This document shows positions 1-36,178 of a stretch of DNA of 36,178 bases, in pieces. Within the stretch, counting starts at the first letter, position 1; every line of letters starts with the position of its first letter. Below the pieces are notes generated by a model. That model was not told the origin of the DNA. It worked only from the letters and a program-made list of their open reading frames with translations, and ran no database searches. The stretch spans positions 1-36,178 of the IMG/VR virus record IMGVR_UViG_3300007790_000056. The stretch is one strand, 5' to 3'. The position numbers were made by a program, and so were the translations under genes. Source of the stretch: a virus.

Positions 1-91
1 AGTTAGACAAGCTGTTAGCACAGCATGGGGTCATGTTATCGACAGGCGGTGTAGATTATGACCCTGATTACAAGACCACACGTATCTACAA
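1..91. repeat. Terminal direct repeat, identical to 36088-36178 (assembly overlap of a circular or terminally redundant genome)
   Basis: Base-by-base reading shows that 1-91 equals 36088-36178. An ORF runs uninterrupted through the junction. Confidence 0.95.
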
Positions 92-128
92 AAGATACAC
101 GTTGGCACAAACTATTAACTTCGCATAG
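1..128 (+). CDS. Tail-completion / head-tail joining protein, 3' end (continuation of 35838..36178 across the junction)
   Basis: The frame of the ATG at 35838 passes through the 91-bp overlap and stops at TAG 126-128, giving 125 aa once the overlap is collapsed. Confidence 0.7.
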   Translation, partial: LDKLLAQHGVMLSTGGVDYDPDYKTTRIYKRYTLAQTINFA

Positions 129-154
129 ACGAAGAACGAAGGGAAAAGATATTT

Positions 155-748
155 ATGGCTTCAAGAGGTTTTAACAAGGCATGGATTGGCGTATTAGACG
201 CTAATGGATATTTAGAAACAGGTAAATTATTCGAAATTAACGCAGGTAACGCAGGTGCGATTGACGCTAAGGTAAGTGGTTTAGCTTCTCCAATGTCAAC
301 TGTATATGCTTCTAACATTGCGTGGGCTGTATCTGCACAAGGTACTTCAGAAGTGAAACTAGATTTAGGCGTTGGTGACTTAGACGCTATTGACGGTGCT
401 TTCGAAGCGATTACAGGACGAGAAGTAGACGAAGCAGGCTTAGTATGGGCGGGTTCTGAAACTAAACCACCATACGTGGCTGTATTACTTCAGTCAACAG
501 CAGGTAAAGACGGTGACAAAGATATTTTCGTTGGTTTAACGAAAGGTATCTTATCAATTGACGGTGACGAATTCAAAACACAAGAGGATAAAGGGTCTGA
601 AATCACGACTGATACACTAAGCGGTACATTTATCGCACGTGCAGACGGACGTATTTCAGTTAAGGCTCGTGGCACTATGAACAACGATACAGTGACACTT
701 GAAAAACTGAAAACAGCTTTATTCCCTGTGAAAGAGCCAATCGTTTAG
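155..748 (+). CDS. Major tail protein
   Basis: 197-aa ORF with GAAGGGAAAAG upstream of ATG 155. It sits between the head-tail joining genes and the G/GT chaperone pair, the canonical siphovirus position. Confidence 0.8.
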   Translation: MASRGFNKAWIGVLDANGYLETGKLFEINAGNAGAIDAKVSGLASPMSTVYASNIAWAVSAQGTSEVKLDLGVGDLDAIDGAFEAITGREVDEAGLVWAGSETKPPYVAVLLQSTAGKDGDKDIFVGLTKGILSIDGDEFKTQEDKGSEITTDTLSGTFIARADGRISVKARGTMNNDTVTLEKLKTALFPVKEPIV

Positions 749-762
749 TCAGTAATACACAA

Positions 763-782
763 GGGGAAGTCAATACTTCCCC
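763..782 (+). terminator. Stem-loop after the major tail gene (attenuator or mRNA-stabilising hairpin)
   Basis: GGGGAAGT-caat-ACTTCCCC forms a perfect 8-bp stem. The U-tract after it is poor (TGCTTCAT). Confidence 0.45.
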
Positions 783-832
783 TGCTTCATAAATAAACTA
801 AAACTATCACGAAGAAAAAGGAGAAATGCAAA

Positions 833-1153
833 ATGCAAAAAGTTATTTTAGTATTAGAAGATGAAAAAGGTAAAGCAGTAGAATATAAACAGGTAGGGGT
901 TAAGGCTCGTATCTTAAAAGATATTATGATGTTTTCAGCTAAAGCTGAGAAAGGCGACTTTGACGGTGGCGAATACGAAATGATTCAGGAAATGGTCGAA
1001 CTTGTAGCAAAAGTTTTCCAAGACCCTAAAGTGACAGCAGACGCTATTTACGATGGACTGTATGCACATGAGTTATTCCCAACGCTTCAAGGTGTACTAG
1101 AGCAGGTTATGGGCGGTCTTTACACTGACGAGGAAATCAAAGAGGGAAAGTAG
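833..1153 (+). CDS. Tail assembly chaperone (gpG-like)
   Basis: 106-aa acidic ORF directly upstream of the tape measure gene, with RBS AAAGGAGAAA. It ends in a slippery heptamer. Confidence 0.8.
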   Translation: MQKVILVLEDEKGKAVEYKQVGVKARILKDIMMFSAKAEKGDFDGGEYEMIQEMVELVAKVFQDPKVTADAIYDGLYAHELFPTLQGVLEQVMGGLYTDEEIKEGK

Positions 1154-1356
1154 ATTATGACCCTTCGGTGTCGTATGAGGACGGGTTGGAAATGATTGAC
1201 GAAATGTACAGGGCTTTATTGAAAAATAACATGACCCTACAGGACATTGACGACATGGACATATTCGAATACTTACGAATCATCAACGGTGGTCAAGAAT
1301 CGAAAGCTAAAGGCGGTAAGCTAACAGACGCTAACGACATTTTTAATAGCCTATAA
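833..1356 (+). CDS. Tail assembly chaperone frameshift fusion (gpGT-like), -1 shift at 1144-1150
   Basis: The 1168..1356 ORF is in the -1 frame relative to 833..1153 and has no convincing RBS or ATG of its own (the track starts it at GTG). The G/GT arrangement is conserved in siphoviruses. Confidence 0.7.
1144..1150 (+). promoter_or_regulatory. Programmed -1 ribosomal frameshift site G GGA AAG
   Basis: An X XXY YYZ heptamer occupies the last two sense codons of 833..1153. The -1 frame is open from 1129 to 1356. Confidence 0.75.
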
Positions 1357-1368
1357 AGGTAAATAATT

Positions 1369-1408
1369 GGGGGTGGGGTGATTATGCCCTGCCCCCTTTT
1401 TTATTTTA
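1369..1408 (+). terminator. Strong intrinsic terminator between the GT chaperone and the tape measure gene
   Basis: GGGGGTGGGG-tgattatg-CCCTGCCCCC forms a 10-bp stem (2 G-U pairs), followed by TTTTTTATTTT. Confidence 0.75.
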
Positions 1409-1481
1409 TTAAAAGCCATTCAAAGTAGTGGTTTTTACTAAGCTAAAAAAGAATCTTCTGTAGAAAGGAAATGATATACAA

Positions 1482-4400
1482 ATGGCAACTAATAATGGCA
1501 GACCCGCAGGTACAATTGGTATTGGTCTTAGCTTAAATGGTTCACAGTTTCTACAGTCTTTAGACCAAATCAACAAGCAGGTTAAAGTAGCTGAATCACA
1601 AATGAAAGCCAACTTAGCGACAATGAGTAGAGCAGAACGTTCTTATGACGACTTAGCTACTCACGCTAATGATTTAACCGATGTATTGGAAATGCAGTCG
1701 AAAAAGACGCAAGAATTAGAACGCAGACGACAAGAACTAATTGACGCAGGCAAAGAAGGGTCAAAAGAAGAACGTAACTTAGCAATTCAGATTAATAATT
1801 CTATTCGTAACCAAGAGCGATATAACCAACAGTTACGTGATACGAAGAAAGAAATGATTTACGCACAAGAAGGCGTAAACGGTATGAGTGACGAACTGAA
1901 GGAATTACAGCGCACGACAAACCGTTCTGCACAGAATCTAAGCCGATTGGGTGACGAAGCGGGGGCTACTGAAAAGCGTGTACAAGGTTTAACACGTCAG
2001 ACAGAACTAGCAGAACGTGCTGTAAGAGGACAGGAGCGTGTCGTACAGCGTTTAACCCAAGAATTCGGGGAAAACAGCAGGGAAGTATTAAACGCCAACA
2101 GAAGCCTTCAACGTATGCGAGAACAGCATGAAGATTTACAGGTAGAACTGCAACAATCCGAAAGACGATTAGAAGAATTCAACGAGCAAGCAAACGAAGG
2201 TATGGACTTTGCTTCTTGGGGTGAAAAAGCTAAGAACTTCGGAACGATTCTATCAGGGGTATTCATTGGTGCTACGTCAGCAGTAGGCGCACTTGCTGTA
2301 GAAGTTGTTTCACAAATGGAAACAATGGAAACACGCATGGAAACAATGCTTGATACGACTAAGACAAAGGCGAAAGATATGTTAAAAGCCGTACAAGACG
2401 CAGGCAAGCGAGGGGCTGAAACAGACCAATACCAAGAAGGTGTTATTCGTGCGGGTCAACGTGGTGTAAAAGACGCTAAAGAAGTTAAACAAATGGCAGA
2501 CCAAGCGGAATCTTTAAACTACGCTTCAGGTGGCGCATACGAAACAAAAGAAATCATTGACGTTATGGCTATGGTGCGTAAGCGTGGCGGTGACATCAAC
2601 GAACAGTCTAAAACAGTCCAAAAACTGATGAAAGCGGGTATTGAGGACTTTGACCAAGCTATGGAATACCTACCACAAATGCTTGACGGTGGCATGAGTA
2701 TTGACCAAATCGTACAAGGGTTAAAAGGCGGTATGGAATCAGGCGCATGGAACAGTGATAAATCATTAGACTTACTTGCTGAAGGACAGAAACGTGTCGT
2801 AGTGAATGATAAAGCCAACAAAGAAATCTATGATTCAGTAGGATTAGGTGCTGAATTCGCTGATTACCAAGCAGGCAAGATTGACTACACAGCTTTCCTT
2901 AAAAAAGCCAACGAGCAGGCGAAGAAATTAAAGGGAACACCTGCAAAGAAAGAATTTTGGGCTACTGTATTAGGGACACAAGGGGAAGATATTGACTTAG
3001 GTTCTATTGACGGTATCATTTCAGGGGTCAACAAGACAGGTGAAGCCTATAAAGGGGCTACGCAGTCAGCAAAAGAACTGAAAGCCAATGTAGACGAAGA
3101 TTTACCACGAAGAATGGCGGGGGCTTGGAACTCATTGAAACAAGCTATCATGCCATTGGGTGAGGAACTGTCTAAGCTAATCGTAAATGTGATTGATAAG
3201 CTAGAGCCAAAATTCGAACAGCTATCTATTTTCCTTCAGGAAGAATTCATTCCTGCTTTCAAAGAAGAAGTATTACCAACCCTTCAACAATTAAGTGACA
3301 AAGCGGTGGCTGTAGCGGGCATTGTAGGTACTGTATTAGCCCCTGTACTGAAAAGTATATGGAATTGGTTCACTAATCTTTCTGATGGCTCTAAACAGCT
3401 TGTAGTGGGCTTAGGATTGGTCGCAATGGCACTTCCTGTACTCATTCCGCTAATTGGTCTTGTTCTGAAGCCATTCAGGGCGTTAGTGGCTATCATAAAA
3501 GGTGCAGTAAACATCTTCGGGAAGTTAAAAGGGACGTTTTCAAGTGGCGGTCAAGGCGCAGGTAAATTCGGTAAGACTATCAATACGGTAAAAGAAGCCT
3601 TCAGGGGTCTAGTTACGAAAGGGAAGGACTTAGTGACATTCCTTCGTGTGTCATTAGCACCTGTTTTCAATGTAATCAAGAACGTTGCACGTGGATTAGT
3701 AACAGGTGGCTTGAATGTACTAAAACGTGGCTTCGATTTAGTCAAAGGTGCAGGAAGTGGATTGGCGAATGTATTAAGAGGGGCTTTACGTGGTGGCTTC
3801 GCAATTATTTCTAACATTGTGAAAGTCTTAGTACGAATTTTAGTAGGTAGCTTCAAAGGCGCACTAACTGTAGTCCGTATTGCCATGAAAGCATTGTTCG
3901 TCCTTATGCGAGCGCACCCTATTGGCGCATTAATTGCTATTATCATCACTTTAGTAAGTGCCTTCATTACCGCTTATAAGAATTCAGATAAGTTTAGAGC
4001 ATTTATCCAAAAATTATGGAACAAGCTGAAAGAATTCGGGGCTTGGGTGTCTGCTTGGGCTAAGAAGCTATGGGAAGGTGCAAAAAACCTATTCAGCAAC
4101 TTAGTGACTAAAATTAAAAACTTCGTATCAGATTCTATTGAACGCTTTAGAGAAATGAAACGAAAAATCACTGACTTTGTAACAGACATCAAAGACGACT
4201 TTAAGAAGAAATTCGATAACGTAGTAGAATTCATGAAAGGTATTCCTAAGAGAATATGGGACGCTATTCTGAATCAAAAAAGCAAGATGAAAGACAAAAT
4301 GTACGAATTCGGTAAGTCAATCGGTAATGGTATCGAGGACGGGGTAAACGGTGCTGTACGAGGTATCAATAAATTACTTCACTTAGTCGGTGTAGGTAGT

Positions 4401-6119
4401 GGCGATTATGACCCACTGAAAAAAGTAGACATTAAATGGCTTGCTAAAGGTACAGATTACCATGAAGGTGGTCTAGCAGTAGTCAATGACCAAAAGGGCG
4501 GGACTTATCAAGAGTTAGTAACGACACCTGACGGGAACTCATTTATTCCTGAAGGGCGTAACGTTATGATGAACCTACCTAAAGGGTCACAAGTATTACC
4601 TGCTAAACAGACTGACGAATTGATGAACGCTAAGCACTATGCTTGGGGTACGGAATGGATTAAGAAAGCCTATGACAAGTCAAAAGACGCTGTAGTATCT
4701 GTGGGGAATAAAGCTAAGTCTTTCGCTACAGGTGCGCTTGGTAAAGTCAAAGAAGCGGGCGACTTGATTGCCAACCCTGAAAAGTTAGCAAAAGTAGCAA
4801 TTGAAAAGATGATGAACCTAACAGGAAGTGCCAATACACTTTACGGTCAATTCGCAGGGGGCTTCCCTTCATTCATTGCGAAACACGCTAAGGACTTCAT
4901 TAAGGGCAAAGCTGAAGAAAAGCAAGCTGAAGAAATGGACTTTGGGGGCGGGGACTTCGGTAACTACAAGCCCTTCAAAGGCGACTTTAATAAGATTAGT
5001 AACAAAATGGGTGTATATGACTTCCTGTACGACTTAGGTAAGCAGATTGTGAACAAGTTTAAAGGACAGTACCCAACGTTATACATTTCAGACGGTAAGC
5101 GTACTTCTTCTAAGACAAAAGCGGGTACAACTTCAGACCACGTTTACGGACTAGGATTGGACTTGGCAAGGGGCGGTATTAAAGACCAATCGTACTACAA
5201 AATGGCGCAGTCCCTAGCTAATCACCCTTACCTGAAGTATTCTATTGGTTCGGATATGTGGAACAAAGACGGTGGTAGTAAATTCACCAAATTCCCGTAT
5301 GGTGGACACATGAATCACCTTCATATCAGTGGTAAAAACCCTTCTACTGCTAAAAAAGCAGGGTCACAGAGCGGTAGTTTTGCCAACGTATCAGGTGGTG
5401 CGAAGGCTTGGACTTCACACATCAAGAAAGCCTACAAAGCTATCTATGGTAGTGACAAGAACATTTCTACAAATGGTCTGAATGAGGTTCTCGAACAGAT
5501 TCAAACAGAATCAGGCGGTAACGCTAAGATTCGCCAACAGATTACTGATGTCAACTCTAAGAATGGTAGTGGTGGGGCGAAAGGGTTGCTACAATTCATT
5601 CAATCTACTTTCAACAACTACAAAATGAGAGGGCATGGTGACATCTTCAACGGTTATGACCAACTATTAGCCCTGTTTAACATCAAAGAGTGGTACAACG
5701 CTATCACACGTGCAGGTAAAGGTAAAGGTTGGTCGCCTAGAGGTGGACGTGTTCACGCTTATGAAAAAGGCGGTCTAATCACTAAGGAACACATGGCAAT
5801 GGTCGGAGAAGGTAATAAGCCTGAATTAATCATTCCATTAACGAACAAAAACCGAGCATTACAGCTTTTGAATCGTGCATATCACTACTTAGGTGAGGAC
5901 GGTTTTGACGCTACTGTATCAGGTGGCGGTGGGGCTAGTCGTGAACAACTAGCACTCATGCAGGCACAACTGAATAAGCAAGACCAAATGATTGAATTGT
6001 TGATGGCTATTGCTATGAAGGAAACGAACTTCTATGCAGACGGGAAGCAGATTAACGATATTGTTCAATCAAACCAAACGAAAGTAACGAACCGATTAGC
6101 GCAGGCGAAAGGTTTCTAA
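1482..6119 (+). CDS. Tail tape measure protein with C-terminal LAS-type metallopeptidase-like and lytic transglycosylase (SLT) modules
   Basis: At 1545 aa it is the longest ORF. It has a coiled-coil N-terminus and central hydrophobic/TM segments. Peptidase motifs SDHVYGLGLD ... HMNHLHIS lie at about nt 5086-5335. SLT motifs EQIQTESGG ... GAKGLLQF ... Y lie at about nt 5480-5720. Confidence 0.95.
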   Translation: MATNNGRPAGTIGIGLSLNGSQFLQSLDQINKQVKVAESQMKANLATMSRAERSYDDLATHANDLTDVLEMQSKKTQELERRRQELIDAGKEGSKEERNLAIQINNSIRNQERYNQQLRDTKKEMIYAQEGVNGMSDELKELQRTTNRSAQNLSRLGDEAGATEKRVQGLTRQTELAERAVRGQERVVQRLTQEFGENSREVLNANRSLQRMREQHEDLQVELQQSERRLEEFNEQANEGMDFASWGEKAKNFGTILSGVFIGATSAVGALAVEVVSQMETMETRMETMLDTTKTKAKDMLKAVQDAGKRGAETDQYQEGVIRAGQRGVKDAKEVKQMADQAESLNYASGGAYETKEIIDVMAMVRKRGGDINEQSKTVQKLMKAGIEDFDQAMEYLPQMLDGGMSIDQIVQGLKGGMESGAWNSDKSLDLLAEGQKRVVVNDKANKEIYDSVGLGAEFADYQAGKIDYTAFLKKANEQAKKLKGTPAKKEFWATVLGTQGEDIDLGSIDGIISGVNKTGEAYKGATQSAKELKANVDEDLPRRMAGAWNSLKQAIMPLGEELSKLIVNVIDKLEPKFEQLSIFLQEEFIPAFKEEVLPTLQQLSDKAVAVAGIVGTVLAPVLKSIWNWFTNLSDGSKQLVVGLGLVAMALPVLIPLIGLVLKPFRALVAIIKGAVNIFGKLKGTFSSGGQGAGKFGKTINTVKEAFRGLVTKGKDLVTFLRVSLAPVFNVIKNVARGLVTGGLNVLKRGFDLVKGAGSGLANVLRGALRGGFAIISNIVKVLVRILVGSFKGALTVVRIAMKALFVLMRAHPIGALIAIIITLVSAFITAYKNSDKFRAFIQKLWNKLKEFGAWVSAWAKKLWEGAKNLFSNLVTKIKNFVSDSIERFREMKRKITDFVTDIKDDFKKKFDNVVEFMKGIPKRIWDAILNQKSKMKDKMYEFGKSIGNGIEDGVNGAVRGINKLLHLVGVGSGDYDPLKKVDIKWLAKGTDYHEGGLAVVNDQKGGTYQELVTTPDGNSFIPEGRNVMMNLPKGSQVLPAKQTDELMNAKHYAWGTEWIKKAYDKSKDAVVSVGNKAKSFATGALGKVKEAGDLIANPEKLAKVAIEKMMNLTGSANTLYGQFAGGFPSFIAKHAKDFIKGKAEEKQAEEMDFGGGDFGNYKPFKGDFNKISNKMGVYDFLYDLGKQIVNKFKGQYPTLYISDGKRTSSKTKAGTTSDHVYGLGLDLARGGIKDQSYYKMAQSLANHPYLKYSIGSDMWNKDGGSKFTKFPYGGHMNHLHISGKNPSTAKKAGSQSGSFANVSGGAKAWTSHIKKAYKAIYGSDKNISTNGLNEVLEQIQTESGGNAKIRQQITDVNSKNGSGGAKGLLQFIQSTFNNYKMRGHGDIFNGYDQLLALFNIKEWYNAITRAGKGKGWSPRGGRVHAYEKGGLITKEHMAMVGEGNKPELIIPLTNKNRALQLLNRAYHYLGEDGFDATVSGGGGASREQLALMQAQLNKQDQMIELLMAIAMKETNFYADGKQINDIVQSNQTKVTNRLAQAKGF

Positions 6120-6125
6120 CAATTA

Positions 6126-6155
6126 TGCCCCTTCCTCTTGGTTGGGGTATTTTTG
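6126..6155 (+). terminator. Weak terminator-like hairpin after the tape measure gene
   Basis: TGCCCC-12 nt-GGGGTA followed by TTTTTGTG. Confidence 0.35.
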
Positions 6156-6161
6156 TGTATT

Positions 6162-6190
6162 GGAAAGGCAAGTTAAAAGACTAATTATAG
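6162..6190 (+). repeat. Late-module box, copy A
   Basis: GGAAAGGCAAGTTAAAAGACTAATTATAG lies 44 nt upstream of ATG 6234, directly after a hairpin and T-run. Confidence 0.9.
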
Positions 6191-6233
6191 AGGGGCAACC
6201 TTTTATCACATACACAGAAAGGAAAGATAGAAA

Positions 6234-7937
6234 ATGGCAAAACCTACAACTTTTAATTTTGCGTCAATGAATTCGGACACAGATTTAGGTATTATTGTCA
6301 ATGGCATTAAGCGTGATTCATTGGCGAAGTTGAACCCTACATTTACTTCAGTAGCGGGACGACATGGCGAAGTATACGAAGGTACACAACGAGGTGGTAA
6401 GGAATTCGAAGTAGAATGTACTCTTATGGCGAATTCTGAAGTCCAACGAGAAGCGGAAATAGATGAATTAGCAGGGTTCTTCGGACAGACGACAGACGGT
6501 GATTTATACCCGCTCATTTTCAGCGATAGAGCAGACACGATTTATTATGCTGTCCTAACTGAATTCAGCGCATTATCACCCCTATCACAGACCGTACATG
6601 ACGGAAACTTCACACTTAAATTTTTCGTACCTGAAGGCGTGGGCTACATGGACTTAATTGAACAACCAATCACAGAACCCACAATCACAATCGAACCTTT
6701 AGGCACAGCCGATACTGCACCAATCTTTGAATTGACAGCAGGCGAAACATTATCACAAGTCGGTATTTCAGATAGTGAAGGGAATTTTATCTACTTAGGC
6801 GGTGGCTATGATGTAGACCCCAACGAAGATACACCAACGACAGCTACAAGTGAATTAATCCTAGCTGATTCAGCGAATGACTTATCACTTTGGACGAAGC
6901 TAACAACAAATCTACCATTCACAATTGAAAATGGTTCTGTAGCTTCTGACGCTTCATTAGCTACTACACCTGACGCTATCGAACCTGCTAAAAAGAACGG
7001 GGAATACTTCTTCGGTACGAACCCTAACGGTGCAGGTAAAAAGGGGTGGTATGGTGCGGTATATCATCGTATGCTTACCACTTCACTTCCTGATTGGAAA
7101 GTACGAGCGAGATTCTTTATTAATAACCGCTACGGACGAGCGCAGAACAAGATTGAACTGTATCTATTGGACGCTAATAAGAAGCGTATCGGTAAGCTAA
7201 TGGTGAAGGATAACGGGAACAGCATGACTAATATGCTTCAGGCACAGATTGGCTATGATTCAAACGGTACTCACAAAGAGGTGTACACGTCACTGAAAGA
7301 CGCAAGTATCAAGACCACTAAAAAGAACTCACTTTCTAAGAAGCCTGTATACTTCAAACATACGAAGAAAGTTACTGATAAAAAGACCAAGAAAACAAAG
7401 ACGGTCTACACGACTTCAGTAGCACACGCACAGTCGAATGAAGAAAATACCTTCACAGACTTTTATGGCTATATTGAACTGACGAAGAAAGGCAACGTAT
7501 ATTCCGCTACAGTCCAAAAACTAGATTCAAAAGGGAAGGAAATCAGCGGGAAAGCCTATTCATTAGGGACGTACACAGACAAAAATAATACATTCGGTGA
7601 TTCGTTAGCGGGTGTGGCTATCTACATGGCTAAACATGACATTACAGAAGATAGCAACGGGAAGGCATACAAGCCGAATCAAGTACAACTTACAGACTTG
7701 CGTATCTACAAAGTGAACCTAAAGGGTGAGGTGGATATGGTAGCAGACAAAGGGGACGTTATCACGATTGACTGTGACAACAAACAGGTGTTCAAAAATG
7801 GCGTTCTATACAACAATTTGTATTTATCGTCAAGTTACCTAACAATGTTAGCAGGACAACCTAACGTCTACAGCGTATCACCTACCCCTTCAGCTACGAA
7901 TACATGGAAAGTGAAGTACAGTCCTAAGAAATACTAG
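6234..7937 (+). CDS. Distal tail protein (Dit), enlarged form with C-terminal extension
   Basis: First ORF after the tape measure gene. The N-terminal ~150 aa look like the siphovirus tail family (NSDTDLGIIV ... VAGRHGEVYEG ... FEVECTL). At 567 aa it is about twice a minimal Dit. It contains a Lys-rich tract KKNSLSKKPVYFKHTKKVTDKKTKKTK. Confidence 0.75.
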   Translation: MAKPTTFNFASMNSDTDLGIIVNGIKRDSLAKLNPTFTSVAGRHGEVYEGTQRGGKEFEVECTLMANSEVQREAEIDELAGFFGQTTDGDLYPLIFSDRADTIYYAVLTEFSALSPLSQTVHDGNFTLKFFVPEGVGYMDLIEQPITEPTITIEPLGTADTAPIFELTAGETLSQVGISDSEGNFIYLGGGYDVDPNEDTPTTATSELILADSANDLSLWTKLTTNLPFTIENGSVASDASLATTPDAIEPAKKNGEYFFGTNPNGAGKKGWYGAVYHRMLTTSLPDWKVRARFFINNRYGRAQNKIELYLLDANKKRIGKLMVKDNGNSMTNMLQAQIGYDSNGTHKEVYTSLKDASIKTTKKNSLSKKPVYFKHTKKVTDKKTKKTKTVYTTSVAHAQSNEENTFTDFYGYIELTKKGNVYSATVQKLDSKGKEISGKAYSLGTYTDKNNTFGDSLAGVAIYMAKHDITEDSNGKAYKPNQVQLTDLRIYKVNLKGEVDMVADKGDVITIDCDNKQVFKNGVLYNNLYLSSSYLTMLAGQPNVYSVSPTPSATNTWKVKYSPKKY

Positions 7938-7953
7938 AAAGGAATGATAAGGA

Positions 7954-10359
7954 ATGGATTATGTTATTTTAAACCCTGACTTGAAAATGGTCGGGTCATT
8001 ATCTGCACAAGGCAATGGTGTCCCTGTACTTGCTGACAGCGTAGTAACAAAGATTGCAGACGCACAGGCAAGTGATACAGGCGAATTAGCGAAGGTGTGG
8101 CTTGATACCCTTTCACTAACGCTACCAAGTGGCTTCGATGAAACAGAAATGATTGATAATGGCTACCATATCGCTACTGAAGTAGGGGACAAGTGGCATT
8201 TATACACTGTAGACAACGTTACAACGGAAATCGCAGGCATGAATCACCACATTCAGGTAGAAGCCCTTAACTACGTCAATTACACGCTGAATCATAAGAT
8301 TATTCGTGCTAAAACGTGGGACAAGCCCCCTTCTTCGGACGATGTATTAGGCTATATTTTCGAAGGTACGGGACTTATTTTAGACGATATGGAAAAATTC
8401 TACGTTGGTGACGGGTCTACAAGCTATGAAATCGCTGAAGGAACACGCCAACAGGCACTAGACGAAGCATTAAGCAAGTTTGAACTAGAGGTAGAAGGCT
8501 ATACGGTCATTCGTGGGGGTCGTCCTGCGGAGAATCGTGTATCAATCGTTAAACAGATTGGGCAGAACACAGGACAGCGTTTCGAATATGGTAAGAACCT
8601 GAAAGGCGCAAGCCGTAAGAAGCTCACAGACACGATGTACACGAAGTTATTAGTCTTTGGGGGTACAAAAGACGGGGCGAAGGGTAGAACGTCCATAAAG
8701 AGCGCAAACAAGGTTAAAAACCCACAGACAGGTGTCTATGAGTATTCAGAATTCCTAATTGATGATGAAGCCAACGACTTATACAACTACGGTCAACCTT
8801 ATTTAGAGGGCGTTATTCAGAATGATACGATTACCGAACCGCAGGCGTTATTAGATTGGGCGAAAAAGGAACTGAAGTATTATAATCACCCAAAATATGA
8901 GTACACAGTTGAAGTGGGGTTATTCGGTGATGAACCGCCAATGTTAGGTGATACTGTAGCCGTTGTAGACTTATTGATGAACCCACCAATGACGATTACA
9001 GCGAGGGTAGTAGAAACGAAGGCAAGTAAGACAGCCCCTTCTGAAAATAACGTGGTATTAGGTGAATTCAGAACCGTCCAAGCGGTCACACCGAACCTAA
9101 TCTACCAACTACAAGCGCAGGCATTGGACGCATTACAGCAGGCGCAACAAAACAGCAAGTCTAGCTACAAAATTGAATACTTTACGCCTGACGGTACAGA
9201 CTTCGCTACCACTACAGAAGTGAAGCGATTAATTGTACGTGTATTCAAAGACTTGAAGAACGTTACAAGCGAATTTCCTGCTTCTGCTTTCCGTTGGTCT
9301 AAGTTAGATAAGGACGGCACACACATGGAAGATTGGGAACAGGCACATGAGGGCGTAGGTAACATCATTGAAGTGGATTACCTAGACGCTAACTACACAA
9401 TTCGCTGTGAAGTAGTGGACGAGCAGGGGGACAGTGTTATGTCATTGAACGAAAGTGATTTTATTTTTGCTTCACGATTAGAATACTTCCCTGAAGCGGT
9501 AGATGATGTGAATAGACGTGTCGCACAATACGCACAGGTGGACGTTAAGACGTACCAAATCTATTGGTCACAGAAATACACAGGGTCACAGCTAACAAGC
9601 GCAGAAAAAGACCCTAACAAACCTGAAAGCTATTCAATTAGCCGAACAGGGGTTGACGGTAAGGTACTTGACCGAATGATTGTACGTTATGGCGGTCATG
9701 GGACGCACTTTGGACTACAACGTGACCCTGATACAGGTAGTATATGGATATATTCACCAATCCATGACATTGAGATGGGGCGTTGGTATTTTGCCCGCTT
9801 CAAGTACACAGCCAACCTAGTGATTGACTTCAATAGCCAATACATTGAGATTCTAGGACACAGCGAGAACTACAGCTACATGAGAATGAACGTTGACCAA
9901 GATAATAACTATGCGATTCTGACAGCAGGACTAGCTGACAAAACAGTGTACCGCATTTATAAGCTATCAGACTTCCTAAAAGGCAACCTGAAAGCACAAT
10001 ATAAATTCTATGCTTCAGACTTCGGTATCACCGCTTCACAGACGTATCAAGGGACAGCTATTTCATACCCTTATGTGTACACGTCTTGGGGTAAGGGTGT
10101 CGATAACGATATGTCAATGATGAACTGTATTGATATGCGAACAGGCGCAGAAGTCTATCGTATCAATTTCAACTACGGGGCGAATATCAAGCCTACAGAA
10201 TCACAGGCGGAAATCGAAACAGTGAGCGTTTATACGGACGGTGGACAGCGACACATTTTAGTAGGTTTTGCTTTCGCTTCAGAAACAGAAACGGAAACAG
10301 CCAAATACAATATGCTATATGACGCTGTGGAAACGATTAGAGAGGAGGTTGTTCAATGA
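7954..10359 (+). CDS. Tail-associated protein (Tal) / minor structural protein
   Basis: 801-aa ORF immediately after Dit, the canonical Tal position. The N-terminus resembles the phage minor structural protein N-terminal region. Confidence 0.75.
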   Translation: MDYVILNPDLKMVGSLSAQGNGVPVLADSVVTKIADAQASDTGELAKVWLDTLSLTLPSGFDETEMIDNGYHIATEVGDKWHLYTVDNVTTEIAGMNHHIQVEALNYVNYTLNHKIIRAKTWDKPPSSDDVLGYIFEGTGLILDDMEKFYVGDGSTSYEIAEGTRQQALDEALSKFELEVEGYTVIRGGRPAENRVSIVKQIGQNTGQRFEYGKNLKGASRKKLTDTMYTKLLVFGGTKDGAKGRTSIKSANKVKNPQTGVYEYSEFLIDDEANDLYNYGQPYLEGVIQNDTITEPQALLDWAKKELKYYNHPKYEYTVEVGLFGDEPPMLGDTVAVVDLLMNPPMTITARVVETKASKTAPSENNVVLGEFRTVQAVTPNLIYQLQAQALDALQQAQQNSKSSYKIEYFTPDGTDFATTTEVKRLIVRVFKDLKNVTSEFPASAFRWSKLDKDGTHMEDWEQAHEGVGNIIEVDYLDANYTIRCEVVDEQGDSVMSLNESDFIFASRLEYFPEAVDDVNRRVAQYAQVDVKTYQIYWSQKYTGSQLTSAEKDPNKPESYSISRTGVDGKVLDRMIVRYGGHGTHFGLQRDPDTGSIWIYSPIHDIEMGRWYFARFKYTANLVIDFNSQYIEILGHSENYSYMRMNVDQDNNYAILTAGLADKTVYRIYKLSDFLKGNLKAQYKFYASDFGITASQTYQGTAISYPYVYTSWGKGVDNDMSMMNCIDMRTGAEVYRINFNYGANIKPTESQAEIETVSVYTDGGQRHILVGFAFASETETETAKYNMLYDAVETIREEVVQ

Positions 10360-11957
10360 TTATTGGAACAGCAGATATTACTTTCACACGAAGCGAAGCC
10401 CTGATAGGTAATTTAAACATTGGGGGACGTAACCTGATTCAGTCCAATAACCTTTTCGGTATGGGTGAGGACGTTTATGACATTACCAACTTCCTGAAAA
10501 CGGGGGAAATTATCTTCAAAGGGCAGGCGGTAAATGATACGGGGGTCTGCTTCACTATGCCAAGTGCAATAAATGACATGGTAATGGGCGAAGAATACAC
10601 TTTAGCCTTTTCTATCAAGCAAGTAGACGGGTTATTATCCAACTTTGAGGTTGTGACGGACGCTTGTTTCACTATTCAGACAATTAAAGTCAATGGAATT
10701 GAAGCGGAATCACCCCTAATTACCGTTGGGGACGCAACCAAGAGGGAGGTAGTCGTAACTTTAGCCCGTACAGCAGTAGTAGCTGACGAAGTGACTACAG
10801 GTAAGGTGTGTATTATGGTCAATCAGGGTCTAGTGGACGTTGGGACAGTTAGTATTCTAAACTTGAAGCTAGAGAAGGGGAATGTGTCTACAGGGTTTAG
10901 CCCTGCACCTGAAGATGTGAATTCACTATTTGATTTACAGGCTGACATTTTAGCCGAACTTCAGGAATCGACAGCACCGCAGACAATTATTGACACTGTA
11001 CTGTATTCAAACGACTTAACGACTATTTTAGGCGACAAGGCGAATAAAGAAGATATTGCGGACATGGCTACAGGGTCACAAGTCACACAGTTAGAAACGA
11101 ACCTGACTGAATACGTTGACACAGCGAAAGCCCTTCAAGACGATTCAATCAACAAGCTAACAGCAGACTTAACGAAGGTAAAAGGACAGATTGACGCTTC
11201 ATTCGGTCTATCAGGCGGTATTAATCTGATTCAAAACAGTGTCGGTTACTTCGGTCATGATATGTGGACGGTTACAGGCGCACTTGAAACAGTCAGCAAC
11301 TTAGAATTAGAACAGTTGGTAGTTGGTAGCGGGTTCTATTCGCCAAATACTTCTATCACGAAGGCGGTACAAGAAATTCCTGTCAAATCAGATACAGATT
11401 ACACAATTAGCTTCTTCATGAAGAAACCACAAGGGGCGGGCAATGCGTTCATTAAAGTCTATGACGCTAATGACAAAGCCTTGTACCAATTCAGCACCTA
11501 TTCCGCTTCTGATGTATCGAACCAATACAAGGCTTTCGCATACACCTTCAAGACACCGAATAACGCTGAAACAATCAAGATAGCTATAGAAATTGATTCT
11601 GTAGTCGAATGTTATATCACAGCATTGATGTTATCAGAAGGGACTACCAACTACGGGTGGACACAGCACAGTACCGAAATCGCTAATACCAATATTCAAA
11701 TGAATATCAACGGTATCAAGGTTCTTGGCGCAGACGGGAACAGTTACACAGTTATGTCACCTTTCGAATTCAGCGGGTACGCCAATGTACTGAATGAAGA
11801 TACGAATACGATTAACACCGAACGTATTTTCACACTGAATGGCGATACTACAGAAGTGAACCGTCTGAAAGCGAAGCGGTCAATTGACTTAGGTAATATG
11901 GTTATCGTGCCAATAGCAAAAGACGCTATCAACGGTTGGGCATGGTTTAAGAAGTAG
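10356..11957 (+). CDS. Tail fibre / baseplate protein with two jelly-roll (CBM-like) modules
   Basis: ATGA start/stop overlap with Tal. It carries the motif LKLEKGNVSTGFSPAPEDV, common at domain ends of Gram-positive phage host-specificity proteins. A second, related motif is MLSEGTTNYGWTQHSTE. Confidence 0.6.
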   Translation: MIIGTADITFTRSEALIGNLNIGGRNLIQSNNLFGMGEDVYDITNFLKTGEIIFKGQAVNDTGVCFTMPSAINDMVMGEEYTLAFSIKQVDGLLSNFEVVTDACFTIQTIKVNGIEAESPLITVGDATKREVVVTLARTAVVADEVTTGKVCIMVNQGLVDVGTVSILNLKLEKGNVSTGFSPAPEDVNSLFDLQADILAELQESTAPQTIIDTVLYSNDLTTILGDKANKEDIADMATGSQVTQLETNLTEYVDTAKALQDDSINKLTADLTKVKGQIDASFGLSGGINLIQNSVGYFGHDMWTVTGALETVSNLELEQLVVGSGFYSPNTSITKAVQEIPVKSDTDYTISFFMKKPQGAGNAFIKVYDANDKALYQFSTYSASDVSNQYKAFAYTFKTPNNAETIKIAIEIDSVVECYITALMLSEGTTNYGWTQHSTEIANTNIQMNINGIKVLGADGNSYTVMSPFEFSGYANVLNEDTNTINTERIFTLNGDTTEVNRLKAKRSIDLGNMVIVPIAKDAINGWAWFKK

Positions 11958-11977
11958 GGGAAACCCTGCTTTTTTTG
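11941..11977 (+). terminator. Terminator-like hairpin spanning the stop codon of 10356..11957
   Basis: CATGGTTT-12 nt-AAACCCTG (7 of 8 bp) followed by CTTTTTTTG. Confidence 0.5.
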
Positions 11978-11981
11978 TTTT

Positions 11982-12010
11982 GGAAAAGCAAGTTAAAAGA
12001 CTAATAAGTG
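11982..12010 (+). repeat. Late-module box, copy B
   Basis: GGAAAAGCAAGTTAAAAGACTAATAAGTG lies 33 nt upstream of ATG 12043. It is followed by the hairpin GTAGT-aacaaa-ACTAC. Confidence 0.9.
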
Positions 12011-12042
12011 TAGGTAGTAACAAAACTACAGAAAGGAATGAT

Positions 12043-14307
12043 ATGTATATGGCATTATCAGGCGCATTTTGGACTAATGTAGGCTCGTCAATGTACTTAA
12101 AAGGTAAATGGGAAGCAACCCAAGACATTACCGCTAATACGTCCACTATCACCTTAAAAACATATTGGGGTAGTCGTGGTGGTGCAGTATATTCAAGCGC
12201 AAGCAAAGACACCTACTCAACGATTAGCGGTACAAAAGATTCATCAACCTTCACAGCAGGATTGAGTGGGGGTCAAGAGAAGCTAATTAACACCCAAACA
12301 AAGACAATAACACATAATGCAGACGGGACAGCACCTTCTGTAGCCCTTGTTTGCTATGCTGAATTAGGTTTAACCCTATCAGGTACTTATTACGGTTCTG
12401 CTACAGCGAAAGACACCGCAGAATTGAATACAATCCCACGTAATAGTACGTTGAAAAGTAGCCCTGATTATATGTTCCCTGAAAAGGCGGTTAAATTCAC
12501 ATTAAATCGTGCTAAGTCGTCATTTACGCACACCGTAGACTTCTCAGCAGGGCTTAATGGGTCTTGGACAGTCCTTCAAACACTCAATAACGTAGGTGAA
12601 AGCGGGACATTCACACTAACAGACACTAATATCACGTCTATGATGGCACGTGGCTATAATGGGGACGGTCAAGTACGTTACCGCATTACTACTTATGATG
12701 GCGGTACACAGGTTGGTAGCGTTCTGACGGTTACAGGTAAGTTAGAACTTCCACAGCGGGCGACAATCTACGCAGGTACTTCTGAAATGGGGTATATTGA
12801 AGCGAATAAACCTATTTTGCTTACCCAAGAGAATAACACGCCACAAGCAGATGGGTCTAATCTGTATGACATTAAAATCACTGTAATGGACGAGAACGGG
12901 GTAGTTATTGAAACCTTGCCACCATTTAACAAGACATACGAATGGACACCAAGCTATGAACTGTACAAGCCGTACATGACAGGGGAAGGGGCTTTCATTC
13001 AGCTTCAAGTAGACAGCTACTACAAGACAACGCAGATTCGCCCTTCTTCTAACGGCATTTATAAATATGCAACGGTCACTATTCCACAGACACCCCCTGT
13101 ATTTAATCCAACAATTACTGTATATGACACCAATGCAGATATGGTAGGATTAACAGGGAACGCTTCTCTATTGGTACAGAACAAGTCTACTTTAGCAGTC
13201 GCTATTGATAAGCAGGCAGAAGCGCAGGACGGTAAGACCCTTGAAAGCTATACAATCACAATTGGTAGCAAGACCATTGAAGTGACCCCAACTACAGGGG
13301 TGCAGGTGTTCAACTTCGGAACGGTCAATTTCAGCGGGAACGCAACTGTAAAGATTGTCGCAACAGATAGCAATGGGAACACAACAACAGTTACACGTCA
13401 AGTCAGTGTCATTCCATACAGTACCCCAACTGTTACCGCTATGTCAGTGAAGCGGGCTAATGGCTATGACACCACGTTAAATCTTTCATTCGGTGGTAAG
13501 TATTCACCACTTATCATCAATGGCGTGGCTAAGAATACGATTACTAAACTAGAATATCAGTACGCAGTAGAAGGCGGTTCTATGTCAGCATGGACTGAAT
13601 TAGCAAGAACAATCAACGGTGACACGTACCAATCAGTTGTGGGACAGGTATTGGAAACAGACCAAACGAAAGGCTACAACGTCAATTTTAGGGTCACAGA
13701 TTCGTTAGGTGGGGTGTTCACCGCTTCGACAACCGTTTCAGCAGGTATTCCGCAGTTTATGATTGATGAAAAGTTGAATAGCGTTGGTGTGAATATGTTC
13801 CCTAAGAACCCTAATTCATTCGAGGTAGCGGGTAAAATGTATTCAACCAAAGGATTAGAAGCTACAGCAGGTGCTTTAGAGTTAGGGGCAAAGACTACAG
13901 CGCAGAAATTAGTAGGCGATAAACTAGAATTATCATGGAATGAAGCAACGAATTCTATGGTAGTCGAGAAGGTTTCAAGTAGCGGGGTTCGAACACCAAT
14001 CGAAATTGTAAGCGGTGGGGCGAAATTCTTCAATGACGGTGACTTCGAATTCGCTACAGGCTTCGCCACACTACGAAACACGACAGCCAATTCTGACACG
14101 CAGGTGAAAGCGACTGTTAGTTATGGACGCACCTTTTCAGCAGTCCCTAATGTGTATGCGTCTGTAGCTTCTTCAGTAGTCGGTACAGCGGTTCATGGTG
14201 TTTCTGCTATGGGTGCAACGACTACAGGCTGTGACTTATACCTGCACCGTAATTCAGCTTCAACTGACACTAAAGTATATTGGTTAGCTGTATTAGATAA
14301 GCGTTAA
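12043..14307 (+). CDS. Receptor-binding / tail fibre-like structural protein
   Basis: ATG 12043 (alternative 12049) follows RBS GAAAGGAA. The track's upstream extension to 11980 merely translates box B. The N-terminus resembles the siphovirus Gp37-like (DUF859-type) domain, followed by Ig/FN3-like beta-rich repeats. Confidence 0.6.
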   Translation: MYMALSGAFWTNVGSSMYLKGKWEATQDITANTSTITLKTYWGSRGGAVYSSASKDTYSTISGTKDSSTFTAGLSGGQEKLINTQTKTITHNADGTAPSVALVCYAELGLTLSGTYYGSATAKDTAELNTIPRNSTLKSSPDYMFPEKAVKFTLNRAKSSFTHTVDFSAGLNGSWTVLQTLNNVGESGTFTLTDTNITSMMARGYNGDGQVRYRITTYDGGTQVGSVLTVTGKLELPQRATIYAGTSEMGYIEANKPILLTQENNTPQADGSNLYDIKITVMDENGVVIETLPPFNKTYEWTPSYELYKPYMTGEGAFIQLQVDSYYKTTQIRPSSNGIYKYATVTIPQTPPVFNPTITVYDTNADMVGLTGNASLLVQNKSTLAVAIDKQAEAQDGKTLESYTITIGSKTIEVTPTTGVQVFNFGTVNFSGNATVKIVATDSNGNTTTVTRQVSVIPYSTPTVTAMSVKRANGYDTTLNLSFGGKYSPLIINGVAKNTITKLEYQYAVEGGSMSAWTELARTINGDTYQSVVGQVLETDQTKGYNVNFRVTDSLGGVFTASTTVSAGIPQFMIDEKLNSVGVNMFPKNPNSFEVAGKMYSTKGLEATAGALELGAKTTAQKLVGDKLELSWNEATNSMVVEKVSSSGVRTPIEIVSGGAKFFNDGDFEFATGFATLRNTTANSDTQVKATVSYGRTFSAVPNVYASVASSVVGTAVHGVSAMGATTTGCDLYLHRNSASTDTKVYWLAVLDKR

Positions 14308-14322
14308 GGAAGGGTGTAGAAT

Positions 14323-14865
14323 ATGGAATATTTCATTTCAGTAAATAAAGAATCAGAAGTCATTGGATTAAGTGAAACGCCTGTCTTTTTAGACGGTGCT
14401 GACACATTCAAAATTGACTTAGCAAGTGACCACGCCATGTTAAACGACTTAACAGGTTGGTTTTATAAGGACGGAATCTTAGTTTTCAATGAGGAAGTAG
14501 TGCTTAATACGTTGAAAGCGCAAAAGGTAAACTACTTCAGAAAGGTATGTCAAGACGTTATCGAAAACGGGTTCGACCATGTTATCGGTGGCACATCATA
14601 TCATTTCTCATTAGACACAGAAGCGCAACAAAATTTTAGTGATTCCTACCAACTGTTAAAAGATGGTGTGATTGAAGAAGTCGTGTGGACGGTTACTGTA
14701 AACGGTGAATATAGCCGATGTGTGATTGATTTACCGATTATGACGGAATTAACTAAGGTTATTTTCGCACATAAAACTCAAAATATCGCCAAGCTACGTG
14801 ACTTCTTACAGCCATTGATTATGGGTTGTACCACAGTCGCAGAACTTGAATCTATTGAATGGTAG
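14323..14865 (+). CDS. Hypothetical protein, possibly a tail-fibre-associated/assembly protein
   Basis: 180-aa ORF with RBS GGAAGGGTG, placed between the RBP-like gene and the holin. The functional guess rests on position only. Confidence 0.5.
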   Translation: MEYFISVNKESEVIGLSETPVFLDGADTFKIDLASDHAMLNDLTGWFYKDGILVFNEEVVLNTLKAQKVNYFRKVCQDVIENGFDHVIGGTSYHFSLDTEAQQNFSDSYQLLKDGVIEEVVWTVTVNGEYSRCVIDLPIMTELTKVIFAHKTQNIAKLRDFLQPLIMGCTTVAELESIEW

Positions 14866-14874
14866 GTGGTTCAC

Positions 14875-15420
14875 ATGACGAAACGAGGGGTAAAGCCAAT
14901 GGATATGGTTATTAACTTGATTGTAGGGGCTTTCTTAGGGTCTATCGGTTTCCTTTTTGGCGGTTGGTCTACAATGCTGTCAATGTTAGCGGTTGTACTT
15001 GTAATCGAAGTATTAACAGGTTTAGCAAAAGGGGCTATGAATAAGAATATAGATTCTAAAGTATTCGCTAGGGGAATGGTGAAGAAAGGGTCTATCTTTG
15101 TCGTGATTATCTTGTCACATTTCTTAGACGTATTATTAGGTTTTGATATGGCGTTCATGCTAACAACAATCTTCTACTACATCGGAATCGAAACAGTTTC
15201 AATTTTAGAAAACTTGGCAAAGATGGGTGTCCCCGTTCCTAAGTTTATTCGTGAACGTTTCCAACAACTAGCAGACACAGCAGAAGAACAAGCGGAAATT
15301 ATTGAATCGAATAAACAAGATAATACCAAGAAGAAAGAAGAAGGCAAAGCGGAACAGGGGACGGACGAAAATGAAGCACCTGAAGAAGTAAAAGAGCCTG
15401 AAAAGAAGCAAGACGAATAA
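14875..15420 (+). CDS. Holin (phage_holin_4-like) with possible dual start (ATG 14875 / ATG 14899)
   Basis: Three or more hydrophobic helices (INLIVGAFLGSIGFLFGGW, LSMLAVVLVIEVL, IFVVIILSHFL, IFYYIGIETVSILENL). It lies directly upstream of the endolysin and has a highly charged C-terminal tail. Confidence 0.85.
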   Translation: MTKRGVKPMDMVINLIVGAFLGSIGFLFGGWSTMLSMLAVVLVIEVLTGLAKGAMNKNIDSKVFARGMVKKGSIFVVIILSHFLDVLLGFDMAFMLTTIFYYIGIETVSILENLAKMGVPVPKFIRERFQQLADTAEEQAEIIESNKQDNTKKKEEGKAEQGTDENEAPEEVKEPEKKQDE

Positions 15421-15470
15421 CAGATAGTGGTGGGTGGGTTGGGTTATCGTCTTTTAGTTTATTTAAAAGC

Positions 15471-15492
15471 AGGGGCTACGGAAATAGCCCTT
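15471..15492 (+). promoter_or_regulatory. CGGAAA-loop hairpin H1 (holin-endolysin spacer)
   Basis: AGGGGCTA-CGGAAA-TAGCCCTT forms 6 Watson-Crick pairs, then a G-U wobble and a further A-T pair. It lies in a 123-nt non-coding gap. Confidence 0.6.
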
Positions 15493-15543
15493 GTGTATCG
15501 TCTGAATAGGCGACCAAATCAAAAAGAAAAGGAATGATTTATA

Positions 15544-16545
15544 ATGGCAGGAAAAGTTACCTTAACCATTGGCAAGGACAAAGTAGAAGTAGAAAACAAA
15601 GTTTATGTATCAGCGGGTCATGGTGATAAAGTTTCAGGTGCGAATGGACATATTAAAGAGCATGAGGAAGCAGTAAAGGTTGCTAAACGTGTAACGGAAA
15701 TCATGACGGATAAACACTCATATTTCTACGTTGAGAAAACAGCGAAAACACAAAATCAGAACCTAGCGAACATCGTTAAGGCACACAACGCTAAGAAATG
15801 TGTTCTAAACGTATCTGTCCACTTCAATTCTTCAGCAGGTGCTACAGCTACAGGGACAGAAGTATTGTATTTCAACAAGAAACAACTAGCTTCTGACGTA
15901 TCGAAAGCCATTGCCAATTCACTAGGCTTGAAAGATAGAGGGGCAAAGGAACGTCAAGAATTATACTTCCTACGCAATACAGCAACGCCTGCTATCTTAT
16001 TAGAAATCTGCTTCGTATCGACTAAGAAGGACACAGAAGCCTATAAGAAGAATTTTGAAGCAATGTGTCAGGCTATCGCTAAGGAATCACTAGAATACAT
16101 CGGGGAAAAGAAACCCAACACAGATTCTAAGCCGTCTAGCAAGCCTTCTAAGCCTTCTGAAAGCCATAAAGATACGAATGACGCTATTCATACGGTGATT
16201 AAAGGAGAAACGCTGTACAAGGTTGCTAAAGAGCATGGTATTAGCGTAGAAGTATTAGCTTCGCTGAATAACATTTCAGACCCTTCTAAGATTCAGGTGG
16301 GCGATAAGCTAGTCATTACCAATAAGCGTTATCTAACGAACGCTAAACAAGTAAAAGTGCTGAAAGGTTTCAAGACGTACAAGGACGTGGAAATCACTAC
16401 AGCCAACGAAGCAGGCAACGCTAAGAAGGGTGATACCTTCACAATCACAGATATTGTTCGCACGAAAGCAGGTACACCCCGCTTCAAGACAGATTGTGGT
16501 GTCTACATCACAGCTAACAAAGAATTTGTAGAACGTATCAAGTAA
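15544..16545 (+). CDS. Endolysin: N-acetylmuramoyl-L-alanine amidase (amidase_3) + LysM + SH3b-like C-terminus
   Basis: Amidase_3 motifs are present (SAGHGDKVSGANG, VSVHFNS, GTEVLY, PAILLEICFVS). The LysM stretch is HTVIKGETLYKVAKEHGISVEVLASLNNI...VGDKLVI. A Ser/Pro/Lys linker joins the domains. Confidence 0.95.
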   Translation: MAGKVTLTIGKDKVEVENKVYVSAGHGDKVSGANGHIKEHEEAVKVAKRVTEIMTDKHSYFYVEKTAKTQNQNLANIVKAHNAKKCVLNVSVHFNSSAGATATGTEVLYFNKKQLASDVSKAIANSLGLKDRGAKERQELYFLRNTATPAILLEICFVSTKKDTEAYKKNFEAMCQAIAKESLEYIGEKKPNTDSKPSSKPSKPSESHKDTNDAIHTVIKGETLYKVAKEHGISVEVLASLNNISDPSKIQVGDKLVITNKRYLTNAKQVKVLKGFKTYKDVEITTANEAGNAKKGDTFTITDIVRTKAGTPRFKTDCGVYITANKEFVERIK

Positions 16546-16562
16546 AAACTAGACAAAACAAA

Positions 16563-16590
16563 AACGCCCCTGTTATAATAAAAGGGCGTT
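16563..16590. terminator. Convergent terminator between the endolysin gene and the minus-strand small membrane gene
   Basis: AACGCCC-14 nt-GGGCGTT. The U-tract is on the minus-strand side (plus-strand ACAAAACAAAAA at 16551-16562). On the plus side the stem is followed by hairpin H2. Confidence 0.6.
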
Positions 16591-16604
16591 AGCGGAAACT
16601 GACG
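16587..16604 (+). promoter_or_regulatory. CGGAAA-loop hairpin H2
   Basis: CGTTAG-CGGAAA-CTGACG (6 bp, one G-U). Its 5' arm overlaps the 3' arm of the preceding terminator. Confidence 0.55.
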
Positions 16605-16640
16605 TGAGATTACTCATATTCTTTTTCGATTACCACATTT

Positions 16641-16844
16641 CTATTTTCGAGTTGTTTTTGAGCCTTTCTTTTGGAAGGCTCTTTTTCTTTTTATGTGACG
16701 AATCCAATCTTCGCCACAAATACCACAAAACAGTATAGCGATAACAATTAACACACCGTTGCCACCAAAGAAATGACCCACCACACTGAATCCTACAACG
16801 TAAACTACTAGCCAAAATAACGATTTTAACAATGATTTTAACAT
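16641..16844 (-). CDS. Small two-TM membrane protein (holin-like topology), late-cassette driven
   Basis: ATG 16844 is preceded by CAGGGGGAA at 7-nt spacing. The 67-aa product has two hydrophobic helices and a basic C-terminus (RHIKRKRAFQKKGSKTTRK). The track's longer start at 16889 lacks an RBS. Confidence 0.7.
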   Translation of the reverse strand: MLKSLLKSLFWLVVYVVGFSVVGHFFGGNGVLIVIAILFCGICGEDWIRHIKRKRAFQKKGSKTTRK

Positions 16845-16914
16845 ATTAAATTCCCCCTGTTTTTTCTTCTTAATAATAATATAACCCAACCACCGAAACA
16901 GTGTTCAATAGTTA

Positions 16915-16979
16915 GGTAAATTTGTAAACATTTTTACTTGTTAATGTATACCTGTAAACTTGTAAACATTTTTACATAC
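16915..16979 (-). promoter_or_regulatory. Late regulatory cassette, inverted copy (2 x 27-nt units, 11-nt spacer)
   Basis: The reverse complement reads GTAAAAATGTTTACAAGTTTACA-ggtatacatta-ACAAGTAAAAATGTTTACAAATTTACC. This is about 90% identical to 28181-28245. Confidence 0.8.
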
Positions 16980-17339
16980 TTACAACAATTGACGCTCGAT
17001 ACATTCTACATAATACTTCAGGATAGCGTAGCGTACATTGCTATGCACACGAAGCGGTCTTTCCAATACCTGCTGACTGAATAGCCATTCCAAAGTGACG
17101 TAGCTTTCACAACCTTTAGAGCCGTACACCTTGCTTGGGGGTACGTTAAGTAACTTCAGCATATCGTCTAAGTTGTATCTAGGGAAGTTATTTGATACCA
17201 ATGTACGGACTGTCCCTTCACCTATGAATAGCGTTAGAGAATCTTTGTATTCCCCTTCTGATAAGTGAAGCATTTTGTCCACGACCCCTTTCAACTTGGC
17301 TCTTTCTTCTGCTGATAAATCATTGATGAATTCTTCCAT
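16980..17339 (-). CDS. Hypothetical protein (119 aa)
   Basis: ATG 17339 is preceded by AGAAAGAGGG. The track's TTG start at 17369 is unsupported. No family was recognised. Confidence 0.7.
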   Translation of the reverse strand: MEEFINDLSAEERAKLKGVVDKMLHLSEGEYKDSLTLFIGEGTVRTLVSNNFPRYNLDDMLKLLNVPPSKVYGSKGCESYVTLEWLFSQQVLERPLRVHSNVRYAILKYYVECIERQLL

Positions 17340-17363
17340 GTTAAACCCTCTTTCTGATAATTG

Positions 17364-17392
17364 TTGCAATACACAGTATACCTTGATATACT
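17364..17392 (+). promoter_or_regulatory. SigA-type promoter on the + strand inside the minus-strand module
   Basis: TTGCAA (17364-69), a 17-nt spacer, then TATACT (17387-92). Confidence 0.55.
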
Positions 17393-17407
17393 AATTCATG
17401 TGGTGGC

Positions 17408-17423
17408 GGTAGCGGAAACTACC
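17408..17423 (+). promoter_or_regulatory. CGGAAA-loop hairpin H3
   Basis: GGTAG-CGGAAA-CTACC, a perfect 5-bp stem. Confidence 0.5.
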
Positions 17424-17508
17424 AACCCCTCATTTTATGTGTATTAGTTTTGAATAGTTGGTTATGAGTAGTAACAGAACATTGACAACTGAATAGATGT
17501 GCCTAGCA

Positions 17509-17547
17509 AAGAGGACTACCATTGTCGGTGTAGTCCTCTTTTTTTGT
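17509..17547 (+). terminator. Strong intrinsic terminator, + strand oriented
   Basis: AAGAGGACTAC-10 nt-GTAGTCCTCTT is a perfect 11-bp stem followed by TTTTTTTG. On the minus strand the stem has no U-tract. Confidence 0.8.
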
Positions 17548-17552
17548 TGCCC

Positions 17553-17687
17553 TTATTTAAAGAAACGTGTCATTGCCTTACCAACCGCACGATTGTAGAT
17601 ACGTTTACCGACTGTACCATTCTTAACTGCTGATACGTCACCTAAAAACTTAGCAAGACCATATAAGAAACTTCTAAACTTACTCAC
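17553..17687 (-). CDS. Possible small basic protein (44 aa, GTG start)
   Basis: GTG 17687 overlaps the stop of 17680..18357 and is preceded by AAGGGGGG. The product is (M)SKFRSFLYGLAKFLGDVSAVKNGTVGKRIYNRAVGKAMTRFFK. It is below the track's length cutoff. Confidence 0.3.
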   Translation of the reverse strand: MSKFRSFLYGLAKFLGDVSAVKNGTVGKRIYNRAVGKAMTRFFK

Positions 17688-18357
17688 TTACCTTACCCCC
17701 TTTTGGAAATTGCACCACGTTATTAGCCTTTGGTGGCTCGTTTAAGTGGTCAATCATCATTTCCGCTAGACTTTTACCTAAAGTAAATTCAGATAGCTTA
17801 GAAACGATTCTAATGCTTTTGAACATGATGTCATTAATCAATTCACTTCGATACTCTAGCAGGAATTCCCTGAAATATTCCCCGTTCTTCATTTTGTCAT
17901 CATATCCAATGCCAATCTTCGCTAGGTACGCTTCCACCGCTTCCATTGTCGTGTGGTAGTCCTTTGTACAACCCGTCTTGTCAATCCACTTGTCAGGTGG
18001 GAATGTTTGTAGCAGTTGGTTCATGGTCATTTCAGAAAGCATATCAAGCATAAGCGACACGTTGTTGAAGTCCTTTTCAATGTTTTCGTCATTGATTGGG
18101 TTACGGCTTTCTACAAGCACCATACAGCGGATATAGAACATAGACTTTGATTCTATCTTACCACTATAAAAAATGTTAGGTAAAATCGCTTCGCTATTGC
18201 GTGTAATGAAGCCTAACGCACGTTTATATTGTTCATGGCGTTTAACTGCACGTGTACCACGTTCTGCTGTTTCAATGATTGGTAGAACCCCTTCTTTGTA
18301 GTCACGTTTTAAACGCTTGTGAAGCCCTTCTGTGAATGACAGTGTATTGTTTTTCAT
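17680..18357 (-). CDS. Hypothetical early protein (225 aa)
   Basis: The conserved initiation region ATGAAATGAGGAATTCAAA precedes the ATG. No family was recognised. Confidence 0.8.
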   Translation of the reverse strand: MKNNTLSFTEGLHKRLKRDYKEGVLPIIETAERGTRAVKRHEQYKRALGFITRNSEAILPNIFYSGKIESKSMFYIRCMVLVESRNPINDENIEKDFNNVSLMLDMLSEMTMNQLLQTFPPDKWIDKTGCTKDYHTTMEAVEAYLAKIGIGYDDKMKNGEYFREFLLEYRSELINDIMFKSIRIVSKLSEFTLGKSLAEMMIDHLNEPPKANNVVQFPKGGKVSE

Positions 18358-18410
18358 TTTGAATTCCTCATTTCATGTAGTTTGAATGGCGGTCTGATTG
18401 ACCATAATGA
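18358..18410 (-). repeat. Early intergenic repeat, copy 1 (conserved initiation region + GGTCTGATTGACC element)
   Basis: About 90% identical to 19592-19645. It lies directly upstream of ATG 18357. Confidence 0.85.
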
Positions 18411-18474
18411 AGGGGCGTGTGTAGAACCCCTTTAAATGCCTTCTAAGCGATTTTACGGCTTATAGGTTGTCTTG

Positions 18475-19242
18475 CTATTGGAACATTAAATCATAGGTTG
18501 TAGACGTGTAACCATGCTCTTTTAACAGCTTGTACAGGAAGTATTCACCTTTGTTCGTCCACTTCATGCTCTTATACGTGTGACCGTTGTTTGCTTGCCC
18601 TGTAGGTGTAACAGTGTAGCCCTTACCTTCGTACTTGGCGTATAACTTCCAATTCCCGCTACGGTAATATTGGACACCCAACTGATTAAGCAGGCTATTC
18701 ATCTTAATACCTGACATACCGTAGTTGGTAGCAATTTGTGTGATTGTGTACAGCTTGTCAGTGTTCCCTGTAAGAACGTCAAGGGCTTCTGCTTTAGGTG
18801 CAACAATTGCCAATTCCTTCTGTACCGCTTCCTTTTCTTCCACAGCGATTAGAAGGTGCTGTAGGGCTTCTTTGTAAGAAGTAGGTAGTGCAGGCTGTTT
18901 TGGTTGCTGAAGCACTTCTTCCATAGCGTTGAAGCGTTCAATGTACTTAACAGCGAATCCTGTACCGTCAATACCTGTCATTCGATTACCGTATAACTCA
19001 CAACCCTTCTTCGTTAGTAAGAACATTGGGTAGTTTTGATTATTTTGCGGGTGTAAGTAAGTTGATTCTAGGAAATAAGGGGTATGCTCAACATTGAGCA
19101 GACCCAAATCAGCCTTAACCTTTTCAATATCACGCATAACATTTCTATGTTCACGTCCGACCATTTCCGCCACGTCTAGGCTTGTAATCATCGGTTGTTT
19201 GCTTTCTTTTGCTGTAGTGATTGGTGTGTATAATTCTGTCAT
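18475..19242 (-). CDS. Antirepressor-like regulator (Rha N-terminal domain + KilAC/ANT C-terminal domain)
   Basis: The N-terminus ITSLDVAEMVGREHRNVMRDIEK is typical of the Rha family. The C-terminus LYTITQIATNYGMSGIKMNSLLNQLGVQY...W.LYAKY is typical of KilAC. Confidence 0.8.
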   Translation of the reverse strand: MTELYTPITTAKESKQPMITSLDVAEMVGREHRNVMRDIEKVKADLGLLNVEHTPYFLESTYLHPQNNQNYPMFLLTKKGCELYGNRMTGIDGTGFAVKYIERFNAMEEVLQQPKQPALPTSYKEALQHLLIAVEEKEAVQKELAIVAPKAEALDVLTGNTDKLYTITQIATNYGMSGIKMNSLLNQLGVQYYRSGNWKLYAKYEGKGYTVTPTGQANNGHTYKSMKWTNKGEYFLYKLLKEHGYTSTTYDLMFQ

Positions 19243-19276
19243 TATAGATTCCTCATTTCATATAGTTTAGTTTTTG

Positions 19277-19591
19277 TTAGTCCATATTGGCGATAGCTTC
19301 ATGTAACTTCTCGACAAAAGCCTTTTTATCAGCATTTTCGAAAAGATTGATAAAGAGAATTGGCGGTACTAGGTAAGAGCGGTATTCTTCCCCGTTCTCG
19401 TCAGTACAGTTTAGTGTGAACACTGTCTGCTTCTCTTTGTTGTAGTTAAGGGCTTCTTCATACGAAGCAGATTTAAAGCGTAATGTAATACCGTAAGTTG
19501 CTTCTGTTTTTTCGATGTGTTCTTTCATGGCTTTCACTGTTTCCTGCACATAAGTAGTCATAGCCTTTTCAGTTGATACTTTTTTCTTCAT
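19277..19591 (-). CDS. Hypothetical early protein (104 aa)
   Basis: It has the conserved initiation region. It shows weak similarity to the neighbouring 19691..20308 product. Confidence 0.8.
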   Translation of the reverse strand: MKKKVSTEKAMTTYVQETVKAMKEHIEKTEATYGITLRFKSASYEEALNYNKEKQTVFTLNCTDENGEEYRSYLVPPILFINLFENADKKAFVEKLHEAIANMD

Positions 19592-19645
19592 TTTGAATTC
19601 CTCATTTCATATAGTTTTTGAATGGCGGTCAATTGACCATAATAG
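19592..19645 (-). repeat. Early intergenic repeat, copy 2 (conserved initiation region + perfect palindrome GGTCAATTGACC at 19627-38)
   Basis: It lies directly upstream of ATG 19591. Confidence 0.85.
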
Positions 19646-19690
19646 GGGGTGGCTCAAGATTGAGCAGACCCCGCAAAAGGTACTACCTAA

Positions 19691-20308
19691 TTAAAGATAG
19701 TGTTTGATTGTTTGTTCTACTGCATAGCATAGGGCGTGATAACTGATATTCTTTTTAGCAGTTGGTGATAGGTGGTGCGGAATATCAACGTTCATTTCAA
19801 TAGTCACCCCGTCCTTAGTGAAGTCCACGAACAGGCGGTTATCAGGAACGAAATGACTGTAGTAAGGCTTACAACGGAAGTCTTTAGGCTTCAAATTGCT
19901 TGTATGCTCTTTCAACGTAGCTGTAAGCCCACTTACGAGCATTTCATTCGTCTTTCTGATTACATCACTGTAAACTAGCAATTCTTCAGGTAGGTTCGAC
20001 ATCATGAACACGTCCGTTAGTGCCTTGTTAAGTGCAAACATTAGCTTGTCACACGTTTCCTTTGAATCAGCGTGGCGCAAGAAGTAAGTAACAGGGCTAA
20101 GAGTGCCAACGTAGTCATATCCTTCCTCATTCGTGAAAGTGATAGCACATACAACCTTGTCAAAACCATTAATAACCGCTTTAGCTTCTACAAATTCCAT
20201 TTCTTCAACTTTTGAAAGTTCCTTCGTATTCTTAGCGATTAGCTGTGCTTCTTCCACCGCCATAGTTACAGTAGTTTCGATGTGTGATTCAGTTAAAATG
20301 TTTGTCAT
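19691..20308 (-). CDS. Hypothetical early protein (205 aa)
   Basis: ATG 20308 (MTNILTESH) is preceded by GGAGGAA at 7 nt. The track's extension to 20407 crosses a terminator and a promoter. Confidence 0.75.
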   Translation of the reverse strand: MTNILTESHIETTVTMAVEEAQLIAKNTKELSKVEEMEFVEAKAVINGFDKVVCAITFTNEEGYDYVGTLSPVTYFLRHADSKETCDKLMFALNKALTDVFMMSNLPEELLVYSDVIRKTNEMLVSGLTATLKEHTSNLKPKDFRCKPYYSHFVPDNRLFVDFTKDGVTIEMNVDIPHHLSPTAKKNISYHALCYAVEQTIKHYL

Positions 20309-20356
20309 AGTGAATTCCTCCGATAATATAATAGTATTTGTTGACATTACAATGTT

Positions 20357-20386
20357 AAAAAGAAGAAGGGTCAACTTACGACCCTT
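20357..20386 (-). terminator. Promoter-proximal intrinsic terminator in the leader of 19691..20308
   Basis: On the minus strand, AAGGGTC-gtaagtt-GACCCTT (7 bp) is followed by CTTCTTTTTAA. Confidence 0.6.
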
Positions 20387-20441
20387 TAAAATTCCCGCAC
20401 AGACCAATGGCGAGCAAGTAAAGTTATGAGCAATAACCTTA

Positions 20442-20453
20442 CTGTAATTACAT
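20442..20453. promoter_or_regulatory. Operator-like palindrome CTGTAATTACAT, copy 1
   Basis: A perfect 10-bp palindrome, TGTAATTACA, abuts the -10 and covers the predicted start site. Confidence 0.6.
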
Positions 20454-20481
20454 TATAACATACTTTTTAATGCTGTGCGAA
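20452..20481 (-). promoter_or_regulatory. Internal early promoter (extended -10)
   Basis: The minus strand reads TTCGCA-18 nt-TATAAT with TGT immediately upstream of the -10. It is followed by the palindrome TGTAATTACA. Confidence 0.6.
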
Positions 20482-20510
20482 TAATTGTTGACATTACGAG
20501 TAAAAAGGTA

Positions 20511-20861
20511 CTAAAGCCCTATGCGGTTTAAATCTTTCACTGTAGATAGAACACGCATGATATTAGGTAGGTATAGACCATGCTTGGCTAATTTGTGCGC
20601 TAGTTGACCAAGAGTGGCAGGGGTAGCTTCAGGATTAGCCACCGCTTCGTTGATTTCCAATAGGATAGATTGGACTGAATCAAGTGGACGAAAACCTGTA
20701 AACTTAGCACCACGTCCCTGAAGTTCATAGAAGCACTCTAGGCAAGACTTGGCGAATTTTGCGTGAATAGGGTTATCCATATTGATAACGTCCCCTAATT
20801 GGTCTAATTCGTTGCTGAAATAGGTTGTTAAGATGTGTGATTCTTGTTCTGTTAGTTTCAT
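20511..20861 (-). CDS. Hypothetical early protein (116 aa)
   Basis: ORF with a 4-nt start/stop overlap with the upstream gene. No family was recognised. Confidence 0.8.
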   Translation of the reverse strand: MKLTEQESHILTTYFSNELDQLGDVINMDNPIHAKFAKSCLECFYELQGRGAKFTGFRPLDSVQSILLEINEAVANPEATPATLGQLAHKLAKHGLYLPNIMRVLSTVKDLNRIGL

Positions 20862-21322
20862 TGCTCTTGTCCTCCTTTTAGATATGTGCCTGACAGCTTG
20901 TAGTAGCCTTCCTTAGCCACCCAAGATATAAAGTAGTTGTTCACTTCTACATCACCCGTAGGAAGCACCCTAGCCCCTATCATGGTGTTTAAATCAGCCC
21001 CGTAGTCGTCAGCCACCGCTTCAAGGATAGCAAACAAGTGTTCTGATACCACTAAACATGGCTCATATTCGAAGCGGTCTACAGAAGCTACATCTAATTC
21101 TTCTTCTACTGATTCACATACTTCAGCGAATATTGCACGTCTGAATGTAGGGTCACTTTCTGCGGGTACAGCCTGAATGCTTTCAAGCTGTTCTGTAAGC
21201 TGTTCACGTTCCTTAGAAAGCGTCATAGCTTCCTCATTGGATAAACCACCTTCAAAGAGAAGGTAGTCTTGTAACTGTGCTGTGATGTGGTTGATACGGT
21301 TTTGAATGTTAGTTGCTGTCAT
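20858..21322 (-). CDS. Hypothetical acidic early protein (154 aa)
   Basis: ATG 21322 gives 8-nt spacing from AAGGGGGAA. ATG 21328 is too close to that RBS. Confidence 0.75.
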   Translation of the reverse strand: MTATNIQNRINHITAQLQDYLLFEGGLSNEEAMTLSKEREQLTEQLESIQAVPAESDPTFRRAIFAEVCESVEEELDVASVDRFEYEPCLVVSEHLFAILEAVADDYGADLNTMIGARVLPTGDVEVNNYFISWVAKEGYYKLSGTYLKGGQEQ

Positions 21323-21335
21323 TGTCATTTCCCCC

Positions 21336-21800
21336 TTATACTAAAGCCTTTAGCATGAATTTAAGTTGTGCTAAGCGTGTCTTGTAATCGCCTTTGCGGT
21401 TTTCCACTGTTTCGCAGTAGATAATTTCCCCGTCCTCTAGGATTGTTACTGTGATGTCATGCCCTTCAGCTACTTCAAAGTCTGTAGCAGTCACTTCTAA
21501 TTCTAATGACCCTTCAGCACCCTTAACAGCTAACTTAACTTCTTTCTTCAGTTGGGCAACTGTTACGAATACTTCTACGGGTTTCTTCTCATGTAGTGTA
21601 TAGTCGTTGTGACCGCTTGTTTTGATTACGTCTAGTAATTCTTCACGTGTCATGTAAGACCAATCATAAGTTTGAACGATACGTCCTTCGATTACTTTTT
21701 CAGCGATAATTGTTTCACCGTCAATATATACGTTGTGGAATACGTTGTTATCACCGTTAGATTTAATTACTGTAGTTACTGTTTCGAATGCTTGTTTCAT
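21336..21800 (-). CDS. Hypothetical early protein (154 aa), first gene of the leftward operon
   Basis: It has the conserved initiation region AGAAATGAGGAATTCAAA-ATG and lies downstream of the leftward promoter. Confidence 0.8.
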   Translation of the reverse strand: MKQAFETVTTVIKSNGDNNVFHNVYIDGETIIAEKVIEGRIVQTYDWSYMTREELLDVIKTSGHNDYTLHEKKPVEVFVTVAQLKKEVKLAVKGAEGSLELEVTATDFEVAEGHDITVTILEDGEIIYCETVENRKGDYKTRLAQLKFMLKALV

Positions 21801-21834
21801 TTTGAATTCCTCATTTCTATTAGTTGTTTTATTA

Positions 21835-21846
21835 CTGTAATTACAT
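21835..21846. promoter_or_regulatory. Operator-like palindrome CTGTAATTACAT, copy 2
   Basis: It has the same position relative to the leftward promoter as copy 1 has to its promoter. Confidence 0.6.
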
Positions 21847-21873
21847 CTTAACCCCTTATTAATGTAATGTCAA
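21845..21873 (-). promoter_or_regulatory. Leftward early promoter
   Basis: The minus strand reads TTGACA (plus 21868-73), a 17-nt spacer, then TAAGAT (plus 21845-50). Confidence 0.7.
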
Positions 21874-22627
21874 CTGTTATTATTAAATTAATTAAATTAG
21901 TTTTATTTGATAGTCCAATTATGGTCTTTAGGTAGTCCCTTCTATTCCTTTGTTATTAAGTGGAACAGGTGTATTAAGTGGTGGAATCTCTATTAGTAAG
22001 GCTCTATAAACCCCTATGTAAAAGCCTTTGTGTAGTATCTGATTAAGGTTATACATATATAGGGTGTATATGAAGTGTCTTGTATATAGTAGTTATCTAT
22101 TCAGTCTAGTGTGTAAGAAGTGGGTCAATCCCTTGTGGCTCTAAGGCTGAAGCCTGTTTCAAAGCTAGTCGGTATGGCATTACACAATGTGTTATATCAT
22201 TGTTATATAGCCGTACCGAGTAACTTTAATACCTTGTAAACCCTTATGTATCAAGGGTTTGAAGGCTATTTAAGTAAAAGACTGAATAGGTTTTAATAGA
22301 GATTACAAGAAAGGTTATAAAAGAGGTTATATAGATACTAATAGATAGATTATATTAATAGATATACTGAATGGTCATAGGAATATAATTGTCCTTCCCT
22401 CTTGGTTATATATAGTAATAAGAGATATATAGTAAAAAGTGATTCAATAACTGTAGTTGTCTTATATTATAGATAAGTGGGAAAAAGTAGCCTAGTTAGC
22501 ACGTTATTAGTAAGAGGGTATTTTATTAATAGCAGAATGGGAAAAAGTAGACTTCAACTGACGATAAAGGTAAGAGATATGTTTAAAGACTATTCAAAGG
22601 GGCTATATACTACATTGAGAACAAGTT
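21874..22627. other. ~750-bp ORF-free, AT-rich, repeat-dense region between divergent early promoters (candidate replication origin)
   Basis: TGGGAAAAAGTAG occurs twice (22478-90, 22538-50). TATTAAGTGG occurs twice (about 21953 and 21971). TAAACCC(C/T)TATGTA occurs twice. TAAGAGATAT-type and TAGATA reiterations are present. There are nested inverted repeats, TCGGTATGGC/GCCGTACCGA at 22169-22220. The region is adjacent to the initiator gene. Confidence 0.4.
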
Positions 22628-22657
22628 TTGACATTACATTAAATAATGTGTTATAAT
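22628..22657 (+). promoter_or_regulatory. Rightward early promoter (consensus -35, extended consensus -10)
   Basis: TTGACA (22628-33), an 18-nt spacer ending in TGT, then TATAAT (22652-57). Confidence 0.8.
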
Positions 22658-22667
22658 GTAATTACAG
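22656..22667. promoter_or_regulatory. Operator-like palindrome ATGTAATTACAG, copy 3
   Basis: TGTAATTACA abuts the -10 of the rightward promoter. Confidence 0.6.
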
Positions 22668-22692
22668 ATAACAAAGAAAGAGGGAATCGGAA

Positions 22693-24558
22693 ATGAGTAA
22701 TCAAACAGTGGCAATTCACATTGACGGTGTAAGGCACAGCATTAAGCCTAAGACCAACCTAAGCAAAAAGACTTCACGTGTCCAAGAGGTGACACCCGAA
22801 CAATTCAAGAATGTACTGACTAATGGTATGACGGTATGCCTAGCAGAATTCACTACAGCATATCCTTGGGCTTCAGAAGCGGAATTCGTACAACAACAAT
22901 ACTTCATGTTAGACTTCGATAACTACGAGGTTATAGACAAGGAGAAGGTACGATTCACAGATAGCCGTTACCTAAGTTTTGAAGAAGCTAAGAACAACCG
23001 CTTCCTGCAAGAGAACGCTATCTTTATGTATAAGACGTTTTCAGACGCAGAAGGACATGACCGCTTTCGTGTAGCTTTCAAGTTGGATAAGCCTATGACA
23101 GAAGTAGTTGAAGCCTTAAAGGTGAACATGGCACTTCTAAAGCACTTCCCCAACGCAGACGCAAACTGTAAAGATATTAAGCGTATTTCATTCGGTGGTA
23201 AGAGCGAACATCACATATTCGATTATAACAACGTCCTGAAACACGCTTCATTGGACACAGAACAGCTTGAATTGAATCAGAAGCAAGTAGCAAGCAATTC
23301 ATTCGAAAACAGCGCAGAACTAACGACAAACAGCGATACACACGAAATCGTGTCGATGATTGCTAATGGTGAGATTACAGAACTACAGGAAAAGCTAAAC
23401 ATTGAAGGCGTTGTCTACCCTTCAGTGTACGTGGTGAAAGCACAGTTGAAGAAGATTAATCTTGCTGAAGTATTCAATGTTCCGCTTGGTATTAACTTCT
23501 GTGACATATTCCATGAAGAAAGCAACCCTTCAGCACGTATTTACAAGAATGACAATGGCGAATACGTTTACACGTGTTTCTCCGCTTCGAATAAATATGC
23601 AGGGGACATTATCAGTGTTATCCAACGTATTAGAGATTGCCAATACCATGAAGCGATTGAGTTTCTAATGTGTATGTTCGACATCACTATTAAGGTGAAC
23701 GAGGACGTACAACGTATTCACAACCAACTAGACTTGGTTATCGGCTTGTTAGAGGACGTGAACACGCTTAAAAAGGAATATCCTGACGTACACAAGGTAT
23801 TCATTAACCCTAAGAACCGTTCTTATTGCAGACAGATTCTACAACTATTCAGAAATCATACATTTATCGACTACAAGACAGGCGAACAGCAGGTAGCTAT
23901 CACAATGTCAGTGGACACGATTATGTATATGCTTAGTTGCAACAGCAGACAGACAATTAATGACGCTTTAATCAAACTTCGTACAATCGGCTTGATTAAG
24001 TCACTAGACGATACAGAAGTACCACAGCACGTATTAGTTAAAATGCGTGATAGCCAACTGAAACGTAATATTGACGTTGGACGCTTCACCAACCGAACAA
24101 ATATGCACTCATGCAGTATTCAAAACAATATGCTTGGTGTCATTTCTAAAGGGTGCGGTGAATATCGTGAAAAACGTATCACAATCGCTACAATGAGTAA
24201 TAAAGGTATTGGCTTGGCGTTAGGTGAGGAAAAGAGAAAAGAAACATTCGTACATGACCAAAACAAGCAAGCTGTATCACCGAAAGTGCAGAAACAAGTT
24301 GATTCATTGATTAAATACGCTGATAAGTTTATCGAAAAGAAAGGCTACGCTTGTGACGCAGATTTAATTAACAAATTCAATCAGGGCTTTAAGCTAGGGT
24401 CTAAAGCGAAAGCTAAACGTATCTACGATGAACTACGAAGCGGAATGATTGCACAAGGTAATTTTAAAGCCATTCAAAATAACAAGGAGAATCGCCAAGA
24501 ACATAACATACAAGAACGTATGCAAGGCGGTCATTTCTATATCAAAGGAGAGAAATAA
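22693..24558 (+). CDS. Replication initiator / primase-like protein (AEP-like N-terminus + degenerate CHC2 zinc-finger-like segment)
   Basis: FMLDFDN is a DxD-type motif, and GHDRFRVAFKL is also present. CDIFHEESNPSARIY...YTCFS resembles the DnaG CHC2 finger (CPFHxEKTPSF...YxCFGCG) with the last Cys pair lost. At 621 aa it is the only obvious replication enzyme. Confidence 0.6.
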   Translation: MSNQTVAIHIDGVRHSIKPKTNLSKKTSRVQEVTPEQFKNVLTNGMTVCLAEFTTAYPWASEAEFVQQQYFMLDFDNYEVIDKEKVRFTDSRYLSFEEAKNNRFLQENAIFMYKTFSDAEGHDRFRVAFKLDKPMTEVVEALKVNMALLKHFPNADANCKDIKRISFGGKSEHHIFDYNNVLKHASLDTEQLELNQKQVASNSFENSAELTTNSDTHEIVSMIANGEITELQEKLNIEGVVYPSVYVVKAQLKKINLAEVFNVPLGINFCDIFHEESNPSARIYKNDNGEYVYTCFSASNKYAGDIISVIQRIRDCQYHEAIEFLMCMFDITIKVNEDVQRIHNQLDLVIGLLEDVNTLKKEYPDVHKVFINPKNRSYCRQILQLFRNHTFIDYKTGEQQVAITMSVDTIMYMLSCNSRQTINDALIKLRTIGLIKSLDDTEVPQHVLVKMRDSQLKRNIDVGRFTNRTNMHSCSIQNNMLGVISKGCGEYREKRITIATMSNKGIGLALGEEKRKETFVHDQNKQAVSPKVQKQVDSLIKYADKFIEKKGYACDADLINKFNQGFKLGSKAKAKRIYDELRSGMIAQGNFKAIQNNKENRQEHNIQERMQGGHFYIKGEK

Positions 24559-24559
24559 T

Positions 24560-24901
24560 ATGTATTTATCAAAACTAAACAAAAAAGACGTATTCTTCAA
24601 AATGGAGAACATCAAAAAAGAGGAATTCTATCTTATTTCAGCCTATAACGAAGTGACCGAAAAGGTAGTGAAGGTTTACGGTATGACGGGTGAAGAAGTG
24701 CAGGAATTGCTATTGGACGCTGAAGATTCTGAATTACTGATTGACTGCTTAAGACAATACAATCCTGACGTGTACTTGGTGGTGTTCGACATATTCAAGG
24801 ACGATGAAACATTCTATAGCTTCACCAATGGCGACATTGACCACTTCTTCGGTATCATCAACGGCTATAATGAGTTGATTGACAAGGAAAAAGTAATGTG
24901 A
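24560..24901 (+). CDS. Hypothetical acidic protein (113 aa)
   Basis: ATG 24560 follows AAAGGAGAG and the primase stop. The track's start at 24449 overlaps the primase gene without an RBS. Confidence 0.75.
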   Translation: MYLSKLNKKDVFFKMENIKKEEFYLISAYNEVTEKVVKVYGMTGEEVQELLLDAEDSELLIDCLRQYNPDVYLVVFDIFKDDETFYSFTNGDIDHFFGIINGYNELIDKEKVM

Positions 24902-24908
24902 TAAGTAA

Positions 24909-24938
24909 TTCGCACAAATGGTCAAAATATGTTATAAT
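24909..24938 (+). promoter_or_regulatory. Middle promoter, paralogous to the one at 20452-20481
   Basis: TTCGCACA-N-TATGTTATAAT: -35 TTCGCA, an 18-nt spacer, extended -10. Confidence 0.55.
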
Positions 24939-24965
24939 AAGGTATAAAGATTTTAGTGGTAATAG

Positions 24966-25000
24966 AGATAGGCTCAATCTTGGGCTTATCTATTATTTTT
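24966..25000 (+). terminator. Promoter-proximal terminator-like hairpin
   Basis: AGATAGGC-10 nt-GCTTATCT (8 bp, one G-U) followed by ATTATTTTT. It lies about 20 nt downstream of the predicted start site. Confidence 0.5.
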
Positions 25001-25043
25001 AAAATAGTAATGTTAAACGTTGTAATTATAGGAGGAATAAAAA

Positions 25044-25316
25044 ATGTACATTTCAGTTAGGAAAAGAAAGAACCGCTTCGGTGAATTAGGTTTAACGCTT
25101 GGTCTTGCGGAAACGTTTAGAGAAAACGGAGAAATCAAGAATAGAGCGGTCTACGTTGGGACGATTATTGCAGAAGATTTAGTAGCAGGAGAAACACGTA
25201 AACTAGACCGCCAAGTGAAAATGCGCTTAAATGAAGAACAACAGGCTATCTTTTATAGTAAGTTGCCTGATGTAGTAAGCCGTTTCAAATATCTTAAAGA
25301 GAAAGCGGGTGAATAG
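25044..25316 (+). CDS. Hypothetical protein (90 aa)
   Basis: RBS TAGGAGGAA precedes the ATG. No family was recognised. Confidence 0.8.
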   Translation: MYISVRKRKNRFGELGLTLGLAETFRENGEIKNRAVYVGTIIAEDLVAGETRKLDRQVKMRLNEEQQAIFYSKLPDVVSRFKYLKEKAGE

Positions 25317-25317
25317 C

Positions 25318-25524
25318 ATGATGTTTGAAGGTAGCACGAAAGGCATTTCAACAGTAGATAAAATAGAGCAGTCGTACAAGTCGTATTACACAGGACGTGG
25401 TAGCGTCACAATCCAATTAAACCGCACCTTTAAGCAGGAGATTGAAATGCAGAACCGATTATCGTACTTCAGACGTACAGTTGGTAATGAAGCTAGACGC
25501 AGGTTATTAAGATTACTGAATTAG
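25318..25524 (+). CDS. Hypothetical basic protein (68 aa)
   Basis: ATG 25318 lies just after the upstream stop. The alternative is GTG 25309. Confidence 0.6.
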   Translation: MMFEGSTKGISTVDKIEQSYKSYYTGRGSVTIQLNRTFKQEIEMQNRLSYFRRTVGNEARRRLLRLLN

Positions 25525-25541
25525 GAAAGGGTGTAGCAAGA

Positions 25542-25712
25542 ATGTTTTATATTCCATTAGCTATATGTTTAATGCTTATTGTAGTGCTTATTTGTATCAA
25601 GGTAATTGTTGAATCAGATTTTACGACAGTTAAGACGGTCAAGATTCTTATTTTAACCACCGTAGCGATTGCTATATTAATCGCCTGCTTAACACACTAT
25701 AGCCTGCACTAA
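25542..25712 (+). CDS. Small two-TM membrane protein (56 aa), below the track cutoff
   Basis: ATG 25542 follows GGAAAGGGTG. The product is MFYIPLAICLMLIVVLICIKVIVESDFTTVKTVKILILTTVAIAILIACLTHYSLH. A terminator follows. Confidence 0.5.
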   Translation: MFYIPLAICLMLIVVLICIKVIVESDFTTVKTVKILILTTVAIAILIACLTHYSLH

Positions 25713-25723
25713 TATTTAAACAG

Positions 25724-25746
25724 CCCCTTTCAGAGGGGTTTTAGTG
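25724..25746 (+). terminator. Intrinsic terminator
   Basis: CCCCT-ttcag-AGGGG followed by TTTTAGTG. Confidence 0.65.
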
Positions 25747-25771
25747 CGTTTAAGGAAAGGATTGAAGGAGA

Positions 25772-26230
25772 ATGACAAAGGTATTAGCTATTGACCAATC
25801 GTTACTATCAAGCGGTTGGGCGGTGCTTACAGAACACGAATTGATTGATAGAGGGAAAATCAAGTCAGGTTATAAAGAGGACTTCAGGAACATACAGAAG
25901 CAGTTAGAAGCCCTTGTAGACGTTTACGAAGCACATAAGCCTGACGTGGTTATCTTAGAGCAAACAACGTACCAACGAAACGCAGACACCTTTAGAAAGC
26001 TATCAAAGCTATTAGGGGTCATTGAATTATTCTTCTATCAGCAGGGTGTACCGACAGTGATTTATTACCCTAGCACTTGGAGAAGTAAAGTGAAGATTAA
26101 AGGAAAGAAACGAGCCGAGCAGAAGTTAGAAGCTAAGAAGCGGGTTCGTGAAGATTATCAGATTAACGCTTCAGAAGATGAATCAGAAGCAATTCTACTA
26201 GGACTAGCCTACTTAGAAACCAACCAATAG
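25772..26230 (+). CDS. RuvC-like Holliday junction resolvase
   Basis: The N-terminus KVLAIDQSLLSSGWAV carries a catalytic Asp. VILEQT carries a Glu, and there is a C-terminal acidic ASEDESEA segment. At 152 aa it matches the phage RuvC-like resolvases of low-GC Gram-positive phages. Confidence 0.8.
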   Translation: MTKVLAIDQSLLSSGWAVLTEHELIDRGKIKSGYKEDFRNIQKQLEALVDVYEAHKPDVVILEQTTYQRNADTFRKLSKLLGVIELFFYQQGVPTVIYYPSTWRSKVKIKGKKRAEQKLEAKKRVREDYQINASEDESEAILLGLAYLETNQ

Positions 26231-26245
26231 AAAGGAAAATGCAAA

Positions 26246-26809
26246 ATGAATACACATGAAATCGTTAAATTAAATACAATCGAGGGTCTATCACACCTGA
26301 AGGATTATTACCACATATCGAACACAGGAAAGATTTATTCAACGTACCGCCAACCTGAAGGGGAACTAAAAGAGATTGCCCCGTATTTAGTAGGTGCGGG
26401 TTATCAGCAGGTGCAATTAGGAACGAAGCAGGGTGGTTTTAAGAAGCTATACGTCCACCGCTTAGTTGGCATGGTCTTTGTCGAAGGATATGCAGAAGGA
26501 TTAGTCATTAATCACAAGGACGAAAACAAGCTGAATAATCATTACCTGAATCTTGAATGGGTGACGCAAAAGGAAAATATAAACTACGGCACACGTACAA
26601 AACGACAAAGCAAGTCATGTCAGAAGCCATTAGAAGCGATTGACCCACTGACGGGTATTACGTGCCTAGTATTTGAATCAGTAAGAGAAGCAATGGACAA
26701 GGGCTTTTCAGCTAATGGCATTTCAGAAGCGTCTAGGGGTGAATGGTGCAGTCATTTAAAACATGGTGGCACAGACGTATATCGTGGCTACAAATGGCGT
26801 TACGTTTAG
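26246..26809 (+). CDS. Free-standing HNH homing endonuclease (NUMOD4-like N-terminus, HNH_3 core, C-terminal DNA-binding repeat)
   Basis: Motifs are YYHISNTGKIYS, VHRLVGMVF...INHKDENKLNNHYLNLEWVTQKEN, and C-terminal FESVREA...GISEASRG...YRGYKWRY. Confidence 0.85.
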   Translation: MNTHEIVKLNTIEGLSHLKDYYHISNTGKIYSTYRQPEGELKEIAPYLVGAGYQQVQLGTKQGGFKKLYVHRLVGMVFVEGYAEGLVINHKDENKLNNHYLNLEWVTQKENINYGTRTKRQSKSCQKPLEAIDPLTGITCLVFESVREAMDKGFSANGISEASRGEWCSHLKHGGTDVYRGYKWRYV

Positions 26810-26906
26810 TTGGGGGCAACCCCTGACATACATAAGATAAGTTAGCTTATATTATTAGTAAGAGATATATCATAACCAATAGAGAAAAAGAAAAGGGGAA
26901 TTGTAA

Positions 26907-27569
26907 ATGAATGAAGAATACACGTTAGAGGGTTTAGAAGCTATGCTATTGAACTACCACAAGTTAGAGGGGAACGATTACAAGATTGAAGTAGACCGCT
27001 TCTTAGCAAGCGATTTAATCACATATGACATGGCAATTTATATCAGTATGCACTATGCGCTAGAATTAACAGACTTACAGATTGTTCGACTATTAGGTGA
27101 AGGTTATTCGCTCTTGGATATGAAAGAAGCAAGAGAAGAAGTCCTAGAGTGCCTAGAAGCCTTTCTAAGAGGTTTCAAGACGAAGAAGGTAAAATACTAT
27201 AAAGAATTCAATGCACCTGATATAGAGGGTCATTTAAAGCTATTGAAAGCGGGTGTCATTAGTCCAATGTATATCAGTTTCAGTGTAACAAAGGAAGTGA
27301 ATGAACGACTTGCCCAAATGGGTGATGATAACTCTAAGGTGCTTATCGAACAGGAAGCAGGCTATTTCAGACCGAACCTATCTGAAGAAAACTATTGGGA
27401 CGAGAAACCGCTTCGAATTTACAAGACAAATGACTTCGGTCATAAGACAGCAGAAAACGATGAATTCTATAAGCGTGACATGGCGAATAGGGTTACACCT
27501 ACCTATGACGTGGACGTGACCATGTATAATGCAGGACTAGCGAAAAAGGACAGACGAAAGGGGAAATAA
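26907..27569 (+). CDS. Hypothetical protein; possible sigma-region-4/ArpU-like HTH (weak)
   Basis: ISMHYALELTDLQIVRLLGEGYSLLDMKEAREEVLECL loosely fits a sigma r4-type helix-turn-helix pattern. It lies two genes upstream of the late operon. Confidence 0.3.
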   Translation: MNEEYTLEGLEAMLLNYHKLEGNDYKIEVDRFLASDLITYDMAIYISMHYALELTDLQIVRLLGEGYSLLDMKEAREEVLECLEAFLRGFKTKKVKYYKEFNAPDIEGHLKLLKAGVISPMYISFSVTKEVNERLAQMGDDNSKVLIEQEAGYFRPNLSEENYWDEKPLRIYKTNDFGHKTAENDEFYKRDMANRVTPTYDVDVTMYNAGLAKKDRRKGK

Positions 27570-27572
27570 AGC

Positions 27573-28043
27573 ATGGGTATTATTAGAGCATTTGACGAAC
27601 TACCATACGAAGAAGAAGTAAGATTGTATCAGGAACTACAGGACGACTTGCTGAATATCTTTGGCAATGATTCCTATAGTGATGTGGAAGCCCTTAGAGG
27701 TGACTTCCAAGCCCTTATGCTTGACCCTTATTATTCGTACCTGCTTGATAACTATGTACTTAATAACAGGGAATATTATATAGATGTCAATGAGTTATTC
27801 AAGTCTATTACACCGAACCGTTGGAAAGTATGCAAAGTCTGTGGGAAACCATTCTTAGATTACACCACATACAATAAGTCTAAGATATGCTACAGCGCTA
27901 TCTATAAACGATACAGCTTACGCAAGGGGGAATTCTTTACTTCAGCAGGTGAGAAATCAGAATGTTATATGAAGTACAAGAGCAAAGGGTGGCATAAATA
28001 CAATTCGGAAAAGCAAGTTGAAAGACTAATAAGTGAAGGGTAG
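27573..28043 (+). CDS. Hypothetical Cys-containing (CxxC) protein; candidate late regulator by position
   Basis: It contains WKVCKVCGKPF ... C ... C. It is the last gene before the late cassette. Its last 12 codons are encoded by box C. Confidence 0.3.
   Translation: MGIIRAFDELPYEEEVRLYQELQDDLLNIFGNDSYSDVEALRGDFQALMLDPYYSYLLDNYVLNNREYYIDVNELFKSITPNRWKVCKVCGKPFLDYTTYNKSKICYSAIYKRYSLRKGEFFTSAGEKSECYMKYKSKGWHKYNSEKQVERLISEG
28003..28036 (+). repeat. Late-module box, copy C (34 nt identical to copy D)
   Basis: ATTCGGAAAAGCAAGTTGAAAGACTAATAAGTGA encodes NSEKQVERLISE at the C-terminus of 27573..28043. Confidence 0.95.
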
Positions 28044-28062
28044 CGGAAACTGCCTTTCACTT
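28031..28062 (+). promoter_or_regulatory. CGGAAA-loop hairpin H4 (13-bp stem)
   Basis: AAGTGAAGGGTAG-CGGAAA-CTGCCTTTCACTT (2 G-U pairs). It includes the stop codon of 27573..28043 and the 3' end of box C. Confidence 0.7.
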
Positions 28063-28105
28063 CTTTCTGTGATGATTACTCATTGCGGGATTCCTCCTTA
28101 TGTAT

Positions 28106-28173
28106 GGGCGGTAGGATTAACAAGTGATTGGCTATGAAACGCAAATGCCCAAACACTAGCCTATCGCCCTTTT
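28106..28173 (+). terminator. Long imperfect stem-loop terminator closing the middle operon
   Basis: The base stem is GGGCGGTAGG / CCTATCGCCC (one G-U). The inner stem is AGTGATTGG / CCAAACACT. It is followed by TTTTATTA. Confidence 0.6.
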
Positions 28174-28180
28174 ATTATAT

Positions 28181-28245
28181 ACAAGTAAAAATGTTTACAA
28201 GATTACAGATATACATTAACAAGTAAAAATGTTTACAAGATTACA
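28181..28245 (+). promoter_or_regulatory. Late regulatory cassette: perfect 27-nt tandem direct repeat with 11-nt spacer
   Basis: ACAAGTAAAAATGTTTACAAGATTACA occurs at 28181-28207 and 28219-28245. Each unit holds the inverted repeat GTAAA-N4-TTTAC. The cassette ends 15 nt before ATG 28261. A possible weak promoter is TTTACA-17-TAACAA. Confidence 0.8.
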
Positions 28246-28260
28246 AAGGGGTTTTAATTC

Positions 28261-28617
28261 ATGGGATATATTATATGCGCCAATACATTATGCAGACAGC
28301 GTATTAAAGATACAGAGCGGTTCTGTCCTAAGCACAGGGGCGAATCAGATAAGCAGTACAATAAAGACGTGCGGTTCAATAAGGACAATATACAGTATGC
28401 TAGGTTCTATGCTTCCACCGCATGGCGAGAAGTACGGGCGATTAAGTTGTCAATACAGCCTATGTGTGAAGTATGCCTAGAAGCGGGACGGCTAACAGAA
28501 GCAAAGCTAGTCCACCATATCGTAGAGGTAAGGGACGACTACAGCAGACGATTGGACATGGATAACCTACAGTCTATTTGTCAGGCTTGCCATAACGCAC
28601 ACCATAAGAAACAGTAG
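28261..28617 (+). CDS. HNH endonuclease (terminase-associated, packaging type)
   Basis: It carries C...CPKH near the N-terminus and CEVC...HHI...D...NLQSICQACHNAHH. At 118 aa it lies just upstream of cos/TerS, as in HK97-like cos phages. Confidence 0.9.
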   Translation: MGYIICANTLCRQRIKDTERFCPKHRGESDKQYNKDVRFNKDNIQYARFYASTAWREVRAIKLSIQPMCEVCLEAGRLTEAKLVHHIVEVRDDYSRRLDMDNLQSICQACHNAHHKKQ

Positions 28618-28632
28618 AAAGGATTGGTCAAT

Positions 28633-28995
28633 ATGCTAAAGCGAACAGATAGGAAGAAGCGGAAGAAGCAAGATGAAACCCTGCTGACTGAAGCTAAGAA
28701 ACAATTGGCAAGAGTTAAGAGTTTAATTCCGAATATGTATTACACAGAAGTGAAAGCAGAAGATAACCTGATAGAACATACACAAGACATTATCATGAAG
28801 GTGAATAGTCTACAGAAGGAGATAGAAGATACTATCAACCTGTTAGCCCAACGGAGCGGTGTTATTGTACAGGGTCATATCGCCACTATCACCCTAGACT
28901 TAAATGACACCGATAGAGCATTAGACACGCTAGAATTAGCTAACGAATTAGTGTTCAATCAGATGATGAATAAGGACACAGTGATTCAGAAATAA
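28633..28995 (+). CDS. Hypothetical coiled-coil protein (120 aa)
   Basis: ATG 28633 follows GAAAGGA at 9-nt spacing. The track's TTG 28624 is less likely. Confidence 0.65.
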   Translation: MLKRTDRKKRKKQDETLLTEAKKQLARVKSLIPNMYYTEVKAEDNLIEHTQDIIMKVNSLQKEIEDTINLLAQRSGVIVQGHIATITLDLNDTDRALDTLELANELVFNQMMNKDTVIQK

Positions 28996-29250
28996 TTCAG
29001 ATGAAATGTTCTGCGAAAGATTACCAACAAAAAAGAAATTCAGAATTCGAAAAAAGAAAATGAAAAGTTGAAAAAATATTTCAGAAAAAATTACGGGCTA
29101 GATTCAAAAATAAAATTTCAAAAAATTATTTTTACCCCCGCCCCCAAAAATATTTTAAATATTCGACTGCCCCTTTTCTTTGCGAAAAATTCCCGAAATG
29201 AAAGTTTCAAAGTTGACATTACAAGGGAAATTCTGACAGAAAGGAATGAA
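28984..29250. other. Candidate cos / terminase recognition region
   Basis: This AT-rich, A-tract-rich gap lies between the HNH-side genes and TerS. The central G/C island is TTTTTACCCCCGCCCCCAAAAA (CCCCCGCCCCC at 29135-45). (A)TTCAGA reiterations occur at 28984, 28995, 29038 and 29079. The flanking repeat TGCGAAA(G/A)ATT(A/C)CC occurs at 29012-25 and 29181-94. Confidence 0.45.
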
Positions 29251-29255
29251 AAAAC

Positions 29256-29729
29256 ATGGCAAGACCACGTAAATTGTTAGGCACTATGAATAAGAACTTG
29301 ACAAAAGAAGAAATTGAAAAGCGAGAAGAACAGGAATCACGCCTGTATGAATTCGAACACTTGGACATGGACGATGTACCGCAGTTTTTACACAGTGATG
29401 AACGAGCGGTAATAGAGTGGCGCAGGATTATACCACTTATGAGTGAACTACCTATCAGTGAATTGGATAGACAGACTATGGCGCAGTATTGTAAATATGT
29501 TTCAGTGTATGAACAAGCAAGCGAAGGATTAATTGAACAGGGTATCTTGACCGAAGAAGGAAAAGAAAACCCACTATTCAATGTCATGGTCAAGGCTTCC
29601 AAAGAACTGAAGTCAATCACTTCAGCAATGGGTCTAAACATCAACAGTCGAATGAAAATCGTAACGCCTGAAACTGCGGAAGATGATACAGACCCGTTTG
29701 AAAAAATGTACAAGGAAAAGGACAACTAA
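29256..29729 (+). CDS. terS: Terminase small subunit (P27-family-like)
   Basis: 157-aa ORF directly upstream of TerL. Sequence MARPRKLLGT...IEWRRIIPLMSEL...MAQYCKYVSVYEQA is typical of the P27/Terminase_4 type. Confidence 0.85.
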   Translation: MARPRKLLGTMNKNLTKEEIEKREEQESRLYEFEHLDMDDVPQFLHSDERAVIEWRRIIPLMSELPISELDRQTMAQYCKYVSVYEQASEGLIEQGILTEEGKENPLFNVMVKASKELKSITSAMGLNINSRMKIVTPETAEDDTDPFEKMYKEKDN

Positions 29730-29731
29730 CA

Positions 29732-31471
29732 ATGGCTCGAAGAAAAAAGACCATTGATTGGGTGGCTGTCTATATCAAAATGGTGGAGGACGGGGAGATT
29801 CTAGTCCCCAAGACAATTCAGGCGCAGATAGAACGACACCAAAAAGATTTAGAAGAAGCCAAGAACAATCCTGAATATCCGTACTACTTCGATATTGAAG
29901 AAGCTAAGAAGCCGATAGACTTTATTGAAATGCTGATTGACCCTAAGAGCAGACAACCAATGCGCTTGGCAACGTTCCAAAAGTTTACCTTGTCATTGCT
30001 CTATGGGTGGCGCAGGAAGGACAACGGGCTAAGACGTTTCAGAAAGGCTTTCATATCGTTGGCACGTAAGCAGGGTAAGTCTTTATTAATTACAGGTATC
30101 GCCCTGTACGGCATGATTATGGAAAATGAGCCAAGAGGTAACAGACAGATTTACTTCACAGCCAATGCTAAAGACCAAGCCCGCCAAGCCTTCGACAAAA
30201 TGCTGAAGCCACAACTTCGTGCCTTGTGTTCATCATCTAAGTGGGTGAAGAAGAATACAAAGATTCTAGGGAACGAAGTATTATTCAAGCATGACGAAGC
30301 GACAGTAAAACCCCTTGCTTCAGATACGGACACGTTGGACGGTCTTGACGTTTACATCGGTATCTTAGATGAATACGCCTACAGCAAGAACAACAAAATG
30401 ATGGAAGTATTAGAATCTTCACAAGGGCAACAGCTACAGCCAATGATTCTTATTATCTCAACAGCAGGGGACAATCTTAACAGTCCGATGTACACAGAAG
30501 AATATCCATATTCAAAGGAAATTCTAAGAGGGAACGTATCAGATGATTATTATTTACCGCTGATATGGGAACAGGACAGTTTAGAGGAAATAGCCGATTC
30601 AAATATGTGGATTAAATCGAACCCGCTGTTAGAAGTCGAGGAACTACAAGAGAATCTGTATGAGTACCTGAATCGTAAACTAAGCGAAGCGGTTGCTAAA
30701 GGTAATGCCACACTGACGTACACGAAGAACTTCAACCGTTGGTATCAATCAACGAACGATAGTTTCTTAACAGCAGACGAGTGGGCGGATTGTGTAGTCC
30801 AAGAACCTTATGACATTGAGGGACGGGACATATATATCGGTATTGACTTATCTAAGTTTGATGACTTATCTGCTATATCGTGGGCGATTCCTATTGAGGA
30901 AGAAGAAAGGGTCTTAGTTGATTCATTCAGCTTCGTAGGTTGTCGTGGCGGTATACAGAACAAGTCCAAGAGGGACAACGTGGATTATCTACACCTTGAA
31001 AGAGAAGGCTATTGCCAAATCTCACAAGAGGAAGGCGGTATCATTAACTACCACGAAGTTGTTAAGCACGTAATTGATTTTGTACGCAATAACAAGCTGA
31101 ATTTAAAAGGTATCTTCTACGATAGCTACAATGCGAATAACGTTGTACAAGATTTATCTACTGAATTCGGTGAAGAACAGCTAATCGTAGTACGTCAGGG
31201 TCTTAAATCATTGAACCCACCAACGAAACAGCTACGATTAGACGTAATGACCAAGAAGATAGCGCATTATAATAACCCGCTACTTACACGTGCGGTCAAT
31301 AATGCAGTCCTTGATTGGAAGAATGACACGTTTATGGTGAAGAAAATGAAAGGCACAAACAAGATTGACCCGTTGGTAGCCTTAATTGACGCATACACAG
31401 AAGCACTTTATGTAGACTTCACTGAAATGTCAGCAGACGACTATTATAATTCGGACGACTTCAGCTTCTAG
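29732..31471 (+). CDS. terL: Terminase large subunit (Terminase_1 / HK97-like)
   Basis: 579 aa with a Walker A-like ARKQGKS, Walker B-like DEYA and a C-terminal nuclease region (GIDLS...D). It pairs with an HK97-type portal, protease and capsid. Confidence 0.95.
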   Translation: MARRKKTIDWVAVYIKMVEDGEILVPKTIQAQIERHQKDLEEAKNNPEYPYYFDIEEAKKPIDFIEMLIDPKSRQPMRLATFQKFTLSLLYGWRRKDNGLRRFRKAFISLARKQGKSLLITGIALYGMIMENEPRGNRQIYFTANAKDQARQAFDKMLKPQLRALCSSSKWVKKNTKILGNEVLFKHDEATVKPLASDTDTLDGLDVYIGILDEYAYSKNNKMMEVLESSQGQQLQPMILIISTAGDNLNSPMYTEEYPYSKEILRGNVSDDYYLPLIWEQDSLEEIADSNMWIKSNPLLEVEELQENLYEYLNRKLSEAVAKGNATLTYTKNFNRWYQSTNDSFLTADEWADCVVQEPYDIEGRDIYIGIDLSKFDDLSAISWAIPIEEEERVLVDSFSFVGCRGGIQNKSKRDNVDYLHLEREGYCQISQEEGGIINYHEVVKHVIDFVRNNKLNLKGIFYDSYNANNVVQDLSTEFGEEQLIVVRQGLKSLNPPTKQLRLDVMTKKIAHYNNPLLTRAVNNAVLDWKNDTFMVKKMKGTNKIDPLVALIDAYTEALYVDFTEMSADDYYNSDDFSF

Positions 31472-31496
31472 TGGGGTCGAGAAAGGGGAAAAAGTA

Positions 31497-31703
31497 ATGT
31501 TAAATAAATTAGCAATGATGATTGGGGCAGGATTATCTAAGATAAACTTTGGTTTTGTCCTATTTGTAGTAGGGTTGGTATTCGTTGCCTACGGTTTCTT
31601 CCTGCTATCATTCGTAGCGGGTATCTTCGCAGTAGGTATTATTACAACCGTTGTATCATTTATCGTGGACGGTGCGACACAAGCAAGTAAAGACAACCAA
31701 TAA
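31497..31703 (+). CDS. Small two-TM membrane protein between TerL and portal
   Basis: 68 aa with RBS GAAAGGGGAAAAAG. It has two hydrophobic helices. Confidence 0.6.
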   Translation: MLNKLAMMIGAGLSKINFGFVLFVVGLVFVAYGFFLLSFVAGIFAVGIITTVVSFIVDGATQASKDNQ

Positions 31704-31724
31704 TAAGAAAAGGAAGTGGAAGTA

Positions 31725-32930
31725 ATGCCATTTTTTAAAAGAAAAGAAAAAACAGCAGGGGAAAAACGAGCATTTACGAATGACCCCTATATTTACACAG
31801 TACCAAACTTGGACAGTACCGTATTCACAGATAATTCATATGTAGGTATCGGTGCGCTGAAGAATTCAAACATTTTCACAGCAGTTTCACTAATTGCTAC
31901 GCCTTTAGCTTCGATTCCAATTCGTATCAAGAAGAACGGGCAAGTTATCCAAGACAAACAGCTTCATAAAGTATTAAACGTGAAGCCAAATGAAATCATG
32001 TCAGCATATTCTTTCCGTTGGGCGATTGTCGCTAATATGTTATTGAACGGTGAATCATTCGCTTTAATCGAGCGTGACGAAGTGGGGCAATTATCAGCAC
32101 TACGAATCATTCCATGTAGCGATATTCAGGTGTATTCAGACGAGCGCACAATTCGCTATGAGTATACACAGCATACCTATGATAAGAATGGCGTAGAGAA
32201 GGGTCAAAAACGTTTCATGCTAGATAGTGAAGAAATTCTACACTTTAAAGTGAACGCTGTAGACGGACTTCGTGGTGTATCACCTATCTACTCATTATCT
32301 TCAGAACTCACAATGATGGAAAAGACCAACAACACCCTTCTATCGTACATGAAGCGGGGTATTCAAGGTTCTTCTGTCCTGTCATTAAGCAATGCACAGC
32401 TTAACAAGGAAACAAAAGACAAGATTCGTAGGGACTTTGAAGAAGCCAATGCGAACAACCAAGTTATTATCTTGGATAAAGGCATGGAATGGAAACAGGT
32501 AGAAGTAAATGCCAACGCCCTACAGCTTGCCAACTCAAATGATTGGACAACTAAGCAAGTGGCGAAGGCGTTCGGTATTCCGTTAGACCGCTTCGGTATG
32601 GAAATGGTCAATACATCGACTGCTGAATCGAATAAGAACTTCATTCAATCTACTTTGAATGGTCATTTCCAAGCGATTACAAGTGAACTAGACATCAAGT
32701 TAGGCGAAATTATTAGCGAAATGGACGTAATTGAAACCTATTTTGATACAAAGTCGCTTACTTTCGATTCGGAAAAGCAAGTTGAAAGACTAATAAGTGA
32801 GGTAGCAGGTTCGATTAAAACACCTAACGAGGTGCGAAAAGAACTTGACTTACCGCCTGTAGAGGGTGGGGACGTTATTAAGGAGTTAAACCCTAAGAAC
32901 CCCCAACCGCTACCTAGTGAGGGGGTGTAG
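31725..32930 (+). CDS. Portal protein (HK97 family)
   Basis: ATG 31725 follows AAAGGAAGTGG. About 400 aa, with the C-terminal signature GSIKTPNEVRKELDLPPVEGGD typical of HK97-family portals. Confidence 0.95.
   Translation: MPFFKRKEKTAGEKRAFTNDPYIYTVPNLDSTVFTDNSYVGIGALKNSNIFTAVSLIATPLASIPIRIKKNGQVIQDKQLHKVLNVKPNEIMSAYSFRWAIVANMLLNGESFALIERDEVGQLSALRIIPCSDIQVYSDERTIRYEYTQHTYDKNGVEKGQKRFMLDSEEILHFKVNAVDGLRGVSPIYSLSSELTMMEKTNNTLLSYMKRGIQGSSVLSLSNAQLNKETKDKIRRDFEEANANNQVIILDKGMEWKQVEVNANALQLANSNDWTTKQVAKAFGIPLDRFGMEMVNTSTAESNKNFIQSTLNGHFQAITSELDIKLGEIISEMDVIETYFDTKSLTFDSEKQVERLISEVAGSIKTPNEVRKELDLPPVEGGDVIKELNPKNPQPLPSEGV
32767..32800 (+). repeat. Late-module box, copy D (inside the portal gene, in frame)
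   Basis: ATTCGGAAAAGCAAGTTGAAAGACTAATAAGTGA encodes DSEKQVERLISE. It lies 134 nt upstream of the protease start. Confidence 0.95.
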
Positions 32931-32933
32931 AAC

Positions 32934-33509
32934 ATGGAAAATGAAGTAAGATACACAGGTGATGTTACAACAAGTAACGATTCCGAAATGATTGTAGAAG
33001 GCTATGCTTTAAAGTTTAATAAACAGTCCGAAATTCTGACAACAACAGACGGAAAACCATTTAGAGAAGTAATCCTTCCAAATGCTTTACGGAATACAGA
33101 CTTATCTGATGTACGAATGTTTAGTAGCCATGATTCTTCGCAACTGCTAGGTAGAACAACTTCTTCTACGTTAGAATTAACAGTGGACGAAGTGGGGCTG
33201 TACATTAAATGCACCCTGCCTAACACCACTACAGGGCGTGATACTTACGAACTTGTGAAGCGTGGGGACATGAACCAAATGAGTTTCTTATTCGAAGTAT
33301 CGGCTAAGGGTCAAACGTGGGACTATTCAGATACAATTCCACTTCGTATGATTCACGATATTTACCGAATTCAAGAAGTATCTGCTGTAAGCATACCCGC
33401 ATACACAGACACAGAATTAGCGGTGGCAACCCGCTCACTTAACAAAGATTTAGTTAATCGTGATACGTTGCAAATTTTAATTCAATTGGAACTGCTGAAA
33501 GAGTTTTGA
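32934..33509 (+). CDS. Prohead protease (HK97 family, S78/U35)
   Basis: It carries VEGYALKFN...SSHD...LGRT...GRD..ELVKRGD...MSF and sits between portal and capsid. Confidence 0.9.
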   Translation: MENEVRYTGDVTTSNDSEMIVEGYALKFNKQSEILTTTDGKPFREVILPNALRNTDLSDVRMFSSHDSSQLLGRTTSSTLELTVDEVGLYIKCTLPNTTTGRDTYELVKRGDMNQMSFLFEVSAKGQTWDYSDTIPLRMIHDIYRIQEVSAVSIPAYTDTELAVATRSLNKDLVNRDTLQILIQLELLKEF

Positions 33510-33529
33510 TTGGGAAAGGATTGATTCAC

Positions 33530-34819
33530 TTGACACAAGAAGAAAAAGATTTACGTCAAGCGATTAATGACAAGATTGCTGAAGCTAAGAAAGTAGCTAC
33601 AGAAGAAGCCGACTTAGAAAAAGCACAGTCATTAGTTGACGAGATTAACGTAATGAAGCAAGAACTGTCCGACTTACAGACGAAACAGGAACAATTAGAC
33701 GCTATTGCTGATTTAGAGCCTTTAGAGGACGAGGAAACAGTAGAAGAAGAAAATACTACAGAAGAACCTGTAGAACCTGTTACAGAGGACGAGGACAAGG
33801 AAAAACGTGACGCAGAAGGCGAAGTAACTGTAGAAGATTCAGAAACAGAAGCCCCAAGCGACACAGAACCAACAGAATTAGAAAAAGAAAAGCGTGGCTT
33901 AGACCACCAAGAAGGGAAAGATTCAGACATGAAACAAATTGATAACTTAGGCACAACAACAGAAGTACAAGCGTTTGAAAAATTCTTACGCTCACAAGGC
34001 ACAGAATATGAAGCACGTTCACTAACTACAGTAGAGGGTACAGTATTAGTCCCTGAAGATATTCGCACGACACCTATTCGTGAAGTAGTAGACGTTGTGG
34101 ATATGCGTAACGTAGTAAACCGTATCAGCGTATCAAACGCCTTCGGTAAAATTCCTGTATTCTTAGGTGCGACAGCAGTTATGAACACAGTGGCGGAACT
34201 AGCAGAAAACCCTGAATTAGCAAACCCTGTATTCAATAGCGTAACTTACGACATTGATACTTACCGAGGTTACATTCCTGTATCTAAGGAACTTGTAGAA
34301 GATTCAAACTACAATGTATTAGGTGAAGTAGACCGCTACTTAACTGAAGTCGCAGTAAATACAGCAAACAAAGCTATCTGCGCTGAAATGAAGAAATTCG
34401 AAGCTAAGACAGCAGACACAGTAGACGCATTGAAAGCATTAGTATTATCTTTCAAAACAGGCTACAACGTATCAGTAGTAGTTTCAAAATCAATGTTTAT
34501 CAAACTTGACGCAGAAAAAGCTACAGATGGTCGTCCACTATTACAACCTGACTACACGAAAGCTAGTGACTATTCTATCTTTGGTCGTTCATTAGTAATC
34601 GTACCTGATGAATACTTCGGTTTAGCAGGTGAAGCACACGCCTTCGTAGGTGACGTTAAACGTGCTATTGCTTTCTTTGACCGCAAGCAAGAAGGTATTC
34701 AATGGGAAAACGTTCGAAACTACGGCTACATGATGATTGCAGTTGCTCGTTTTGACGCTGTGGTATCAGACGCAAGCGCAGGCTACTTCGTATCAGCTAC
34801 AGCAGGTGCAGGGGCTTAG
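33530..34819 (+). CDS. Major capsid protein (HK97 family) with long coiled-coil/acidic N-terminal delta-like region
   Basis: The probable start is TTG 33530, after GGAAAGGA; the track starts at TTG 33506. The C-terminal ~290 aa are HK97-fold-like. The N-terminal ~135 aa are coiled-coil plus a Glu/Asp-rich tract. Confidence 0.9.
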   Translation: MTQEEKDLRQAINDKIAEAKKVATEEADLEKAQSLVDEINVMKQELSDLQTKQEQLDAIADLEPLEDEETVEEENTTEEPVEPVTEDEDKEKRDAEGEVTVEDSETEAPSDTEPTELEKEKRGLDHQEGKDSDMKQIDNLGTTTEVQAFEKFLRSQGTEYEARSLTTVEGTVLVPEDIRTTPIREVVDVVDMRNVVNRISVSNAFGKIPVFLGATAVMNTVAELAENPELANPVFNSVTYDIDTYRGYIPVSKELVEDSNYNVLGEVDRYLTEVAVNTANKAICAEMKKFEAKTADTVDALKALVLSFKTGYNVSVVVSKSMFIKLDAEKATDGRPLLQPDYTKASDYSIFGRSLVIVPDEYFGLAGEAHAFVGDVKRAIAFFDRKQEGIQWENVRNYGYMMIAVARFDAVVSDASAGYFVSATAGAGA

Positions 34820-34846
34820 TACCCTGTAGAAAGGTGGTAGTGTCTA

Positions 34847-35110
34847 ATGATTACAGTCAACGAATTCAAAGACTTCAAACGAATTGACCATGATTTAGAC
34901 GACACCATTATCCAAATGTTATTGGACGTAGCACAGTCGTATGTCAACGGGTCGATTGAAGTAAAAGACCCTACTGATGTACGATTCAACCACGCTGTAT
35001 TCTTATTAACATCACACTATTATGACAACAGAAGCGACACAGGCGATTATGCAATGAACACCATACCTTTTGGTGTGGACGCATTAATCACTCAATTAAA
35101 GGGGTTGTAA
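34847..35110 (+). CDS. Head-tail connector (gp6-like)
   Basis: 87 aa. ITVNEFKDFKRIDHDLDDTIIQMLLDVAQSYV is typical of the gp6-like connector family. Confidence 0.8.
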   Translation: MITVNEFKDFKRIDHDLDDTIIQMLLDVAQSYVNGSIEVKDPTDVRFNHAVFLLTSHYYDNRSDTGDYAMNTIPFGVDALITQLKGL

Positions 35111-35113
35111 GCA

Positions 35114-35464
35114 ATGGCATTAACTCACAGCGGTAGAATGAATGAGCGTGTCACCCTACTAAAGCCTGTAGAACCTGTTATCAATGGTGAATGGGGTAGC
35201 GGTGGCGGTGGCACTTCGTCAGTTACCTACGAACCTGTATTCACTTGTTGGGCTGACGTTAAGACCCAACGATTCAAAGACCGAATAACTTCAGCAGGTA
35301 CGATGTACGAAAACACATTATCTGTAGTTATTCGCAGACAGCAGAAAGCACCTTATGACAACGCCTTCTACCTAGAGCATAAAGGCATTAGGTACGAGGT
35401 ATTGGAAATCACACCTGATTATGTATACAAGGAATTTGTAACGCTGACGGTGAAAGAGGTGTAG
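35114..35464 (+). CDS. Head closure / head-tail adaptor protein
   Basis: 116 aa. RVTLLKP...YEPVFTCWADVK is typical of the head-tail joining family. Confidence 0.8.
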   Translation: MALTHSGRMNERVTLLKPVEPVINGEWGSGGGGTSSVTYEPVFTCWADVKTQRFKDRITSAGTMYENTLSVVIRRQQKAPYDNAFYLEHKGIRYEVLEITPDYVYKEFVTLTVKEV

Positions 35465-35467
35465 CCA

Positions 35468-35836
35468 ATGGGAATTACTACTGATTCTTCAGACATTGCT
35501 AAGGAACTGAAGCGGTTGGCTAGAATGTTTCCTGATTTATCGCAGGAAGCACTAGAATTAGCTTCAAAAGAATTAGCAGAAGCCCTTGAATTGCGAACAC
35601 CTTATGACCCTAGCAAAAGCGGGGTTCATGCTAAGGATAACGTAGTCATTGGCAAGTATGAGAATGAACAGATAATCGTGGGGTACTCAAAATTAGTATC
35701 ATGGCGTATGCACTTCGTAGAATATGGTACAGTGAAACAACCTGCACAGGGTTTCGTAGCAACTACTGAAGCACAAATGCAAAACAGGGTATTTGAAATA
35801 GTGCAAAGGCACATCATAGAAGGGTTGGGATTATAG
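35468..35836 (+). CDS. HK97 gp10-like tail-component protein
   Basis: 122 aa with the HFVEYGT motif and the expected position. Confidence 0.75.
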   Translation: MGITTDSSDIAKELKRLARMFPDLSQEALELASKELAEALELRTPYDPSKSGVHAKDNVVIGKYENEQIIVGYSKLVSWRMHFVEYGTVKQPAQGFVATTEAQMQNRVFEIVQRHIIEGLGL

Positions 35837-35837
35837 A

Positions 35838-36178
35838 ATGGATATTCCTGTAAAAGTTATTTACGATATTCTGAATGCTTCCCCCTTATTCAAGAAGATA
35901 CCAATGTACTTCAATCAGATTGAGGAAAAGACAATTCAGAATAGGGTAATTCCTTTGATTAGGATTACCGAACTACCCGCCACATATAATGACACATATG
36001 CTTCTAATCTACCTACAGCGATTGTATCAACAATCCAAATAGATTTATGGGTGAACACCCTACAAGAAGCAAACGGTTATTATTATGAGTTAGACAAGCT
36101 GTTAGCACAGCATGGGGTCATGTTATCGACAGGCGGTGTAGATTATGACCCTGATTACAAGACCACACGTATCTACAA
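35838..36178 (+). CDS. Tail-completion / head-tail joining protein, 5' part (continues at 92..128)
   Basis: ATG 35838 overlaps the upstream stop (TAGAATG). The ORF is open to the window end. It is not in the track because no stop falls within the window. Confidence 0.7.
   Translation, partial: MDIPVKVIYDILNASPLFKKIPMYFNQIEEKTIQNRVIPLIRITELPATYNDTYASNLPTAIVSTIQIDLWVNTLQEANGYYYELDKLLAQHGVMLSTGGVDYDPDYKTTRIY
36088..36178. repeat. Terminal direct repeat, identical to 1-91
   Basis: See the feature at 1-91. Confidence 0.95.

Follow-up and report, generated by a model that had tools for sequence, protein, structure and literature searches.

A box repeated four times along the late strand of an uncultured soil phage as a candidate phage-specific late promoter

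Several described phage systems bear comparison with the arrangement analysed here. T4 middle promoters (a MotA box at -30 and a sigma-70 -10) and the phiEco32 gp36 promoters (a single extended -10-like element) lack a -35 and occur in many copies per genome. The late promoters of P2, 186 and P4 depend on the zinc-finger activators Ogr, B and Delta; in this P2-type system a small Cys4 zinc protein is the activator for host polymerase, and the conserved dyad element lies near -55, 5' of a sigma-70-like core. Lambda has a single late control site, PR'-qut-tR': the regulator gene lies directly upstream, and the first late gene is preceded by a promoter, a leader and a terminator. In Gram-positive phages, the morphogenesis and lysis genes are switched on by small activators of the Ltr superfamily (RinA, ArpU, LtrA-C), whose gene is the last early one and lies just 5' of terS or HNH (PMC3753634).

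The DNA analysed, called the window below, is a stretch of 36,178 nucleotides (IMG/VR virus record IMGVR_UViG_3300007790_000056). A 24-nt core, GGAAARGCAAGTTRAAAGACTAAT, occurs on its + strand at 6162, 11982, 28007 and 32771 with no more than one mismatch in any copy, against a chance expectation of 0.00 in 100 shuffles, and a scan of the window revealed neither a - strand copy nor one in the early region. These are the four same-orientation copies that an earlier note on this DNA had pointed out, and its further observations that copies C and D are identical (34/34 nt) and that GGTAG follows B, C and D proved correct. Its description of the copies as lying across the late module needs one qualification: C lies not within that module but at the 3' terminus of the last early gene. 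A weak fifth look-alike without the ACTAAT hexamer, at 4278-4298 in the tape-measure gene, is probably due to chance. The boxes, the terminators around them and the two genes that precede box C are as follows.

6162..6194, + strand: box A, with core 6162-6185, -10-like ACTAAT 6180-6185 and putative start G 6192
11982..12014, + strand: box B, with core 11982-12005, ACTAAT 12000-12005 and putative start A 12012
28003..28039, + strand: box C, with 34-mer 28003-28036, ACTAAT 28025-28030 and putative start A 28037
32767..32803, + strand: box D, with 34-mer 32767-32800 within the portal gene and putative start G 32801
1369..1396, + strand: strong terminator 5' of the tape-measure gene, not followed by a box, included as context for the late-unit map
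6125..6155, + strand: intrinsic terminator 3' of the tape-measure gene, its U-run abutting box A
11949..11981, + strand: intrinsic terminator 3' of gene 10356-11957 (hairpin 11949-11974), its U-run abutting box B
26907..27569, + strand: gene for a 220-aa protein, the conserved upstream partner of the next gene in the phages Deep-Purple and C30-2; second candidate factor
27573..28043, + strand: last early gene, encoding a 156-aa protein with four invariant Cys (Cys4 protein), a candidate box factor by virtue of its position

All four boxes are oriented along the late genes. The earlier note had placed A and B right after a terminator and T-run, 33-44 nt from the Dit and RBP-like starts, and this was borne out: the hairpin at 6125-6150 (-19.9 kcal/mol, z = -6.4) precedes box A, which lies 43 nt upstream of the Dit start (6234), and box B lies ~32-38 nt upstream of the RBP-like start (12043/12049) with a hairpin at 12014-12029 in between. 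The gene starts downstream of both carry good ribosome-binding sites. Box D is ~130 nt upstream of the protease start (32934), ahead of the protease and capsid genes.

Copy C overlaps the last 12 codons of ORF 27573-28043 and copy D lies inside the portal gene (31716-32930), both in the same codon phase, as previously noted, and both encoding SEKQVERLIS. TGA or TAA stops close two of the box's three forward frames, so that a copy inside any + strand ORF must take the remaining phase, and its sharing by C and D needs no special explanation. The earlier argument from identical wobble bases therefore stands in its direction, towards constraint at the nucleotide level, but loses the shared phase, which the stop codons force. 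More generally, identical in-frame copies in unrelated genes need not mean peptide-level selection or an exotic mechanism when the motif has one open frame. Orthology of the box in relatives was assessed at site C. In a relative whose Cys4 protein is 81% identical (L003), the box differs from the window copy at 5 positions and its core is retained though the encoded residues differ; in a second relative (L022, Cys4 protein 41% identical), the box begins directly at or after the stop codon, indicating that the element is non-coding. The C-terminal tail is variable across the Cys4 family. In the portal gene the box substitutes for, rather than being inserted into, a poorly conserved helix, and its residues are compatible with that position.

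The register of the box is set by a paralogous unit elsewhere in the window, which shares a hairpin with box C.

16550..16690, + strand: paralogous unit with a near-consensus sigma-A promoter (TAGACA-18-TGtTATAAT), the same CGGAAA hairpin as at box C, GATTACTCAT and a terminator at 16660-16681
28031..28062, + strand: 13-bp hairpin with a CGGAAA loop starting inside box C, of which 7 bp would be left as a 5'-terminal stem-loop from the putative start

In this unit TGtTATAAT stands exactly where the box has GACTAAT, TATAAT being aligned with ACTAAT, and the distance from the hexamer to the shared TAGCGGAAACTG hairpin is 10 nt in both. The alignment suggests that ACTAAT is a -10-like hexamer with a start at the purine-G 7 bases downstream and no -35. 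A purine at +1 and G at +2 were found in 9/9 copies compared, and a hairpin begins 1-3 nt from the putative start in 6/9 copies. Hairpins close to the 5' end stabilise transcripts in Bacillus mRNA decay. ACTAAT matches TATAAT at 4/6 positions, with C at -11, where sigma-A needs A. A consensus scan found no sigma-A -35 (TTGACA-like, 16-18 nt upstream of the -10) at the boxes; TTGGAA stands 14 nt from ACTAAT in A and B, and TTCGGA is present in C and D. Early genes possess consensus sigma-A promoters, e.g. TTGACA-18-TATAAT at 22628, and the late region shows no excess of sigma-A-like sites (28 found versus 36 +/- 6 in shuffled sequence).

On the strength of this anatomy, we consider it somewhat probable that the boxes are phage-specific late promoters read with a phage-made factor. 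This agrees with the earlier suggestion of internal promoters for an alternative or phage factor, and leaves aside its sigma-B-like parse, GTT(A/G)AA-N14-15-GGGTAG, because the first hexamer is replaced in relatives and the G-rich part varies in spacing and sequence. The conserved block would extend from about -31 to +3, comprising GGAAARGCAAGTTRAAAG as upstream element (-30 to -13), ACTAAT (-12 to -7), then 6 nt of discriminator and a start at purine-G. With a -35 hexamer lacking at the sigma-A distance, the host polymerase presumably depends on a specificity factor made by the phage, be it an activator or a subunit resembling sigma; the Cys4 protein, whose gene overlaps box C, and the conserved 220-aa protein that accompanies it are the candidates. 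Transcription from box C would yield a leader followed by HNH, terminase and portal; box D would serve the protease, capsid, connectors and tail tube up to the terminator at 1369-1396; box A, 3' of terminator 6125-6150, would serve Dit and Tal; and box B, 3' of terminator 11949-11974, would serve the genes from the RBP-like gene through lysin. At the copies inside ORFs, the protein would simply read through the box in its sole open frame. If confirmed, the box would map the late transcription units of an uncultured Bacillus-type soil phage and of relatives including the B. cereus phage Deep-Purple, and two uncharacterised, always-adjacent early proteins would be the likely early-to-late switch.

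Neither candidate matched Pfam, PHROGs or NCBIfam, neither carries an ArpU, RinA, Sigma70_r4 or DUF1492 signature at E <= 10, and neither a sigma factor nor a known late activator was found. The Cys4 protein is predicted to fold with confidence (pLDDT 91.5), and its model matched no solved or viral fold, the Q and N proteins included. Its family comprises ~35 representative clusters among 1.8 billion proteins, with no relatives found in IMG/VR. Folded alone, the 220-aa protein gave an unusable model (pLDDT 34); by eye its N-terminal segment resembles a sigma region-4 helix-turn-helix, a likeness on which we do not rely.

Set beside the described systems, the window resembles the P2-type phages in having four late-strand promoter candidates with a conserved element and a Cys4 protein, here a candidate activator only. 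It differs in that the box spans -30 to +3 and is not a dyad, that no dyad lies upstream of the boxes, that Pfam gives no Ogr/Delta match for the 156-aa protein, and that the host is a Firmicute. The position and size of the candidate fit the Ltr superfamily, whose family signatures are lacking at E <= 10; moreover, Ltr systems have one promoter upstream of terS, whereas the window has four copies, two of them inside ORFs. With T4 middle and phiEco32 gp36 promoters the boxes would share a phage-specified element beside a -10-like hexamer in place of a -35, but no MotA, AsiA or gp36 homologue was detected and the sequences are unrelated. Box C and the first Deep-Purple box recall lambda in their layout, with a regulator-like gene directly upstream and a promoter, leader and terminator before the first late gene, but lambda has a single site, whereas the window has extra copies 3' of terminators and no sequence or fold similarity to Q. 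The box sequence and any factor that reads it are undescribed, and the arrangement is an ordinary one for phages.

Bacillus phage Deep-Purple (NC_048667) has the 220-aa/156-aa gene pair in common with the window and carries a three-copy box on its late strand (6823, 14483 and 17571). One copy lies before terS, one between a bidirectional terminator, which it follows directly, and the major head gene, and one after the tail-tube gene; a terminator follows ~85 nt downstream of the terS box, and the other two are followed immediately by a hairpin and U-run. The two phages thus agree in gene pair, strand logic and placement before terS/capsid and beside terminators, and their boxes have the skeleton AARGCAA-N8-AyKAAT-N6-RGG in common. 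However, a matrix trained on the window lineage alone did not score the Deep-Purple boxes above chance in a blind scan, so that the comparison is one of analogy rather than proven homology, and an initial reading of the boxes as homologous was downgraded. Neither the Deep-Purple paper searched nor a full-text motif search yielded any mention of the Deep-Purple box. Phage C30-2 has the gene pair, and no recognisable box was found in it; no clear box was seen in contigs L023, L026, L064 and L066, and most other metagenome contigs of the Cys4 family are 1-2 kb long and end before the site. Exact-pattern scans (24-, 20- and 22-nt) of IMG/VR, JGI metagenomes and GTDB genomes returned single matches with unrelated flanks, which are chance matches, as were those of a full-text literature search for the literal box sequence. 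BLAST of the late region and the C region against the phage collection gave no match. SRR24204752_63904 is a contig of a close relative.

Box C is followed by two further conserved or repeated features.

28037..28180, + strand: structured, conserved, non-coding leader of ~140 nt, with P1 (CGGAAA loop), P2 28065-28090 and a terminator-like stem 28106-28169 followed by UUUUAUUAU
28181..28245, + strand: a pair of 27-nt direct repeats, both containing TTTACA, immediately 5' of the HNH start at 28261

The leader opens the question whether the boxes are an antitermination device of the Q/qut or nut/put kind, in which polymerase starting at or passing the box would be modified, by a phage protein on box DNA or RNA or by the leader RNA, to read through late terminators. 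In the window, L003 and L022 alike, the leader has its terminator-like stem and U-run just before the first late gene, with compensatory changes at 7/27 pairs, thin covariation given three sequences. The + strand has 4 hairpins (0.13 expected) in which the CGGAAA loop is constant and the stems covary, the small Cys4 gene lies immediately upstream as Q does in lambda, and the Deep-Purple boxes precede terminators. Box C and the Deep-Purple terminators fit a plain promoter only if transcription starts inside the hairpin or termination is leaky or relieved. Nevertheless, the promoter-leader-terminator layout occurs at box C in the window, L003 and L022 and at the first Deep-Purple box, and not at A, B and D, which have no leader; A and B stand 3' of terminators with none downstream, and a lasting modification acquired at C would make A, B and D superfluous. 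The box itself has no internal RNA structure, no RNA fold common to all copies was found, Rfam covariance models gave 0 matches at gathering score over the whole window, and the Cys4 model shows no likeness to Q or N. Lambda-type nut sites, which combine a linear boxA-like motif with a boxB hairpin and lie downstream of a promoter but ahead of the terminators to be overcome, are likewise a poor description, with a hairpin after B and C only, A and B 3' of terminators and an unstructured box; the earlier proposal of nut-like or RNA-processing sites accordingly fits copy C, with its conserved structured leader, and not A and B. We regard antitermination as rather unlikely. A combined scheme, in which a small clade of Bacillus-type siphoviruses has an undescribed late-transcription system built from the -35-less promoter, a new Cys4 zinc protein family and the 220-aa partner, with C also driving a CGGAAA-hairpin leader or small RNA that gates the late operon by antitermination or by pairing with the replication gene start region (ATGAGTAATC complementarity), is possible but doubtful.

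A phage DNA-binding protein might instead occupy the boxes, as oriented sites, to block or silence late transcription in the manner of mycobacteriophage stoperators, which have a cognate immunity repressor and are numerous across early and late operons; or the boxes might have another role at the DNA level, such as genome organisation. In favour of this, they are multi-copy, asymmetric, uniformly oriented to transcription and close to gene boundaries, and the invariant 24-nt core exceeds the length of a sigma element alone. We consider this quite unlikely: nothing recognisable as a repressor, integrase or other lysogeny gene was seen, there are four sites only with none in the early region, and the register equals that of the real promoter in unit 16550-16690, the late genes otherwise having no candidate promoter. 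Host sigma-B-type promoters would read GTTTAA-N12-15-GGGTAT and keep this pattern in relatives. The window copies approach it with GTT(A/G)AA-N14-15 followed by GGGTAG, GGTAGT or GGGGCA, copy C matching GGGTAT at 5/6 positions, yet the final T is never there, the spacing of the G-rich part varies, and GTTRAA gives way to GCACAG in L022 and, in the Deep-Purple boxes, to AGTAAT, ACTAAT or ATTAAT. Conservation is highest in AARGCAA and ACTAAT, which lie outside the sigma-B elements, and GGGTAG is more readily understood as the start site together with the 5' arm of the downstream hairpin, which makes sigma-B very improbable. Hardly any probability attaches to functionless repeats that mark, as relics or as hot spots, where segments of the genome recombine or undergo gene conversion. 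The identity of C and D, when C of L003 differs at 5 positions, does point to recent intragenomic homogenisation, in keeping with the gene conversion proposed earlier, and L003 apparently has a different head module, no portal of between 45% and 100% identity occurring in the protein collection; but the box is retained at the same site in relatives of 81% and 41% protein identity, and neutral repeats would not be expected to share one orientation, to lie after terminators and before gene starts, or to have a fixed purine-G at +1/+2.

The direct repeats at 28181-28245 are possibly a second, separate promoter or operator of the late operon. Since these promoter-like repeats lie between the leader and HNH, box C may not be the main late promoter.

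The 24-nt core GGAAARGCAAGTTRAAAGACTAAT was found four times in the window, at 6162, 11982, 28007 and 32771 (boxes A, B, C and D, respectively), always on the + strand and with 0.00 copies expected from shuffles. Boxes A and B start directly 3′ of the U-runs of strong intrinsic terminators, 32-43 nt upstream of gene starts; box C makes up the final codons of the 156-aa ORF 27573-28043, which encodes a Cys4 protein, and box D lies within the portal gene. Boxes C and D are identical at 34/34 nt, with five differences from the orthologue in L003 (a relative whose Cys4 protein is 81% identical), and both translate as SEKQVERLIS in the same phase. The earlier note had described these copies accurately, and their coordinates, terminator and gene placement and shared phase were all confirmed.

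The window derives from a soil metagenome contig, and since its terminal 91 bases repeat the first 91 (repeat search), it represents a circularly assembled genome of ~36.1 kb. Protein-family searches of the window assigned it to an HK97-type siphovirus and detected no integrase, repressor or sigma factor; of the sequenced phages, Bacillus phages Deep-Purple (NC_048667) and C30-2 alone are related to it, both distantly.

Gene layout of the window
155-748, +, tail tube (late), then chaperones
1482-6119, +, tape measure (late)
6234, +, Dit (late)
7954, +, Tal (late)
10356-11957, +, late gene
from 12043/12049 to 14307, +, RBP-like gene (late)
15544, +, lysin (late)
about 17000-21800, -, early block 1
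22693-28043, +, early block 2
28261, +, HNH (late)
29256, +, terS (late)
29732, +, terL (late)
31716-32930, +, portal (late), then protease, capsid, connectors

Several observations bear on whether peptide or DNA is conserved. Of the three forward frames of the box, two are interrupted by stop codons (TGA; TAA/TAA), so a copy within a + strand gene can be read in the SEKQVERLIS frame alone. The 156-aa protein family has four invariant cysteines and a variable C-terminal tail; L003 retains the core at the same place with altered encoded residues (SEKQVKRLTIEG), and in L022, a relative with just 41% identity in this protein, the box begins at the stop codon and is wholly non-coding (TAAAAGCAAGCACAGAAACTAATATATGTAGGATAGCGGAAACTG). 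Alignment of portal proteins placed the box region in a weakly conserved helix rather than in an insertion, and the family consensus of that helix, S-x-x-K-L-I-E-x-L, is compatible with the box translation. These lines agree that it is the DNA rather than the peptide that is retained; the box is real and non-coding. When viral, metagenome and genome collections were scanned for exact patterns, the only matches were isolated chance ones with unrelated flanks, and on these sequences the box is restricted to this small lineage. A weak fifth box-like site, AAAAGCAAGATGAAAGACAAA, at 4278-4298 within the tape-measure gene, lies in a different reading frame, lacks the ACTAAT hexamer and probably arose by chance within Lys-rich sequence.

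Alignment of the window copies with those of L003 and L022 defined a conserved block of ~34 nt in four parts: (T)(C)GGAAARGCAAG, a less conserved tetramer, RARACTAAT, and six variable bases followed in every copy by a purine and G. Its register is fixed by a paralogous unit:

16550-16690, +, near-consensus extended sigma-A promoter TAGACA-18-TGtTATAAT, after which the hairpin TAGCGGAAACTG and GATTACTCAT of the box C region recur, then a terminator

The TATAAT of this unit falls exactly on the ACTAAT of the box, both 10 nt from TAGCGG. By analogy, ACTAAT would be a -10-like hexamer, placing putative starts at about 6192, 12012, 28037 and 32801. The boxes have no TTGACA-like hexamer 16-18 nt upstream of ACTAAT; positions -30 to -13 are taken up by the strongly conserved GGAAARGCAAGTTRAAAG. 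Six of the nine copies (B, C, those of L003 and L022 and two from Deep-Purple) have a hairpin beginning 1-3 nt past the inferred start; a 5′-terminal stem-loop is an established mRNA stabiliser in Bacillus.

Consensus sigma-A promoters with common flanks are found at the early genes, among others at 22628 (+) and 21873 (-); in the late region, sigma-A-like sites are not in excess. Together with the terminators, the boxes would partition the late region into the units listed below, much as many phages lay out sets of late promoters.

Proposed late transcription units
from box C (28007): leader, then HNH to portal, continuing into box D
from box D (32771): protease, capsid, connectors, tail tube, chaperones; ends at terminator 1369-1396
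no box: tape measure; ends at terminator 6125-6150
from box A (6162): Dit, Tal, gene 10356-11957; ends at terminator 11949-11974
from box B (11982): RBP-like gene to lysin; approximate end past the lysin gene, hairpins at ~16563-16590 and 16660-16681

A repeat search of Deep-Purple, made independently of the window, uncovered a three-copy box, ATCAAGGCAAAnTAATnCATKAATrTGTArGG, on its late strand:

box 1, 165 nt upstream of terS, with a terminator between box and gene
55 nt upstream of the major head gene, immediately behind a bidirectional terminator and past three opposite-strand genes; hairpin and U-run next
at the tail-tube gene stop codon; hairpin and U-run next

This box and that of the window share the skeleton AARGCAA-N8-AyKAAT-N6-RGG. 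A scoring matrix trained on the window lineage only did not rank the Deep-Purple sites above chance, and for this reason we treat them as an analogy backing the functional class, homology not being proven. No such box was found in C30-2.

Deep-Purple also encodes homologues of the 156-aa protein and of the 220-aa protein (26907-27569, +), the latter just upstream of the former. A 220-265-aa gene of no recognised family always precedes the Cys4 gene (window 26907-28043, Deep-Purple gp01/gp40, L005 4672-5828, and contigs L063 and L064), and several contigs have an HNH_3 endonuclease gene just 5′ of the two. The annotated start of gp01 appears too far downstream, as homology extends to position 717. 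The 156-aa protein gave a confident structure model (pLDDT 91.5) that combines a helical N-domain and a four-Cys beta module with a long basic C-terminal helix and matched nothing in PDB or BFVD; the 220-aa partner had no family match and its single-sequence model was unusable. We infer that the two are the obvious candidate factors for the box.

The ~140 nt after box C form a leader whose conservation between the window and L003 exceeds that of the upstream ORF. Its fold has three helices, the last a terminator-like stem with UUUUAUUAU just upstream of the late genes, with compensatory change in 7 of 27 pairs (three sequences only: window, L003 and L022). Between leader and HNH start, directly before the latter, lie two 27-nt direct repeats ACAAGTAAAAATGTTTACAAGATTACA with TTTACA (28181-28245, +); in the distant relative L064 the ATGTTTACAA motif is the -35 of an evident TTTACA-17-TATAAT promoter. 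An inverted copy of the repeat pair, 86% complementary, is located at 16916-16988, upstream of a 67-aa - strand ORF, and the element thus points away from the early region at either end.

Judged from sequence, the element would most probably, and with moderate confidence, be a lineage-specific late promoter that occurs four times and in two cases happens to fall within a gene. Such late promoters are well known from phages P2, Mu, T4, T7 and RinA-type phages; new here are the box sequence, the absence of a -35, a candidate Cys4 factor without known fold match and the leader after box C. That the box marks an undescribed late-regulation system is rather doubtful. Rfam gave no match in the window, and a search of the literature turned up nothing on the box motifs. 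The sigma-B-type parse of the earlier note fails on conservation, since L022 and Deep-Purple have not retained GTTRAA and the GGGTAG part shows variable spacing and in no copy has a final T. Its recombination hypothesis fits the identity of C and D, which is gene conversion among functional copies, but leaves orientation, placement and cross-lineage conservation unexplained.

The leader, the Deep-Purple terminators and the TTTACA repeats fit poorly with a simple promoter, and therefore the main role of box C may be to drive a small leader RNA or, alternatively, late-operon entry may involve antitermination. These three features lend some weight to Q/nut-like antitermination, an improbable alternative that leaves unexplained boxes A and B, which come after their terminators, not before, and the need for extra copies; the nut-like reading of the earlier note suits box C alone.

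Hairpins with a constant CGGAAA hexaloop and covarying stems recur, mostly as TAGCGGAAACTR: four on the window + strand (15473-15490, 16587-16606, 17408-17423 and 28031-28062) versus 0.13 expected (stem of at least 5), and others in L003 (~10461-10488), L022 (~757-780) and Deep-Purple (~4352-4367). Because the loop is constant while the stem varies, this suggests a protein-recognised RNA motif rather than a double-stranded operator. With its near-consensus promoter, hairpin and terminator (16660-16681), 16550-16690 (+) looks like a ~100-nt small RNA, converging on and antisense to the 3′ end of the 67-aa ORF (16641-16847, -), whose product contains two transmembrane segments plus a basic tail. 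Such an arrangement is reminiscent of holin control or of a type I toxin-antitoxin pair. ATGAGTAATC has three copies versus 0.06 expected, one starting the 621-aa primase-like gene (22693-22702, +) and two as reverse complements inside small-RNA-like units (16608-16617 and 28074-28083, both -). The 27-nt stretch 28073-28099 is 78% complementary to 22677-22703, the ribosome site and start codon of that gene, and could exert antisense control of this replication gene; the pairing is not retained in L003, where the gene start differs.

Compared with the window (22700-24880), the close relative L003 is ~82% identical across the early region, save the primase-like gene, which is largely replaced, and its portal is absent among the >45%-identity matches to the window portal; the two genomes seem to be mosaics with regulators in common, not all modules. 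Early promoters at 22615-22667 (+), 21845-21890 (-), 20442-20489 (-) and 20323-20358 (-) form their own repeat family, with sigma-A consensus and shared flanks TTGACATTACAtTAA...TATAATGTAATTACAG. A conserved translation-initiation region, TATATGAAATGAGGAATTCAAAATG, occurs in five copies upstream of - strand early genes (18354-18379, 19239-19264, 19588-19613, 20305-20330 and 21797-21822, read on -).

What the first reader, a model, noticed from the sequence alone, without database searches (positions are those of the whole stretch)
15471..28062. A family of four hairpins shares an invariant CGGAAA hexaloop with covarying stems
The four hairpins are H1 15471-92 (AGGGGCTA/TAGCCCTT), H2 16587-604 (CGTTAG/CTGACG), H3 17408-23 (GGTAG/CTACC) and H4 28031-62 (AAGTGAAGGGTAG/CTGCCTTTCACTT, 13 bp). 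The loop is identical while the stems differ but stay complementary. All four are non-coding and on the + strand. The other CGGAAA hexamers I spotted by eye (inside ORFs) have no flanking complementarity. An invariant loop with covarying stems is the signature of a hairpin read by a protein or RNA; compare the lambda N/boxB GNRA-like loops. The positions are suggestive. H1 lies in the holin-endolysin spacer. H2 overlaps the post-endolysin terminator arm, so the two structures are mutually exclusive. H3 lies in the candidate sRNA. H4 lies just before the terminator that separates the middle and late genes.
Basis: partly seen in the sequence, partly recalled or inferred. Interest (0 to 1): 0.65.

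Follow-up and report, generated by a model that had tools for sequence, protein, structure and literature searches.

The report
Phage RNA hairpins sharing one loop
A soil phage carries four stem-loops on one strand that share the loop CGGAAA; they are real, conserved in its only close relative, and sit where genes or transcripts end, but nothing computed here shows what they do.

Summary
Of the 20 CGGAAA hexamers in the window, only these four have flanking stems (10, 7, 5 and 13 bp); the other 16 have 2 bp or fewer. No shuffle reached their summed stem length (35, against a maximum of 23 in 300 shuffles).

Corrections to the finding:
- H2, H3 and H4 share an 11-mer, TAGCGGAAACT, not just the loop. 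Only H1 shares the loop alone.
- The 5' arm of H4 is coding, and the TAG stop codon lies in the stem.
- The hairpin that competes with H2 is the terminator of the opposite strand.

Evidence from other genomes:
- In the one close relative (a 34.9-kb Logan contig) all four copies are kept. The core shows 0 differences in 44 positions, the flanks 38 in 247.
- That relative has one compensatory pair change, and G·U pairs replaced by Watson-Crick pairs or the reverse.
- G·U pairs make the stems good only on the + strand, which points to RNA.
- The distant Bacillus phage Deep-Purple has one intergenic copy. Eleven other distantly related loci have none.

There is no Rfam match, no boxA and no recognisable N-like protein.

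Best reading (about 0.4): + strand RNA stem-loops that mark transcript and cistron boundaries, with an apex that something recognises. The function is untested. The rival reading is plain terminator or stabiliser hairpins of common descent.

The parts
15469..15494 (+). H1. Stem GCAGGGGCTA / TAGCCCTTGT (10 bp, 2 G·U), loop CGGAAA at 15479-15484. It lies in the spacer between the holin gene (14866-15420) and the endolysin gene (15544-16545).
   Evidence: present in the minimum-free-energy fold. Flanking genes. Conserved in the relative with a 2-nt insertion that keeps the pairing.
16586..16605 (+). H2. Stem GCGTTAG / CTGACGT (7 bp, 2 G·U), loop at 16593-16598. It lies 41 nt after the endolysin stop codon.
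   Evidence: Identical in the relative. Absent from the fold of the 3' UTR; present if the RNA starts at about 16585.
17408..17423 (+). H3. Stem GGTAG / CTACC (5 bp), loop at 17413-17418. It is the 5' stem-loop of a predicted RNA of about 150 nt.
   Evidence: In the relative the fifth pair changes from G-C to G·U, and the 3' flank diverges.
28031..28062 (+). H4. A 13-bp stem, loop at 28044-28049. The 5' arm encodes the end of ORF 27573-28043, and the TAG stop (28041-28043) is in the stem.
   Evidence: Flagged as terminator-like. In the relative the stem is 11 bp, with one compensatory change (G-C to U-A) and one U·G to U-A.
16550..16579 (+). Promoter-like site TAGACA-18-TGtTATAAT. The predicted start, about 16586, coincides with the first base of H2.
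   Evidence: 11 of 12 matches, extended -10. Identical in the relative. The transcription start is inferred, not shown.
17364..17392 (+). Promoter-like site TTGCAA-17-TGaTATACT. The predicted start, about 17399, is 8 nt before H3.
   Evidence: In the relative both hexamers are intact while the spacer carries 4 substitutions.
16660..16695 (+). Intrinsic terminator GAGCCTTTC-TTTT-GGAAGGCTC followed by a T-run, 55 nt after H2.
17510..17546 (+). Intrinsic terminator AGAGGACTAC / GTAGTCCTCT followed by T7, 87 nt after H3.
28106..28178 (+). Large terminator structure (GGGCGGTAGG ... CCTATCGCCC, then TTTTATTAT) between the early and late genes, 44 nt after H4.
   Evidence: the region 28020-28185 folds with z = -5.0.
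28069..28086 (+). Second small hairpin after H4 (GTGATGA-TTAC-TCATTGC). It shares GATTACTCAT with the sequence after H2 (16604-16617).
16563..16590 (-). Minus-strand terminator of the convergent small membrane-protein gene. Its arm overlaps the 5' arm of H2 at 16586-16590.
   Evidence: The T-run lies on the minus strand.
11954..11976 (+). Canonical terminator GTAGGG-GAAA-CCCTGC followed by T7. It resembles H4 in sequence (GTAG.GGAAAC..CTGC), and the TAG stop of ORF 10356-11957 is likewise in its 5' arm.
   Evidence: Identical in the relative apart from a T-run one base shorter.
27989..28036 (+). Copy C of a four-copy element of about 30 nt (GGAAARGCAAGTTRAAAGACTAAT) that runs directly into the 5' arm of H4.
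   Evidence: (family D1). Copies A and B follow terminators and are themselves followed by small hairpins.

Best explanation
H1-H4 are stem-loops formed in + strand RNA. They punctuate transcription units of a cos/HNH siphovirus of about 36 kb.

- H4 closes the early operon at its stop codon, just ahead of the early/late terminator.
- H2 follows the last late gene (endolysin) and may also start a short RNA.
- H3 starts a predicted small RNA of about 150 nt.
- H1 sits between the holin and endolysin genes.

Each presents the same apex: a G-C (in H1, A-U) closing pair under the loop C-GGAA-A. This could be read as a GNRA-like GGAA turn closed by a C·A mismatch.

I infer that this apex is a common recognition handle for one trans-acting factor, either host or phage, that sets the fate of the RNA at these boundaries. 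The fate could be pausing or termination versus read-through at the terminator 45-90 nt downstream, or protection of the transcript end.

Shown: the hairpins, their strand bias, the conservation of the core, the changes that preserve pairing, and their position relative to genes and predicted terminators. Inferred: the transcription starts, the existence of a factor, and the regulatory outcome.
For: - Only these four of the 20 CGGAAA hexamers have stems, and their summed stem length exceeds all 300 shuffles.
- The stems contain G·U pairs that would be C·A mismatches on the other strand. On the minus strand H2 and H4 drop below 5 bp.
- All four are kept at syntenic positions in the only close relative. 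The core shows 0 differences in 44 positions, the flanks 38 in 247 (p = 0.0025).
- The relative has a double compensatory change in H4, G·U pairs exchanged with Watson-Crick pairs in H3 and H4, and a pairing-preserving indel in H1.
- H1 shares only the loop, on an unrelated 10-bp stem. This argues that the loop itself matters, not just a copied 11-mer.
- Canonical terminators in the window mostly use other loops, although the one at 11954-11976 has a related apex, GTAGGG-GAAA-CCCTGC.
- H2, H3 and H4 each precede a + strand terminator.
- H2 and H3 lie 0-8 nt after the predicted starts of strong extended -10 promoters. For H3, the hexamers are conserved in the relative while the spacer varies.
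- An intergenic GTTAG-CGGAAA-CTAAC hairpin occurs on the gene-sense strand of the distant Bacillus phage Deep-Purple, about 190 nt upstream of a terminator-like hairpin.
Against: - There is only one close relative, so true covariation rests on a single double change.
- The core was defined after the copies had been seen.
- H2 is not in the minimum-free-energy fold of the endolysin 3' UTR.
- The motif is absent from eleven distantly related loci (L086-L094: two with a ~52%-identical terminase, nine with an ORF 27573 homologue). No phage protein co-occurs uniquely with it.
- No candidate binder was recognised by Pfam or PHROGs.
- A canonical terminator in the same genome (11954-11976) is a close sequence relative of H4.
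- A B. cereus prophage uses a G-CGGAAA-C hairpin as an ordinary terminator.
- In that prophage lineage an orthologous hairpin has CGGAAA in some members and TGAAAG in others.
- H4 itself passes a lenient terminator test.
- There are no expression data for any of the predicted transcripts.
Confidence: 0.4

Rival explanations
1. These are ordinary structural hairpins: weak or decayed intrinsic terminators, barriers to 3'-exonucleases, or 5' stabilisers. They descend from one hairpin module by duplication. The shared apex reflects common ancestry and perhaps a favourable loop fold, not recognition by a factor.
For: - H2, H3 and H4 share 11-13 identical bases. H2 and H4 also share GATTACTCAT and a second hairpin downstream, which suggests paralogous modules.
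- The canonical terminator at 11954-11976 (GTAGGG-GAAA-CCCTGC followed by T7) resembles H4, down to the TAG stop in its 5' arm.
- H4 is called terminator-like.
- Four of the five copies, counting Deep-Purple, lie 0-51 nt after a + strand stop codon.
- A B. cereus prophage has a true terminator with this loop.
- The loop is not conserved among orthologues in phages MY192 and A16R4.
Against: - H1 has an unrelated stem but the identical loop.
- H1, H2 and H3 lack a U-tract.
- Loops of purely structural hairpins usually drift faster than stems. Here the apex shows 0 changes in 44 positions while the distal stems and flanks changed.
- The same 16-mer, with one change, recurs intergenically in Deep-Purple, which shares only three weakly similar proteins with the window.
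Confidence: 0.3
2. The motif is a DNA-level signal read in single-stranded or cruciform DNA. It could be a priming or initiation site for the 621-aa replication protein that carries a DnaG-type zinc ribbon, or a strand-specific nicking or packaging signal.
For: - All copies lie on one strand.
- The phage encodes a 621-aa protein with a CHC2 zinc finger, two HNH nucleases and a RuvC-like resolvase.
- Deep-Purple, which has one copy, shares the 621-aa protein.
Against: - L086 also encodes a homologue of the 621-aa protein, and no motif was found in the 17.9 kb of it that is held.
- Exchange between G·U and Watson-Crick pairs is more typical of RNA.
- The positions track gene ends, promoters and terminators rather than any replication landmark.
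- The GC skew simply follows the direction of transcription.
Confidence: 0.1
3. The hairpins are the shared 5' modules of sibling small RNAs (H2, H3 and possibly H4 units). Their downstream seeds pair with the translation-initiation regions of early genes. Alternatively, the CGGAAA loops kiss UUUCCG loops of antisense transcripts.
For: - The layout promoter, hairpin, terminator is predicted at H2 and H3.
- GAUUACUCAU, which follows H2 and H4, is complementary to AUGAGUAAUC at the start of ORF 22693. That initiation region ranks first of 40 for both RNAs ([pair I19], 101).
- The H2 unit is antisense to the 3' end of a convergent gene for a small hydrophobic protein.
Against: - The relative keeps the TTACTCAT part of this sequence after H2 and H4 (all of GATTACTCAT after H4), but its orthologous gene starts ATGAAAGCAA, so the complementarity is not conserved.
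- The leftward initiation regions are not the best predicted targets of the H3 RNA.
- H1 and H4 lie inside or at the end of mRNAs, not at the start of small RNAs.
- The minus-strand version of H2 does not fold.
Confidence: 0.1
4. The family is a chance coincidence of a repeated word with local palindromes.
For: - About ten other 11-mers occur three times in the window without any obvious function.
- Four-member same-loop families arise in 2.7% of shuffles, and one (AAGGCT) is present on the real minus strand.
- Pattern hits in IMG/VR occur at about the chance rate and are mostly coding.
Against: - The summed stem length was reached in 0 of 300 shuffles.
- All copies are non-coding or lie at a stop codon, while only 8.8% of the genome is non-coding.
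- All four are conserved in the relative, with a core that is cleaner than its flanks.
Confidence: 0.05

Closest known systems
Lambda-type nut sites (boxB hairpin bound by the N protein)
   Same: A short RNA hairpin with a conserved purine-rich, GNRA-like loop on variable stems. There are several copies per genome, all in the sense of transcription and upstream of terminators that separate temporal gene classes.
   Different: - The loop is a hexaloop, CGGAAA, not the GAAAA or GACAA pentaloop.
- No boxA lies nearby.
- No N-like protein was recognised.
- There are four sites, placed at operon ends and cistron junctions rather than one just after each early promoter.
- The host is Gram-positive, a group in which no N system is known (my own knowledge).
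Intrinsic (Rho-independent) terminators and 3'-end stabiliser hairpins
   Same: G+C-rich stems just after stop codons. H4 passes a lenient terminator scan. The hairpins are close in sequence to a true terminator at 11954-11976, and to a terminator with a CGGAAA loop in a B. cereus prophage.
   Different: H1, H2 and H3 have no U-tract. The loop is conserved more strictly than a purely structural role requires. Most of the true terminators found in the window use other loops.
5' stabiliser stem-loops of Bacillus mRNAs and small RNAs (for example the ermC, aprE and phage SP82 leaders; my own knowledge)
   Same: H2 and H3 lie 0-8 nt from predicted transcription starts. A hairpin there would block 5'-end-dependent decay.
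   Different: The starts are only predicted. H1 and H4 are internal to mRNAs or at their 3' ends. Known stabilisers do not share a conserved loop.
HK022 put RNAs and other cis-acting antiterminator RNAs
   Same: At H2 and H4, two hairpins in tandem lie between a possible start and a terminator.
   Different: There is no sequence or Rfam similarity. At H2 and H3, read-through would enter only antisense territory. Nothing has been tested.

Membership tests
Lambda N / boxB nut site | A 5-bp stem with a GNRA-like pentaloop (GAAAA or GACAA) | tested here: not met
   The loop has six bases, CGGAAA, in all copies. A GGAA turn closed by a C·A mismatch is conceivable but was not shown.
Lambda N / boxB nut site | A boxA element (CGCTCTTA-like) a few bases upstream of the hairpin | tested here: not met
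   There are 17 matches with at most 1 mismatch, fewer than the 24.3 expected. None lies within 300 nt of H1, H2 or H3; the nearest to H4 is more than 900 nt away.
Lambda N / boxB nut site | A phage-encoded small protein with an arginine-rich motif that binds the hairpin | tested here: inconclusive
   No Pfam or PHROG hit to N-like proteins. Two small basic early ORFs exist: 25044-25316 (N-terminal VRKRKNRF) and 25309-25524 (C-terminal EARRRLLRLLN). Binding cannot be tested here.
Lambda N / boxB nut site | A site transcribed early, upstream of terminators whose read-through gives the next gene class | tested here: inconclusive
   H4 lies 44 nt before the early/late terminator. H2 and H3 precede terminators, but only antisense territory follows them. 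H1 has no terminator before the endolysin gene.
Intrinsic terminator | A G+C-rich hairpin followed directly by a U-tract (at least 5 U in 8) | tested here: inconclusive
   H4 passes (CTTTCTGT). H1, H2 and H3 are not called on the + strand.
Any curated RNA family (Rfam 15) | A score at or above the family's gathering threshold | tested here: not met
   No hits at gathering thresholds. With E-values up to 5, only sub-threshold chance-level hits appear, and none covers a CGGAAA hairpin.
Solitary CRISPR repeat / RNA anti-CRISPR | A significant match to a CRISPR repeat family | tested here: not met
   CRISPR-DR27 matches 28054-28079 with 26.3 bits, against a gathering score of 35, E = 3.3. There is no tracrRNA hit. 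The host's repeats are unknown.
5' stabiliser stem-loop | A hairpin within a few nucleotides of a mapped 5' end, with an effect on RNA half-life | not testable with these tools
   Only consensus promoter predictions place the starts at about 16586 and about 17399.

The most novel reading that the evidence does not exclude
The CGGAAA hairpins are the RNA recognition sites of a so far undescribed read-through (processive antitermination) or RNA-fate system in a Bacillales siphovirus. One factor, loaded at hairpins placed just before each + strand terminator, would govern the early-to-late switch at 28106-28178 and the output of two short RNAs next to the lysis genes.
Probability: 0.12. Interest if true: 0.7.

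Novelty: new variant of a known kind. Interest (0 to 1): 0.42.

Why it matters
If the apex is read by a factor, this would be an RNA-hairpin-based control of transcript boundaries in a Gram-positive phage lineage with almost no characterised relatives. Its large terminase subunit is at most 53% identical to any protein outside its own 90% cluster. Hairpin-based control of this kind is known mainly from lambdoid phages of Gram-negative hosts. It would also give a simple handle, a 6-nt loop, for testing how this phage times its late genes and lysis. If the hairpins are only terminator or stabiliser modules, the finding is ordinary genome punctuation. It would then be useful mainly for drawing the transcription map.

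Tried and rejected
1. **Pattern scans of IMG/VR.** I scanned for GGTAGCGGAAACTRCC, GTTAGCGGAAACTRAC and GGCTACGGAAATAGCC. They gave 81, 28 and 19 stretches, about the chance rate. Most are coding, many are redundant, and none is related to the window at the DNA or protein level.
2. **Close relatives.** None was found in INPHARED by megablast, nor in IMG/VR with the neighbouring ORF or the large terminase subunit. The 5.8-billion-protein search gave only one close relative.
3. **Link between the motif and the ORF 27573 zinc-ribbon family.** Rejected: nine distantly related loci that encode a homologue (L086, L088-L094) lack the motif, and only Deep-Purple has a copy.
4. **Antisense pairing of GAUUACUCAU (after H2 and H4) with the start of ORF 22693.** It is the top-ranked target but is not conserved in the relative. 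Rejected as a conserved mechanism.
5. **Resemblance of the D1 repeat to a Cas9 tracrRNA anti-repeat.** This was recalled from memory. There is no Rfam tracrRNA hit even at E-values up to 5. Dropped.
6. **ECF-sigma reading (GGAAAC-N16-CGT) and SPO1 late-promoter reading of the motif.** The spacing and the second element are absent, judged by inspecting.
7. **Pseudoknot between the loop and downstream UUUCUG or UUUUCG.** It is sterically implausible at H4 and inconsistent among the copies.
8. **The hit of the covariance model in phage C30-2 and in L093.** It falls in the Walker-A coding sequence of ParA, so it is chance.

Full report
**What the window is**

The first and last 91 bases are identical, so this is a circular assembly of about 36,087 bp. 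It comes from a soil metagenome contig. The gene content is that of a cos-type siphovirus:
- tail genes and a 1545-aa tape-measure protein
- a holin (14866-15420) and an amidase/LysM endolysin (15544-16545)
- a leftward block from 16641 to 21800 that includes an Ant/Rha antirepressor
- a rightward early block from 22477 to 28043, with a 621-aa protein carrying a DnaG-type CHC2 zinc finger, a RuvC-like resolvase and an HNH_3 nuclease
- then HNH, small terminase, large terminase, portal, protease and capsid genes

No tRNA gene and no Rfam family was found. The endolysin's relatives are from Rummeliibacillus, Kurthia and Lysinibacillus. The host is therefore probably a member of the Bacillales. 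This is an inference.

**Checking the observation**

I extended the pairing outward from every CGGAAA, allowing G·U. The four sites give stems of 10, 7, 5 and 13 bp. The other sixteen CGGAAA hexamers, on either strand, give 0-2 bp.

The hexamer itself is not enriched: 20 copies against 16.2 expected. Among all plus-strand hexaloop hairpins with at least 5 bp, CGGAAA is the largest family. A family of four turns up in 8 of 300 dinucleotide shuffles, so size alone is not remarkable. A four-member AAGGCT family even exists on the real minus strand. The summed stem length of 35, however, was never approached; the shuffle maximum was 23.

Only 8.8% of the genome is non-coding. The plus strand has 12 strong non-coding hairpins, and three of them carry this loop.

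Several details need correcting:
- H2, H3 and H4 share the 11-mer TAGCGGAAACT. It has 3 exact copies and no others even with one mismatch allowed, against 0.49 expected. Their three loop-proximal pairs are therefore identical, not covarying.
- H1 (CTA-CGGAAA-TAG) shares only the loop.
- Three-copy 11-mers are not rare in this genome: about ten look accidental. The word count alone proves little.
- The 5' arm of H4 is coding, and the TAG stop of ORF 27573-28043 sits in the stem.
- The hairpin that competes with H2 (16563-16590) has its T-run on the minus strand. It terminates the convergent small membrane-protein gene. The plus-strand terminator is at 16660-16695.
- In the endolysin 3' UTR, the minimum-free-energy fold uses that competitor rather than H2. 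H2 forms only if the RNA starts near 16585.
- H1, H3 and H4 are present in the predicted folds of their surroundings.

**Relatives**

Megablast against 50,697 phage records found nothing. The nearest isolate terminases are 51.5% identical or less.

The large protein database holds one close relative, a 34,946-bp Logan contig (SRR24204752). Its ORF 27573 homologue is 81% identical and its endolysin 94% identical. All four hairpins are at syntenic positions there:
- H2 is identical.
- H1 has a 2-nt insertion that turns a G·U pair into G-C, with a bulge.
- The fifth pair of H3 goes from G-C to G·U, while its 3' flank diverges sharply.
- H4 keeps 11 of its 13 pairs. It has one double compensatory change (G-C to U-A), although the 5' arm is coding (Ser to Ile). 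It also has one U·G changed to U-A.

I then compared the 11-nt core (three closing pairs plus the loop) with 30 nt on each side. The cores show 0 differences in 44 positions. The flanks show 38 in 247 aligned columns (Fisher p = 0.0025). Two cautions apply. The core was defined after inspection, and a few of the flank differences are end gaps.

The stems contain G·U pairs. On the minus strand H2 and H4 fall below 5 contiguous pairs. That asymmetry, together with the exchange between G·U and Watson-Crick pairs, is what one expects of structure selected in plus-strand RNA.

I built a model from nine copies. It recovers only the four window copies, the four copies in the relative and one in Bacillus phage Deep-Purple. 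It finds nothing real elsewhere:
- two loci whose terminase is about 52% identical (L086, L087)
- phage C30-2, where the only hit is the Walker-A coding sequence of ParA
- six prophages that encode homologues of ORF 27573

The pair statistics on the paralogue alignment are circular, because the sequences were picked for being hairpins. I do not use them as evidence.

**The Deep-Purple copy**

GTTAG-CGGAAA-CTAAC lies at 4352-4367 of Deep-Purple. It is intergenic, on the sense strand, 25 nt after the gp06 stop codon. A terminator-like hairpin lies about 190 nt downstream. The hairpin is present in the predicted fold.

Deep-Purple shares only three weakly similar early proteins with the window: the 621-aa protein, ORF 26907 and ORF 27573. 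I estimate the chance of the exact 11-mer with paired flanks in an intergenic region, over the roughly 220 kb of distant relatives examined, at 1% or less. That estimate is post hoc.

Two further scans of IMG/VR turned up a B. cereus-group prophage family (L095, L105, L115). It has a non-coding 10-bp hairpin, GGACAGTTAG-CGGAAA-CTAACTGTCC. In L095 there is also a canonical terminator, AAGGTGGTTG-CGGAAA-CAACCGCCTT followed by a T-run. However, the orthologous hairpin in phages MY192 and A16R4 has the loop TGAAAG. In that lineage the loop is therefore not invariant. These hits were also ascertained by the search pattern itself.

**Context in the window**

- H4 is the first of three structures at the end of the early operon. 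It is followed by a small hairpin (28069-28086) and by a large terminator (28106-28178). The whole region folds with z = -5.0.
- H2 is followed by a similar small hairpin that shares GATTACTCAT, and by the terminator at 16660-16695.
- H3 is followed by a long hairpin and the terminator at 17510-17546.
- Consensus scans place strong extended -10 promoters so that transcription would start at about 16586, the first base of H2, and at about 17399, 8 nt before H3.
- For the H3 promoter, both hexamers are intact in the relative while four spacer positions differ. These starts remain predictions.
- H4 is fused to copy C of a four-copy 30-nt element (family D1). Copies A and B of that element sit between a terminator and the next late gene, and each is followed by its own small hairpin. 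The hairpin after copy A keeps its GGCAA loop with a compensatory stem change in the relative.
- The canonical terminator at 11954-11976 (GTAGGG-GAAA-CCCTGC followed by T7) is a near relative of H4. It even has the TAG stop codon in its 5' arm.

**Interpretation**

The pattern is a single strand, G·U usage, distal stems that change while staying paired, and an apex cleaner than its flanks. This is best explained by plus-strand RNA stem-loops whose apex matters. H1 is the key copy here, because it has the same loop on an unrelated stem.

Their positions are at transcript or cistron boundaries. Three of the four lie just upstream of terminators. I therefore favour, at about 0.4, a common recognition handle that sets RNA fate at these boundaries. 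That fate could be termination versus read-through, or protection of the transcript end.

The boxB/N analogy describes what this could work like. Membership fails on the tested features: the loop has six bases rather than five, no boxA is present, and no N-like protein was recognised. Two small basic early ORFs are the only untested phage candidates.

The main rival, at about 0.3, is that these are ordinary terminator or stabiliser hairpins of common descent. It is supported by the sibling terminator at 11954, by H4 passing a terminator scan, by the true terminator with a CGGAAA loop in L095, and by the variable loop in MY192.

A DNA-level signal, a small-RNA seed or kissing-loop network, and chance are less likely. 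The reasons are given with each rival. In particular, the attractive complementarity between GAUUACUCAU and the start of ORF 22693 is not conserved in the relative.

**Verdict**

This is a real family of RNA stem-loops specific to this phage lineage, and it is not in Rfam. I class it as a new variant of a known kind: conserved-apex regulatory or punctuation hairpins in phage transcripts. The evidence for hairpin formation on the plus strand is moderately good. The evidence for a conserved apex is suggestive but thin, because there is only one close relative.

Noticed in passing
window 1-91 and 36088-36178: An exact 91-nt terminal direct repeat. The window is a circularly assembled genome of about 36,087 bp.
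   Followed up: partly
window 6144-6191, 11964-12011, 27989-28036, 32753-32800 (+): A four-copy element of about 30 nt, T(T/C)GGAAARGCAAGTTRAAAGACTAAT. Copies A and B lie between an intrinsic terminator and the next late gene, and each is followed by a small hairpin. Copies C and D are embedded in coding sequence (both translated SEKQVERLISE), at the end of ORF 27573 and near the end of the portal gene. The element is 100% conserved in the relative at A and B. It may be a late promoter or a processing module.
   Followed up: partly
window 16916-16988 and 28172-28244: A 73-nt inverted repeat, 86% complementary. Each arm holds two copies of ACAAGTAAAAATGTTTACAAGATTACA. One arm lies upstream of the HNH/terminase late genes. 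The other lies upstream of the minus-strand small membrane-protein gene. They may be co-regulated promoters. A TerL-related contig (L086) has different direct repeats containing GTAAACA at the equivalent place.
   Followed up: partly
window 16586-16695 (+) and 16641-16845 (-): A predicted + strand RNA of about 110 nt (promoter at 16550-16579, terminator at 16660-16695) is antisense to the 3' end of a convergent gene. That gene encodes a protein of about 67 aa with hydrophobic segments and a basic tail. The layout resembles type I toxin-antitoxin pairs of Bacillus prophages (my own knowledge). The protein gene is only about 65% conserved in the relative, while the intergenic RNA region is about 98% conserved.
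   Followed up: partly
window 17399-17546 (+): A candidate small RNA of about 150 nt. It has a conserved promoter, a 5' hairpin (H3), a C-rich stretch CCAACCCCUCAUUUUAUG that resembles an anti-Shine-Dalgarno sequence, and a strong terminator. By eye, it could pair with the repeated leaders of the leftward genes, but those are not its best predicted targets.
   Followed up: partly
window 18354-18379, 19239-19264, 19588-19613, 21797-21822: Four leftward genes share a nearly identical 26-nt translation-initiation region. On the minus strand it reads TATATGAAATGAGGAATTCAAAATGA.
   Followed up: no
window 28054-28079 (+): A sub-threshold Rfam hit to CRISPR-DR27: 23 of 25 consensus positions, 26.3 bits against a gathering score of 35, E = 3.3. 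It covers the 3' arm of H4 and the start of the next hairpin. It is probably chance. It would be worth re-checking against the host's CRISPR repeats if the host becomes known.
   Followed up: partly
window 28073-28099 and 22677-22703: A 27-nt inverted copy (78% complementary) of the ribosome-binding site and start codon of ORF 22693 lies just after H4. On the minus strand it gives a strong Shine-Dalgarno sequence and an 8-codon ORF (MSNHHRKK). The complementarity to ORF 22693 is not conserved in the relative.
   Followed up: yes
window 6127-6150 and L084 about 582-605: The terminator after the tape-measure gene shows clear covariation between the two phages: CCCCTTCCTCTTGGTTGGGG against CCCCCTTAATATTAAGGGGG. 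The element that follows it is identical in both.
   Followed up: no
window 27573-28043; L085 35759-36244 (-); L088 5400-5879; L086 3437-3895; L089-L094: ORF 27573 belongs to a small family with four invariant cysteines (CxxC...C...C). It is found in Deep-Purple (gp40), C30-2, Enterococcus prophages and metagenomic contigs, usually next to homologues of ORF 26907 and the 621-aa zinc-ribbon protein. Its function is unknown (PHROG 38776).
   Followed up: partly
window 16641-22656: No integrase, CI-type repressor or partition gene was recognised. The leftward block encodes an Ant/Rha antirepressor and several acidic proteins of unknown function. Whether the phage is temperate or virulent is unclear.
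   Followed up: no
L095 947-968 (-) and 1518-1539 (+); L142 2622-2648: A B. cereus-group prophage has two unrelated 10-bp hairpins with the CGGAAA loop within 600 nt. One is a true terminator. The orthologue of the other in phages MY192 and A16R4 has the loop TGAAAG and a C·A mismatch in the stem.
   Followed up: partly

Follow-up and report, generated by a model that had tools for sequence, protein, structure and literature searches.

A duplicated, inverted 65-bp dyad cassette as a candidate factor-controlled promoter module at both borders of a phage early region

Two cassette copies at the borders of the early region

The early region of an uncultured soil phage is bordered on each side by one copy of a 65-bp cassette which, on balance, we read from its sequence as a phage-specific, factor-controlled promoter/operator module that couples two transcription units. 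The DNA analysed (the window, 36,178 nucleotides) is the circular genome of this phage (∼36.1 kb), in which the early region covers 11.2 kb and carries one cassette at each border with the late genes, both copies facing outward. Copy B would drive the first unit, the ∼24-kb HNH-terminase-head-tail-lysis operon, and copy A the second, a monocistronic gene for a 67-aa two-TM protein, directed towards where the lysis genes end. In the proposed mechanism, two identical dyads would bracket a weak sigma-A-like promoter, and a DNA-binding dimer, probably encoded by the phage, would sit on the dyads and thereby set the time at which the two units fire together. We lean towards positive control rather than repression, with a factor from the early region binding the upstream dyad (about -45) and recruiting RNA polymerase to a promoter that would be poor alone. 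Control by such a cassette is an ordinary kind of phage regulation. Our inferences concern its role as a promoter, where transcription starts, whether control is positive or negative, the late timing and which protein binds, the label 'late' being used solely because copy B precedes the HNH/terminase operon. The features discussed are collected in Table 1.

Table 1. Coordinates of the cassettes and of the features around them (positions in the window)
Feature	Position	Strand	Details
Canonical holin gene	14866..15420		Phage_holin_4_1 match
Intrinsic terminator of small-gene transcript	16555..16600	-	stem ACGCCC..GGGCGT, then UUUUU
67-aa protein gene	16641..16844	-	two TM segments, GGNG turn, tail with 9 basic residues
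Terminator-like hairpin and T-run for late transcript	16660..16691	+	within last 16 codons of small gene
Leader hairpin, 14 bp	16884..16917	-	at start of the leader that separates cassette A from the small gene; -16.2 kcal/mol
Cassette A (inverted copy)	16915..16979	-	unit A1 16979-16953; unit A2 16941-16915
Cassette A dyads	16962-16975; 16924-16937	-	
Candidate promoter, cassette A	16930..16958	-	TTTACA-17-AAAAAT; 9/12 matches
Orphan 119-aa gene	16980..17339	-	stop codon abuts cassette A
Gene pair, 220 aa then 156 aa	26907..28043	+	closes rightward early operon; candidate activators of the original prediction
Second motif, GGAAAAGCAAGTTRAAAGACTAAT	28006..28035	+	other copies 6161-6190, 11981-12010, 32770-32799
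Structured region, 156-aa gene to cassette B	28031..28180	+	hairpins 28031-28062, 28065-28090
Long hairpin, GGGCGGTAGG / CCTATCGCCC, then TTTTATTATAT	28106-28115 / 28160-28169	+	within the structured region
Cassette B	28181..28245	+	unit B1 28181-28207; spacer 28208-28218; unit B2 28219-28245
Cassette B dyads, GTAAAAATGTTTAC	28185-28198; 28223-28236	+	
Candidate weak sigma-A-type promoter, cassette B	28202..28230	+	-35 ATTACA 28202-28207; 17-nt spacer; -10 AAAAAT 28225-28230
HNH endonuclease gene	28261..28617	+	first gene of late operon
TerS gene	29256-29729	+	late operon
TerL gene	29732-31471	+	late operon

The tandem repeat described for cassette B in the original prediction is exact: its two units are identical 27-mers, ACAAGTAAAAATGTTTACAAGATTACA, placed 38 bp apart start to start, and the gap from the end of the cassette to the ATG of the HNH gene is 15 nt, as had been stated, so that the HNH start site must lie in or before the cassette. 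Each 27-nt unit contains the dyad GTAAA-N4-TTTAC, every cassette dyad is followed by a third half-site, TTAC, and the dyad centres lie 38 bp apart. The claim of an inverted copy of about 90% identity stands (∼91% over 65 nt), although this figure understates the cores and their spacing, which are 100% identical. The two cassettes form the best self-BLAST match of the genome (E=1e-19), with arms (16916-16988 and 28172-28244) that are 86% complementary over 73 nt and 96% over 54 nt, and they have matching polarity relative to the gene that each precedes. The 16-nt core GTAAAAATGTTTACAA occurs exactly four times in the genome, in agreement with the earlier count, and no further site with up to three mismatches was found there, barring the core's own reverse-strand reading. 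The four matches to GTAAA-N4-TTTAC compare with 0.07 expected from dinucleotide shuffles, of which none in 100 reaches four.

Cassette B sits between terminator-like hairpins and the HNH/terminase operon, beginning 137 nt past the 156-aa gene and beyond the hairpins. The structured region before it (z=-5.05; -26 kcal/mol; 90.6% identity to a relative) probably terminates the rightward early operon, and an Rfam scan of the whole window gave no structured RNA family at gathering score. From the HNH gene the late operon continues through TerS, TerL, portal, protease and capsid and then round the circle to its last gene, that of the endolysin, which stops at 16545. The three early promoters match the sigma-A consensus at 10 to 12 of 12 positions and bear a palindrome, TGTAATTACA, unlike the cassette dyad.

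Conservation of the cassette between lineages

The 14 core instances read in three related metagenomic lineages are all identical (A1, A2, B1 and B2 in both the window and the relative, A1 and A2 in L134, B1 and B2 in L126, B1 in L137 and B2 in L127). Flanking genes of the window and the relative show synonymous-site differences of 0.24-0.60, and by our own arithmetic the chance of zero changes in 64 core sites is ∼2e-8 at a pS of at least 0.24. Identity to the relative is 95.4% for cassette A but 67% and 76% for the genes that flank it, and the orthologues of cassette A in L123 (11152-11216) and L134 (about 5495-5560) have identical cores and vary in spacer and tail positions only. Cassette B is unchanged in L126 and L128, as is its unit 1 in L121, and L137 has a single tail change, GATTACA to GCTTACA. 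The copies also carry marks of their own that are common to their orthologues in other lineages, namely a GTAT head and AATTTACC tail for copy A, and an ACAA head and AGATTACA tail for copy B. The duplication thus arose before the lineages separated, and recency does not explain why the cores are identical. Judged by these alignments, the cassette is a non-coding control element, an old duplication kept by selection, and strong purifying selection is evident on both the cassette and the small gene, although conservation across three fairly close lineages could partly reflect a non-transcriptional function.

Promoter readings and the sign of control

The original prediction held that the cassette has no good sigma-A promoter, and this is borne out, the sole sigma-A-like match being weak (8-9/12). 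The cassette B promoter, which we assigned from sequence on the pattern of the tool's match in cassette A, is ATTACA-17-AAAAAT (8/12 matches), and transcription is predicted to start from it near 28237. The cassette A promoter is kept as ATTACA-17-AAAAAT in L123 and L134, and both hexamers of cassette B are kept in L126 and L128. The form (A/T/C)TTACA-17-AAAAAT is found in five of the five cassettes in which both hexamers are readable, and the -35 also in a sixth, that of L137, where only CTTACA can be read as the contig ends in the spacer. The candidate -10 has 4/6 matches and no TG extension, and sigma-A-like matches are not commoner in the scanned region than in shuffles (34 versus 36.9). 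The promoter proposed earlier, TTTACA-17-TAACAA, is present in both window copies, but its -10, which has no T at position 6, is CAACAA in the cassette A of one lineage. Downstream of cassette A lies a better sigma-A-like match, TGAACA-18-TATATT (16907-16878), that has no counterpart at B. No conserved inward-facing promoter was found, the sole good inward -10, TATAAT (28180-28175), being TATAAC in the relative.

Unit 1 ends in the -35 (nTTACA), and the unit 2 dyad contains the -10 (AAAAAT). As a dyad overlaps -10/+1 in either promoter reading, a repressor fits as well as an activator, and coverage of -10/+1 by the unit 2 dyad is the usual place for a repressor and not for an activator. The most credible alternative, although in our estimate an unlikely one, is that the dyads are operators for a repressor, an early phage or host protein, that occludes -10/+1 of a weak but intrinsically active promoter, such that the late operon and the small membrane-protein gene are held back until the repressor is titrated or inactivated. 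The unit 2 dyads of both cassettes do contain the candidate -10, and in the earlier promoter reading the -35 falls within unit 1 and +1 within unit 2. A pair of co-operating operators spaced by 38 bp, as in the cassette, is a typical repressor arrangement. Family scans gave no activator-family match, but a repressor-family match is likewise absent. The intrinsic promoter is also poor, as judged by its -10, and where late operons of Gram-positive siphophages have been studied, control is positive (PMC3753634).

A second conserved motif, GCAA-N11-AATRWGT, is a rival late promoter candidate. Its four copies (cores at 6168, 11988, 28013 and 32777) share the + strand and fall within the late operon or shortly ahead of it, and two directly follow terminator-like hairpins; phage Deep-Purple carries three similar ones, which precede terS, the major head gene and a tail gene. 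Searched with the shared pattern, this phage and Deep-Purple give three matches each versus 0.05-0.1 expected; the two phages share only a primase-like gene and the 220/156-aa pair, and their late regions are unrelated. Next in plausibility, and again improbable, is a scheme in which a phage-modified polymerase reads this motif as the late promoter and the cassette is regulatory but of another class, e.g. a middle promoter, or an element that acts as roadblock or insulator where the two early operons have their 3' ends, which is exactly where both cassettes lie. Against this, three hairpins, one with a T-run, stand between the 28013 copy and the HNH gene, and the motif is absent under the same pattern from C30-2, another carrier of the gene pair. 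The motif could moreover act at the RNA level, and cassette and motif could both act late.

The small gene and the candidate binding proteins

The gene assigned to cassette A is the only one downstream of it, and the earlier call of its ORF stands; it has a GGGGGA ribosome-binding site, and its product has two hydrophobic segments and a basic tail. The segments span approximately residues 5-24 and 28-44, on either side of the turn, and the tail reads RHIKRKRAFQKKGSKTTRK. Orthologues of 66 aa in two other lineages, L123 (11287-11487) and L134 (5631-5831), keep the two-TM topology, and the dN/dS of the gene is 0.29; on sequence grounds, this is a real, conserved membrane-protein gene. Cassette A is followed by the leader hairpin, the ribosome-binding site and the small gene, which has a terminator of its own. 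The leader hairpin is conserved in relatives with one G-U/A-U change and probably stabilises the 5' end or acts as a weak attenuator, and the segment 16622-16691 is 100% identical in the relative.

The gene does converge on the endolysin gene (end 16545), as had been claimed, and the description of its product as holin-like holds for the topology, that of a class II holin (small, with two TM helices and a charged C-terminal tail). It does not extend to sequence family: the protein belongs to no recognised holin family, its gene adjoins the endolysin gene but forms a separate, convergent transcription unit, and the genome already has a canonical holin (Table 1). Searches with the 67-aa protein gave no Pfam, PHROG or NCBIfam match at E≤0.01 and only non-holin noise up to E=10, no homologue among GenBank phages, none outside its own lineage in 5.8 billion proteins, and no sequence similarity to the Deep-Purple holins HolP30 and HolP33.

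As for the dyad-binding protein, the 220-aa and 156-aa products proposed originally match no regulator family. Their gene pair is also found in Deep-Purple, C30-2 and metagenomic relatives. The 220-aa protein shows weak sigma region-4 hints only, and its structural model, though confident, has no fold match; the 156-aa family has four invariant Cys. The 119-aa gene beside cassette A is a third binder candidate, missed in the original prediction. Its product is a candidate DNA-binding factor by virtue of a weak HTH_17-like stretch (E=0.15, in an orthologue); the AF2 model is unusable (pLDDT 45), and no homologue was found among GenBank phages. The three proteins and their orthologues gave no RinA, ArpU, LtrC or Alt family match in Pfam, NCBIfam or PHROG up to E=10, and among all proteins of the genome the only match to a known regulator family is a Rha/KilAC anti-repressor-like protein.

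It is conceivable, if doubtful, that the cassettes alone are targeted by a new phage transcription factor of no known family (the 119-aa protein or the 220/156-aa pair) in a minimal two-promoter late switch, with the 67-aa protein as a new lysis-timing or exclusion factor. If so, ∼130 nt of the 67-aa mRNA would be complementary to the 3' end of the late operon mRNA, and the co-activated transcripts could consequently control each other by antisense pairing, which would resemble the type I toxin-antitoxin pairs of Bacillus prophages.

Packaging and recombination

There is a slim chance that cassette B is instead a packaging element, made of small-terminase sites of the cosB/pac type, with A as a second site or relic. 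The HNH, Terminase_4 and TerL genes point to cos-type packaging, cos-type sites usually lie just upstream of terminase genes, tandem repeats beside cos are commonly read as terminase sites, and the contigs of several relatives break in the cassette B area. However, the same assembler runs through cassette A, and the suspected end at 28169/28170 is spanned by the L137 contig and is thus not a physical terminus. A cosB is a single locus, whereas here two equally conserved loci lie 11.2 kb apart, the second of them promoter-proximal to an unrelated gene in matching polarity. A role of the inverted copies purely as recombination substrates, for inversion of the early region or modular exchange and without any part in transcription, is very improbable: 54-73-nt inverted repeats flank exactly the early module and L134 is a mosaic of window-like and relative-like sequence, but domain and family scans gave no integrase, invertase or resolvase domain in any early ORF, the orientation is unchanged in the relative, the persistence of copy-specific A/B differences across lineages argues against frequent exchange between A and B, and selection is concentrated on the dyads rather than evenly spread.

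Relation to known phage systems

Activators of the RinA/LtrC/ArpU/Alt group bind short repeats that lie just distal to their own gene and before terS (PMC3753634). The factor-controlled module favoured here resembles these Ltr-type systems (PMC3753634, PMC3152322) in that the repeats lie between the end of the early/replication module and the terminase genes, beside a terminator and, at cassette A, just distal to a putative small regulator gene, the 119-aa candidate; the promoter is poor without its factor (here a prediction), and the late operon comprises packaging and lysis genes. The sites of those systems consist of three direct repeats of 7 nt or of four imperfect repeats and precede the promoter, whereas here two 27-nt dyad units overlap the candidate promoter and abut the ribosome-binding site. 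The inverted second copy before a separate gene is not described for Ltr-type systems, and the 119-, 156- and 220-aa proteins fall outside the RinA, LtrC, ArpU and Alt families.

The early-to-late switch of the Bacillus phage phi29 relies on p4, a small dimer that binds several spaced inverted repeats (CTTTTT-N15-AAAATG) and, by position, activates late or represses early promoters. AAAATG occurs both in the p4 half-site and in the cassette core, but there is no p4 homologue here, the dyad is GTAAA-N4-TTTAC, and the two targets point outward from the early genes, whose promoters bear another palindrome. In P2 (Ogr) and Mu (C), whose hosts are Gram-negative, one dyad element stands before several late units and one factor fires them all, the dyad being present once per promoter and centred near -55 or overlapping the -35. 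A repeated dyad is common to these systems and ours, and four Cys are found both in Ogr, a 4-Cys zinc protein, and in the 156-aa family, but no homology was detected and the cassette has two dyads.

Siphophages of the Bacillus cereus group can need two holin-like proteins, and Deep-Purple has a two-holin lysis module (PMC9327680). The 67-aa protein is like class II holins in its small size, two TM segments and highly basic C-terminus and in the position of its gene next to the endolysin gene; as a difference, this gene is encoded on the opposite strand and has a promoter region and a terminator to itself.

Genome organization and position of the cassettes

The window, drawn from a soil metagenome (ENA ERZ924408 / SRR3712211), is a phage genome of ~36.09 kb that assembles as a circle, bases 1-91 recurring at 36088-36178. 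The plus-strand late operon opens with the HNH gene (28261), continues with TerS (29256..29729), TerL and the portal, protease, capsid and tail genes, and goes round the circle to the holin and endolysin; the early genes form one leftward and one rightward operon. The early operons are driven by three sigma-A promoters close to consensus, and directly after each stands the palindrome TGTAATTACA; the palindrome (as TGTAATTACAG in the table) is unlike the cassette dyad GTAAA-N4-TTTAC and probably serves as an operator, or as a conserved region where early transcription starts. Five leftward early genes have a near-identical 25-55-nt leader and ribosome-binding region (reverse complement TATATGAAATGAGGAATTCAAAATGA). 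Between the divergent early promoters lies an AT-rich stretch of ~700-800 bp with no ORFs and many short TATATA-type repeats, which may be a replication origin or a source of non-coding RNA. In a scan of all early ORFs, none matched a family of integrases, repressors, sigma factors or late activators. A 15.7-kb megablast query had no match among GenBank phages, the closest of which have few proteins in common with the window, and the 156-aa, 220-aa and TerL proteins had no close relatives in IMG/VR. The 220/156-aa pair is common to the window, Deep-Purple and C30-2, and a primase-like gene is also present in Deep-Purple.

Table. Coordinates of the principal features (window positions unless otherwise stated)
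Feature	Position	Strand	Remarks
Cassette A	16915-16979	-	inverted copy, before 67-aa gene
Cassette B	28181-28245	+	27-mers 28181-28207 and 28219-28245
67-aa gene	16641..16844	-	two TM segments
119-aa orphan gene	16980..17339	-	one sub-threshold HTH_17-like stretch
220-aa gene	26907..27569	+	21 family representatives; weak sigma region-4 hints
156-aa gene	27573..28043	+	four invariant Cys in family
Phage_holin_4_1 holin	14866..15420	+	late operon end
Amidase_3/LysM endolysin	ends 16545	+	last late-operon gene
Convergent terminator region	16546-16691		endolysin/small gene
Early genes	16980 to 28180		11.2 kb
Early promoters	20442-20489, 21824-21890, 22620-22678		TTGACA/TTCGCA, 17-18 nt, TATAAT/TAAGAT; palindrome TGTAATTACAG directly after
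Shared early-gene leaders	18353-18408, 19239-19268, 19587-19643, 20305-20330, 21796-21851	leftward
AT-rich stretch	21900-22620		between divergent early promoters
Terminator-like hairpin	28106-28169		upstream of cassette B
ATGAGTAAT mini-ORFs	28065-28100, 16600-16620	-	8-14 codons
GGAAAAGCAAGTTRAAAGACTAAT copy	6161-6190	+	after terminator-like hairpin, before gene starting 6234
GGAAAAGCAAGTTRAAAGACTAAT copy	11981-12010	+	after terminator-like hairpin, before gene starting ~12043
GGAAAAGCAAGTTRAAAGACTAAT copy	32770-32799	+	inside portal gene 3' end, before protease gene
GGAAAAGCAAGTTRAAAGACTAAT copy	28006-28035	+	inside 156-aa gene 3' end, 170 nt upstream of cassette B
Analogous motif in Deep-Purple	6823-6859, 14483-14519, 17571-17607 (Deep-Purple)		before terS, major head gene, tail gene

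The two cassettes have the same polarity towards their downstream genes. Each faces outward and coincides exactly with a border between early and late genes, and by symmetry these positions are also the 3' ends of both early operons. The stretch upstream of cassette B is strongly structured (z=-5.05), and its last hairpin, being followed by a T-run, appears to be the terminator of the rightward early operon. Cassette B stops 3 nt short of the HNH ribosome-binding site, so any start site dedicated to HNH must be in the cassette or upstream of it. Cassette A starts immediately 3' of the stop codon of the 119-aa orphan gene. Downstream of the cassette, the 67-aa gene is preceded by a 14-bp hairpin and then a ribosome-binding site, and a minus-strand terminator comes after it. 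At two sites a strong antisense ribosome-binding site precedes a ATGAGTAAT mini-ORF; this looks like the beginning (22677-22703) of the 621-aa gene, is also present in the relative (the SRR24204752 lineage) and, before cassette B, sits inside the second leader hairpin; it may be a recombination relic or merely part of the hairpin. Inward-facing promoters giving antisense RNA to the early genes were discarded, as conservation is lacking for the sole good -10 and cassette A has no such promoter.

Sequence and uniqueness of the cassette

On rechecking, the sequence statements of the original prediction on the cassettes were all correct. The two 27-mers of cassette B are identical and spaced by 38 bp, and 15 nt separate the cassette from the start codon of HNH. 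Its inverted copy is 96% identical over 54 nt (E=1e-19, with no stronger self-match in the genome), and the core GTAAAAATGTTTACAA occurs four times, with no further site of up to three mismatches in the window. The dyad is likewise found four times against 0.07 expected, and the unit layout GTAAA-AATG-TTTAC-AA-NN-TTAC comprises an inverted half-site pair with a third, direct half-site. A search of IMG/VR with the core 16-mer gave at least 118 stretches, and because each of the 80 listed holds a single match, these hits are at chance level and uninformative. The two-core pattern had no match in viral or genome contigs. Its sole metagenome match, L125 (Ga0209628_10238006), was rejected as an unrelated Bacteroidetes-like contig with only a 14-mer in common; at 872-927 it carries GTAAAAATGTTTAC twice, with starts 42 nt apart, upstream of a 267-aa ORF, a pair that is probably due to chance or an analogous operator, with otherwise no similarity to the cassette. 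In C30-2 GTAAACCTGTTAC motifs, and in Deep-Purple a single site after gp40, resemble the dyad, but the likeness is too short and AT-rich to be taken as homology. The boxes of the host regulators LexA, CodY, ComK, WalR, PhoP and Spo0A are not known to fit the dyad.

Conservation across three lineages

Three lineages were assembled from public contigs: the window itself, the relative at ~88-90% nucleotide identity (SRR24204752; L121, L123, L129 and L130), and a third, represented in two ENA assemblies (L126/L128, L134/L135 and L137), at 90-95% identity. All readable core instances (14/14) are identical across the three, and where the cassette varies, it does so at the free tail position of the units (AAG[A/T/C]TTACA), at two positions of the spacer or in the copy-specific head and tail. 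Between window and relative, neighbouring genes differ at synonymous sites by 0.24-0.60, and cassette A is 95% identical where its flanking genes are 67% and 76% identical. Copy A has the head GTAT and tail AATTTACC in every lineage, and copy B the head ACAA and tail AGATTACA; the retention of these copy-specific ends indicates that the duplication is older than the lineage split, and that the cores are kept identical by selection rather than by recency or ongoing conversion. The cassette is a real, selected, duplicated element. Contig L137 has the unit-1 variant GCTTACA. In L134 (ENA ERZ28564204 scaffold_5058) the late genes are nearest to the window (95%) and the small gene with its leader is near-identical to that of the more distant relative (L123), a mosaicism that implies recombination near the early/late border. 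Contigs of several assemblies break in or beside cassette B (L121 and L137 end there; L126/L128, L127 and L130 start there), and cassette A is read through by the same assemblers. The breaks reflect the repeat together with strain variation, not a genome end.

Promoter reading and sign of control

The cassette is most likely a promoter/operator that couples the late operon with the small membrane-protein gene. The promoter first proposed, TTTACA-17-TAACAA, has a -10 without the key T at -7, which becomes CAACAA in cassette A of the relative. An alternative weak match places the -35 (nTTACA) in the unit-1 tail and, after a 17-nt spacer, the -10 (AAAAAT) inside the unit-2 dyad, with dyad centres near -45 and -7. 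This arrangement is kept in all five cassettes readable for both hexamers (A and B of the window, A of the relative, A of L134 and B of L126); in L137 only the -35 is readable, as CTTACA. As one dyad overlaps the core promoter in either reading, activation and repression are indistinguishable from sequence. The weak promoter and the precedent of RinA/LtrC/ArpU give a modest leaning towards an activator rather than a repressor.

Other signals and alternative functions

The cassette is not the sole conserved signal, as a GCAA-N11-AAT motif is common to the otherwise unrelated late region of Deep-Purple. In the window the motif GGAAAAGCAAGTTRAAAGACTAAT is present in four copies on the plus strand only, three within the late operon and one just before it, and two follow terminator-like hairpins. 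The pattern [AG]GCAA-N11-AAT[AG][AT]GT has three matches in each of the two genomes against at most 0.1 expected, and the common form, GCAA-N11-AATRWGT, is followed by GG. Apart from the 220/156-aa pair, the primase-like gene is all that the window and Deep-Purple have in common. The motif may mark a promoter class tied to that conserved pair. It may be a phage-specific late promoter, in which case the cassette would be another regulatory class or an extra gate at the head of the operon. That the cassette is a packaging site (cosB) is unlikely: the starts of L126 and L128 had suggested a physical end (cos) at 28169/28170, but L137, from the same sample, spans this site, and the cassette has a second, promoter-proximal and equally conserved copy. 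An RNA-level function was rejected, as no strong folding is predicted for the cassette itself, and Rfam searches of the whole window gave no structured-RNA match or known RNA family. The early region as an invertible segment was rejected or down-weighted, as no recombinase was found, the relative has the same orientation, and the A/B differences persist.

Small gene and convergent terminators

The 67-aa gene is real, with intact orthologues in both other lineages (dN/dS 0.29) that conserve the two-TM topology and a basic tail. The prediction of a holin-like protein is favoured by topology and location; no holin or other family was matched, and no homologue was found outside its own lineage, so the role is a reasonable guess and nothing more. 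The last 16 codons of the gene hold a terminator-like hairpin for the plus-strand late transcript, and between lineages this stretch shows 100% identity, even at synonymous sites. The convergent terminator region is 95-100% identical to the relative, as compared with 67% for the body of the small gene. A 3'-end overlap of ~130 nt (16558-16690) is predicted between the late and small-gene mRNAs, an arrangement resembling that of type I toxin-antitoxin pairs.

Candidate binders

The single-sequence AF2 model of the 119-aa protein is unusable (pLDDT 45). The AF2 model of the 220-aa protein, built from 21 sequences, is confident (pLDDT 83), and gave no significant PDB/BFVD match except the Deep-Purple homologue. 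The 220-aa family has a conserved helical domain at the N-terminus, the site of the sigma region-4 hints. These are below threshold (FliA E=0.4; Sigma70_r4 E=0.0016 in 1/23 members), and we do not call the protein a sigma factor. The 156-aa profile search returned only zinc-ribbon noise (ribosomal protein S14). The pairing of the 220- and 156-aa genes is conserved among Bacillus-type phages that otherwise differ (Deep-Purple, L120, L131 and L132), and in Deep-Purple-like genomes the pair lies away from the late operon. All three proteins are candidates, the evidence being insufficient to call any of them a regulator.

Comparison with known systems

If correct, the proposed coupling would constitute a compact early-to-late switch, easy to test, in phages that lack a recognisable regulator: a single 65-bp element with two targets, and a handful of orphan proteins as candidates. 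It would also assign a role to a small membrane protein known from no other lineage. The cassette is also a portable candidate phage-inducible promoter for Bacillus-like hosts. The general understanding of phage regulation is unchanged by it, and the principle of coupled control is well known in phages. In the RinA/LtrC/ArpU systems the repeats lie just distal to the regulator gene (PMC3753634). New here are its sequence, a design with a dyad inside each direct repeat, the mirrored positions of the copies at the two module borders and the lack of a known regulator family. If the reading is correct, the cassette would add a further kind of late control to the four families of activators described for Gram-positive phages.
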